Assembly (NCBI RefSeq): GCF_963921235.1
Contig: NC_086108.1
Span: forward strand, 682,001-746,000
DNA from: Mobula hypostoma
Taxonomy: Eukaryota
Reading direction: 5' to 3'
DNA length: 64,000 nucleotides
Made by a program: the position numbers and the translations under genes. The notes under the pieces were generated by a model that made no database searches, was not told the DNA's origin, and saw only the letters and a program-made list of their open reading frames with translations. The stretch's first letter is position 1. Every line of letters begins with the position of its first letter. Shown in pieces: positions 1 through 64,000 of the stretch.

Positions 1-106
1 GAATGATAGAAAAATGTCAGAACCCCAAAGCCTCGCTTCTCCCCCCACCACCCCCCAGCCCATGGACAAGCAGCAGCATAGCATCAGTCCTCTCCCTCTG
101 CTCACT

Positions 107-1230
107 TAGAAACATAGAAAGCCTACAACACAATACAGGCCCTTTGGCCCACAAAGCTGTGCCGAACATGTCCCCACCTTAGAAATTACTAGGCTTACCT
201 ATAGCCCTCTACTTTTCTAAGCTCCATGTACCTATCCAAAAGTCTGTTAAAAGATCCTATCGTATCCGCCTCCACCACCGTCACCAGCAGCCCATTCCAC
301 GCACTCACCACTCTCTGTGTAAAAAAACTTACCCCTAACATCTCCTCTGTACCTACTTCCCAGCACCTTAAACCTGTGTCCTCTTGTGGCAGCCGTTTCA
401 GCCCTGGGAAAAAGCCTCTGACTATCCACACAATCAATGCTCTTCATCATCTTATACACCTCTATCAGGTCACCTCTCATCCTCCGTCGCTCCAAGGAGA
501 AAAGGCTGAGTTCACTGAACCTGTTTTCATAAGGCATGCTCCCCAATCCAGGCAACATCCTTGTAAATCTCCTCTGCACCCTTTCTATGGCTTCCACATC
601 CTTCTTGTAGTGAGCTGACCAGAACTGAGCACAATACTCCAAGTGGAGTCTGACCAGGGTCCTATATAGCTGCAACATTACCTCTCGGCTCCTAAATTCA
701 ATTCCACGATTAATAAAGGCCAATACACCTTATGCCTTCTTAACTACAGCGTCAACCTGTGCAGCTGCTTTGAGTGTCCTATGGACTTGGACCCCAAGAT
801 CCCTCTGATCCTCCACACTACCAAGAGTCTTACCATTAATACCATACTCTGCCATCATATTTGACATACCAAAATGAACCACTTCACACTTACCTGGGAT
901 GAGCTCCATCTGCCACTTCTCAGCCCAGTTTTGCATCCTGTCAATGTCCCGCTGTAATCTCTAACAGCTTTCCACACTATCCACAACACCTCCAACCTTT
1001 GTGTCATCAGCGAATTTACTAACCCATCCCTCCACTTCTTCATCCAGGTCATTTATAAAAATCGCGAAGAGTAGGGATCCCAGAACAGATTCCTGAGGCA
1101 CCACTGGTGACCGGGACCGACCTCCATGCAGAATATGACCCGTCTACAACCACTCTTTGCCTTCTGTGGGCAAGCCAGTTCTGGATCCACAAAGCAACGT
1201 CCCCTTGGATCCCATGTCTCCTTACTTCCT
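107..1230 (-). mobile_element. CR1 LINE, 5'-truncated (RT C-half, C-terminal domain, 3' tail)
   Basis: ORFs 247-723, 730-936, 1049-1306 with WIQNWLAHRRQRVVV, HLEYCAQFW, ERRRMRGDLIEVYK; (TTTCTATG)n-type tail near 107-120. Confidence 0.92.
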
Positions 1231-1468
1231 CCTTACTTGTTTCAGCAAGAAGCATCTGGCCCCACCCACTAAGCAAGCAATACCAAAGGCCCCCCAAAGA
1301 GACCATGTCTCTCTCTGTCTCTCCCTCTCTCTCCCTCCCCCCCCCCTTTGTCCCTCCCCTTCCACAGGGAGAGATCGCTGTTACAATGCAGCAGTCTTCA
1401 GCGTTGTTTATTCAAGCTCATCAAACTCAACAGCCAGCATACTTGGTGTGTAGCTTTTCATTGTGAAA

Positions 1469-1640
1469 ATGTTGTTGCTCCTTTTCACGCCTTGTGGTGC
1501 ATCAGGTGGCATTTTTTGCCATTTCCTTAGCATTTGTCTGCTTTTTAATGGATGGCAAGTATGCAAGGAACTGTCCAAATTTGAACCCAGGACCATTTGC
1601 CTCGAAGTCCAGTGCTGATGCCACTACACCACTGGCTGAC
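1469..1640 (-). mobile_element. tRNA-derived SINE, degenerate, probably related to the 2600-2789 SINE
   Basis: Minus strand has A-box-like TGGTGTAGTGG and B-box-like GGGTTCAAATT, followed by a short non-tRNA body. Confidence 0.6.
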
Positions 1641-1794
1641 TCACTTCTCATTGATACTATTGTAAATCTTTGTTCTACTGTGAATGCCTGCAATTCAATG
1701 AATGTCAGGCTAGTATATGGTGACATATACTTACTTTGGCAATATATGCTTTGGCCTCTACTCTCCCAGCTAACACGGCTTTAGAAAAAAATCT

Positions 1795-2040
1795 CCAACA
1801 TTATTTTCAGGAAAAGCCAGAGAGTTGATCTTATGACTTCAGTAATATCTGTCCCTTAATTATTAATCTGGCAGTTATTATGTTGCTGTCCGTGGGGCTT
1901 GCACTGCACAAATTGTCTGCCTCCTTTCCCAGATTACAATGGATCTGAAACACTTCATCGGATCTTTCACTGTACCTGTGTTCATAAATACGTGGGTCAT
2001 TGCGAAAGATACTTCAGAAATGCCCGTCTCTGTCTTTCGC
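1795..2040 (+). mobile_element. Ancient Deu-SINE (SacSINE1/AmnSINE1-like) 3' relic
   Basis: ttgctgtccgtggggcttgcactgcacaaattgtctgcctcctttcccagattacaa resembles the recalled AmnSINE1/SacSINE1 3' region TTGCTGTTTGTGGGATCTTGCTGTGCGCAAATTGGCTGCCGCGTTTCC. Confidence 0.6.
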
Positions 2041-2244
2041 TAGTCTCCTCGGTCTCCATAAGCTGATAAATTGTTGACTTGAGAGGAAAACCCAGGGGTA
2101 ATGCGTGTACTCCGTTAGTGTGTAAACACATAACAGATTTAGTGATGTTGTCTCTTCAAGGCACATTTCACAATTTTGAATGCAGGTAGCCAATGCTATT
2201 ACATTTTGAAGTTGAAAGTAAATTTATTAGAAAAGTATATGTTA

Positions 2245-2570
2245 CCATATAAGTTCAAAGGTTCTATGGTTCCATTTAATATCAGAGAATGTATACAATA
2301 TACAACCTGAAATTTTTATTCTCCACAGACATTCTTGAAACAGAAGAAAAATCCCAAAGAATGAATGACAGAAGAAATGTAAGGACCCCAAAGCCCTCTC
2401 AACCCTCATCAACCCTCCCCGCTTCCCCTCTGCCCTCTTATTCCAGGTGAAAGCATCAGCCCCCCCGCCCCACCATCCAAGCAATAGCAAATCCCCCAAA
2501 AATACACCATGATCTACAGTCCTTCTACGCTACTGTCCATCCCAATAGTTCGACAAGTCATAGGCTCTGT
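2245..2570 (-). mobile_element. Non-autonomous repeat with Rex1/Babar-type 3' tail (related pieces at 1-106/1231-1310, 18900-19187, 58960-59160)
   Basis: Shared 3' block ttcaggttgtatattgtatacattctctgatattaaa followed by a (TTTGAAC)-like microsatellite tail on the minus strand. Confidence 0.6.
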
Positions 2571-2599
2571 CTGTCATTTTGACAGCCATCTTTAGCAAC

Positions 2600-2789
2600 A
2601 CGTCCCGCTTGGTGGCGCAATAATATCAGCGCCAGACTCCGGAGCGAAGGTTCCCGAGTTCGAACCCAAGTCAGGTTGAGCGTCAAGCTAGCAACTTGGC
2701 CTTGTGAAAACAAGAATAGCTTGCTACGGAAACACAGTCATGACGATGCTCCGATAACTCCACTGCCGAGTTAAGGGCTCTTCTTCTCT
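2600..2789 (+). mobile_element. tRNA-headed SINE with RTE-like body, full length
   Basis: A-box-like TGGCGCAATAA (about 2613), B-box GAGTTCGAACCC (2656-2667), (TCT)n tail; perfect 11-bp TSD TCTTTAGCAAC at 2589-2599 and 2790-2800. Confidence 0.85.
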
Positions 2790-2802
2790 TCTTTAGCAAC
2801 GT

Positions 2803-3135
2803 AGATTTATTACCGAAGTACATATATGTCTCTATATACAACCCAAAGATTTATAGTCTTATGGGCATACTCAACAAATCTGTAGAATAGTAGCTATAAC
2901 AGGATCAATGAAAAATTAGCTAGATTGTAGAAAACAACAAGCTGTGCAAATGCAGATATAAATAAATAGCAATAAATATTGAGAATGAGATACAGAGTCC
3001 TTGGAAGTGCGTTCGTAGGTTGTGGGAGCATTTCAAGTGAAGTTGAGTGTAGCTATCCCCTTTTGCTCCAGAACCTGATGGTTGAGGGGGAGTAACTGTT
3101 CTTGAACCTGGTGGTGCAAATCCTGAGGTATTACC
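2803..3135 (-). mobile_element. Rex1/Babar LINE 3' fragment
   Basis: Minus strand caccaccaggttcaagaacagttac...ccatcagg, the TTRFKNSY-x-P-x-TIR terminal motif also seen at 29505-31182 and 34525-35095. Confidence 0.7.
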
Positions 3136-3264
3136 TTGAGATACATTTTATAGCAGGAATTTGTAGAAAAAAATACAGTAAAATTTACAAAAAAATGCAT
3201 AAACAAAGACTGACAAACATCCAATATGCAAAAGGAGACAAACTAAATAAACCAACACAGAGTC

Positions 3265-3502
3265 CAAGGATTGTGCTAGGGGCACCCTGCAGGTGTTGCC
3301 GTGCTTCCAGCGCCAACGTAGCATGCTGAAACTTCATTAACCCTAACCTGTATGTCTTTGAGATGTGGGAGGAAACCAGAGCAGCCAGAGGAAACCCTTG
3401 CGGTCACAGAGAGAATGTACAAACTCCTTACAGGCGGCAGCAGTAATTGCACCCTGATCAGTGACCACGAGCACTGTGAAGTGTTATGCTACCCTGCTGT
3501 CC
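3265..3502 (-). mobile_element. V-SINE (HE1-type); further copies at about 7240-7450(-), 39315-39540(+), 40135-40320(+), 43160-43380(-), 44390-44620(-), 48050-48320(-), 56423-56717(+), 57160-57440(-), 61250-61555(-)
   Basis: V-domain motif GTTTGTACATTCTC...GGGTTTCCTC-GG-TGCTC-GGTTTCCTCCCACA following a tRNA-like head. Confidence 0.8.
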
Positions 3503-3639
3503 CAGCATATGGTTGGCTTTTCAAAACCTTTGCCTGAGACGATGGTGGAGGCAAATCCATTTACAGATTTCAAACTACATTTTGAATGGAAAAAAAATCC
3601 CAAAATTATGAGATACAGAGTATTCAGCAGCATTGCTTT

Positions 3640-4312
3640 CTCGAGTCCTTGTGCAAGATTCCTTCAAGGTTAATTTGCAGGTCGAGTCTGGTGAGGAAGG
3701 CAAATGAAATGTTAGCATTCATTTTGAGAGGACTAGAATGTAAAAGCAAGGATGTAATGTTGAAACTTTATAAAGCACTGGTGAGGCCTCATTTGGAGTA
3801 TTGTGAGCAAGTTTGGGCCCCTTATCTTAGAAAGGATGTGCTGAAACTGGAGAGGGTTCAAAGGAGGTTTACAAAAATGATTCCAGGATTGAATGGCTTG
3901 TCATATGAAGAGCGCTTGATGTCTCTGGGCCTGTGTTCACTGGCATTCAGAACCTCATTGAAACCTATTGAATGGTGAAGGGTCTTGACAGAGTGGATGT
4001 GGAGTGGATATGGTGGGAGAGTCCGGAGGACACAGCCTCAGAATAGAGGGGTGTCCTTTTAGAACGGAGATGAGGAGGAATTTTTTTTAGCCAGAGAGTG
4101 GTGAATCTGTGGAATTCTTTGCCACAGGCAGCTGTGGAGGCCAAGTCTTTATGTATGTAGGCAGAGGTTGATAGATTCTTGATTGGTCAGGGCATGAAGG
4201 GATATGGGGAGAAAGTAGGAGATTGGGACTGAGAGGAAAATGGATCAGATATGATGAAATGGCGGTGAAATGGGCCAAATGGCCTAATTCTGCTCCTGTA
4301 ACTTATGGTCTA
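3640..4312 (+). mobile_element. CR1 LINE 3' fragment
   Basis: ORF 3586-3978 with LYKALVRPHLEYCEQVWAPYLRKD; CR1 3' hairpin gggccaaatggcctaattctgctcct. Confidence 0.9.
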
Positions 4313-4329
4313 AAGAGATGGCTCACTTG

Positions 4330-4737
4330 TCGTCATTTTGTGGTATGTCGTATGATGTGGGGGATCATGGTCTTTTATCTGTCTTTAATCTAACTGGGGA
4401 AGACCCCCTTCACCCTGTTCTTTACTCTATCTGTGATTGTTCTTGGTAAGTTTTTATGGCAGTGGTTTGCCATTGCCTCCTTCTGGGCAGTGCCTTTACA
4501 AGATGGTTAACCCCCAGCTGTTATAAAGACTCTTCAGAGGCTGTCTGCCTGGCATCAGTAGTTGCATAACCAGGACATGTAATATGCACCAGCTGTTTGT
4601 ACGACCTGCTCCCATGGCTTCACATGACCGTGAGGGGCTAAGTAGGTGCTACACTTTGCCCAAGGGTGACATGCAGACGAGCAGAAGGTAGGAGCACCTT
4701 ACTCTTCCTTTGGTAGACGTATCTCCACCCTGCCACA
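4330..4737 (-). mobile_element. Non-autonomous RTE-dependent SINE-like element, about 370-400 bp; copies at 7740-8066(+), 19745-20092(-), 37552-37925(+), 57880-58262(+)
   Basis: Five colinear copies; contain the Bov-A/RTE-like AGAAG(A/G)AGGCAATGGC(A/T)AACCAC motif and a 3' end ACCATGATCGCCCACGTCATACGACACGGCACATAA resembling the RTE 3' end at 24781-24840. Confidence 0.8.
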
Positions 4738-5208
4738 CTAGAAATGCCAAATGGCTCCCTTCATTGTTCTCACTCCAGGAGTCTGTAGGGACATACATAC
4801 AATGCTGATTTAAATTGGTAAATTTGTTTATTATTGGCCTGTCTATTGAGATACAGTGAAAAGCATTTTTTGTGTGCTATTCGGAGGATAATGACATCGT
4901 ATCAGAGTATTGAATTGTTACAAGGAAAATGTTAACAGACTGCAGAATAAAGTTACAGAGAAAGTGCAGGCAGACATAAGGTGCCAGGTTATAATGCAGC
5001 CGATTGTGCGGTCGAGTTCATTTTCTTATTCAATAGTCATCTAATAATGGAATAGAAGCCATTCTCAAGCTTGGTGGGATATGGTTTTAGCCTCGAGTAT
5101 GTATGTATGATCTTTGAATTGATTGGTTTATTAATTTACCATCGATCTATATGTATTTATTTGTTTATGTTATCATTTTATTATTTATTTGTTTTTAAAA
5201 ATTTATTT

Positions 5209-7121
5209 CATAGAAACATCTCTCATTGTGGATCACTCCAAGGAGAAAAGGCCAAGTTCACTCAACCTTTTCTTTTAAGGCATGCTCCCCAATCCAGGCA
5301 ACATCCTTGTAAATCTCCTCTGCACCCTTCCTATGGTTTCCATATCCTTCCTGTAGTGTGGTGACCATAACTGAGCACAGTACTCCAAATGGAGCCTGAC
5401 TAGGGTCCTATATAGCTGTAACATTACCTCTCTGCTCTTGAACTCAATCCCATGGTTGATGAAGGCCAATACACCGTATGCCTTCTTAACCACATAGTCA
5501 ACCTGCACAGCTGCTTTGAGGTCCTATGGACTCATATCCCAAGATCCCTCTGATCCTCCACACTGCCAAGAGTCTTACCATTAATTCTATATTCTGCCCT
5601 CATACTTGACCTATCAAAATGAACCACCTCACACTTATCTGGGTTGAACTCCGTCTGCCACCTCTTAGCCCAGTTTTGCATCCTATCAGTGTCCCACTGT
5701 AACCTCTGACAGCCTTCCACACTATCCACAACACCCCTAACCTTTGTGTCATCAGCAGATTTACTAACCCATCCCTCCACTTCCTCATCCAGGTCATTTA
5801 TAAAAATCACAAAGAGAAGGGGACCCAGAGCAGATCCCTGAGGCACATCACTTGTCACTGACCTCCATGCCTTCTGTGAGCAAGCCAATTCCGGATCCAC
5901 AAAGCAAGGTCTCCTTGGATCCCATGCCTCCTTACTTTCTCAATAAGCCTTGCATGGGGTTCCTTATCAAATGCCTTACTGAAATCCATATACCCTACAT
6001 CTACTGCTCTACCTTCATCAATGTTTTTAGTCAAATCCTCAAAAAAATTCAATCAGGCTCGTAAGGCACGACTGGCCTTTGACAAAGCCATGCTGACTAT
6101 TCTTAATCATATTATGCCTCTCTAAATGCTCATAAATCCTGCCTCTCAGGATCTTCTCCATCAAATTACCAGCTAGTAAGTAAGACTCACTGGTTTATAA
6201 TTTCATTGTCTATCTCAACTTCCTTCCTTGAATAAGGGAACAACATCTGCAACCCTTCAGTCCTCCAGAACCTCTCTCGTCCCCATTGATGATGCAAAGA
6301 TCATTGCCAGAGGCTCAGCAGTCTCCTTCTTCGTCTCTCACAGTAGCCTGGGGTACATCCCGTCCGGTCCCGGTGTCTTCTCCAACTTGATGCTTTCCAA
6401 AAGCTCCAGCACATCCTCTTTCTTAATGTCTATATGTTTGTTTTTCAATCTGCTGTAAGTCATCCCTACAATCGCCAGGATCCTTTTCCATAGTGAATAC
6501 TGAAGCAAAGTACTCATTAAGTACCTCTGCTGTCTCCTCCGGTTCCAAACACACTTTTCCACTGTCACACTTGATTGGTCCTATTCGCTCATGTCTTATC
6601 CTGTTGCGCTTCACATACTTGTAGAATGCCTTGGTGTTTTCCTTAATCCTGCTCGCCAAGGCCTTCCCATGGCTCCTTCTGGCTCTCCTAATTTCATTCT
6701 TAAGCTCCTTCCTGCTAGCCTTACAAGTTTCTAGATCTCTATCATTACCTAGTTTTTTGAACCTTTTGTAAGCTTTTCTTTTCTTCTTGACTAGATTTAC
6801 AACAGTCTTTGTACACTACGGTTCCTGTAATTTACCATCCTTTCCCTGTCTCATTGGAACATACCTATGCAGAACTCCACACAAATATCCCCTGAACATT
6901 TGCCACATTTCTTTGGTACGTTTCCCTGAGAACATCTGTTTCCAATTTATGCTTCCAAGTTCCTGGCCTGATAGCCTTATATTTCCGTTACTCCAATTAA
7001 ACGTTTCCTTAACTTGTCTGTTCCTATCCCTCTCCAATGCTATGGTAAAGGAGATAGAATTGTGATCACCATCTCCAAAATGCTCTCCCACTGAGAGACC
7101 TGACACCTTACCAGGTTCATT
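5209..7121 (-). mobile_element. CR1 LINE, internally deleted (end of endonuclease, linker, RT, C-terminus)
   Basis: ORFs 6816-7106 (GDGDHNSISF), 6423-6659, 6338-6568 (PGPDGMYPRLL), 5855-6052 (YMDFSKAFDK), 5532-5900 (VPQGSALGP, SKSADD), 5275-5508. Confidence 0.93.
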
Positions 7122-8223
7122 TTATGTATTTGTTTTATATTTTATCTTTAATATATTTTGTATTTAATTTTTTAAATTATCTATTTATATTTAATTAATT
7201 AATTCAAATATATATTATTTTTTACTATATACATTTATTTATTGGGATACAGCATGGAATAGGCCCTTCCAGCCCTCCACCACTCCCCCGTCCACCACTC
7301 CCCCGATTTAACCCTAGCCTAATCATGGGACAATTTACAATGACCAATTAACCTACCAACTGGTGTGTCATTGGACTGTGGGAGGAGGGGAATTGAACCC
7401 GGGTTGATATTACTATAAAGTGTTGTGCTAACCACTACACTACCGTGCCGCCTGTATCTTCTGCCCAGTGGGAGTGAGGAGAAGAGGGAGTATGTGGGTT
7501 CTTTGTATTATATGTCAGTTGATTTACTGAGGCAGTGAGAAATGTAGATGCTCCATGGATGGGAGGCTGGTTTCCATGATATGCTGAGCTACGTCCACAG
7601 CCTATACTTGAAGCTGTAAAATGGGGCAATCCTGCTGTCCCATCATATCTTGGAGGTGCTGACTGGAGATGGTAGAGCCTCCCCGAAAATAGCTGCTCTG
7701 ACACGTGTCTCAGGTTTTTTGCATTGTTTGAGGGGAGGGTGAGTGGAGGGTGCTTCTTCCGTCCATTCATCCTGCAGGTCATCATTGGGCAAGTTGTAGC
7801 ACCTTCTTAGCATCCACTCCTCCCCCTTCCCGGATCAGGGTCATGTGAAGCAATGGGAGTAGGATGTGGATGGTTGTATGAGGAGCTGGTGCATATTCCA
7901 AGTCCTGCTTATGCGACCATTGACGCTAGGTAGACAATCTCTGAAGAGTATTGATAATGGCTGGGATCACCTGTGTAAAGACACTGAAAGTTTGCCAAGA
8001 ATAATCATGGTTATGGAAAGACCATGATCGCCCCCGTTATACAACACGACACATAATAATGATGATGGGGGAGGGGGGCTGGTAATGGTACACCATAGCA
8101 AAGCCCGTTGCTGCCTCCAAAATCAAGATTCAAGATTGTTTAATGTCATTTCCAGTGCACAAGTGTAAAGGAGAATGAAATAATTGTTACTCTAGATCTG
8201 ATGCAGCACAAAAACAAGCAATG

Positions 8224-8880
8224 AGATTTAGATTATTTAGATTATGGGGACACTCAGTCCTCGTTTATTGTCATTTAGAAATGCATGCATTAAAAAATGG
8301 TACAATGTTCCTCCAGTATGATATCACAGAAACACAAGACAGACCAAGACTAAAACTGACAAAAACCACATGATTATAACATACAGTTACAACAGTGCAA
8401 AGCAATACCGTAATTTGATAAAGAGCAGACCATGGGCACGGTTTAAAAAAAAGTCTCAAAGTCCTGATAGCCCCAACATCTCACGCAGATGGTAGAAGGG
8501 AGAAACTGTCCCTGCCATGAGCTTGCAGCGCTGCAAGCTTGCCGATGCAGCCCCCTGGAAGCACCTGACCACAGTCTGACTCTGAGTCCGTCCGAAAACT
8601 TCGAGCCTCTGACCAGCCCTCCGACACCGAGCACCATCTCTGCCGAGCGCTTCGACCCCGCCCCGGCCGCCGAGCAACAAGCAAAGCCAAGGATTCGGAG
8701 CCTTCCCCTCTGGAGATTTCAGATCACACAGTAGCGGCGGCAGCGAAACAGGCATTTCAGAAGTTTCACCAGATGTTCCACCGTGCTCTCACGTCTGCCT
8801 CCATCAAATCAGAATTGTGCACGGCACCCTACTTAACAGATAACAGATATTCATCACCGGAGAGGCCGTGCGCGCTCCGG
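8224..8880 (-). mobile_element. CpG-rich non-coding retroelement with Rex1-type tail, inserted in an older Rex1 3' fragment (8120-8223 / 8881-9030)
   Basis: (TCTAA)-like tail and GACAATAAA near 8224-8272; GC/CpG-rich 5' part; the flanks join into a sequence like 36540-36740. Confidence 0.6.
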
Positions 8881-9548
8881 TGACAATAAAAATGCAAAAT
8901 AAATATAAATATATAAGATTAGCTTATATACATAGTTGATTGCATGTACAAAAAGTGAAGCTAGGCACAGGAGTGATTGTACATGAGGTGACTCTAACAG
9001 GAAATGGTAAAGTAGTGGTGGTTAGGCATGTGTTTCATACCAGTCTGGTGAGTGTGCTGCAAGAAACCCTGATTGATTTAATTTGTTCAAGAGATGGCAG
9101 TAGCCCTCGGTGCATGAATGGTGTTGACCCCCCTCAGCTAGTTGACAAAATTATCCCAGCCATAGAACTCCTGATGTGATTAGACTGGACAACAAATGTT
9201 TTTGAAAGTGTTGTTTCCTCAGAATTTTATTCTTCTGTTTATGATAGACCACTTGAAGCTGAACACAAATACATTTTCAGACTACTTGTAGGAATTTGGA
9301 GAAACAAGAAAATTAACTTTTATTATATGTTTAATTGCATAATGGTGCTGATGCTTTGCAATAGTTAACTAAACTGAAGATGTTTTGTTCATACTTTTCA
9401 TTTGTACAACGATAATCAGTCAGAATGCAGAAAATTAATCTTTAGTGACTCGTTGCACTTCATGGTTTTGTATGCTTGAAGCATGATGGCAACCATCTGC
9501 ATATAGTTTGGAGCTCTATAGTTGCCAAGAAAACTTTCAAGAACATCC

Positions 9549-11075
9549 TTAGACTATAAGACATGGGAGCAGAATTGGGCCATTCAGCCCATCGAGTCTG
9601 CTTCGCCATTCCATCGTGGCTGATCCCAGATCCCACTCAACCCCATACACCTGGCTTCTTGCCATATCCTTTGATACCCTGACCGATCTGGAAACAGTGA
9701 ACTTCCACCCTAAATATACCAATGGACTTGGCCTCCACCACTGTCTGTGGCAGAGCATTCCACAGATTCACCACTCTCTGGCAAAAAAAAATTCCTCATT
9801 ACCTCTGTACTAAAAGGTTGCCCCTCAATTTTGAGGCTCTGCTCTCTAGTTCTGGATACTCCCAGCAGAGGAAATGTCCTTTCCACATCCACCATATCCA
9901 GTCCTTTCAACATTTGGTTGATTTCAATGAGATACCGCCGTGTTTTTCTAAAGTTCCAGTGAGTACAGGCCAAAAGCTGCCAAACGCTTCTCATACATTA
10001 ACCCCTTCATCCCCAGAATAATCCTTGTGAACCTCCTCTGGACTCTCTCCAATGACAACACATCCTTTCTGAGATATGGGGCCCAAAACTGTTGACTTAT
10101 AGAGCCTCAGGATTATCTCCTTGTTTTTATATTCTTTTCCTCTTGAAATAAATGTCAATAGTGCATTTGCCTTCTTTACTACAGACTCAGTCTGTAAATT
10201 AACCTTCTGGGAGTCTTGCACAAGGACTCCTAAGTCCCTCTGCATCTCTGATGTTTGAACCTTCTCCCCATTTAGATAATAGTCCATACTGTTCCTTTTA
10301 CCAAATTGCATTATTGTACATTTCCCAACACTGTATTCCATCTACCACTTTTTTGCCCATTCTTCCAATTTGTCTAAGTCCTGCTGTGATCACATTGTTT
10401 CCTCAGCACTATCTACCCCTCCACCTATCTTCGTATTATCCACAAACTTTGCCACAAAACCATCAATTCCATTATCCAAATCATTGACAAACAATGTGAA
10501 AAGTAGCAGTCCTAATACTGACCCCGAGGAACACCAGTAGGCACCAGCAGCCAACCAGAAGAGGCCCCTTTTATTTCCACTTGCTTCCTCTTGCCTGTCA
10601 GCCATTCCTCTATGCCATTATCCTTCCTGTAACAGCATAAGGCTTTGTCTTGTTAAGCAGCCTGTGTGGCACCTCATCAAATGCCTTCTGAATATCCAAG
10701 TAAATGACATCCACTGCCATTCCTTTGTCTACCTTTCTTGTTACTTCCTCGAAGAACTCATAACAGATTTATGATGCGAGATTTGCCTTACAGAAACGAT
10801 GCTGTCTTTGACTTATTTTATCATTAGTCTCCAAGTACCCTGAAACCTCATCCTTAATAATACACTCTCCCAACCACTGAGGTTAGGTTAATTGGCCTAT
10901 AATTTCTTTTCTTTTGCCGTCGTCCATTCTTAAAGAGTGGAGTGACATCTCCAATCTCCCAGTTCTCCGGGACCAAGTGATTCTGAAAGATCATGAACAA
11001 TGCATCCGTTATCTCTTCAGCAAGCTCTCTCAGGATGTCGTCCATCTGGCCCAGGTGAATTATCCGCCTCAAGAC
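9549..11075 (-). mobile_element. CR1 LINE (different subfamily), degenerate RT and C-terminus
   Basis: ORFs 10854-11072 (NYRPINLTSVVG), 10390-10605 (FVNDLD, KFVDNTK), 9991-10341, 9710-9994; CR1 tail at 9549-9600. Confidence 0.9.
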
Positions 11076-11580
11076 TTTTGAGTTTGCCTTGAATGCTTTC
11101 CATGTGAATTTTCTCCGGTTTCACTAGGAGTTCTTCAAATTGCCTGTCATTGATGCCCTGTTTGATCTGTGGACCAACAAAAAAATCTTAGTATCAGTTA
11201 TTCTAACTTGAATTATGAATTGAAATAACAAATAGAGGTAAGATTTTAAAAAATGGTGCGTGATTAGGGAAATTTCATGGTGATTTTCACAACCAGCAGC
11301 CTAAAGTCCATGAGATTTACATCCAAAAGTATTCAGGAAGCATAATCTTTGTTATCTAGCATTATTTGCCACTAGAGCTTTGTGTTCAAGAGCAACACAC
11401 AGAAATACTGGAGGAACTCAGTGGGTCAGGCAGCATCTACAGAGGGAAATAAACAGTCAATGTGTCAGAGATATTAAGAATCAAAATCAGGTTTATTATT
11501 ACTGAAAAAACATAAGAAACTTGTTTTTTGGCAGCACTATAGGCAATACATAAATATACAATAAGTTATCATTAGAAATA

Positions 11581-14500
11581 CAATGCCTCTAATGTACTTA
11601 ATGAATACTTTGCTTCAGTATTCACTACGAAAAAGGATCTTGGCGATTGTAGGGATGACTTACAGTGGACTGAAAAGCTTGAGCATGTAGATATTCAGGA
11701 AGAGGATGTGCTGGAGCTTTTGGAAAGGATCAAGTTGGGACCAGGCTACTGTGGGAAGTTAGGGAGGAGATTGCTGAGCCTCTGGCGATGTTGTTTGCAT
11801 CATCAATGGGGATGAGAGAGGTTCTGGAGGATTAGAGGGTTGCGGATGTTGTTCCCTTATTCAAGAAAGGGAGTGGAGATAGCCCAGGAAATTATAGACC
11901 AGTGAGTCTTAAGTGGTTGGTAAGTTGATGGAGAAGATCCTGAGAGGCAGGATTTATGAACATTTGGAGAGGCATAATATGATTAGGAATAGTCAGCATG
12001 GCTTTGTCAAAGGCAGGTTGTGCCTTACGAGCCTGATTGAATTTTTTGAGGATGTGACTAAACACATTGATGAAGGAAGAGCAGTAGATGTAGTGTATAT
12101 GGATTTTAGCAAGGCATTTGATAAGGTACCCCATGCAAGGCTTATTGAGAAAGTAAGGAGGCATGGGATCCAAGGGGACATTACTTTGTGGATCCAGAAC
12201 TGGCTTGCCCACAGAAGGCAAAGGGTGGTTGTAGACAGGTCATATTCTGCATGGAGGTCGGTGACCAGTGGTGTGCCTCAGGGATCTGTTCTTGGACCCC
12301 TACTCTTGGTGATTTTTATAATTGACCTGGATGAGGAAGTGGAGGGATGGGTTTGTAAATTTGCCGTTGACACAAAGGTTGGAGGTGTTGTGGATAGTGT
12401 GGAGGGCTGTCAGAGGTTACAGTGGGACATTGATAGGATGTAAAACTGGGCTGAGAAGTGGCAGATGGAATTCAGCCCAGATAAGTGTGAGATGGTTCAT
12501 TTTGGTAGGTCAAATATGATGGCAGAATTTAGTATTAATGGTAAGACTCTTGGCAGAGTGGAGGATCAGAAGGATTTTGGGATACTAGTCCATGGAACAC
12601 TCAAGGCTGTTGTGCAGGTTGGCTCTGTGGATAAGAAGGCATATGGTGCATTTACCTTCATCAATCGTGGGATTGAGTTTAGGAGCCAAGAGGTAATGTT
12701 TCAGCTCTATAGGACCCTGGTCAGACCCCACTCGGAGTACTGTGCTCAGTTCTGGTCGCCTCACTACAGGAAGGATGTGGAAACCATAGAAAGGGTGCAG
12801 AGGAGATTTATAAGGATGTTGCCTGGATTGGGAAGCAAGCCTTATGAGAATAGGTTGAGTGAACTTGGCCTTTCCTCCTTGGAGCGACAGAGGATGAGAA
12901 GTGACCTGATAGAGGTGCACAAGATGATGAGAGGCATTGATTGTCTGGATAGTCAGAGACTTTGTCCCAGGGCTGAAATGGCTAGCACGAGAGGGCACAT
13001 TTTTAAGGTGCTTGGAAGTAGGTACAGAGGAGATGTCAGGAGTAAGTTTTTTACACAGAGAGTGGTGAGTGCATGGAATGGGCTGCCGGCGACTGTGTTG
13101 GAGGCAGATACGATAGGGTCTTTTAAGAGACTCTTGGATAGGTACATGGAGCTTTGAAAACTAGAGGGCTGTGGGTAACCCTTAATAATTTCTGAGGGTT
13201 TGGCACAGCTTTGTGGGCCAAAGGGCCTGTATTATGCTGTAGGTTTTCTATGTTTCTATTAGAAGTGTTCATTACCCTTAGAAGTTTTCATGTTTTATTG
13301 TTTTGCAGCATTAAATCACAATGGATTTAATTTGGCTTTTTTGACACATCAACAGAAACAACTGTCATGTCAAAGTGAAAACAGATCTTTACAAAGTGAT
13401 ATAAATTAATAACAAACATAAAACACAAAAATAATTGACTCGGTAATTGATTCTCTCCCTTCAAGTCAATATTTAGTAGATGCACCTTTGGTAGCAATTA
13501 CAGCCTTGAGTCTGTGTGGATAGGTCTCTATCAGCTTTGCACATCTGGACACTACAATTTTTCCCCATTCTTCTTTACAAAAGTGCTCAAGCTCTGTCAG
13601 ATTGGTTGGGGATTGTGAATAAACAGCCTTTTTCAAGTCCAGCCACAAATTCTTAATTGGATTGAGGTCTGGACTCTGACTTGGCCACTCTGGAACATTA
13701 ATTTTGTTGGTTTTAAGCCATTTCTGTGTAGCTCTGGCTTTCTGCTTGGGGTCATTGTCTTGGTGGAAAACAAATCTCCTCACAAGTCGTAGTTTTTCGT
13801 AGACTACATCATGTTTTCCTCCAGGATTTCCCTGTGTTTTGCTGCATTCATTTTACCCTCTACCTTCACAAGCCTTCCAGGGCCTGCTACAGTGAAGCAT
13901 CCCCACAACATGATACAGCCACCACCATGCTTCGTGGTAGGGATGGTGTCTTTTTGATAATGTGTGGTGTTTGGCTTACGCCAAACATACATTTCGTCTG
14001 ATGGGCAGAAAAGCTCAATTTTGGTTTCATCGGACCACCGAACCTTCTTTCAGCTAACTTCAGAGTCTCTCATATGCCTTCTGGCAAATTCTAGCTGAGA
14101 TTTCATGTGAGTTTTTCCAACAGTGGCTTTCTTTTTGCCACTCTCCCATAAAGCTGTGACTGGTGAAGCACCTGTGCACCAGTTGTTGTATGTGCAGGCT
14201 CTCCCATCTCAGCCACTGAAGCTTGTAACTCTTTCAGAATTGTCATAGGTTTCTAGGGGGCCTATCTCACTGGTCCCTTTTTGCACAATCACTCAGTACT
14301 TGAGGCCGGCCTGCTCTAGGCAGATTTACAGCTGTGCCATATTCTTTCCATTTCTTGATGATTGACTTAACTGTACTCCAGGGGATATTCAGTGACTTTG
14401 AAATTTTCTTGTATCTATCTCCTGACTTGTGCTTTTCAATAACCTTTTCATGGAGTTGCTTGGAGTGTTCTTTTGCCTCGATGGTGTAGTTTTTGCCAGG

Positions 14501-14869
14501 ATACTGTCTCACCAACAGTTGGACCTTCCAGATAAGTGTATTTTTACTACAATCAGTTGAAACACCCTGACTGCACGATGATCTCCATTTAACTAATTAT
14601 GTGACTTCTAAAACCAATTGTCTGCACCAGTGATGATTTGATGTGTCATATTAAAGGGGGTGAATACTTATGCAATCAATTATTTTGTGTTTTATGGTTG
14701 TATTTAATTTAAATCACTTTGTAGAGATCTTTTTTCACTTTGACACAAGGGTCTTTTTTTCTGTTGATCAGTGTCAAAAAAAAAGCCAAATTAAAGCCAC
14801 TGATTCAATATTGTAAAACAATAAAACATGAAAACTTCCAATAGGCATGAAATCTTTTTCTAGGTACTG
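11581..14869 (-). mobile_element. Tc1-like DNA transposon (DD34E family), decayed; main body 13259-14869
   Basis: Transposase fragments 14267-14515 (paired-like HTH), 13804-13992 ([13 protein letters not shown]), 13466-13783 (QDNDPK, WPSQSPDLNPIKNLW, catalytic E changed to K); about 200-bp inverted termini 13259-13465 vs 14655-14869; TA at both ends. Confidence 0.92.
11592..13258 (+). mobile_element. CR1 LINE, 5'-truncated, inserted inside the left TIR of a Tc1 element
   Basis: ORFs 11913-12443 (QHGFVKGR, DFSKAFDKV, GVPQGSVLGP) and 12465-13157; tail ttttctatgtttcta ending 13258. Confidence 0.95.
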
Positions 14870-14873
14870 TATA

Positions 14874-15880
14874 CAGGTTTCCCCCACCATCCGAAGGTAG
14901 AGTGTTCCTATGAAACGGTTTGTAAGCCGGAATGTCGTAAAGCGAAGAAGCAATTACCATTTATTTATATGGAAAAATTTTGTGAGCGTTCACAGACCCA
15001 AAAATAACCTACCAAATCATGCCAAATAACACATAAAACTTAAAATAACAGTAACATATAGTAAAAGCAGGAATGATACAGCCTATATAAAGTAGCCGAA
15101 TGCCGATTGCATCGCCTCTGATCTGGGCCGACAGTTATGTGTCGGGCGGCACCTAATTAATTAGCTTGTTTATTTCGGCTTTTTTCTTAAAGATGTGCTG
15201 TGTGCTTCCCGGCTACCGCTGCATTCTCCGTGAATCGGTATCTGTCCGCGGCCTGGGGGTTGGGGTGGTGGGACACTGGGGTGTCATCTCGTCGTCGTCT
15301 GTTTCCATTAGGGCAGGCAGCTCATCTTCTCCTATGACTGCCCGCCTCGATGTCGAAGGACGAGGTTCGTCGTCTGCTGTGGCTGATATGCAAGGCTTGC
15401 TTGACTGCTGAGCCTCGTGCATTTTTCTATCATACAGTTCTTTGTAAGCACTCAAACCATCCTGCAAATATCCCCTAAACCGACATACCCTTTCAAAATT
15501 AAAGTCGTACTTTATCATTGCAGTGAAAATCTCACGTAGTTGCTTCACGTTCAGTTCGCTACTGCATTCGGTTTCGATTGTTATCCTTTCCTCTTCCAAT
15601 TGCATCGGCTCTTCATCTATCAGTTCTTGGTCATGGGATGCCAAAACCTCTTCAACATCATCTTTGTCAACTTCCACAAGCCGAACTCACTTTGTCCTTG
15701 CTTCGTTCATCACGATCGAAATGCTTAATTGTGTATAGTTTTACACTAAGTGTAACACCCTTACGAGCTCTTTCAGGCTTTTCCGATACTTTAGAACTCA
15801 TCTTGCTAACGGCTGCTCACAGGCATGTGTTTAAGCAATGCCGGTGAGAATGCAGTTCCGAATCCGGGGGGAGCGGCTGT
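14874..15880 (-). mobile_element. Tigger/pogo-family internal-deletion derivative
   Basis: TA-CAGGTTTCCCCC terminus; minus strand encodes an N-terminal piece MSSKVSEKPERARKGVTLSVKLYTIK joined to a Tigger1-like acidic C-terminus (EVDKDDVEEVLASHDQEL...YKELYDRK, ORF 15213-15677); DDE domain absent. Confidence 0.8.
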
Positions 15881-16003
15881 TCTGCATTTAGCACCTATAT
15901 CTAACCATCAAGAATATGCCAGTAAGTCATTATAGCTATTTGGTACACCTAAGTAGATTGCGGAGTTGTTTCAGAGAGGAGTTAAGAGGTGTTCACGTTA
16001 CGG

Positions 16004-16207
16004 TAGACCTTCCCCAGGTTACAGCAGGATTCCATTGCTGTGAACTGTTCATAACGTGGACAGTTTGCAAGTCAGAGATGCAGCCACAAATCTCCGTACC
16101 CATGAGGCAGAAGGTGCCTGCAGCTTCACAGCAGCCAGCAACTCCTCCCAACACTGATCCATATATGGGCTGTATGTAGCTGAGTGTTCATAAACTGGGA
16201 AGACCTG
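16004..16207. mobile_element. Small Tigger-type MITE, degenerate
   Basis: Imperfect TIRs agaccttccccaggttac ... cataaactgggaagacctg-TA. Confidence 0.55.
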
Positions 16208-16790
16208 TATGATTGGGTTGAGTTGTTCTCTAATATTGGAAACTTACTTGCCAACATTTTGTCACCATATGAGGAGACACCATCAGTGTGCTGTTAATTG
16301 TGACATGTCCTCTGAATACTTGGCCCTTATATACTTTTCAATCAACTAGTTGGACATCAATTTGAAAACTCAGTTGTGATGTAGGGAGGAAATCTCATCG
16401 CTGATTGTTTGTGTGGCGAACTTTGTGCATTGTGCTCAGGAGTTTTGCCCAAATTGGTTCATAAATAGGACCGAGGTCTAAATGTTTGTTTACCAGAATT
16501 GTTCATGGAAAACCACATTTCTCGAAATTCTGTTGCATGCCAGGCGTTCACTTGTGCCATGACTTTCACTGACACTCGGTTGAAATAATGCCCGTTCGAT
16601 CTTCGTGGATAGAGACAGGGGAGAGTTGGTCATGCTGCTTCACAGCCAGTTGATGTTCACGAATCCTTGTGGAAAGTTTTCTCCCAGTTCGGTTGACGTA
16701 ATATTTGCTGCACAGTGACAAAACATTGCCAAGTAAATTGCCAAGATCGGAGAACTCAACCCAACCATCAACCACTCAAGCTACACATCT
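16208..16790 (-). mobile_element. Penelope-like element (second family), GIY-YIG fragment with inverted terminal copy
   Basis: ORF 16566-16775 includes CSKYYVNRTGRKLSTRIREHQLAV (GIY-YIG endonuclease); 16715-16770 is an inverted copy of 16208-16265. Confidence 0.75.
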
Positions 16791-17189
16791 TCCAGACCTG
16801 TATGAATTTGAACTTGCAAGTAGTTCAGACCTGGGTGCAAACAGCAAACTCTAACTGAGTTTCAGAAACTGATGTCTCAGCTTCTTTCTAGAAAAAGAGT
16901 AACTCTACTTCTTTCTGGAAAAATGTTTGGGTACGCCCGTTGTTTCTACATTCTCCTGCCCTACTGAGCTCATACCTTGGCTCTGTTTTGTTCCTCCCTC
17001 CCCCTCCAGCTCAGTTCCTTCACACCTAGATTCTTGATACTTCACACACTCTTGATCTCTTCAGTCACTTTAAGTTCCTTGGCATTGAACACTCCCATTT
17101 TCATTATGAAATCTGGTCCTTAAATACTTCTGTCCCCCATCAGGAAGCCATAAAGCCCTTCACTTCTTTCTTGAAAAGGTGGCATGAAC

Positions 17190-17580
17190 ATTGCTTTCTA
17201 TAACTTTTGGTAATCTCTTTTTCCATTCTCCATTCTGGTTCGCCTCTTACCCCTCTCACCTGCCTATCTCCCTCTGGTGCCCCTCTTCTCTTCTGCCATG
17301 ATTCGCTCTCCCCTCCTATCAGATTCCTCCTTCAGCCTTACCTTTTCCACCTATCCCCCTCCCAGCTTCTTATTTCACCCTCTCTCCCCCACCATCCCAC
17401 TTTCCCCCTTACTGGATTTCACCTTTCATCGCCCCTTGCTTCATATCCTCATTCTGGTTTCTTTCCCCTTCCTCTCCAGTCCTGATGAAGGTTCTTGGCC
17501 GGAAATGTCACTTGTCTCTTCCCCTCCAGAGACGCTGCCTGACCTGCTAAGTTTCTCCAGCATCTGCACAATCTCTGGTG
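17190..17580 (+). mobile_element. Penelope-like 3' terminus (pyrimidine-rich UTR plus hammerhead-bearing end)
   Basis: Colinear with the reverse complement of 43457-43880; contains CTGATGA...GAAATGTC and gacgctgcctgacctgct...ccagcat. Confidence 0.75.
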
Positions 17581-17739
17581 TTCATAAACTGAATGTGTGT
17601 TTTCATGATTGTTCAGTACTAGATCATCACCAGTAATGATGCCAGAATTATTTAATTAACTCCCCAGTTTCCATAGATCTTAATTAATGCAGGTTTACGG
17701 TGGATTGCTAGTTCAATGATGTCACTGCTATGCTGTCAT

Positions 17740-18532
17740 GGAACACAGAATACAGGAACAGGCTGTTTGGCCTGCAGTGATGTGCCAACCCAGCTAAAAA
17801 GCAAATGAAAAATACCCAAATGCTAATCCCTTCTACGTACACCATGTCCATATCCCTCCATTCCCCTTACATCCATGAGCCCATCCAAATGTCTCTTAAA
17901 TGCTTTCAATGTATTTGCCTCTACCAGCCTACCAGGCAGCACATTCCAAGGGTCCACCACTCTGAGTTAAAAAATTTACCCCTCACATCCCCCTTGAACC
18001 TACCCCCTCTCACCTTCAAAGCATTCCCTCTGGTATTAGACATTTCAACCCTGGGAAACAGATACTCCCTGCCCACTCCATACCTTTCATAATCTTGTAA
18101 ACCTCTATCATCTCCCTTCAGCCTCCAACGCTTCAGAGAAGACAACCCAATTTTATCCAGCCTCTCATGATTGCATGTGCCCTCTAAGCCAGGCAGCATC
18201 CTGGTGAACCTCTCCTGCACCCTCTCCAAAGCCTCAACATCCTCCCTGTAGTGGGGCAACCAGAACTCTTTGCAATATTCCAGATTTACTGTGGCCTAAC
18301 CAGAGTTCTATAACCTCCTGACTTTTGAACTCACTGCTTCCGCTAGTAAAAGCAAGTATTGCATAAGACGTCTTAACCACCTTATCAACCTGTGTAGCCA
18401 CTTTCAATGAGTTACAAACGTATCCCAAGATCTTTCTGCTCAGCAGCACTGTTAACGACCTTACCCTAAGCAGTGTATTGTCCCCTTGTATTTTTCCTAC
18501 TGAGGTGAAACACCTCACAATTATCTGGGTTA
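17740..18532 (-). mobile_element. CR1 LINE 3' fragment
   Basis: ORFs 17921-18259 (PHYREDVEALERVQERFTRMLPGL) and 18234-18518. Confidence 0.88.
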
Positions 18533-20194
18533 AAACCAGAATTACTGTGGATTACTACTGTTGAAATCAGTGGTATCGCTGTTTTGATGTCCTATTTTCC
18601 TTTTTTTAATTTGCTTTCTTCTATTCCATCTCTTTATAATCCACCCTTTGGCTCTGCATGTTCAGAGGCCGAAGGAGTGGTGTCTTTGTAACTGCAGCTG
18701 CTTTACAAGCTTTGGCCCATCCCTTGCCCTTCAATGCAAAGCCATCTCCAATGTTGCATTGAGTGAGACAGAATGATTTGGGGAGGGCTGTTCTGCTTAC
18801 AGGTCCTGGCGGAATGAAATGGGCCTCTGATGGAAAGGGCCTGGGAAGGAATAGGCTGAAAGAGGTGATGAGTTTTAATACCAGCAAGTGAGGGTTTCAG
18901 AAAGGAGACATGCTTTAGGAGAAATAAATATCCTAAATAAAAACTTTTAGGAACCTGTTTTGGTGAGGGGCTGGGCTTGGTGGGGGGGGGGAGGTTAGTG
19001 CTTCTGCCGGCACGGGTGGGGGTGGAAGGAGAGTTTGCTTGTGCAAAGGGAAGGGGGCTTCGGAGCTTTGAAGTTTCTGTCATTCTATGGGGTTTTGTTT
19101 TCTGGATCTGCGAAGGGTACGAATTGTATGAATTTCAGGTTTACTGTATAATTACTCTGATACTAAAATATACTTTGAAACTTTGATCCTTTACATAAGA
19201 TCATGACTGAACTGTATTAATCTTTATGCCACATACCCTGGCTTTGCATGGTGCCCAAATATTAATCAGTCTTGTTTTTGACTGATCACCTGCAGTCTTC
19301 TGGGTTAGAGAATCACACAGATTCACAGATCTCTCTGTAAAGAAATGTTTCCTCACCTCTGTTCTGATGGTCTACCCTTTATCCTGAGAATGTGGCTCTA
19401 TTTTTAGATTGAAAGAAGCTTGCAGTTAATTTTTAATGAGGTCACTGCTGATTCTTGTAAACTCCGAACGATATGCTTGTGTAACACTGCTAGGATAGAT
19501 ACCTGATCCGCAGACAGATATTGATGCGAGGCCTCCTCAGATATCTTGTGCCTTTGTCGGACTCACTCATCTGTGAGATAAAGCTACTTCAACCCAGCCG
19601 CCAATGAGGTCATGGAAACCAGACCTAATGCAAGCAGAAAGTTTCAGTCCATTAACCTCAGGTCATTATCACACACACTCAGAAAAAGAGCAGTTAGACT
19701 ATACTCACTCAACCTTCTTTCTGGATCCTCACAATAGGGTGTCATCATTGCCATTATGTGCCATATCATATGACGTAGGCAGTTTTGGTCTTTCCATGAT
19801 GGTTCTTGACAAATTTTGCTATGGAAGTGGTTAGCCATTGCCTTCTTCTGGGCAGTGCCTTTACAAGATGGGTGACCCCAGCCATTATCAATACTCTTTA
19901 GAGATTGTCTGCCTGGCGTCTATGGTCATATAACCAGGGCTTGTGATGCACCAGGTGCTCAAACAACCATCTACCACCTGCTCCCGTGGTTTCACGTGAC
20001 CCTGATTGGTGGGAGGAGGATAACCTTGCTCAAGGGTGACAAAGGGCACCTTGCATCTCCTTTGGTAGAGACACATCTCCACCCGACACCCAAGTAGGGT
20101 GTCAGGGTTGATAATAATAGAGATGATAAGAATTTCAACAGGTAAAGGAGGAAGTATCTGTAGGAAAATATTTTGCGAGAAGTTAAACATATTC

Positions 20195-21500
20195 CATAGA
20201 ACATTACTGCACAGTACAAGCCCCTTGGCCCACGATGCTGTGCTGACATTTTAATCTACTCTTAAGATCAATCTAACCCTTCTACGTTACTTTCCATTTT
20301 TCTATCATCTGTGTGCCTATCCAAGAGTTTCTGAAATGTTCCTAATGTATCTGTGACCACCACCAGCCTTGACAGGGTGTTACAAACATCCACTACTCTG
20401 TGTAAAAGAAAACTACCTCTGACACCTCCCCTCCCCCCACCATACTTTGTTCCAATCACCTTAAAATTGTGTCCCCTCATATTAGCCAATTACGCCCTGG
20501 GAAAAAATCTCTGGCTGTCCACTTGATCTGTGCCTCTTATCATCTTGTACGTATACCTCTATTAAGTCGCATCATATCCTCCTTCACTCCAAAGAGAAAG
20601 CCCAAGTTTTCCTCAGCGGATATGCTCTTTAGAGTGGGGAATCTGTGGAATTCATTGTTGCATGGTGGCTGTAAAGGCCAAGTTATTGGATATATTTAAG
20701 ACAGAAGTTGAGAGACAATAGGTGCAGGAGTAGGCCATTCGGCCCTTCGAGCTAGCATTGCCATTCGGCCCTTTGAGCCAGCATCGCCATTCGCTGTGAT
20801 CATGGCTGATCATCCAATATCAGTAGCCTGTTCCTGCCTTCTCCCAATATACCTTGACTCCGCTATCTTTAAGAGCTCTATCTAACTCTTTCTTGAAAGA
20901 ATCCAGAGAATTGGCCTCCATTGCCTTCTGAGGCAGAGCATTCCACAGATCACAACCCTCTGTGTGAAAAAGTTTTTCCTCAACTCCGTTCTAAATGGCC
21001 TACCCCTTATTCTGAAACTGTGGCCTCTGGTTCTGGACTCCCCCAACATCGGGAACATGTTTCCTGCCTCTAGTGTGTCCAGTCCCTTAATAATCATATA
21101 TGTTTCAATCAGATCCCCTCACATCCTTCTAAATGCCAGTGTATACAAGCCCAGTCGCTCCAATCTTTCAACATATGACAGTCCCTCCATCCCGGGAATT
21201 AACCCAGTGAACCTATGCTGCACTCCCTCAATAGCAAGAATGTCCTTCCTCAAATTTGGAGACCAAAACTGCACACAGTACTCCAGATGGGGTCTCACCA
21301 GGGCCCTGTACAACTGCAGAAGGACCTCTTTGCTCCTATACTCAACTCCCCTTGGTTCTTGATTAGTCGGTGTGAAGGGATGCATGGACAAGGCAGAAGA
21401 TTGAGGCTGAGAGGGAAAATGAATCAGTCATGGTTAAATAGTGAAGCAGGGTAAATGGGCCAAAAGGCCTTATTCTGCTCCTATATCTTATGGTCTTATG
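20195..21500. mobile_element. CR1 fragment cluster: 20195-20610(-), and a + strand 3' end (20625-20710 / 21353-21500) split by a - strand CR1 (20711-21352)
   Basis: ORFs 20268-20489, 20882-21097, 21119-21391 (LYRALVRPHLEYCVQFWSPNLRKD); CR1 tails at 20195, 20715 and 21500. Confidence 0.85.
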
Positions 21501-22279
21501 ATCTAATTCAGACAGCATCTCGGTAAATTGTCAGAGTTGGAGAATTTCGTTAATGAGCCAGGAGTAGTTGGCCTGGGGTCATTTTCTTTGGAAAAGAACA
21601 GGCTGTTGGAGGACTAAAGCAGGTGTATCGCAAACTTGCCTTTTCGTCAAGGCACTGAGTTCAAGAGGCAAAAAGTTATGTTATTAAATAATAAATGTAC
21701 AGTAGGTTGCAGTTTTAAATTTGGTTTGGCAACATTTGGAGTATTGCATTTAGTTCCGGTTTTTCCAGTATGGGAAAGATGTGGAGGCCTTGGGGAGGAT
21801 GCAGAAGAGGTTCAGCACGATGCTGCCTGGATTATTGAGCTAGTTCAGGCTTCTCGGCTCTTGAACCATAGCAAGTACACAGCCCAGTACTATTTAAATC
21901 TGACAGCTTCCTATAATTCTTTCAGGTGATGTAGTCTGGCTCTTCACCATGCTTTGCATGGAGAAGACACCTTCAACTCCCATGAGCATTTACTGTAAGG
22001 AGAGGTTGACAAATTTCAGTTATTTCTTTTGGAGTGCTGGAGGCTGATGCGAAACTTGATAGAGGTTTATCAAATGATGAGAGGCATAGATAGAATAGGT
22101 GGCCAATATCTTTTTCCCAGGGTCAAAATATCTAACACTAGAGGGCATGTCTTTAGGGTGAAAGGGGTTAAGTGCATGAGAGATAGGCAGAGCAGGTTTT
22201 TAATACAGAGAATTGTAGGTGTCTGGGATGAGCTGCCTGAGGTTGATGGTGAAAGCAGATGCAATAGATCCTCCCATTT

Positions 22280-22616
22280 AAGATGGCACTGGCAAATCGT
22301 ACGGCCAGATTTGGGAACAGCTTCTTTCCAACTGTGATAAGACTGCTGAAGGGATCCTGACCCGGATGTGGGCCGTACCCTCCATATATCCGGACCTGCC
22401 TCTCGGTTTTTTTGCACTACCTTACTTCCCATTTTTCTATTTTCTATTTATGATTTATTATTTAACTTTTTAATATTTGCTAATTTAAACTATTTTTAAT
22501 ATTTAATATTTGTAATCCAGGGAGTGTGAAGCGCAGAATCAGATATCGCTCTGATGATTGTAGGTTCTAGTACCAATTGTTTGGCGACAATAAAGTATAA
22601 AGCATAAAGTATAAAA
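22280..22616 (+). mobile_element. Rex1/Babar 3' end inserted in an older CR1 (21640-22279, continuing about 23435-23597)
   Basis: Encodes ALANRTARFGNSFFPTVIRLL; ends GACAATAAAGTATAAAGCATAAAGTATAAA. Confidence 0.7.
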
Positions 22617-22809
22617 TCTCAGTGACTTCTGGCTGGTGGCTAACGAAACAAAGAAAACAACTAAATATGTTGTTAATCATACTTTTTCTGACAAACAATC
22701 ATCATAAGCAATAGCCTGTAACTTCTGTTTAGACTTGGGGGTAATTTGATGTGACAGGACCAAGGCGAGGTGAGTCAGTAGGCCCATTGCCGAAAGCAAG
22801 GAAGACCCG

Positions 22810-23075
22810 ATGTTTGGACGACGACTTAAGTGCCAAGCTGAATTGGAAAGGTCAGGTACAGGTCGAATTGAGGTGGCGGAGTCCAGGCATCAGAGCCTAT
22901 CAAAGCGACTGAACCCAATGTTTGGGTGACAATTTAAGCACCAAACTGAATCGGAAAGGCCAGGTACAGGCCAAACTGAGGCAGCAGGGTCCAGGCACCA
23001 GAGCCTGTCAAAGCGACTGAACCCAATGTTTGGATGACGATTTGAGCACCAGGCCAGATTGAAAAGGTCAGGGTG
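22810..23075 (+). repeat. Tandem repeat, about 2.4 copies of a 108-bp unit, inside a non-coding Rex1-tailed element (about 22620-23422)
   Basis: ATGTTTGG recurs at 22810, 22918, 23026; shared block CCAGGCAYCAGAGCCTRTCAAAGCGACTGAACCCAATG. Confidence 0.85.
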
Positions 23076-24404
23076 AAGGGACCGAGGCGAGGGTCAGGCC
23101 AGTTCAGCTCGCTGCTGGGCTCTGTGCTGAACTAAGGGTGTGTGGACAAGCTCCCTTTGTAGACTTCAGTTCAGAATGCTCCTTGCTTGTGCTTGTTGTT
23201 TGCATGATTTGTTTCTTTTCTCTGCACATTGACTTTTCTTCAGTCTTTTCTTCATGGGTTCTTTTGAGTTTCGAAGCTGGCATAAGCACCGGCCTGATGG
23301 GCCACAAGGCTTGTGACAGACTTTAAAAAATTTAATCTTCTGAGTTTTGTTGTTTCATGGCTGCCTGTCAGGATATGAATCTCAAGGTCATGTAGTGTAT
23401 GCATATTGTGATAATAAACACTTCAGTCAAAGTTCAAAGTGTAAGTGGCTGTTACATAGGCACATGACTATACAGCGAATGGAGGGACTTGTGTAGCAGA
23501 ATGAGCTTGTTTAGTTAGGTATTAAATTATGACTTTAATTAGTTTGGCACATCATGGGCTGAAGCAGCTGCTCCTGTACTGTGTTGTTCTACGTTTAATT
23601 AAGGTGTGCAAAACTAAGCGATCATAACAGACAGTATAGGTATCTCTTTCCCATAGATGCTGCCTGGCCTGATGAGTTCCTCCAGTATTTTGTGTGTGTT
23701 ATACCTATAGATAGGGCTTATAATAGGGCTCATTCTAGCAGAGAGGATGGCAATGAGCAGTAGGTTTCAATGTAGGAGCATTAGATGGGAGTTGAAGGTG
23801 TTTTCTCCATTCAGAGGATGGAGCCAGACTACACCACCTGAAAGAATTATAGGAGCTGTCAGATTTAAATAGTACAGGGTTGAGCACTTGGTGTCTTTTA
23901 AACTGCTGAGAAGCCTGAACTGCCTCAATGGGCTGAATGGCCTTCTTTAAAGAAATAGTGTTGCATCCTTGAATATTATTCTTTATGATGTGAGTTGCAG
24001 TGAAGCCAGCACCAAAACCAAGTTTAAACGGGTTAATATTTCTGCTGTAAAAATGCCATTAAATTTCTACTCAATCAATAGAAAGGAGTAATTTTTCTTT
24101 TTCCAAAGGATGCTCTGGGAAAGTATTTTGAGTGAAGTTGAAGTTTAAAGTGAATTCTCTGCTTGAATGGAAGTTTGAACTGTCTATTTGATTGTGTTTC
24201 AGAACTTTTGTAGTCTAGAAATAAAGATGAGACTTTTCTGTGTTCTGGGTCCTTAAATAACTAATTATAGAATAACTTCCCTGATCAGCACTTCGCTGTA
24301 TGTGACACACATAAAATGCTGGAGGAACTCAGCAAGTCAGGCAGTGTCTGGAGGGGAATAAACGGTCAACGTTGTGGGCCAGTAATTTTTATTCAACAAC
24401 ATAA

Positions 24405-24737
24405 GTATTGGAGATTCTGTAGATGCTGAAAATCCAGAGTATAATACAGAAAATGCTGGAGAACTCAACAGGTCAGGCAGCATCTATGGAGAGGAATAAA
24501 GAGTCGATGTTTCTGGTTAAGACCTTTCTTCAGGACTGGAAAGGAAGGTGGGAAGAGCCCAGGAGGGAAGGGAAGGAGTGAGAGCTGGCAGGTAATAGGA
24601 GGGAAGGTGGGTGTGTAGTGGAAGGCAGGATGAAGTGAGAAGCTGTGAGGTGATGGTGGAAAAGGAAAGCTCTTTATTCCTCTCCAAGAATGCTGCCTGA
24701 CCTGCTGAGTTCCTCCTGTTTTTTTGTGTGTGTTGCT
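24405..24737. mobile_element. Penelope-derived fold-back element (minus terminus with hammerhead, then inverted partial terminus); related pieces at 11392-11470, 23640-23700, 24305-24380
   Basis: aaatgctggagaactcaacaggtcaggcagcat (about 24451-24483) is inverted as atgctgcctgacctgctgagttcctcc (about 24690-24717). Confidence 0.75.
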
Positions 24738-25275
24738 TTTTTAAAAATGTAACCTTCTAACAATTATTGCGGTTAAGAATTCTTCTTCTTCATGTGCCTT
24801 GCGCATTACATGTTTGGGCGATCGTGGCTCTCCACATCAAACGATCCCTCGTAGCCTCAATGATATCTTGCACACTTAGATCTGTTAATTCTTTCACAGT
24901 GTCCACGTTTTCTTCTTTGCCTTCCTCTTCCGCGTTTCCCAGGCATACGGCCTTGTAAGGCATTCTATTTCTCCCTTTCTGATGACATGGCCCAGGAATT
25001 TAAGTTTCCTCTCATTTAATGTTCTCATTAAAGATCTTTTTGTATGGGCACATTGGAATACCGACTCATTAGTTACCCTATCTCTATATGATATTTTCAG
25101 CATTCTTCTAAGAAACCACACTTCTGTTGCTTCTAAGTTTCTTTGGAGTTCTGGTGTTATAGTCCATGTTTCGGAAGCATACAGCAAGATTGACCAGATG
25201 TAACATTTTAGTAGCCTAAGCCTTGTTGTTATAGAAATGTGTCTGTTGGTAAAAATGAGTTTCATTTTTTTGGAA

Positions 25276-25990
25276 CAACACACACAAAGTGCTGGTGGAA
25301 TGCAGCAGGCCAGGCAGCATCTATAGGAAGAAGTTGACATTTCGGGTCGAGCCCCTTCGTCAGGACTAATGGAAAAAAGAGATAGTAAGAGATTTGAGAG
25401 GAGGAGGGGGAGACGTGAAATGATAGGAGAAGACAGGAGGGGGAGGGTTGAAGCTAAGAGCTGGGAAGTTGATTGGCAAAAGGGATACAAGGCTGGAGAA
25501 GGGGGAGTATCATAGGACAGAAGCCCTTGGAAGAAAGGAAGGGGGAGGGGAGCACCAGAGGAAGATGGAGAACAGGCAAGGAGTATTGTGAGAGGGAAAG
25601 AGGGAAAAAAAAACTTAAAAATTAGGGATGTGGTAAGAAGGGGAGGAGGGGCATTAATGGAAGTTAGAGAAATCAGTGTTCATGCCAACAGGTTGGAGGC
25701 TACCCAGACAGAACATAAGGTGGTGTTCCTCCAATCTGAGTGTGGTTTCATCTTGACCGTAGTGGAGGCCGTGGATTGACATATCGGAATAGGAATGAGA
25801 TATGGAATTAAAATGTGTGGCCACTGGGAGATCCTGCTTCCTCTGGCGGACAGAGTGTAGGTGTTTAGCAAAGCGGTCTCCCAATCAGCCTTGGGCCTCA
25901 CCAATATATAGATGGCCACACTGGGAGCACCGGATACAGTATATCACACCAGCAGTCTCACAGGTGAAGTGTCTCCTCACCTGGAAGGAT
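25276..25990 (-). mobile_element. Penelope-like element 3' part (GIY-YIG endonuclease, UTR, hammerhead terminus)
   Basis: HFTCETAGVIYCIRCSQCGHLYIGE...RFAKHL...VATHFN...RLEEHHLMFCLGSLQPVGMN; TSD TTTTTTGGAA at 25266-25275 and 25992-26001. Confidence 0.88.
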
Positions 25991-26650
25991 ATTTTTTGGA
26001 AGTTGGTTTTGACAATGGCAATTTTTCTTTTTATTTCTACTTCTAGCATCTCGTGATATAAAGCTACTAAGGTAATTAAAGCAAACACGAGGAATTCTGC
26101 AGATGCTGGAAATTCAAACAACTTTGATGTGTATTGAAAGTAATTAAACCTGGTCTTTTGTTCAGTCTCTTGGGTACCAATGTACAATTGGCAGTTGGGA
26201 GTACCCTGCTGTTTTGATATTACCAGACATTTGGTTTTTTTTACAGTTGATGGTTCGACCAAAATCTGCACTTGTTTGTACTACTTTGTCTTGGAGGATT
26301 TGTAGGTCTTCTGCAGCACTTGCTATTTGGGTGGTATTGTCTGCATATCTTATATTGTTGATGTTAGCACCTCCAATTTTTATCCCATCTAGGTCTTCTA
26401 TTTCTCTGAGAATTATTTCACTATAGATATTAAATAATTCTGGTGAGGCAACGCATCCCTGTCTAACTCTTCTTTGAATCTTAGTCCGACTGCTTATATT
26501 ATCAGCAATTTTTACCACCGCCGTTTGATTCCAATATAAATTTTGAAGCGGTTGTTGGTCCCTTCTGTCAATGTTTAGTGAGAATTTGAAATAATTTTTC
26601 GTGTTGCATTTTGTCGAATGCTTTAGTGAAATCAATAAAACATTAAAAGA

Positions 26651-27252
26651 TGCAAACACGAGGAAATCTGCAGATGCTGGAAATTCAAACAACACACACA
26701 AAAAATGCTGGTGAACGCAGCAGACCAGGCAGCATCTATAGGAAGAGGTACAGTCGATGTTTCGGACCGAGACCCTTTGTCAGGACTAACTGAAAGGAGA
26801 GATAGTAAGAGATTTGAGAGGGGGAGGGGGAGATCCGAAATGATAGGAGAAGACAGGAGGGGGAGGGATTGAGCTAAGAGCTGGAAAGTTGATTGGCAAA
26901 AGGGATACAAGGCTGGAGAAGGGAGAAGGTCATGGGACGGGAGGCCTGGGGAGAAAGGAAGGGGGGGGAAGCCCAGAGGATGGGCAAGGAGTTATAGTGA
27001 GAGGAACAGAGGGAGAAAAAAGAGAGAAAAAAGGGAAAAGAAAATAATAATAATAAATAAATAAGGGATAGGGTACGAAGGGGAGGTGGGGCATTAACGG
27101 AAGTTAGAGAAGTCAGTGTTCATGCCATCAGGCTGGAGGCTACCCAGACGGAGTATAAGATGTTGTTCCTCCAACTCGAGTGTGGCTTCATCTTGACGGT
27201 AGAGGAGGTCGTGGATAGACATACCAGAATGGGAATGGGATGTGGAATTAAA
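26651..27252 (-). mobile_element. Penelope-like element 3' part, same family
   Basis: Colinear with 43457-44040; includes end of the GIY-YIG ORF and hammerhead motif 26752-26787. Confidence 0.85.
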
Positions 27253-28149
27253 CATAAAATGACATCATTTTGATATTCAATTGCCCTTTCTGAAAGCATT
27301 CATAGTATGAAAATTGTGTTCCTAGTTCCTCTATCCTCAATAAACCCATATTGCAGTTTGGAAGTGTCTAGTCTTAACTTGTTTTTAATTCGACTCAGAA
27401 CAATTCTCAACAAAACTTATGTGACTCATAAGACAGATTGTTCTATAATTTTGGCAGTCAATAGTTCCAGGAATTTTTGGCAGAGTTATAAATACTGATT
27501 TCAAGAGATCGTTAGGCAATATACCAGACTCATATATGCCATTAAACAGTTCAAAAAGAATATCTATGCCCAGATCTTCATTTCCACCGAAATTTCATCA
27601 GGCCCAGTGGCTTTACCATGTTTAGTGCTTTTCATTGTTTTAGTTATTTCTTCTTTGGTAGTAGGTGGGCCAGAATTAGGGTGTTTAATATCTGGGAGTT
27701 TCCCTCTATTATCTTTAAAAAGCTGCTCTATATACTGAATCCACCTCTCACATACTTCATCTGGATCTGTTAGTATGGATCTGTCTGCTGATCTTATGCA
27801 TCCTATAGAGGAGGTTTTCTTAATTCCAGTAATTTCTTTAATTTTCTTGTGCATTTCTTTGCTATATAATCGCTATTGGCATTTCCTGATATTTAGTGAG
27901 GACCAACCACCCCAGACACCCTGCGGTTAAGAATAACAGATCAGAAACATCTTTTTTTAATCATTTGGTTTGCATGTAATGAAGCACAAGTACAATTTAC
28001 TCACAATTCCTCTTGGAACCTCTTCTAATAGCTTTTTGATTAAAATCTCAACGTCTTGCAAACTTAACTCAAGTATACTGAATTCATCACTGAATTGTTC
28101 CCATAACCTTGGACTCACTTTCAAGGACTCTTCATCTCATGTTCTGAAT

Positions 28150-28689
28150 ATTTCTTATTCATTCTTGTTGCCTCTGCTCCATCATGGATATTATCTGGCA
28201 GGATCATGTCTCCAACAACGAGGTCCTGGAGAAGGTTCAACTTCCAAGCATTGAAGCCATTTTGTTGCTCAAGCAGCTCCACTGCCCAGGCCGCGCGTCT
28301 CACATGGACAACTCCAAGTTACCGAAAGCAGCACTGTATGGAGAACACTCTTGGGGCACAAGAAATCAACTTAAGTAGCAGCTCTCTATGGCAAATATCA
28401 AAGTCAACGAGTGGCAGCAGCTGGCTTGTAACAGACCGTGGGAGAACGCTGATCCACGGAGCAACCAAATATTTTGAGGAATTCAGATGGGCGATTGCTG
28501 AAGAGGAGAGGATCCTAATACCCAAGCACCCTCATCCCAGCTGTTCCCATGTCCCTCCTGCTCCAGAGTCTGCAGATCCAGAATTGGCCTCTACAGTCAC
28601 CAACAATTATGCTGTCGCTCCTGAGGACTCTTCCCTCCTGATCTTGGCAAGCGAAAAAACCAGCCATCATCATCATCATCATCATCATC
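28150..28689 (+). mobile_element. RTE (BovB-like) LINE 3' fragment, second family
   Basis: IIWQDHVSNNEVLEK...LPKAALYGE; C-terminal CSRVCRSRIGLYSHQ; (CAT)n tail 28664-28689. Confidence 0.8.
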
Positions 28690-28719
28690 TTCAGTCTTGC
28701 TTATTTATTCTTTGCCGCA

Positions 28720-29020
28720 GGTAGCTGAGCTGCGGAAGCCAAGTCTTCATGTATATTCAAGGCAGAGGTTGATAGATTCTTGATTGGTCAGGGCATGAAG
28801 GGATATATGGCAGGAGAAAGCAGGAGATTGAGAACTGACAGGAAAATTGGATCAGCCATGATGAAACGGTGGAACAGACTTGATGGGTTGGTCAGGGTGT
28901 GAGAGGATATGGGGAGAAGGCAGGAGATTAGGAGTCAGAGGGAAATTGGATCAGTCATGATGAAATGACAGAACAGACTTGGGTCAAATGGCTCAATTCT
29001 GCTCCTATATCTCATGGTTT
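28720..29020 (+). mobile_element. CR1 3' end with an internal tandem duplication of about 100 bp
   Basis: ttggtcaggg...ggatcagYcatgatgaaa...gaacagactt occurs twice (about 28783-28885, 28889-28985). Confidence 0.75.
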
Positions 29021-29504
29021 TCTTCTTATTATTATTATTATTGCATTTATTGTATTCATCACATTGGTTTGGCTGACCTGTTGGTGTGGTCCTTCATTGA
29101 TTGTTTATTGGATTTACTGTGTATACCTGCAAGAAAATGAACCTCGGGGTCATACATGTATATGTGTACTTTGATTCACCACCCTCTGGCTAAAGACATT
29201 CCTCTTCATTTCCATTCTTCTATTCTGAGACTGTGACTTTTGGTCCTAGACTCCCCACTATAGGAAATATCCTCTCCATCTCTCCTGTATCTAGGCCTTT
29301 CAGTATTCAATAGGTTTAAATAAGATTCCACCTCCAGTGAGTACAGGCCCAGAGTTTGCATCCTTAGGGTGCATTGAATCCACACATTTAGATTCAAGTG
29401 AGAGTGTTATCAACTGTGTAAGAGTGTTAAGATTCAAGTGTGATAACAAAGTTTACTCGGCTTTCAAAACACTGCCCAACAGGACTTCAATATGTGAGAT
29501 GAGA

Positions 29505-31182
29505 AATCAGAATCAGGTTTATTATCACTGGCATGTGATGTCAAATCTGTTAACTTAGCAGCAGCAGTTCCATGCAATACATAATCTAGCAGAGAGAGAA
29601 AAAAATTATAGTAATAAAATAAAACATAATAAATAAACAAGTAAATCAATTACATATATTGAATAGATTTTTTAAAATGTGCAAAAACAGAAATACTGTA
29701 TATATTTTTTAAAAAAGTGAGGTAGTGTCCAAAGCTTCAATTTCCATTTAGGAATCAGATGGCAGAGGGGAAGAAGTTGTTCCTGAATCACTGAGTGTGT
29801 GTTGTCAGGCTTCTGTACCTCCTACCTGATGGTAACAGTGAGGAAAGGACATGTCCTGGGTGCTGGAGGTCCTTAATAATGGACTCTGGCTTTCTGAGAC
29901 ACCGCTCCCTAAGGATATCCTGGGTACTTTGTAGGCTAGTGCCCAAGATGGAGCTGACTAGATTTACAACCTTCTGCAGCTTCTTTTGGTCCTGTGCAGT
30001 AGCCCCTCCATACCAGACAGTGATGCAGCCTGTCAGAATGCTCTCCACAGTACAACTACAGAAGTTTTTGAGTGTATTTGCCAAATCTCTTCAAACTCCT
30101 AATAAAGTATAGCTGCTGTCTTGCCTTCTTTATAATTACATTGATATGTTGGGACCAAGTTAGATCCTCAGAGATCATGACACTGAGAAACTTGAAGTTG
30201 CTCACTCTCTCCATTTCTGTTCCCTCCTGAGGATTGGTATGTGCTCCTTCACCTTACCCTTCCCGAAGTCCACAATCAGCTCTTTCGTCTTACTGACATT
30301 GAGCTCCAGGTTGTTGCTGCGGTACCATTCCACCTAGCAGGCTGGGGCGGGGTTCTGAGTTGAATGATCAGCCATGATCATAATAAATGGCGGTGCAGGC
30401 TCGAAGGGCTGAATGGCCTACTCCTGCACCTATTTTCTATGTTTCTATATGTTTCTATATCTCACTCCTGTACGCCTTCTTGTCACCACCTGAGATTCTA
30501 CCAACAATGGTTATATCCTCAACAAATTTTTAGATGGTATTTGAGCTATGCCTAGCCACACACTCATGTGTATACAGAGAGTAGAGCAGTGGGCTAAGCA
30601 CACACCCCTGCGGTGCGCCACTGTTGATCATCAGCGAGGAGGATATGTTATCACCAATCCACACAGACTGTGGTCTTCTGGTTAGGAAGTCGAGGATCCA
30701 TTTGCAGAGGGAGGTACAGAGGCCCAGGTTCTGCAACTTCTCAATCAGACTTGTGGGAATGACGGTATTAAATGCTGAGCTACAGTTGATGAACAGAATC
30801 CGGATGTAGGTGTTTGTGTTGTCTAGATGGTCTAAAGCCGTGTGGAGAGCCATTGAGATTGTGTCTGCCGTTGACCTATTGTGACAATAGGCAAATTGCA
30901 ATGGGTCCAGGTCCTTGCTGAGGCAGGAGTTCAGTCTAGTCATGACCAACTTCTCAAAGCATTTCATCACTGTCGATGTCAGTGCTACTGGGCGATAGTC
31001 ATTAAGGCAGCCTACGTTATTCTTCTTAGGCACTGGTATAATTGTTGCCTTTTTGAAGCAAGTGGGAACTTCTTCCCGTAGCAGTGAGAGGGTGAAGATG
31101 TCCTTGAATACTCCCACTAGTTGGTTGGCACGGGTTTTCAGAGCCTTACCAGGTACCCCATTAGGACCTTCTGCCTTGCAGT
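29505..31182 (-). mobile_element. Rex1/Babar LINE, 5'-truncated (RT domain and C-terminus), with a short + strand CR1 tail at about 30335-30455
   Basis: ORF 30530-31195 ([43 protein letters not shown]); ORF 29788-30084 (ESILTGCITVWYG, LLPSGRRYRSL); (CTGATT)n tail. Confidence 0.92.
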
Positions 31183-31290
31183 GGAGGTTCTTCATAGTTC
31201 TTCATTGTCTGTGGACTTTGAGTTGGGAACCCCTGCTCCAGAGGAAAATAGTAGCATGTTGGGTACTGTACACCAACATCTGATACGAAG

Positions 31291-34200
31291 ACATAAACAT
31301 GAGTTTCTGCAGATGCTGGAAATCTTGAGCAACACACATACATGGAATCTATGTATGTATCTTGGATACATACATGGAATTATGATGTAGTGGCCATTAC
31401 AGAGACTTGGCTGGCACCAGGGCAGGAATGGGTTCTCAATATTCCTGGATTTCAGTGCTTTAAAAGGGATAGAGAGGGCGGGAAAAGGGGAGGAGGGGTG
31501 GCATTACTGGTCAGGGATACTATTACAGCTACAGAAAGGGTGGGTAATGTAGCAGGATCCTCTTTTGAGTCAATATGGGTGGAAGTCAGGAACAGGAAGG
31601 GAGCAGTTACTCTACTGGGGGTATTCTGTAGGCTCCCTGGTAGCAGCAGAGATGCAGAGGAGCAGATTGGGAGGCAGATTTTGGAAAGGTGCAAAAATAA
31701 CAGGGTTGTTACCATGGGTGACTTTAACTTCCCTAATATTGATTGGCACCTGATTAGATCCAAGGGTTTAGATGGGGCAGAGTTTGTTAAGTGTGTCCAG
31801 GATGGATTCCTGTCACAGTATGTGGACAGGCCGACCAGGGGGAATGCCATACTAGATCTGGTACTAGATAATGAACCGGGTCAGGTCACAGATCTCTCAG
31901 TGGGTGAGCATCTGGGGGACAGTGACCACCGCTCCCTGGCCTTTATAATTATCATGGAAAAGGATAGAATCTAAGAGGACAGGAAAATTTTTAATTGGGG
32001 AAAGGCAAATTATGGGGCTATAAGGCTAAAGCTTGTGGGTGTGAATTGGGATGATGTTTTTGCAGGGAAATGTACTATGGACATGTGGTCGATGTTTAGA
32101 GATCTCTTGCGGGATGTAAGGGATAAATTTGTCCCGGTGAGGAGGATAAAGAATGGTAGGGTGAAGGAACCATGGGTGACAAGTGAGGTGGAAAATCTAG
32201 TCAGGTGGAAGAAGAGGTTTAGGAAGCAAGGATCAGATGGGTCTATTGAGGAATATGGGGAAGCAAGAAAGGAGCTTTAGAAGGGGCTGAGAAGAGCAAG
32301 AAGGGGGCATGAGAAGGCCTTGGCGAGTAGGGTAAAGGAAAACCCCAAGGCATTCTTCAATTATGTGAAGAACAAAAGGATGACAGGAGTGAAGGTAGGA
32401 CCGATTAGAGATATAGGAGGGAAGATGTGCCTGGAGGCTGTGGAAGTGAGCGAGGTCCTCAATGAATACTTCTCTTCGGTATTCACCACTGAGAGGGAAC
32501 TTGATAATGGTGAGGACAATATGAGTGAGGTTGATGTTCTGGAGCATGTTGATATTAAGGGAGAGGAGGTGTTGGAGTTGTTAAAATACATTAGGACAGA
32601 TAAGTCCCAGGGGCCTGACGGAATATTCCCCAGGCTGCTCCATGAGGTGGGAGAAGAGATTGCTGAGCCTCTGGCTAGGATCTTTATGTCCTCGTTGTTC
32701 ACGGGAATGGTACCGGAGGATTGGAGGGAGGCGAATGTTGTTCCCTTGTTCAAAAAAGGTAGTAGGGATAGTCTGGGTAATTATAGACCAGTGAGCCTTA
32801 CGTCTGTGGTGGGAAAGCTGTTGGAAAAGATTCTTACAGAGATTGGATCTGTAGGCATTTAGAGAATCATGGTCTGATCAGGGACAGTCAGCATGGCTTT
32901 GTGAAGGGCAGATCGTGTCTAACAAGCCTGATAGAGTTCTTTGAGGAGGTGACCAGGCATATAGTTGAGGGTAGTGCAGTGGATGTGATCTATATGGATT
33001 TTAGTAAGGCATTTGACAGGGTTCCACACGGTAGGCTTATTCAGAAAGTTAGAAGGCATGGGATCCAGGGAAGTTTGGCCAGGTGGATTCAGAATTGGCT
33101 TGCCTGCAGAAGGCAGAGGGTGGTGGTGGAGGGAGTATATTCAGATTGGAGGATTTTGACTAGTGGTGTCCCACAAGGATCTGTTCTGGGACCTCTACTT
33201 TTCGTGATTTTTATTAACGACCTGGATGTGGGGGTAGAAAGGTGGGTTGGCAAGTTTGCAGACGACACAAAGGTTGGTGGTGTTGTAGATAGTGTAGAAG
33301 ATTGTCAAGGATTGCAGAGAGACATTGATAGGATGCAGAAGTGGGCTGAGAAGTGGCAGATGGAGTTCAACCTGGAGAAGTGTGAGGTGGTACACTTTGG
33401 AAGGACAAACTCCAAGGCAGAGCACAAAGTAAATGGCAGGATACTTGGTAGTGTGGAGGAGCAGAGGGATCTCGGGGTACATGTCCACAGATCCCTGAAA
33501 GTTGCCTCACAGGTGGGTAAGGTAGTTAAGAAAGCCGATGGGTGTTAGCTTTCATAAGTCGAGGGGTAGAGTTTAAGAGTCGCGATGTAATGATGCAGCT
33601 CTATAAAACTCTGGTTAGGTCACACTTGGAGTACTGTGTCCAGTTCTGGTCACCTCACTATAGGAAGGATGTGGAAGCATTTGAAAGGGTACAGAGGAGA
33701 TTCACCAGGATGCTACCTGGTTTAGAGAGTATGCATTATGATCAGAGATTAAGGGAGCTAGGGTTTTACTCTTTGGAGAGAAGGAGGATGAGATGAGACA
33801 TGATAGAGGTGTACAAGATAATAAGAGGAATAGATAGAGTGGATAGCTAGTGCCTCTTCCTGAGGGCACCACTGCTCAATACAAGAGGACATGGCTTTAA
33901 GGTAAGGGGTGTTAAGTTCAAGGGGGATATTAGAGGAAGGTTTTTTACTCAGAGAGTGGTTGGTTTGTGGAATGTACTGCCCGAGTCAGTGGTGGAGGCA
34001 GATACACTAGTGAAGTTTAAGAGACTACTCGACGGGTATATGGAGGAATCTAAGGTGGGGGCTTATATGGCAGGCAGGGTTTGAGGGTCGGCACAACATT
34101 GTGGGCCGAAGGGCCTGTACTGTGCTGAACTATTCTATGTTCTATGTTCAAAATGCTGGAGGAGCTCAGCAGGTCAGGCATAATAAACAATTGACGTTTC

Positions 34201-34318
34201 AGGCCAAGACCCTTCATCAGGACTCGATCTCAGCCTGAAGCATTAACTGTTCATTCCCCTTCATAGATGCTGCCTGATCTGATGAGTTCCTGCATTCTCC
34301 ATCAAATTGTGTGTATTG
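31291..34318. mobile_element. Penelope-derived fold-back element (31291-31341 plus 34150-34318) split by the CR1
   Basis: tctgcagatgctggaaatcttgagcaacacacata | aaaatgctggaggagctcagcagg rejoin across the CR1; hammerhead at 34189-34224, then an inverted arm. Confidence 0.75.
31362..34149 (+). mobile_element. CR1 LINE covering most of ORF2 (AP endonuclease plus RT), with stops and frameshifts
   Basis: ORF 31342-31974 (VAITETW, MGDFNFPNIDW, ILDLVL, GDSDH), 32320-32862, 32901-33548 (KFADD), 33542-33796; (TTCTATG)n tail. Confidence 0.95.
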
Positions 34319-34524
34319 ATAGGAAGACCAAATACTCTTAAACAAAGGAGGAAACTGTAATCTAAACCTCCTTCCTCCCATAGTAGTCCTCTTGTTTTTC
34401 TATTATCCATGTGCCTGTCTGAGGTGTTAAAATGCCTGTACCACCACCCATGGCAAGGTGTTCCTCACACCCATCACTTTCTGTGTGGGGGTGGAAAAAA
34501 ACTTACCTCCGACATGTCTCCTAT

Positions 34525-35095
34525 ATCAAAGTTCAAAATAAATATTATTATCAAAGTACATTTATGTCACCATATTCATTTGCCTACAGGTATACTCAGC
34601 AAATCTATAGAATAGTAAGTATAACAGGATCAGTGAAAGAGTAACCAGAGAGCGGAAGACAGTAAACTGTGCAAATGGAAATATAAAGTCGCAATAAATA
34701 ACAAGAACATGAGATAACAAGATAAAAGGTCCTTAAAATGAGATCATTGGTGTGGGATGATCTCAGTGGATGAGCAAGTGAGTGTAGTTATCTCCTTTTG
34801 TTCAAGAGCCTGATGGTTGAGGGATAGTAACTGTTCTTGAGCCTGGTGGTGCGAGTTCAGAGGCTCGTGTACCTTCTGCCTGATGGCAGCAGTGAGAAGA
34901 GAGCATGGTCTGGGTAGCAGGGATCTTTGATGATGGATGCTGCTTTCCTGCAACAGCGTTTCATATAGATGTGCTCAATGGTTGGAAGGACTTTGCCCGT
35001 GATGTACTGGACTGAATCCACTACCTTTGGTAGGATTTTCTGTTCAAAGGCATTGGCGTCTCTATAACGAGCCATGATTCAGACAGTCAATACAC
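34525..35095 (-). mobile_element. Rex1/Babar 3' fragment (others at about 36540-37500 and 41225-41630)
   Basis: ORF 34857-35075 with RKAASIIKDPCYPDHALFSLLPSGRRY. Confidence 0.82.
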
Positions 35096-35269
35096 AGTAT
35101 ATTTTCATCCAATCACCTTAAATTTTTGTCCACTAATATTAACTATTTCTGCCATGGGGGGAAAAGTCTCTGGCTTAAGTATTCCTTTTTTATACTTTTA
35201 TATTTTCTGAATGGTTAATGCTGTATGTGGAGCTAGTTAATGAGTGTCTGTTTGTTTCCTGTCCTACAG

Positions 35270-35367
35270 CTCAGAATGTGACGGTGGAGGAGATTATTGC
35301 TGCCTACAGGAAGGCCTGTCAGAAGCTGAACTGCAAGCCGATTAACAAGCTGCTCAAACAGATCCAA
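35270..35367 (+). CDS. PPP1R37: Internal coding exon (probably exon 2) of protein phosphatase 1 regulatory subunit 37 (LRRC68)
   Basis: Acceptor tttgtttcctgtcctacag (AG 35268-35269), donor GTAAGC at 35368; 98 nt, phase 1 to 0; encodes (A)QNVTVEEIIAAYRKACQKLNCKPINKLLKQIQ, matching my recollection of vertebrate PPP1R37 AQNVTVDEVIGAYKQACQKLNCRQIPKLLRQLQ. Confidence 0.93.
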
Positions 35368-35648
35368 GTAAGCCTGAATCTTCACTGCACTCCTGGTGGG
35401 GGGAGGGGTGGATGCAGTAAGGCTACATGCAGGATTCGATCAAGTTTTATGAAGGTGAGAAAGGTCAATTGAAGATGGTACCTAAATGCAGCATGACGTT
35501 TTGTGGGTGTTGAATCTCTATGGTCAAAGTCAAAGTAAATTTATTATCAAAGTACACGTGTACAACAATATCCCACCTTGAGATTCATTTTCCTGCAGAC
35601 ATTTACAGGAAAAATGAAGAAATGCAATAGAATTTAGTTTTTTGTATA

Positions 35649-36221
35649 CACTCAGTGGCCACTTTGTTAGGTACACCTGTACACCTGCTTGCTCATGCCA
35701 ATCAGACACGATCGAGAAGTTTAGAATGGGGAAAAATGTAACCTAAATGACTTAGACTGTGAAATGGTTGTTGGTGCCAGACAGGTGGTTTCAGTATCTC
35801 AGGAACTGCTTATCTCCTGGAATTTTCACGCACAATAGTCTCTGGAGCAGGGGTTCCCAACTTTTTTTTAATGTCATGGACCTCTACCATTAACCAAGGG
35901 GTCCGGGGAACCCAGAATGGGAACTTTTGCTCTAGAGTTTACAAAGAGTGGTGGAAGAAGTGGCAGTTCTATAGGCAAGAATGCCTTGTTAATGAGAGAG
36001 GTCAGAGCAGAATTGCCAGACTGGTTCAAGCTGACAGGAAGACAACAATAGCTCAAATAACCATGTGTTTCAACAGTGGTGTGCACAAGACATCTCTGAA
36101 TGCACAACACATCAAACCGTGAAGTGAATGGGCTACAGCAGAGGAGGACCACAAGCATGCTGAAATGCACTCAGTAGCCACTTTATTAGCTGCTTCCTGC
36201 ACTAACAAAATAACCACTGAG
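35649..36221 (+). mobile_element. Tc1-type non-autonomous element with transposase N-terminal relic
   Basis: TA-CACTCAGTGGCCACTTTGTTAGG left end, ctaacaaaataaccactgag right end; relic CLVNERGQSRIARLVQADRKTTIAQIT. Confidence 0.75.
35848..35929. mobile_element. 82-bp hAT (Charlie-type) MITE nested in the Tc1 relic
   Basis: CAGGGGTTCCCAAC left end, tgggaac right end; 8-bp TSD CTCTGGAG (35840-35847) / CTCTAGAG (35930-35937), fitting the NTCTAGAN preference. Confidence 0.8.
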
Positions 36222-36744
36222 AACATGAATTGTAGAGTCTTTGAAAGTGTGTCTGTAGGTTATGGAAGCAGTTCAGAGTTGTGAGTGAAGTTATCCATGC
36301 CAGTTCTGCAGCCTGATAATTTGGCCACGTTTACCTTGGGTCATGTGTCAGCCTTTATTTCTTTAGTCAGTTTTACTGATCTTCTTTCCACTAGCTTTAA
36401 TTTATTGATGGAGGCCACTTAATTGTGGCTTGCTGATCCAGTGATGGTCATGAGTTCAAAAGCACTTAAACACACAGTGAGTGACAGATGTAGGGAACTT
36501 CCTTCCAGCAACTATTCCAAGGTCAGTTATTTCAAGAAATTCAAGAAATTTCAAGAATGTTTAACATAATTTCCAGTACACAAGTGTAAAGGAGATCAAA
36601 ATGATTTTTACTCCATATCTGATTCAGCTCAAAAAAACCCCACTATGATAAAGAGGGCAATAATAATTTTTAAAAAATAGTTTGTTTGCATTAATTATAT
36701 GTTCTTAAAGTGACGCTAGATACACGAGCATCTGTACGCAAGGT

Positions 36745-39700
36745 CATAGAATCATAGAGAAGTACAGCACAAAAACAGGCCATTCAGTTCACCGTGCTAA
36801 AACCATTTAAACTACCAACTCCAATCAACCTGCACCGGTACCATAGCCCTACCATCCATGTACCTATCTAAACTTCTCTCAGACATCGAAATCGAACTCA
36901 CGTGCACCACTTGTGCTGGCAGCTCATTCCACACTCTGAGTGAAGATGTTAAATTTCACCCTTAACCCATGACCTCTCGTTGTAGTCCCACCCAATCTCA
37001 GTGGAAAAAGCCTGCTTGCATTTACCGTATCTATACCTCTCATAATTTTGTATACCTATCAAACCTCCCCTCAATCTTCTATATTCTAAGGAATACAGTC
37101 CTAATCTGTTCAGTCTTTCCCTATAGCTCAGGTCCTCGAGACTTGGCAACATTCTAGTAAATTTTCTCTATACTCTTTCAACCTTCTTTACTAGCAGGAA
37201 ATGATAAAATATAGTGGTTGGGGATATGGAGGTATGAGTTAAAGGGTGGAATTGTTTATCAGCCTGACTACTTGGGAAAAGTAACTACTTTTGAGTCTGG
37301 TGGCCTGGTGTGAATGCTACGTAGCCTCTGCATATATACCCTGATGGCGAGTAGGCTGCTGCTGGTGATGCGTTGGGCAGTTTTGTCTACCCTTCCTTCA
37401 GTAACAGTGCAGTCTCCGTCCCATACAGTGATGCAGCATGTTAGGATGCTCTCCACTGCACATCTCCAGGGTGATGTGAGTATAGATGTTCCCTTCAGTT
37501 CTCTTCAGTTGCAAATCTATGATTAATAGCTTTTTTGTTAATCTAAGGTATGGTGGGGTAGAGATGCATCTCTACCAAAAGAGATGTAAGGTACTCCTTC
37601 CCTCTGCTAGTCTGCAAGGGCAAGGTGTAGCACCTGCTTAGCCCCCACCTCTTTGATCAGGGTCATGTGAAGCCATGGGAACAGGTGGTGGACGGTCGCA
37701 CGAGCAGCCGGTGCATCACAAGTCCTGGTTATGTGACCGCTGATGGTAGGCAGACAATCTCTGAAGAGTATTGGTAATGGCTGGGGTCACCCATCTTGTA
37801 AAAGTACTGCTCAGAAGAAGGCAATGGAAAACCAGTTCTGTAGAAAAGTTTGCTAAGAACGTTCATGGTCATAGAAAGACCATGATCACCTACGTCATAT
37901 GACATGGCACATAATGAACAAACGAAGGTATTAAGAGATAAGGGAGAAAGACGAAATCTGTGAGGACACGTCACAGATGAACAGTAATCTCATTAAGTGG
38001 CATGGTTTGCAAAATAATCTTTGTGTTCTCCTGTTCAATACACCAGTTTTGTGGATGAGGAAGTTCTGCAATAGATTCAAGATTCAAACTTATTTATCAC
38101 GTACACATCAAAAACATACAGTGAAATGCGTCACTTGCGCTAACAACTACACACCCTCGGGTGTGCCAGGGGTGGCCCACATGTGTTGCCACACATTCTT
38201 GCACCAACACAGGATGCTGACAGTGCTCAGCGGAACAAAACAAGCTCCGTTCCACATCTCCTGCGCTGCTCACCTTTGTACATGGAGTGGAGGCTTGGAC
38301 TTAGGCATAACCTCCAGTTGTCCCACATATCTGTCCCTAATTCTCCCCTCTATCCCCACAGCCAACCTTAAAGAAGCAATTAAAAAAAAAACAACCAAAT
38401 CTGAGCCATGATTCAACTGAGGGTGTAGCTTGGCACCATTTTGGACAGAGAAAGAACTTTCAAATAGCTTTTTGGAGTGAGATTGACCATTAATGAGACT
38501 ACAGTGGCCAGCAAGTGTCAAGCCCTGTTCCTCTGCTGGTCACTTTCCAGTGATCAATGGTAGAACATGATTTGTGTGGCACTGGATCAAAGATAATTGT
38601 CATCAATTACAGTAAGACATGGGGACATGTGTGAATCTCGAAGCTTGTCCTTCGGTAATAGCATTCCGGAGAGCAAGTTGTCTCTGTTTCCATCTGAAGC
38701 AGAGAGTTTACTCCACCCTGCACTCCTGGTTGATGATCCCTATTAATCAGCAGTGAAATTCTGAAATCTTGCTCAGGCTTTGGAGGTTGTTAATGATATT
38801 AGTTTTTAAGACCTACAGTAGAATTAGTCTCCTCACCATTCCATTCTAAGGTGCTCTATTATCTCTCTCAACCCCACTCTCCTGTCTTTTCCATAAGCCA
38901 TAGGGGCAGAATTAGGCTGTTCGGCCCATCGAGTTTCCTCTGCCATTTCATCATGACTGATTTATTATCCCTCTCACCTTTGACACTCTTACCTTTCCCT
39001 CTCACATTCTCCCCATAACCTTTTGACGCCCTTACTAAACAAGAACCTATCAACCTTTGCTTTAAATATACCCAATGACTTGGGCTCCACAGTCGTCTGT
39101 GGCAAGAATTCCACAGATTCACCACCCTCCGGCTAAAGAAACTCCTCCTCATCTCTGCTGTAAAGGGGCATCCTTGTATTCTGAGGCTGTGCCCTTTGGT
39201 GCTGTACTTCCCCACAGTAGGAAATATCCTGTCCACATCCATTCTAGGGAAAGTCAGAATTTTCTGAGAAACAAGATCAGCCATGACCTTATTGACTGCT
39301 GATGAGGCAGGGGGGCACAGTAGTGTAGTAGTTAGAATTACACTAATACAGCACCAGCGATCCACATTTGATTCACGTCGCTGTCTTTCAGAAGAATGCA
39401 TGTTTTCCCCGTCACTGTGGGTTCCTCCCACATTCTAAAGACGTCTCGGTTTGTCAGATCATTGGTTACATGGTATAATTGTGTGGTGCTGACTTGCTGG
39501 GCCAGAAGTGTCTGTTAGCATGCTGTATTGTTAAATAAAAATAAGAGGCACACAGCGGCTGAATGGCCTTTTCCTCTATCTCTTGCATTTCTATAGATGT
39601 AGTTTGTGCGCCACTATTAATGATTATGTCAACGTTTCTGTACCCAGCCAAATCACCTGACTGGCAACTTCTGGACGTGGCAGTTGGCCATATCTAGCCC

Positions 39701-40835
39701 TCGAGCCTTCAGACAATTTATATGTGTGTGCCATTCCCTCTCTTATCTCTTGTCAACAGAGCACACACTTGCTTATTGTGTGACTGGCCACAGTGTTATT
39801 TATACATGATGCTGAAATGACACAGCAGCTATAAATATGGGTTTGCCTCAGTTCCACTGAAGTACTGGGCTTGTCAGGCCTGCACTCAAGGTGATTGTGT
39901 GTTTTGCTGCCAGTTTAAAAAGTTTAAAATGCAAATTCTAAGGGCTGTGTCCAACTTCATAATATTTTCTTCATCTGCTCCTTCTCTTCCTTACTGTGCG
40001 ATGACCCTACAGGTTGCCAGCCTTGCCCTAGGACTTGTTTTCCCATGATCCATAGAGCTTGGCAGTCTCGTTAACCCCTGATAAGAGTATCAATGCCTGT
40101 AACCTCTCATCACAATGGAAAATGAATAGGTGGTGGAGTGGTGCGACTTTCAGAGCTGCTGCCTCCCTGCGCCAATAACCTTGTGGTTCGAACCCGAGCT
40201 CAGGTGCTGTCTGCGTGGTGTCTCTCCCGGCAAACACTTAGGTTTCCTCTGGTGATCTGGCTTCCTTCCACACCCAGTGATATGCAGTTTAATAGGTCAA
40301 TTCCCCTCGGGTGGGTGGGCAGTATGGGGAATGAGGGTGAACTGGTACTGATTCAATTTGAATAGCTTCCTGTGTTGTAAAGATGTGGAAGCTTTAGAGA
40401 GGGTACAGAGGAGGTTTACCAGGATGTTGCCTGGATTAAAGAGCGTGTCTTGTTAGCAGAGATTGAGCGAGCTAGGGCTTTTCCCTTAGGAGTGAAGCAG
40501 GATGTAAGGTGACTTGATAGATGTATATAAGAGGCAGAGACAGTGTGGAAAGCCAGAGACTTTATCCCAGGGTGGAAATGGTTAATACAAGTGTCAGAAT
40601 TTAAGTTGATTTGGAGAAAAGTATGCTGAGGATATCAAAGGTGGTTTTTTGACACAGAGAGTGATCGATGTGTGGAACGGACTGCTAGGGCTGGTAGTAG
40701 AGACAGGTACATTAGGGACATTTAAGAGACTCTTAAATAGGCACGTGGATGATAGAAAAATAGAAATAAATGATTGAAAATGGAGAGTATTGTGGGCCAA
40801 AGGGCCTGTACTGTGTTGTAGTGTTCTATGTTCTT
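36745..40835. mobile_element. Scattered CR1 3' fragments: 36745-37190(-), 38890-39250(-), 40365-40835(+)
   Basis: ORF 36949-37152 (LSYRERLNRLGLYSLE), 38868-39431 part (FFSRRVVNLWNS), CR1 tails. Confidence 0.8.
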
Positions 40836-42157
40836 TGTAATATGGAGTATGTTATCATCAGAGGGAGCTGGGGTTGAGAAAGGAGCTGTGATGTGCTGAG
40901 GCTCAGGCTAATCTTAGGGAAATGAGCAAGGCAAGGGATTAGTTTTGATTAATTTTGCAAATATGGTTTGTGTACTGGTGACCTTAATGACCTGTGATTC
41001 CATTGCTCCGTGCATTGTGTGGCTCAGTATTGAACCACACAGATGAGCAGTTCCATAGTAATTGAAAAACAAAGAAAAATTGCTGGAAATCCGAAATGAA
41101 ACCCAAAAAATCCTGGAGTTATTAAACTGGTCAGGCAGCAACTCTGGGGAGAGGGAGTGTGGGGAGGGGAAGGGGAAGAGAGAGAGGTATATGTGTGCAT
41201 TACTCTCTCTCGATCTCTCTATATCTGTAAAAATAATATGTGTGTGTATATCTATTATGTATAAAATAGTTAATAGGTAGTGCAAAATTAGAGATTAAAA
41301 ACAGTAGTGAGGTAGTATTCTGGGGTTCAATGTCCAGTCTGAAATCTGGATTCAGCTGTTCCTGAATCATTGAGTGTGTACCTTCAGGCTCCTGTACCTC
41401 CTCCCTGATAGGAGCAGTGAGAAGAGGGCATGACCTGGGTCCTTAATTATGGACACCAGCTTTTTGAGGCCTCATTCCTTGAAGAGATGCTGGGGAGACT
41501 AGTGCCTGTGATGGAGCTGACTGTGTTTACAACATCTGCAGCTATTTAGCCCCACCATATCAGATGGTGATACAGCCGGTTAGAATGCTCTCCATGGTAC
41601 GTCTGTAGAAATTTGCGAGTCTCTTCAATACCCTAATGTATATCCCTGGCAGAGAAGACTCGATGAGCTGAATGGAGTAATTGGGCTCCTATGTCTAATG
41701 GTATCTTTCCTCTACCACCACCCCTGACAGTGTGTTCCATGTACAAACCACTCTCTGTGTATAGAGCTTGCCTCTGACTTTCCTACAATCACCCAAACAC
41801 CCGGGTTGCTGGAGCTGTAAGGGTGTTATGCTAACTGCTATGCTACCAATGGTAACAAATCTGAGAGCTGCAACACATCAAACTTTTTGTTGCTGAGAGC
41901 ATAGTTTGTTAGGTTGCTTATCCTGTGGAATCTGTGCCTCTTCCTCTCCATTTTCCTCTGAATTCGTGAGCTGATGTGTTGTAGGGAGCATGACAGTATC
42001 GTGTGACATTCTTCTGCTCATGTGAGGATACTGATGATGCCAGTCAGTCCGATTTCTGTGCTCTGACATGAGTGTTTAGACTCAGTTTCCATCAGTTAAA
42101 AGCTCCTTTGTTCAAAGATTCAAAGTACATTTATTATCAAATAATGTATAAATTATA

Positions 42158-42616
42158 CAGGTGTCCCCTGCTTTACGCCACTTCGCTTTTACGAAAGACC
42201 TACATTAGTACCTGTTTTCGCTAAGTGAAAGAGGATTTTCGCTTTTACGAAAAAAGACATCCGCTTTAAATGTGTGTTTACCCCGAGAAAGACTACCATG
42301 ACCATGAAGCCTTGAGCGGTTGTGTGTGTGTGCGCATGCACGTACGTGCCAATTTTTTTCTACAAATCAGTTTTGGCTAAATCTTCTGGATTCTGTTAAG
42401 TGAAACTATAGTGTACATACATTATTTCTATTTTATATAAGCTGTGTATTTATCATATTATTCCTGCTTTTACTATAAGTTAGTGTTATTTTAAGTTTTA
42501 TGTGCTAAAAATTTTTCCCATATAAATTAATGGTAATTGCTTCTTCACTTTACGCCATTTCGGCTTACGAACGGTTTCATAGGAACACTCTACCTTCGGA
42601 TAACGGGGGAAACCTG
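42158..42616. mobile_element. Tigger/pogo MITE, same family as 14874-15880, inserted in a Rex1-tailed repeat
   Basis: TA-CAGGTGTCCCC ... GGGGGAAACCTG-TA; right end is the reverse complement of 14874-14980. Confidence 0.88.
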
Positions 42617-43456
42617 TACAACCTTGAGATTAGTTTGCTTACAAGCAGCCACAAAACAAGAAATCTGAAAGAATCCAATTAAAAAAATAAAGACCAACTC
42701 CTAAAGTTTACAGAGGAAGAGGGAAAAAAACACAAACCATGCAAACAATAGCATGAGCATTCCAAACCAAATTGAGTCTTTCGATCTAAATGCCCATAGC
42801 AGCCTGGAGTAGGCCCAAAGCCTTAGTATTCAGTTCATCATTTTAGCAGGGCAAATCGCCGCAAAGTTCACAGACACAAAGCACAGCAGTCGGGGGCCGT
42901 CTCACAGCCTTAGTGTTGCAGAGAGAGGAGCCCCAGTCTACCTGGGCTGGTGTTTAAATTCTCAGTAGGGGTTTTATCATTGAATCCTCCCCACTGTGGG
43001 GGAGGGATTAAACCTACTCCGAATGATCTTTTAATGTAACATCTCTCCAGTCCTCAAGTGTATTTCCCAACCTTCTAGCTGCTAGCCTTTAGAACATCCA
43101 TGGCCTCATATTCCAACAGGGTTTGATCAAAGTTCAGAGCCGCAGTCAGTGGCTAACACAGTCTAAGGATGTGTTCTGGGCAGCTCGCAAGTGTCGCCAC
43201 ACTTCCAGCACCAACATCGCATGCCCGCAACTCACTGCCCCGAACCCGTATGCCTTTGGACTGAGAGGGGAAACCGTAAGGTCACAAGGAGTACGTACAA
43301 ACTCCTTAAAGGCAGCGGCAGAAATTAAACTTTGGTCTTGGGTACTGTAAAGCTTTGTGCTAATCACTACTCTACCTTTTCCTCCCTCATCCCATAGATG
43401 AGTGGGTTGGTAGGCAAATTGAGTGCTGTAAATTGCCCCTGAGTGGTAGAACCTGA

Positions 43457-44323
43457 ACAACAGGAATTCTGCAGATGCTGGAAATTCAAGCAACATACAT
43501 CAAAGTTGCTGGTGAACGCAGCAGGCCAAGCAGCATCTGTAGGAAGAGGTGCAGTCGATGTTTCAGGCCGAGACCCTTCGTCAGGACTAACTGAAGGAAG
43601 AGTGAGTAAGGGATTTGAAAGTTGGAGGGGGAGGGGGAGATCCAAAATGATAGGAGAAGACAGGAGGGGGAGGGATAGAGCCGAGAGCTGGACAGGTGAT
43701 TGGCAAAAGGGATACAAGAGGATCATGGGACAGGAGGTCCGGGAAGAAAGACGGGGGGGGGGGACCCAGAGGATGGGCAAGAGGTATATTCAGAGGGACA
43801 GAGGGAGAAAAAGGAGAGTGAGAGAAAGAATGTGTGCATAAAAATGAGTAACAGATGGGGTACGAGGGGGAGGTGGGGCCTTAGCGGAAGTTAGAGAAGT
43901 CGATGTTCATGCCATCAGGTTGGAGGCTACCCAGACGGAATATAAGGTGTTGTTCCTCCAACCTGAGTGTGGCTTCATCTTTACAGTAGAGGAGGCCGTG
44001 GATAGACATGTCAGAATGGGAATGGGATGTGGAATTAAAATGTATGGCCACTGGGAGATCCTGCTTTCTCTGGCGGACAGAGCGTAGATGTTCAGCAAAG
44101 CGGTCTCCCAGTCTGCGTCGGGTCTCGCCAATATATAAAAGGCCACATCGGGAGCACCGGACGCAGTATATCACTCCAGTCGACTCACAGGTGAAGTGAT
44201 GCCTCACCTGGAAGGACTGTTTGGGGCCCTGAATGGTGGTAAGGGAGGAAGTGTAAGGGCATGTGTAGCACTTGTTCCGCTTACACGGATAAGTGCCAGG
44301 AGGGAGATCAGTGGGGAGGGATG
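43457..44323 (-). mobile_element. Penelope-like element 3' part, best-preserved copy
   Basis: ORF 43881-44207: HFTCESTGVIYCVRCSRCGLLYIGETRRRLGDRFAEHL...PDGMN (GIY-YIG); hammerhead 43553-43588; perfect 12-bp TSD GGTAGAACCTGA at 43445-43456 and 44324-44335. Confidence 0.92.
43553..43588 (-). ncRNA. Minimal type I hammerhead ribozyme motif (representative of 8 copies)
   Basis: AGUC CUGACGA AGG GUCUCGG CCU GAAA CAUC GACU: stem I AGUC/GACU, core CUGANGA and GAAA, stem II AGG/CCU, NUH triplet. Confidence 0.75.
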
Positions 44324-45627
44324 GGTAGAACCTGATTCAGGTTTGGTGGAAGGGGTTAAAGTCATAAGTGTTATACAGCATTGTTTGTGTCAACAACCAA
44401 CACAATCTGAGATGTGCTAGGGGCAGTCCACAAGTACCAACACAGCATGTCCACAAAATACCAACCCTAACCCGTACGTCTTTGAAGTGTGGGAGGAAAC
44501 TGGAGCACCTGGAAGAAATGGGGAGAAGGTACAAACTCTTTACTGACTGGGGCAGAAGTTGAACCCTGATCAGAGATCACTGGCACTGTAAAGCATGTTA
44601 ACTGCTGTGCTGCCATACTATACATCAACAGTGCAGGGGTGTGTAGGTATGGTAGGGCTGACCTCTGGGAGCTCAGTTCTATGCTTCAACTGGGGTATAC
44701 AACAAGATCATCCAGTGTGGATTCGATTCTCCCGTTATAAAGGAAACTGCATGGTGAGCTCTGAATATACGGACCTGAACTAAGGAAATCGCTGTTCCAA
44801 CTAAAAGGAGTATAGGGAGCCCCAGACTGTCATCATTTTTAAAAAATGTAAATGAGAAATGTATTTCTGTAGACTTTCACAACCCCAGGACCTGAGAAAG
44901 CACCTCAGAGTCAATGAAGAACGAAGAGTCGCCAGAGGAAACGCAGCAGTCACTCTGCACAGTTGATGTCCCATGAACAACAGTGGAGCAAACTTTTTTA
45001 GAGATTGAAGGATAAAATATGACTAGTGCATTGGAGAGAATTCCTTTGCACCACTTCCCGGCTAAGGGACTCCAAAGAAGGAATGAAGCAAGCAGCACAG
45101 ACAAAATGTTGGAGGAACTCAGCAGGCCAGGCACCATCTGTGGAAAAGAGTAAGCAATCGACATTTCAGGCTCAGACCCTTCAGCTGGACTGTTCTTTTT
45201 AAAAAAAAGATGAGAAGTCAGAGCAAAAAGATGAAGGGAGAAGAGGAAGATTTACAAAATGTTAAGAGTTATTAAGTGTGAGGTGGTTCATTTTGGTAGG
45301 TCAAATATGATGGCAGAATAATAAAACTCTTGGCATTGTGGAGGATCAGAGGGATCTTGGGGTCTGAGTCCATAGGACACTCAAAGCTACTGTGCAGGTT
45401 GACTCTGTGGTTAAGAAGGTATACAGTACATTGGCCTTCATCAACCGTGGGATTGCGTTTAAGAGCCAAGAGGTAATGTTACAGCTTTATAGGACCCTGG
45501 TCAGACCCCACTTGGAGTACTGTGCTCAGTTCTGGTCACCTCACTACAGGAAGGATGTGGAAACCATAGAAAGGGTGTAGAGGAAATTTACAAGGATGTT
45601 GCCTGGATTGGGAAGCATGCCTTATGA

Positions 45628-47338
45628 CAGCGGTCCCTAACCACCGGGCTGCAGAGCATGTGCTACCAGGTCGCGAGGAAACAATATGAGTCAGCTGCGC
45701 CTTTCCTCATTTCCTGTCATGCAGTGTTTAACTTGAACATAGGGTTGCCAACTGTCCCGTATCAGCCAGGACATCCCGTATATTGGGCTAAATTGATTTG
45801 TCACATACTTGTCCCGTATTTCCCCCGTTAAGGCAGAGCGTTCCTATGAAACCTTTTGTGCTGAAATGACGTGAAGTGAAGAAACAATTACCATTAATTT
45901 ATATGGGAAAATTCCCAGACCCAAAAAATAACCTACCAAATCATACCAAATAACACACAAAACCTAAAATAACACTAAGCAGGAATGATATAATAAATAC
46001 ACAGCCTATATAAAGTAGAAATAATGTATGTACAGTGTAGTTGGGAAGATTAAGTCAAAACCGATTTGTGGGGAAAAAAAATAGGAACGTACGTGCATGA
46101 GCACGTCATGCATGCGCACACATATGCCCGTGCAAGGCTTCATGGTCATAGAAACATAGAAACATAGAAAATAGGTGCAGGAGTAGGCTATTTGGCCCTT
46201 CGAGCCTGCACCGCCATTCAGTATGATCATGGCTGATCATCCAACTCAGAATCCTGTACCAGCCTTCCCTCCATACCCTCTGATCCCTTTAGCCACAAGG
46301 GCCTTATCTAACTCCCTCCTAGATATAGCCAATGAACTGGCCTCAACTGTTTCCCGTGGCAAAGAATTCCACAGATTCACCACTCTCTGTGTGAAGAAGT
46401 TTTTCCTCATCTCGGTCCTAAAAGGCTTCCCCTTTATCCTCAAACTGTGACCCCTCGTTCTGGACTTCCCCAACATCGGGAACAATCTTTCTGCATCTAG
46501 CCTGTCCAATCCCTTTAGAATTTTATACGTTTCAATCAGGTCCCCCTCAATCTTCTAAATTCCAGAGAGTACAAGCCTAGTTGATCCAGTCTTTCATCAT
46601 ATGAAAGTCCTGCCATCCCAGGAATCAATCTGGTGAACCTTCTTTGTACCCCCTCTATGGCAAGAATATCTTTCCTCAGATTAGGGGACCAAAACTGCAG
46701 ACAATACTCTAGGTGTGGTCTCACCAAGGCCTTGTACAACTGCAGTAGAACCTCCCTGCTCCTGTACTCGAATCCTCTTGCTATGAATGCCAGCATACCA
46801 TTCGCCTTTTTCACTGCCTGCTGTACCTGCATGCCCACTTTCAATGACTGGTGTATAATGAGACCCAGGTCTCATTGCACCTCCCCTTTTCCTAATCTGC
46901 CACCATTCAGATAATAATCTGTTTTCCTGTTCTTGCCACCAAAGTGGATAACTTCACATTTATCCACATTAAATTGCACCTGCTATGAATATCCACATTA
47001 AGTTGCATGGTAGTCATGGTAGTCTTTCTCGGGGTAAACACAAGCGTCTTGTCAACACACACACAAAAATGCTGGTGAACGCAGCAGGGCAGGCAGCATC
47101 TATAGGAAGAGGTACAGTCGACGTTTTGGGCTGAGACCCTTCGTCAGGACTTGACTGCTACTTTTGTCCCTTATTTGGGAGTGAGAAATTTGTAAAAGAA
47201 ATTGTAAAAGGCCTGTTGAGGTGAGTTTAACCCTAGATGAACACCACCCCCGCCCCCCCCCCCCCGGGTCGGCCGGTCTGCAAGAATATTGTCAATATTA
47301 AACTGGTCCGTGGTGCAAAATAAGGTTGGGAACCCCTG
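45628..47338. mobile_element. Composite non-autonomous hAT element
   Basis: TIRs CAGCGGTCCCTAACC / GGTTGGGAACCCCTG; perfect 8-bp TSD CCTTATGA at 45620-45627 and 47339-47346; contains Tigger-MITE sequence, a CR1 and a Penelope terminus. Confidence 0.88.
46147..46985 (-). mobile_element. CR1 3' fragment nested in the hAT element
   Basis: ORFs 46536-46844 and 46246-46509; (CATAGAAA)n tail 46147-46170. Confidence 0.9.
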
Positions 47339-48878
47339 CCTTATGAGAATAGGTTGAGTAAACTTGGCCTTTTCTCCTTGGAGCGACGGAGGATGAGAGG
47401 TGACCTGATAGAGGAGTATAAGAGAGGCATTGATCGTGTGGATATAGTCAGAAGCTTTTTCCCAGGGCTGAAATGGCTAACACAAGAGGCCACAGTTTTA
47501 AGAAGCTTCAGAGGAGATGTTGGGGGTAAGTTTTTTACGCAGAGAGTGGTGAGTGCGTGGAATGGGCTGCTGGCGACGGTGGTGGAGGTGGAAACAATAG
47601 GATCTTTTAAGAGACTCCTGAATGGATACATGGAACTTAGAAAAGTAGAGGGCTATAGGTAAGCCTAGGTAGCTCTAAGGTAAGGACATGTTAGGCACAG
47701 CTTTGTGGGCCAAAGGGCCTATATTGTGCTGTAGGTTTTCTATGTTTCTATGGCAAGTATGGGTGAAACCGGGGGAGCGGGGTGAAGTAAAGAGCTGGGA
47801 AGTCAATTGGTGAAAAAGATAAAGGGCTGGAGGGCAGGGAATCTGATAGGAGAAGACAGAAGACCATGGAAGAGAGGGAAGAGGAGGAAGTACCAGCGGG
47901 AGGTGATGGGCAGGTAAGAAGAAAAGGTGAGGGGGAAATGGGAATGGAGATTGGTGAAGTGGGGGGCATTATCGGAATGAAGCAATTTCTCTATGTTGGT
48001 GCTGGTGTGTTTGCTATAATAGGATCTCAATCTCAATACTTATATTTCGGACTCAGCACAGAATTGACCCTTCTCGCCGCACCATCCAGCAAACCCCCCC
48101 CCCCCATTTAACGCTGGACTAATTGTGGGACAATTTATAGTGAGCAATTAACCTACTAACCAGTATGGCTTTGGGCTGTGGGAGGAAACAGGAGCACCTA
48201 GAGCAAACACACGCAATCACTGGGAGAACGTACAAACTCTTTACAGGCAACAACCGGAATTGAACTCAGGTCGCCTATACTCTAAAGCATTGTGCTAACC
48301 ACAGTGCTACTGTGTCGCCCTATCTCCAGAAGGTGACTTGAACCCACGCCTAAGAGTTGCTGCTGACACCAGATGGATTGGGTGGTGAATGACAGGTAGA
48401 ACGGGAGGAGGAGCAGCCTGCCCTGCTATGGCTATCTGCCCAGGCTCAGGTTGTCTTCTCTGTTAGTTTCCCCCCAACCCCACCTTCAATTCCCTGACCT
48501 TTCAGAAGCAGATCTTCCTCCAACTTTAAACACTTGTGATTCAGCCACCACACCTCCATAGGGCAAAAGATTTCAGATAATCATCACCCACTGCAGAAAG
48601 GAATTTGAACAATTCGTATCTCTTTGTTCAAGACGCTCCCTCTAGTGCAGATATTGCAACATCTACCCTGGTATCGACCTCAGGATCAGTAAGGACATCT
48701 CAGATTCTTCCAAAGAAATCAGACCCAGCCTGTTTAGCCTGTTTTGACAGAATAATCCTTACGTTCTAGGGATTAATGTGATGAATTTGTTTATGGGTTG
48801 TCTTTGATGCTGTAATTGCTATAATCATACAATTTGGCTAGAATCTGTTATTGATGTTGAGTAGGAATTACATTTACG

Positions 48879-50195
48879 TAGAAACATGGAAAACCTACAG
48901 CACAATATAGGTCCTTCAGTCCACGATGCTGTGCTGAACATGTACTTACTTTAGAAATTACCTAGGGTTACCCGTAGCCCTCTATTTACCTAAGCTCCAT
49001 GTACCTATCCAGGAGTCTCTTAAAGGACCCTACCGTATCCGCCTCCACCACTGTTGCAGGCAGCTTATTCCACACACTCATCACCCTTAAACTTACCCCT
49101 GACATCTCCTCTGTACCTACTATCAACCACCTTAAAACTGTGCCCTCTCGTGTTAGCCATTTCAGCCCTGGGAAAAAGCCTCTGACTATATCCACACAAT
49201 CAATGCCTCTCTTATATAGCTCTATCAGGTCACCTCTCATCCTCCGTCGCTCCAAAGAGAAAAGGCCAAGTTTACTCAACACTGCCAAGAGTCTTACTAT
49301 TCTGCCATCATATTTGACCTACCAAAATGAACCACCTCACACTTATCTGGGTTGAACTCCATCTGCCACTTCTCAGCCCAGTTTTGTATCCTATCGATGT
49401 CCCGCTGTAACCTCTGACAGCCCTCCACACTATCCACAACACCTCCAACTTTTGTGTCATCAGCAAATTTACTAACCCATCCCTCCACTTCCTCATCCAG
49501 GTCATTTATAAAAATCACAAAAAGAAGGGGTCCCAGAACAGATCCCTGTGGCACACTACTGGTCACCGACCTCCATGTAGAGTATGACCCATCTACAACC
49601 AGTCTTTGCCTGCTGTGGGCAAGCCAGTTCTGGATCCAAAAAGCAAGGTCCCCTTGGATCTAATGCCTCATTACTTTCTCAATAAGCCTTGTGTGGGGTG
49701 CCTTATCAAATGCCTTGCTGAAATCCATATACACTACATCTACTGCTCTACCTTCATCACTGTTTTAGACACATCCTCAAAAAATACAATCAGGCTCATA
49801 AGGCATGACCTGCCTTTTGACAAAGCCATTCTGACTATTCCTAATCATATGCCTCTCCAAATATTCATAAATCCTGCCTCTCAGGATCTTCTCCATCAAC
49901 TTACCAACCACTGAAGTAAGAATCACTGGCCTATAATTTCCTGGGCTATCTCATCCTTTCTCATCCCCATTGATGATGCAAAGATCATTGCCAGAGGATC
50001 AGCAATCTCCTCTCTCACTTCCCACAATAGCCTGGCGTATATCGCATCCAGTCCTGGTGACTTATCCAACTTGATGCTTTCCAAAAGCTCCACCGCATCC
50101 TCTTTCTTAATGTCTATATGCTCAAGTTTTTCAGTCCACTGTAAGTCATCCCTACAGTCACCAATGTCCTTTTCCGTAGTGAATACTGAAGCAAT
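48879..50195 (-). mobile_element. CR1 LINE with internal deletions
   Basis: ORFs 48986-49288, 49297-49566 (VPQGSVLGP, KFADD), 49923-50261. Confidence 0.9.
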
Positions 50196-50973
50196 GACTA
50201 ATAAAATCACAAAGGGATGTTTTCCTGGAAGCATTACATGCAACATAGTACTATAGCACAATTCTGGCCTTTTGTCCCACTTTAACCTACTGTAGGATCA
50301 ACCCAACCCTTCCTTCCCACATAGCCCTCCATTTTTCAGTCATCTATGTGTCTATCTAAGAGTTTCTTAAATGTCCCTAACGTATCTACTTCTACCACCA
50401 TCCCTGGCAGCGCATTCCACGCACTCACCGCTCTGTGTAAAGAACTTGCCTCTAACATCTCCCTATACTTTCATCGAATCACCTTAACATTAATCCCCCT
50501 GAAATTAGCAAATTTCTACCCTTGGAAAATGGCTCTGGTTGTCCCCTCAATCTATGTCTCTTATCACCTTGTATACCTCTGTCAAGTTACCTCTCATCCT
50601 CCTTGGCTCCAATGGGAAAGGCCCTAGCTTGCTCAACCGGTCCTCCCTAATCCAGGTAGCATCCTGGCAAATCTTCTCTGCTCCAGAGTTCAACACACTA
50701 TTCCAAGTCTGGTCTAACCAGGGTTTTATAGAGCTGCAACGTTACCTCGCAGCTCTTGAACTCAATCTCCCGACTAATGAAGGACAACCCATGATATGCC
50801 TTCTTTCTTTCTTTTTAAATCTTTTTATTGAATAAATATACAAAAAGGTAAGCCATATAGGCACTAATACACTGTTAGAATATAATAAAATTACAGGAGA
50901 TATTAATACAAAAAAAATGATACAAACAATGTAATTTAAACATAACATACTAAGGTAACATAATAGTATACTA

Positions 50974-50982
<9 letters not shown>

Positions 50983-51021
<39 letters not shown>
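50983..51021. repeat. (TA)n microsatellite in the L1 3' UTR
   Basis: About 19 TA units, read directly. Confidence 0.97.
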
Positions 51022-51023
<2 letters not shown>

Positions 51024-51222
51024 ATAGAGAAAAGGAAAAAAAAACCCCAAAAAAAACCACCGTGCAACTAACTAAAAGCAAAGCAAAGCAATGGGCTAAT
51101 TTGGAACCAAGCAGAGTTAAAAAACTTAAAATCACGTCCTCAATCCCGACCTCCATTAAAAACAGTAAAAAAAAAGAAGGGTATATAAATACGGAGCAAA
51201 AAAAGAGAAGAAAGAAAAAAAA

Positions 51223-54200
51223 TTACATTAAATGAAAATATTGAATAAAAGATCTCCAGGTCTGTTCAAATTTAAGTGAGGAATCGTAAAGATTGCTTCT
51301 AATTTTCTCCAAATTCAAGCATAATATCGTCTGAGAAAACCAAAAAAAGGTAGTTGGAGCATTAAGCTCTTTCCAATGTTGTAAGATACATCTTTTCGCC
51401 ATTAAAGTAAGAAATGCAATCATTCTACAGGCTGAAGGAGAAAGATTACTGGAAATTTTAGGTAGTCCAAAGATAGCAGTAATAGGGTGAGGAGAGATAT
51501 CTATATTCAATACCTTGGAGATAATATTAAAAATGTCTCTCCAAAAAGTTTCCAGAGTAGGACAAGACCAAAACATATGAGTTAAAGAGGCTATCTACCC
51601 CGGACATCTATCACAAAAAGGATTAATATGAGAATAAAAGCGAGCTAATTTATCTTTGGACATATGTGCTCTATGAACAACTTTAAATTGAATTAAGGAA
51701 TGTTTAGCACAGATAGAGGAAGTATTGACTAATTGTAAAATCTGCCCCCAGTCATCTACGGAAATGATAGACCCCAATTCCTGTTCCCAATCTACCCTAA
51801 TCTTATCAAATGGAGCTTTCCTAAGTTTCATAATAATATTATAAATCATAGCCGATGCACCTTTCTGACATGGATTAAGGTTAATTATAGTATCTAAAAT
51901 GTATGTAGGAGGAAGCATTGGAAAAGAAGAAAGTATAGTACTTAGGAAATTTCTAACTTGTAGATATCTAAAAAAATGTATTCTTGATAAATTATATTTA
52001 TTAGATAATTGTTCAAAAGACATAAGAGAACCATCTAAAAATAAATCCAAAAACCGTGAAATACCCTTAGTCTTCCAAATTTGAAAAGTACGATCCGTAA
52101 AAGAGGGAGGAAAAAAATATGTTACCTAAAATAGGAATTGCTAGCCCAAGTTGGTTAAGATCAAAAAATTTTCTGAATTGAAACCAAATACGTAAGGTAT
52201 ATTTAACTATCGGGTTAGATACCTGTTTGAGGCGTTTCAAATCAAAGGAAGAGAGGAACCTAAAACAGAGCCAAGTGTATAGCCCTGAACAGATTGTAAT
52301 TCCAATGCTACCCATTTAGGAATGGATAGTATATCCTGATCAAGTAATCAAAATTTCATATGTCGAATATTAATTGCCCAATAATAGAATCTAAAGTTAG
52401 GTAATGCTAAACCTCCATCTCTCTTAGCTTTCTGTAAATGTATTTTACCCAGTCTCAGGTTTTTATTTTGCCAAATAAATGAAGAAATTTTTGAGTCAAC
52501 TTTATCAAAAAAAGATTTTGGAACAAAGATTGGTAATGCCTGAAATATATATAGAAATTTTGGCAAAAAAAACATCTTAACTGCATTAATACAACCAATC
52601 AAAGTTAAATATAAAGGAAACCATTTAGATGAAAGTTGAATAATATGGTCAATTAAGGGTAAAAAGTTAATCTTAAATAAATCTTTGTATTTACAAGTAA
52701 TTTTAATCCCAAGATATGAAAAATAATTATTAATCAATTTAAATGGAAAGTTATGATATAAGGGAAGTTGTTTATTAATCGGGAAAAGTTCACTCTTACT
52801 AAGATTTAATTTATAACCTGAAAAGAGACTAAATTGTGCTAATAACTCTAAAACAGCAGGGATGGATTTTTGAGGATTAGAAATATTTAAAAGTGAGTCA
52901 TCAGCATAGAGTGATATTTTATGGGACTTTAAGCCCCGAGTTATCCCAGTAATATTTGGAGATTCTCGAATGGCAATTGCAAGAGGTTCTAATGCAATAT
53001 CAAATAATAAAGGACTAAGAGGACAACCTTGTCGAGTACCTCGAAAAAGGGGGAAAAAAGGTGAGCTTAGTGAGTTAGTACGGACCGAGGCCACAGGAGA
53101 ATGATATAACAGTTTGATCCAGGATATAAATTTCGAGCTAAAATTAAACATTTCAAGCACCTTAAATAAGTAAGGCCATTCTACTCTATCAAAAGCTTTC
53201 TCAGCATCTAAAGAGATAACACACTCAGGAACATTTTGTGAGGGGGTATAAACAATATTTAACAGTGTGCGAATGTTATAAAAAGAGTAACGACCTTTAA
53301 TAAAACTGTTTGGTCTTCCGAAATAATAAAAGGAAGTACTTTTTCTAATCTGTTTGCTAATAACTTAGAAAAAGCTTTAGAATCAACATTTAATAAAGAT
53401 ATTGGTCTATAAGATGCACATTGAGCAGGATCTTTATCCTTCTTTAATATTAGAAAGATTGACGCTCTATTGAAAGATTTGGGAAGTTTACCAAGTTTTA
53501 ATGAAGCCTCGAAAACCCTACAGAACCAAGGGATTAATGAAGGTGCAAAACATTTATAAAATTCTACGGTAAACCCATCAGGGCCAGGAGCTTTCCCCAA
53601 ATTCATAGAGGAAATAACATTCTTAATCTCATCAGTGGTAATGGGAGTATCTAACATAGAAGACATATCCTGTGAAATCTCAGGGAAGTCTAAGTTATCT
53701 AAAAAATCATTCATATATTTAGAGTCTCGAGGAGACTCTGATTGATATAAGGAAGAATAAAAATCACAGAAGGTTTGATTAATCCCCGCATGATCAAGTA
53801 TCAGTCGGTCATTTTGATTATAAATCTGATTAATTTGAGATTTAGCATAATTAGACTTCAATTGGTTAGCCAACAGTTTGCCAATTTTGTCACTGTGTAC
53901 ATAAAATTCACTTCTTGTTTTCTTTAATTGGTTTACAATCGAGGACGAAAGTAATAAACTGTTCCATTTGAAGTTCAGTTCTTTGTTTATATAACTCCTC
54001 AGAGGGAGCTGTAACATATTTCTTATCAATTTCCTTAATCTTGTCCACAATTACCAACTCCTCCTGCTTCAGCTTCTTCCTCAAAGCAGCAGAATACGAG
54101 ATAATCTGACCACGAATATAAGCTTTAAAAGTATCCCAAAGAATGTTCACAGAAATATCCTCTGTATAGTTGATTGTAAAAAAAAGATCAATCTGTTCAT

Positions 54201-54997
54201 TCATAAAGTTAACAAAGTCCGAGTCCTGAAGCAACAGCGAATTAAAACACCATTGTCTATTATTTTGTGTATTGGCCTGAATTTTAATAGAAAGCTTAAG
54301 TGGAGCATGATCCGAAATGGTTATAGAGTCATAATCACATTTAATCACTGAAGAAATAAGACGAGAGTCAATAAAGAAATAGTCAATTCTTGAATAGGAA
54401 TAGTGAACATGTGAAAAAAAAAGAAAAATCTTTTTCCTGAGGATGCAAAAAACGCCAAATGTCCGTTGACCCAGAATCAGAGAGGAATGAATTAATCAAA
54501 GTTGCAGATTTATTAGGTAAGGTCCGTAGGGGAGCCGAACGGTCCAAAGCTGGAGATAAACAGGTATTAAGATCTCTGCCCCAGATCAATGAAAACTCAT
54601 TCAAATTCGGGAACTGATTGAATAATGATTTATAAAATTCCGGACAGTCCATATTAGGAGCATAAACATTAACCAAAACTACCTTTTTATTAAATAGTAG
54701 ACCACTAACCAGTAGAAATCTACCATTCGGATCAGAAATAATATCATGTTGTATAAAAGTAACTGAGGAGTCTATAAAAATAGAGACGCCTCGAATCTTA
54801 GCGTTGGAGTTCGAATGAAACTGTTGTCCCTTCCAGAATTTAAAAAAACGTAGTCTGTCCCCCCTCCGCACATGGGTCTCTTGTAAAAATAAAATTTGTG
54901 CTTTAAGTCTCTGGAACACTTTAAAAACTTTTTTCCTTTTAATAGGATGATTAAGACCATTAGTATTTCAGGCGACAAAATTAATAATAGACTCCAT
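51223..54997 (-). pseudogene. Disrupted L1 ORF2 (endonuclease, reverse transcriptase, cysteine-rich domain)
   Basis: ATG at 54997 (MESIINFVA*NTNGLNHPIKRKK); successive ORF pieces 54383-54919, 53908-54348, 53259-54050, 52348-53160, 52067-52315, 51595-52050, 51223-51576. Confidence 0.9.
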
Positions 54998-56124
54998 AAA
55001 CCCTAAAGTCAACCCGCAACAAGGAGGATTGACGATAGGCTCGACCCATGAACCCAGAAAGGGAACAGAACAAATAAGAGATACCGGGAAGGAGAACGCA
55101 ACCAATACTTCAATAGTGTACATAGCCCAAGAAGAAAGAAACTAAAACGTGAAGCCCCTCCCACATGATATGCCTTCTTAACCACTCTATCAACCTGTAT
55201 GGCAACTTCCCTCTGTTCCTCCATACTGCTAAGAATCCTGCCATCCAAAGTGAATCACTTCACACTTCTCTGGGTTGAACTACATCTCAGCCCAGCTTTG
55301 CATCCCGTCAATGTCTGTAAGACATAGGAGCAGAATTAAGCCATTCAGCCCATCGAGTCTTCGCCAGCCATCCTGGCTGTTTTGTTATACTTCTCATAGT
55401 CATAGTCATACTTTATTGATCCCGGGGGAAATTGGTTATCAACACCATTCTCCTGCGTTTGTAACCTTTGGTGCTCTGACTAATCAAGAACTTCTCAACT
55501 TCTGCTTTAAATATACTGAATGACATGGGCTCCACAGTTGGCCATCGCCATGAATTCCACAGGTTCACCAGTCTCTAGCTAAAGAAATTCCTCCTCATCT
55601 CATCCTCCTCATAAATGGACGTCCCTTTTCTAAGGCTGAGGTTACAATATCCTGTTGTAACCTACAACACCTTCTTCACTATCCACAACTCTACCAATCT
55701 TCACGTCATCTGCAAACTTCCTTACCCAGCCTTCCGCTTCCTCATCTAACCCATTGATTAACAAAAAAAATCACAGTGAGCAGGGGTCCTGCAGCAGACC
55801 CCTGTGGTACACTGCTAATCCCTTCACTCGTTCCTGTATCGAACTCCATCTGCCACTCCTCAGCTCAGTGCTCTGTCCTGCAATGTCCCATTGTAACCTA
55901 CGACACTGTCCACAGCTCCACCAACCTTCATGTCATCTGCAAACTTATGAACCCATCCAAGCATTGTTGACGGTATCTTCCTTCTCAGCAGGAGGAGCTA
56001 CAGCTTTACATCCACATTATGACACCATGTTTTGAAAATGTTATCAGTTTTCAGTCAAATTTCAGCAGTATTTGGATTCTAGCTGACCTCAAGTTTCGTC
56101 ATTTAAACTTTAAGAGCCTGCTAA

Positions 56125-56415
56125 ATAGTGTGTTACTCAACCTGAGTCAGCAGATTGCAGGATAGAGTCTCACTCTTGAGACACAAACTGATAATCTAGG
56201 ATGCTTTGACTGTATGCTATTATGGTTATCATTGTTTGAGCGAGGTATTAAACTGAAGACTTTTTTCCCCTGAATCTTAGAGGCACCATGTCATTATTTA
56301 GACATCACTAAAACCAAAAAATTTATAGTTATTTTCAGGACCTTCGCAAGGGACTGATTGTCACATTTTCTTGTCAACAGTGACTATATTTAAAAGTACA
56401 TAATTTACTGTGTGA
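56125..56415 (+). mobile_element. Ancient Deu-SINE (SacSINE1-like) relic
   Basis: ctgagtcagcagattgcaggatagagtctcactcttgagac...attaaactgaag...caacagtgactatatttaaaagtac resembles the recalled SacSINE1 head, Deu domain and tail. Confidence 0.5.
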
Positions 56416-57489
56416 AATCTTCAGGAGTGGCGCCACATAGTGTTTGTGCAGTGCTATTACAGCTATTGGGGTGTTGGAGTTCAGCGTTCAATTCTAACAC
56501 CATCCTGTCAGGAATTTGTACTTTCTGCACCATGAATGCATGTGTTTCCTCTGGGTGCTCCGACTTCCTTCCACATTCCAAAGATGTACCGGTTTGTAGG
56601 TTAATTGGTCATTGATTAGGCTTGGGGTTAAATAGGTGAGTTGCTGGGCAGTACGGCTCATTGGGCTGGAAGGATCTGTTTTGTGTTGTTACTCTCTCTA
56701 AATAAAAAAAAATAAAATTTCAAGGTTCAAAGTACATTTATTATCAAAGCATACAACTTTGAGATGGGTCTTCCTGTAGGCAGCCACAAAATAAACATCG
56801 TAGATCCCATTTAAAGAAACCCTTCACACAAGACCATCAGACATGCAGGAGAAATTACGCACACAGCAAAAACCAAATAAGTAACATACCAAACATTAAA
56901 CATCAAACCGTTGAGTCCCAAGGATCGAGTCCAAAACCATGATCTGCCAAGGCAGATAAAGCAAGCCATGGCCTCAGCCACTGAGTTAGGCAATTTAGCA
57001 CTGTGTCAATGGCTGCAGACCTTGAACAAATCAAAAATGTAAACATCTTGATGTTAGCAAAGGAGAAAATAATCTTTCAATGCATTTATTTGTTTTGTGC
57101 GGGTGTCTACCATCATCGTTTATGTGACTTGGAGTGGTGAATGACTTGTTCAAAAATATTTATTTATTTATTGAGATACAGCGCAACAGGCTCTTCTAGC
57201 TCTTTGAGCCATGCCAACCAGCAATCCCTGATTTAATCCTAGCCCAATCACAGGACAACGTACAATGACCAATTAACCTACTAACTGGAACATCTTTGGT
57301 CTGTGGGAGGAAACCGGAGCACCCGGAGGAAACTCACGGGGGAGACTGTACAAACTCATTACAGACAGCGGCGGGAATTGAGCCCAGGTTGCAGGTAGTG
57401 TAAAGCATTGTGCTGACTGCTTTGCTACCATGCCGCCCCTGCAGAGTAGTATGAGATGAGTGGTCTAGGAAAACATTCTCTCCCTAAAC

Positions 57490-57682
57490 ATCCCTGCCAG
57501 TGTGCCTTTACTGCACTCCAGCAGCCTCCCTCTGACCCAGCTTTTGCTCAACTCCTAACTTATCTCATGTGGCTGCTGCTAAATTTTGTGCGGCCACATA
57601 ACTTGTGAAGGGTTTTGGGGTTTTTTTTACCCTCTCCCCCCCACAATTCCAACAGGTGCTATAAATGCGTATTGGTTTGTTT
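57490..57682 (+). mobile_element. Old L2/CR1-type 3' end immediately upstream of the second exon acceptor
   Basis: ttatctcatgtggctgctgctaaattttgt...tgtgaagggttttgggg...aggtgctataaatgc resembles L2-type tails (GTGAAGCGCCTTGGG...AGGCGCTATATAAATGC). Confidence 0.5.
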
Positions 57683-57718
57683 TTGCAGAAATGTAATTTT
57701 CGTGTTTCCTGTTTGTAG

Positions 57719-57764
57719 GAGTTTAAACACTTGTCACAGAGGTTGGACTGCTTGGATCTAAAAG
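57719..57764 (+). CDS. PPP1R37: Next coding exon (probably exon 3) of PPP1R37
   Basis: Acceptor gtgtttcctgtttgtag, donor GTAAGG at 57765; 46 nt, phase 0 to 1; encodes EFKHLSQRLDCLDLK(G), in frame with the previous exon and matching recalled PPP1R37 EFTDLGHRLDCLDLKG. Too short for the ORF track. Confidence 0.92.
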
Positions 57765-58324
57765 GTAAGGTGGATACTTATTATTATCATTGCAAATTCT
57801 TATTTGCTAATAGGGAAGATGTCCCTGAGCAGAATGTTATGAGGATTTGAGAGAGTTGCAGCAATATTTTGGGTGGCAGTGTGGATATACGGTTCTATCA
57901 GAGGAAGTGGAAGGCACTCCTTCCCTCCGCTAGCCTGTAGGTCATCTTTGATCAGGGTGTAGTACTCGGTTAGCCCCCACCTCACTGATCAGGATCATGT
58001 GAAGCCATGGGAGCAGGTGGTGGGGTGGTGGATGGTCGTATGAGCAGCCGGTGCAGATCACAAGTCCTGGTTATGTGACTACTGACACTAGGCAGGCAAT
58101 CTCTGAAGAGTATTGATCATGGCTGTCACCTGTCTTGTAAAGACACTGCCTTGAAGAAGGCAATGGCAAACCACTTCTGTAGAAAAAGTTAATAAGAACG
58201 AACATGTTTATGGAAAGATAATGATTGCCCATGTCATACAACATGGCACATAATGAACAAGCAGTAATATTCTGATGTAGATCAGAAGAAGTACTTTGAA
58301 GCTGTTTCCAAGCTGTTCTTAGAC

Positions 58325-58470
58325 AGCTGGAGGAACTCAGCAGGTCAGGTAGCATCTTTTCCCGAAGTATCAACTGTTTATTCCCCTCCATAGATGCTGG
58401 AGGAATTACAGAGTATCTTCAACATTTTGTGTGGGTTGCTCAAGATTTCCAACATCTGCAGAATCTTTTC
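58325..58470. mobile_element. Penelope-derived fold-back relic
   Basis: gctggaggaactcagcaggtcagg followed by the inverted arm ...ccatagatgctg...tcaagatttccaacatctgcagaatct. Confidence 0.6.
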
Positions 58471-58959
58471 TAATTTGCTGCTCTTCGCTGGTTGTCTTTG
58501 TTAAATGGGATCCTCATCAGAGAATAAGAGATCACAGATTTACAATTCTCAAGATTGTCTATCACAATAGGACATATAGGTCATGAAAGTTAGCTTCTTG
58601 CAGCTGCATTACAAACTTGTCAAACATACATTAACATATACAATGGATTCCAGTTAATTGGGACACATCAGGATCAGTACATTTTGGCCCAATTAAGTGG
58701 CCGCCCCACTTAGCCGAAGTTTTATGGAAATACTTAAAAGGTATAAGAAAGACAAACTACCACTTAAGTGAGTAAAAAAATTATGTAAGAAAAGAGTTAC
58801 AGAACAAATTAGAACATGATCAATGCTACGACGGTACTATTAAACCGTGTATTGATTCCTAATAGTTATCAAACGAGGAATGCATCCAGTCTACACTGTT
58901 GCATTCTTTTTGATTGACGGTAAATGAACAAATTCAGCTCAAATGCCTGGTGCAGAGAA

Positions 58960-59730
58960 TCAAAGGTTCAAAGGTCAAGTTTAATGTCAGAGAAATGGAT
59001 ACAATATACATCCTGAAATACTTTGCAAAACATCCACGAAAACAGAGAAGTGCTCCAAAGAATGAATGACAGTTAAACATGAGAACCCCAAAGTCCCCCC
59101 GCCAGCAAAAGTAAATGTGCATCGGTACAATCACCGAGCCCAAGTGGGCGCTAAGCAATAGCAAAGACACAGACCTTGCAGTTACTTCAAAAGCTTCGCG
59201 TTTCATCCAAATTCGACAACCCACAGGTCCTCTCTCTCCCTGGCAAGGGAGAGGGAGTTATCCCCCATTTTCACAGCGAGCTGGGAAACATAACAACAAC
59301 CCGCTGGTTTACGATCTTAAAAGTCTGTTTCATCGTTTTTGTCGAGCTCTGTGTCCAAAGATTGCAAAGACCTCCGGTCTTCGGGCCCACAGCAAAAGAT
59401 TTTCCGGCCTCCCCGACGACACATGAACCTCCAGCCGTGACACCGACCCTCGATCCGCCTGTCTCCAGAGCCCTGAGATCTTAGGCTTCCGAACACAATC
59501 GAGGTTCTTAGGCCAAACCCTTGGCATGTCGAATAGTGGCCAGTCGTGGAACCCCGAGAACGGGTCCCGTTCCCGCAAAGTACCGAAGCCTGCGTGTAAC
59601 TCTAGGTCAGGGTCTTCAAAAGAACCCTGGAAGGGAAAAATAAATATATTAAAGGGTGAAATAGAGCTGTTTCCGAAGATGCAAGCAAAGGGTTCGCTGT
59701 TAGGCGCCATCATTCCGCCAAAGCTCCACC
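58960..59730 (-). mobile_element. Non-coding CpG-rich element with Rex1-type tail, nested in the Tigger
   Basis: 5' end GGCGGAATGATGGCGCC; 3' end GACATTAAACTTGACCTTTGAACCTTTGA; 3' part similar to 2245-2570. Confidence 0.65.
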
Positions 59731-60090
59731 TCGACTTCATCCATTATGTGAGACATTGCTTTCCTTGAACCTGATAGTGTTGCGTATTTGTGGCCAAGAG
59801 TGCCATTTGGTGTGGCACGATAATTTTTTTTTAAATGTGTTTCATCAGGATTGTAACTATCATCTGCACAAAATTTTTGAAGCAAGTCGGGGAATTTTTC
59901 TAGATTACCATGTTTCTGTACTTACAGTATTGGCACTAGTTTTCTCGCCATGAGCTTTCTTGAATTTAATGCGGTGCCTACATTTCTATTGAGACGACCA
60001 ATCATCTGTTGTTTTAAAATCTTCATGGCCAGCTTCTTAGCTAACTCCTCTGACTTTTTTTTAAAACATTGGTCCACTGACTGACAGACA

Positions 60091-60091
<1 letters not shown>

Positions 60092-60133
<42 letters not shown>
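60092..60133. repeat. (CA)n microsatellite
   Basis: About 21 CA units, read directly. Confidence 0.97.
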
Positions 60134-60135
<2 letters not shown>

Positions 60136-60825
60136 CCCTCCCATCCAGTTACAAAAATAAAACATTGATTGAGGGCCTCTTTAACACCTGGATCTTTACT
60201 GTCATGGTTTTGTTTTTGGGATGTTCACGTAATCACTATTCTTCCTGCAGTTTACTTTGATGATGTCTCAAGTGTGCAATTGTAGATTTTGGCACTCCAG
60301 TTGTCTCTGCCAGCTGATGATGAGTGGTGTTAGTTGGATGGCTTTTAATTTATTCCAGGAGGGCAATTTCTCCAGCTGGTGTCAAATCTTTTGGTGGCAT
60401 CTTGGCAACTGTTTGAAATTCTTTCAAGTCAAAATAAAAAATAAAATTATCAAAAATCACTGCCTTTTTGAATCATTTCTGTCAGCCCAAATAGATAACA
60501 TAGCACAAGCACACATGACTATTTTCTCCAGACATGGTGTGGTGTCTAATGACCACACAAGTACTCGTGACTGGCGCTAGTTAGGAACTGTTTGGCAAAA
60601 TTCTCCTGTCCCAGTTAAGAGGCATAGTGTCCCAAATAAATGAATCTGTTTATTTTCTTAATTAGTTCTTGTTTTTTAAGAAATGTCCCCAATAAGTGAT
60701 GGCCCAATTAACTGGAGTCTGCTGTATTTTAACACAAATTTCTATAGTCCAAACTTTTGGAAATTAACATTTTATACATGTTAAATTTCAAAAGTGTTAT
60801 AGTGGGCAAACAAGTATTTTAGTTA

Positions 60826-61195
60826 CTTGTGTTTAGGGCAGCAATGAATGTCCTCCATCTCTGGTGGTGTTCCTCTTGGTGTTCACTACTGTCAGTCACA
60901 CAAGCCCCAGGTGGAGACTCAGGAATACCATTGCATTTGGATGTAGAAGGATTCTTCATTGCAGTTTCCATAACAATTTTATTTTACCAGTCAGGGTTGT
61001 TAGCCCCGAGCTCAACCCCTGAACTTGGAGGACCAGTGGACCACTCTTAGACTGGCCTCTACCCTTTGACCTGTTTAGCATGGATGGCCTTCCCAAGAAC
61101 CAAAGCATAAAAGCCCAACTCTGGCCAACATAAGCTGTCTGGGTCGTTGAGGCATGCAAACCTCCAAACCCTATGACAAGGCTGTGGTTCTTTTG
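60826..61195 (-). mobile_element. Bipartite non-autonomous RTE derivative (RTE 5' UTR fused to RTE 3' end)
   Basis: Minus strand begins CACAGCCTTGTCATAGGGTTTGGAGGTTTGCATGCCTCAACGACCC and contains GTGGTCCACTGG, like Expander/BovB 5' ends; ends AGATGGAGGACATTCATTGCTGCCCTA. Confidence 0.75.
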
Positions 61196-62236
61196 GAGGC
61201 CTGTTACCATGCTTTCTCTATCTAGAAGTTTCAATTAGTGCCACGCTTTTGAAGATTTTGAAAATAAAGATTAACTTTATTTGTCACATATGCATTGAAA
61301 CATACAGAGAAATGCATCAAATCAAATCAGTGAGGATTGTGCTGGGCAGCCCTCTAGTGTCGCCACATTTCCGGTGCCACAACTCACTAACCCTAACCTG
61401 TGTGTCGTTGGAATGTGGGAGGAAACTGTGTCATTTAGAGGAAGCCTAAGTGGTCATGGAGAGAAAATACAAACTCTTTACAGACGGTAGCGGATATCGA
61501 AACCTGACCTTACAGCTGGCACGGTAAAGTGTTGTGCTAGCTGTGATGCTACTGTCCTCTGTATGCTTGATGGTCGGGGATCAAAGAGATTGTGGGATGG
61601 ATAGCATGGATTATTGACAATTCTCATTCACTGTCTATCTCTGATCTCAGCAGTGCTCACAATCCTTTGTAGAATATCGGATTGTTGTTGTTACTCCTTA
61701 TGGTAAAAATGTCTACTCTAAAAGTGGGTTGTTGGAATGTATACCAAGGTTGTTTTATAATGAAATAAAAAGCACTGTATTAGAGGATGAGCTTTCTCCT
61801 TCAGTTTGGTATGCTTGGCATAACTGTGGTGTAATCTTCGTCCTGTCAGGCTTTTGATTTTCAGTGTTACACTGGAAGTTTGTTTAAGATGCACCACATA
61901 AAAGGAATGCCATGTTACAGCTAAAATTAATAGAAATGAGCAGTGGCTGGAACTGGAAGACCTTCAAGAAGGGCAGCTGTTGAGAAGACAAAAATTTGGC
62001 CCTGGTGGCCAGGGGTTGGCGGAAAGAGAAAATTGGCAAGGACTCCTTGCCCTGTTGTTACTGAGTGGCAGCATTGTGTACGGTGCCTCTCGTTCAAATA
62101 GTCTGTATGTACTTGAGACAAGAACACTGGTAAAGTTCAAGTGAAGTTCAATTTATTGACATGCGGCCATATACGTATATACCACCAAATGAAACAGTGT
62201 TCCTTTGGGCCAAGGTGCACAACACAGTATGTATAA

Positions 62237-64000
62237 CATAGAAATATGGAAAACCTACAGCACAATACAGCCCCTTAGGCCCACAAAGTTGTGCCGAACA
62301 TGTCCCTACCTTAGAAATTACTGGGCTTACCTATAGCCCTCTATTTTACTAAGCTCCATGTACCTATCTAAATGTCTCTTAAAAGACCCTATCGTATCCA
62401 CCTCCACCACCGTCACCGGCAGCCCATTCCATGTACTCACCACTCTCTGAGTAAAAAACTTACCCCTGACATCTCCTCTGTACCTACTCCCCAGCACCTT
62501 AAACCTGTGTCCTCTTGTAGCAACCATTTCAGCCCTGGGAAAAAGCCTCTGACTATATCCACACGATCAATGCCTCTCATTATCTTATACACCTCTATCA
62601 GGTCACCTCTGTCGCTCCAAGGAGAAAAGACCGAGTTCACTCAATCTTTTTTCATAAGGCATGCTCCCCAATCCAGGCAACATCCCTGTAAATCTCCTCT
62701 GCACCCTTTCTATGGATTCCACATCCTTCCTGTAGTGAGGTGACCAGACTGAGCACAGTATTCCAAGTGGGGTCTGACCAGGGTCCTATATAGCTGCAAC
62801 ATTTCCTTTTGGCTCCTAAATTCAATTCCATGATTGATGAAGGCCAATGCACCGTATGCTTCCTTAACCACAGAGTCAACCTGCGCAGCTGCTTTGAGTG
62901 TCCTATGGATTCGGACCCCAAGATCCCTCTGATCCTCCACACTGCCAAGAGTCTTACCATCAATGCTATATTCTGCCATCATATTTGACTACCAAAATGA
63001 ACCACCTCACAATATCTGGGTTGAACTCCATCTGCCACTTCTCAGCCCAGTTTTGCACCCTACCAATGTCCCACTGTAACCTCTGACAGTCCTCCACACT
63101 ATCTACAACACCTCCATCCTTTGTGTCATCAGCAAATTTACTAACCCATCCCTCCACTTCCTCATCCAGGTCATTTATAAAAATCACAAAAAGAAGGGGT
63201 CCCAGAACAGATCCCTGTGGCACCCCACTGGTGACCAACCTCCATGCAGAATATGACCCATCTACAACCACTCTTTGCCTTCTGTGGGCAAGCCAGTTCT
63301 GGATCCACAAAGCAATGTCCCCTTGGATCCCATGCCTCCTTACTTTCTCAATAAGCCTTGCATGGGGTACCTTATCAAATGCCTTGCTGAAATCCATATA
63401 CACTACATCTACTGCTCTACCTTCATCAATGTGTTTAGTCACATCCTCAAAAAAGTCAATCAGGCTCGTAAGGCACAATCCACCCTTGACAAAGCCATGC
63501 TGACTGCTCCTAATCATATTATACCTCTCCAAATGTTCATAAATCCTGCCTGTCAGGATCTTCTCCATCAACTTACCAACCACTGAGGTAAGACTCACTG
63601 GTCTATAATTTCCTGGGCTATCTCTACTCCCTTTCTTAAATAAAAGAACAACATTCGCAACCTCTCCCGTCCCCATTGATGATGCAACGATCATCACCAG
63701 AGGCTCAGCAATCTCTTCCCTCGCCTCCCACAGTAGCCTGGGGTACATCTCATCTGGTCCCGGCAACTTATCCAACTTGATGCTTTCCAACAGCTCTAGC
63801 ACACCCTCTTTCTTAATATCTACATGCTCAAGCTTTTCAGTCTGCTGCAAGTCATCACTACAATCACCAAGATCCTTTTCCATAGTGAATACTGAAGTAA
63901 AGTATTCATTAAGTACCTCTGCTATTTCCTCCGGTTCCATACACACTTTCCCACTGTCACACTTGATAGGTCCTGTTCTTTCACATCTTATCCTCTTGCT
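62237..64000 (-). mobile_element. CR1 LINE running off the window end
   Basis: ORF 62966-63946 (326 aa RT: NYRPVSLTS, QHGF, DFSKAFDKV, KFADD) plus C-terminal pieces; tail at 62237-62260. Confidence 0.95.

What the first reader, a model, noticed from the sequence alone, without database searches (positions are those of the whole stretch)
17478..47151. Eight copies of a 36-nt minimal hammerhead ribozyme that could fold only as a dimer
Seen (element strand): 17478-17513(+) AGTC CTGATGA AGGTTCTTGGCCG GAAA TGTC ACTT; 24502-24537(-) AGTC CTGAAGA AAGGTCTTAACCA GAAA CATC GACT; 25332-25367(-) AGTC CTGACGA AGGGGCTCGACCC GAAA TGTC AACT; 26752-26787(-) AGTC CTGACAA AGGGTCTCGGTCC GAAA CATC GACT; 34189-34224(-) AGTC CTGATGA AGGGTCTTGGCCT GAAA CGTC AATT; 43553-43588(-) AGTC CTGACGA AGGGTCTCGGCCT GAAA CATC GACT; 45156-45191(-) decayed core; 47116-47151(-) AGTC CTGACGA AGGGTCTCAGCCC AAAA CGTC GACT. 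The variable base is N7 (T/C/A), as expected for the hammerhead core CUGANGA. The consensus leaves no loop for stem III, only the palindrome ACGU before a GUC cleavage triplet. Known: Penelope-like elements carry minimal hammerheads with a palindromic stem III, proposed to work as dimers. Inference: this is such a system in a chondrichthyan genome, and it has amplified strongly.
Basis: partly seen in the sequence, partly recalled or inferred. Interest (0 to 1): 0.75.

Follow-up and report, generated by a model that had tools for sequence, protein, structure and literature searches.

The report
Decayed Penelope retrotransposon hammerheads
The eight motifs are mutated leftover copies of the tiny hammerhead RNA motif already known from the end repeats of Penelope-like jumping genes, here from a very abundant family in what is likely a shark or ray genome; the parent motif is predicted to cut only as a pair, and these eight copies likely do not cut, so this is a new member of a known kind.

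Summary
All eight sites are present verbatim, but none is intact: each has a core, helix III or stem I defect. The intact motif has 63,506 exact matches in this 3.48-Gb genome, control 0. It lies in the pseudo-LTRs of a Neptune-type Penelope-like element (PLE): units of hammerhead, 1043-codon RT/GIY-YIG frame, hammerhead repeat every ~3.5 kb, with tandems, 5' inversions and a ~35-nt tail. Across 20 distinct motifs from related elements, stem I covaries (48 of 60 pairs versus 17.8 permuted), so the hammerhead fold is real and selected in parent lineages. Dispersed copies decay neutrally. Helix III can form only between two copies, but that dimer is predicted less stable than a self-locked hairpin, and insertion ends do not fall at the cut site. 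Slow, probably protein-assisted cleavage is most likely. The class was described in 2014 (PMC4209133), including fish Neptune PLEs, and this scan reported it before in other shark or ray genomes. New member of a known kind; interest low.

The parts
17478..17513 (+). Hammerhead copy 1, older subfamily; core intact, helix III AUGU, stems I and II disrupted
17011..17169 (+). Degenerate fragment of the PLE RT coding region upstream of copy 1 (71% DNA identity to the full element in L069)
24502..24537 (-). Copy 2, older subfamily; helix III ACAU (not self-complementary), G10.1 changed; repeat extends to about 24414
25276..25989 (-). 5'-truncated PLE 3' end (78% to L069): decayed GIY-YIG tail, 3' UTR and copy 3 at 25332-25367 (innermost stem I pair lost, helix III AUGU)
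26648..27252 (-). 5'-truncated PLE 3' end (82% to L069) with copy 4 at 26752-26787 (G8A, helix III ACAU) and the long tail
34141..34318 (.). Copy 5 at 34189-34224 (-) (ACGU kept, innermost stem I pair lost) joined at its 5' side to an inverted partial copy at 34227-34318 (+): the 5'-inversion structure of PLEs
43456..44325 (-). Youngest element in the window: 870-nt 5'-truncated PLE 3' end, 97.4% to the full-length element in L069
43881..44336 (-). Open frame (151 codons) with CX4CxxC linker and GIY-YIG endonuclease; its stop lies 292 nt upstream of copy 6
   Evidence: PF01541, 24 bits, cut-off 22.6
43553..43588 (-). Copy 6; intact except G16.2 to A in helix III (ACAU)
45156..45191 (-). Copy 7, older subfamily; core decayed; repeat extends to about 45115
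47053..47151 (-). Short insertion beginning at stem I: copy 8 at 47116-47151 (G12A) plus short tail, 89% to L069

Best explanation
The eight motifs are mutated copies of the minimal type I hammerhead carried in the pseudo-LTR of a Neptune-type Penelope-like retrotransposon, scattered as passengers of 5'-truncated insertions and likely inactive, while the parent motif is predicted to cut only as a double hammerhead, likely slowly and with protein help. Shown: the parent unit is hammerhead, ~130 nt, ATG, ~1016-residue RT/Zn-linker/GIY-YIG frame, ~290 nt UTR, hammerhead, tail. Copies end about 65 or about 100 nt 3' of the cut site, so every insertion that starts there copies the motif first; this explains the copy number without any selection on the copies. 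Inferred: in a tandem transcript (or between two transcripts) two ACGU palindromes pair into one 4-bp helix III, stem I forms crosswise (5' strand of one copy with 3' strand of the other), and each copy cuts the other after GUC. The single motif likely rests in a hairpin in which GACG of the core pairs with CGUC at the cut site, so cleavage would be a late or chaperoned step (for example by the element's own protein) that processes or circularises precursor RNA but does not set the ends of the inserted DNA.
For: Architecture: 4 of 18 long-frame loci fetched carry a 1039-1043-codon frame with an exact motif on each side, about 3.5 kb apart; L067 has three motifs in tandem; L070, L073 and L074 have 5' inversions. 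RT YIDD, DKG, CX4CxxC linker and GIY-YIG with CxxC/H/H are seen in the alignment. Relatives: 18 sense-strand minimal hammerheads in 17 of 80 metagenome loci, 2 antisense, 0 in 20 shuffles. Covariation: stem I 48 of 60 Watson-Crick pairs against 17.8 +/- 3.6 permuted, four pair types at positions 1 to 3; stem II 45 of 60 against 29.7 +/- 3.0. Tail: 27 of 66 3' ends at +59 to +73 and 28 of 66 at +95 to +107. Neutral decay: core non-CpG mismatches 5 of 328, non-diagnostic flank 44 of 2559, P = 1.0; 10 of 88 flank sites carry subfamily-level changes, no core site does. Energetics: hammerhead dimer -11.7 to -12.9 kcal/mol against -23.4 for two monomer hairpins. Ends: 0 of 30 ORF-start copies begin within 19 nt of the cut and 22 of 30 read through it; 33 of 34 copies anchored on the upstream flank run on past the cut. 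Literature: low dimer activity (PMC4209133), protein-dependent cleavage that is dispensable for insertion in vitro (PMC11167929).
Against: No cleavage was measured. Nearest-neighbour energies ignore Mg2+ and core tertiary contacts, so the self-locked state is only a prediction. 12 of 22 related loci with a full 3' flank had no core motif within 1200 nt downstream. Pfam scores of the full frames are under the curated cut-offs (RVT_1 21.5-24.1 against 29.6 bits; GIY-YIG 19.7 against 22.6). The permutation test does not correct for relatedness, and about 4 of its 20 rows look like chance hits. Read-through of the cut site cannot tell an uncut RNA from a cut and religated circle. The neutrality test rests on 33 copies of the younger subfamilies.
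Confidence: 0.75

Rival explanations
1. Cleavage is an obligatory, efficient step: tandem precursors are cut at both hammerheads and ligated into a ~3.5-kb circle that is the real RT template, giving the partial tandems (the model proposed in PMC4209133).
For: Tandems and partial tandems of variable 5' length; read-through of the upstream site in 22 of 30 copies is what a religated circle would give; the fold is conserved across distant elements.
Against: Hammerhead mutants did not affect insertion in vitro, and no RNA-seq reads ended at the cut site, for the anole Poseidon element (PMC11167929); Naiad PLEs proliferate without canonical hammerheads (PMC8557442); the active dimer is predicted to be disfavoured.
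Confidence: 0.2
2. The motif no longer cuts in this lineage and survives as a structural or protein-binding hairpin next to the RT start sites, or as a hitch-hiker.
For: 48,264 of 63,506 exact matches have G10.1-U11.1 in place of the usual G-C; no end signature of cleavage; PMC8557442 raises the idea that hammerheads merely parasitise PLEs.
Against: No core site carries a subfamily-level change while 10 of 88 flank sites do; published members also have G-U at this pair; core, palindrome and stems are kept in distant relatives.
Confidence: 0.15
3. The dispersed copies act on the host, cutting host transcripts in cis or in trans through the large pool of compatible half-sites.
For: 21 of 33 sampled younger copies keep an intact core and ACGT; copies 3 and 5 keep the 5' strand of stem I and could serve as the enzyme half for an intact partner; 7 of 8 copies lie on one strand.
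Against: 0 of 8 window copies are intact; decay is neutral; strands are balanced genome-wide (31,654 against 31,852); no host Pfam domain in 80 non-repeat frames of the window.
Confidence: 0.06

Closest known systems
Minimal hammerheads (min-HHR) in pLTRs of metazoan PLEs, including Xena, Poseidon and Neptune of fishes (Cervera and De la Pena 2014, PMC4209133; read parts 1-3 of 4 and part 2 of 3 of supplement file 2)
   Same: Type I core CUGANGA, one extra base, stem II, GAAA, palindromic CG with no loop III, UH, short stem I; one copy per pLTR; mostly solitary truncated copies; dimer model. ACGUC is the commonest published form.
   Different: No cartilaginous fish in the alignment part I read or in a supplement search for shark, Callorhinchus or Leucoraja (file 1 was not searched). 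At least 63,506 exact copies against about 4,000 (coelacanth) and 9,000 (Xenopus). Stem II is short (3-4 bp), and G10.1-U11.1 dominates.
PAc, Poseidon element of Anolis carolinensis (Frangieh et al. 2024, PMC11167929; read parts 1-2 of 4)
   Same: Tandem pLTR organisation; two 3' end classes 30-40 nt apart downstream of the hammerhead (the tail, equal to the two RT start sites); uncut RNA as the template.
   Different: PAc is Poseidon clade and its ORF starts inside the hammerhead; here the likely ATG is about 130 nt downstream and the protein has the Zn-finger-like linker.
Neptune clade of EN+ PLEs (as defined in Craig et al. 2021, PMC8557442; passages read)
   Same: C-terminal GIY-YIG, CX2-5CxxC linker, DKG motif, 5' truncation, partial tandems, inverted 5' copies, tail.
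   Different: Clade placement by tree was not tested; Nematis shares the linker.
Small PLE hammerheads that cleave as dimers (Lunse, Weinberg and Breaker 2016; not held; seen only as a cited title and in review passages, PMC6765202 and PMC6466107)
   Different: Could not check whether shark or ray sequences were included.
Non-LTR retrozymes (bioRxiv 10.64898/2026.07.22.740005; read part 1, section 14 and passages)
   Same: Type I hammerheads derived from PLE pLTRs; found in the one chondrichthyan sampled.
   Different: Retrozymes are short tandem units; the window copies are dispersed ends of a coding element.

Membership tests
PLE minimal hammerhead (min-HHR) | Catalytic boxes CUGANGA, GAAA and NUH in type I order | tested here: met
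   63,506 exact genome matches; boxes intact in 5 of 8 window copies
PLE minimal hammerhead (min-HHR) | No helix III or loop 3; palindrome across 15.2-16.2 | tested here: met
   ACGU in the parent motif; relatives found without a palindrome filter mostly read ACGU or another palindrome
PLE minimal hammerhead (min-HHR) | Short stem I and stem II supported by covariation | tested here: met
   Stem I 48 of 60 against 17.8, stem II 45 of 60 against 29.7; relatedness not corrected
PLE minimal hammerhead (min-HHR) | Extra base after A9, and G10.1 paired with 11.1 (G-C in the consensus, G-U in some published members) | tested here: met
   Extra A; G-U in 48,264 of 63,506 copies; G-U members in the published alignment
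PLE minimal hammerhead (min-HHR) | Located in both flanking repeats of a PLE | tested here: met
   L066-L069
PLE minimal hammerhead (min-HHR) | Self-cleavage as a dimer | not testable with these tools
   Geometry requires a dimer; the predicted energy disfavours it
EN+ Penelope-like element | Single ORF with RT and C-terminal GIY-YIG | tested here: met
   1043-codon frames; RVT_1 E 3.4e-5 to 2.2e-4 and GIY-YIG E 1e-3, both under cut-off; window fragment over cut-off; motifs
EN+ Penelope-like element | Pseudo-LTRs from partial tandems, inverted 5' copies, 30-40 nt tail | tested here: met
Neptune clade | Zn-finger-like CX2-5CxxC linker between RT and EN | tested here: met
   CX4CxxC in the window frame and in L068/L069, shared by relatives; Nematis also has it
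Neptune clade | RT phylogeny with named Neptune references | not tested
   No named reference set was at hand
Non-LTR retrozyme | Short non-coding tandem units, each with a hammerhead | tested here: not met
   Window copies are separate truncated ends 78-97% like the coding element, at least 830 nt apart
Rfam hammerhead families | Covariance-model hit | tested here: not met
   No hammerhead hit at E up to 5 in the window; expected for decayed motifs lacking helix III

The most novel reading that the evidence does not exclude
This recently active vertebrate Neptune-type family keeps its hammerhead switched off by a built-in lock (core GACG paired to the CGUC cut site, plus a weakened G10.1-U11.1 pair) so that the RNA is reverse-transcribed before it is cut; the ribozyme works as a protein-released timer, not as the maker of the template's ends. 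With intact open frames and more than 60,000 near-identical copies, the family would be a ready system to test why PLEs keep hammerheads.
Probability: 0.25. Interest if true: 0.45.

Novelty: new member of a known kind. Interest (0 to 1): 0.17.

Why it matters
If correct, it extends a known class to a very high copy number in a cartilaginous fish: at least 63,506 intact motifs, and about 6% of an 800-kb sample matches the element (48,922 bases). It also supplies a genome-scale record that insertion ends ignore the cut site. That bears on the open question of what PLE hammerheads do, but the ribozyme class, its dimer mode and its place in fish PLEs are already published, and the eight copies themselves are debris.

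Tried and rejected
Rfam scan: no hammerhead or other meaningful hit. tRNA/SINE head: no tRNA gene found in the window. Within-genome compensatory family (stem I AGUU/AACU with GUU): 77 matches against 251 for the non-compensated form; the 25 inspected look like an older, heavily decayed family mixed with CpG-decayed young copies, so I did not use them as covariation evidence. Expression: no RNA holder listed on record; 4 of 22 runs were laid, all contigs, with no start or end clusters, which cannot show cleavage or level. Host gene: 80 non-repeat frames gave only a LINE endonuclease hit; short exons are not excluded. The 7-of-8 strand bias in the window (11 of 16 profile hits) was not pursued because the genome is balanced. 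In one search the dimer of L235 was built in a wrong register and dropped; in the other 10 of 11 the hammerhead dimer was less stable than two monomers (L196 nearly equal). A mild cluster of 5' ends at -20 to -53 (6 of 30 and 8 of 46) was not tested against a truncation model. Literature searches found no paper describing this motif in a shark or ray; Lunse 2016 was not available and may cover it, and bioRxiv supplements could not be seen.
Full report
Observation. All eight strings stand at the stated places. A profile from them finds 16 hits in the window, so the 36-mer is the middle of a longer repeat with a shared downstream flank. The intact pattern has 31,654 + 31,852 = 63,506 exact matches in the 3.48-Gb genome and 0 for the reversed control. 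In 80 evenly spaced 10-kb stretches a family-independent hammerhead descriptor gave 24 hits against 0 in the reversed and three shuffled controls. The profile gave 147 hits, 99 of which cover the motif; extrapolated, that is several hundred thousand copies. Rfam has no matching model.

State of the eight copies. None is intact. Copies 4, 7 and 8 have broken catalytic boxes; copies 2, 4 and 6 have ACAU, which cannot self-pair; copies 1, 3 and 5 lack the stem I pair next to the cut. Many changes are CpG transitions.

What carries it. Copy 6 lies 292 nt downstream of a frame with a GIY-YIG domain. Searching the genome with that frame returned the 150 best matches at 97-100% identity, some in frames of about 1040 codons. 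Of 18 long-frame loci fetched, four (L066-L069) have a 1039-1043-codon frame with an exact motif on each side about 3.5 kb apart, L067 has three motifs in a near-perfect tandem, and L070, L073 and L074 have inverted 5' copies. [quoted passage not shown] By the definitions in PMC8557442 (passages) this is an EN+ Penelope-like element of Neptune type; I did not test the clade by a tree. The nearest named protein is from Chiloscyllium punctatum at 71%, which supports a cartilaginous fish. The window elements are 5'-truncated ends, 78-97% like L069 for the longer ones.

Is the fold real? In 80 metagenome loci that encode relatives, 18 minimal hammerheads lie on the sense strand of 17 loci and 2 on inverted copies, against 0 in 20 shuffles. 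Taking 20 distinct motifs chosen only for the core and a self-complementary 4- or 6-mer, stem I formed 48 of 60 Watson-Crick pairs against 17.8 +/- 3.6 on permutation (maximum 34 in 20,000), with all four pair types, and stem II 45 of 60 against 29.7 +/- 3.0. About four rows look like chance hits, and relatedness is not corrected. Against this, 12 of 22 loci with a full 3' flank had no core within 1200 nt downstream. Within the genome, 33 copies chosen on flanks alone show core mismatches (5 of 328) equal to non-diagnostic flank (44 of 2559; P = 1.0) but below all flank (165 of 2889; P = 0.0004), because 10 of 88 flank sites carry subfamily changes and no core site does. Selection acts on parent elements, not on dispersed copies.

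How it likely works. A15.1 and U16.1 enclose only two bases, so helix III cannot close in one motif (sequence; minimum loop size is established knowledge). Two copies can pair ACGU with ACGU and form stem I crosswise, each cutting the other after GUC (inference from the double-hammerhead model in PMC4209133). ViennaRNA puts this dimer at -11.7 to -12.9 kcal/mol, against -11.7 for one monomer hairpin in which core GACG pairs with CGUC, and -31.7 for the best duplex; the dimer is also weaker than two monomers in 10 of 10 correctly built cases. The model ignores Mg2+ and tertiary contacts. The youngest form also has G10.1-U11.1 (48,264 of 63,506). Insertions end at +59 to +73 (27 of 66) or +95 to +107 (28 of 66) from the cut (these copies were chosen for holding the motif), the tail that PMC11167929 equates with the two RT start sites. 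33 of 34 copies anchored upstream only run through the cut; of 30 copies (the first 30 of 407 matches) that hold the ORF start, none begins within 19 nt of the cut and 22 read through it; 1 of 46 short copies begins at it, at an inversion junction. So a cut linear end does not bound the template. The template is uncut or religated. This fits the anole element, whose hammerhead cuts only with protein and is dispensable for insertion in vitro.

Comparison. PMC4209133 described this motif type, its place in pLTRs, its presence in fish Neptune, Poseidon and Xena elements, and low dimer activity. A 2016 paper titled to the same effect was not available. Five searches found no description in sharks or rays, but a 2026 preprint reports PLE-derived retrozymes in one chondrichthyan. 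Earlier notes of this scan reach the same reading in other genomes; I saw them after the tests above were designed.

Verdict. Observation confirmed, interpretation supported with the correction that the eight copies are decayed passengers. New member of a known kind. Interest 0.17.

Noticed in passing
G000:C2:157816715-157817365 and C2:122542754-122543046 (listing): The pLTR/ORF-start anchor recurs at 310-nt spacing (three times) and at 262-nt spacing: short tandems of the pLTR region that could be retrozyme-like arrays able to form the dimer in cis.
   Followed up: no
G000:C1, first 100 matches (e.g. 109233/109304, 2546805/2546841): Four back-to-back motif pairs joined within 60 nt of their 5' sides; inversion junctions seem to cluster at or just upstream of stem I, as at window 34224-34227.
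   Followed up: partly
L164-L188: An older, heavily decayed family with a 14-nt stem-loop II, GUU triplet and AGUU/AACU-like stem I appears to exist in the genome.
   Followed up: partly
L230, L237, L242: Three related metagenome loci carry a core motif about 390 nt downstream of the ORF with a helix III region that does not fit the palindromic descriptor.
   Followed up: no
window 51223-54967 (-): Frameshifted L1/Tx1-like LINE with endonuclease and RT remnants; the family name is recalled, not from a call.
   Followed up: no
window 205-1411, 11913-13157, 31303-33548, 49297-50297, 62372-63503: Many CR1-like LINE fragments (RVT_1 confirmed for 32787-33548); 68% of the window matches repeats in the 800-kb sample. 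The CR1 label is recalled.
   Followed up: no
window 13466-13852 (-): DDE_3 transposase fragment (Tc1/mariner-like).
   Followed up: no
window 24894-26779 (-): An RTE-like RT fragment (RVT_1; family label recalled) is interleaved with PLE copies 3 and 4, suggesting nested insertions.
   Followed up: no
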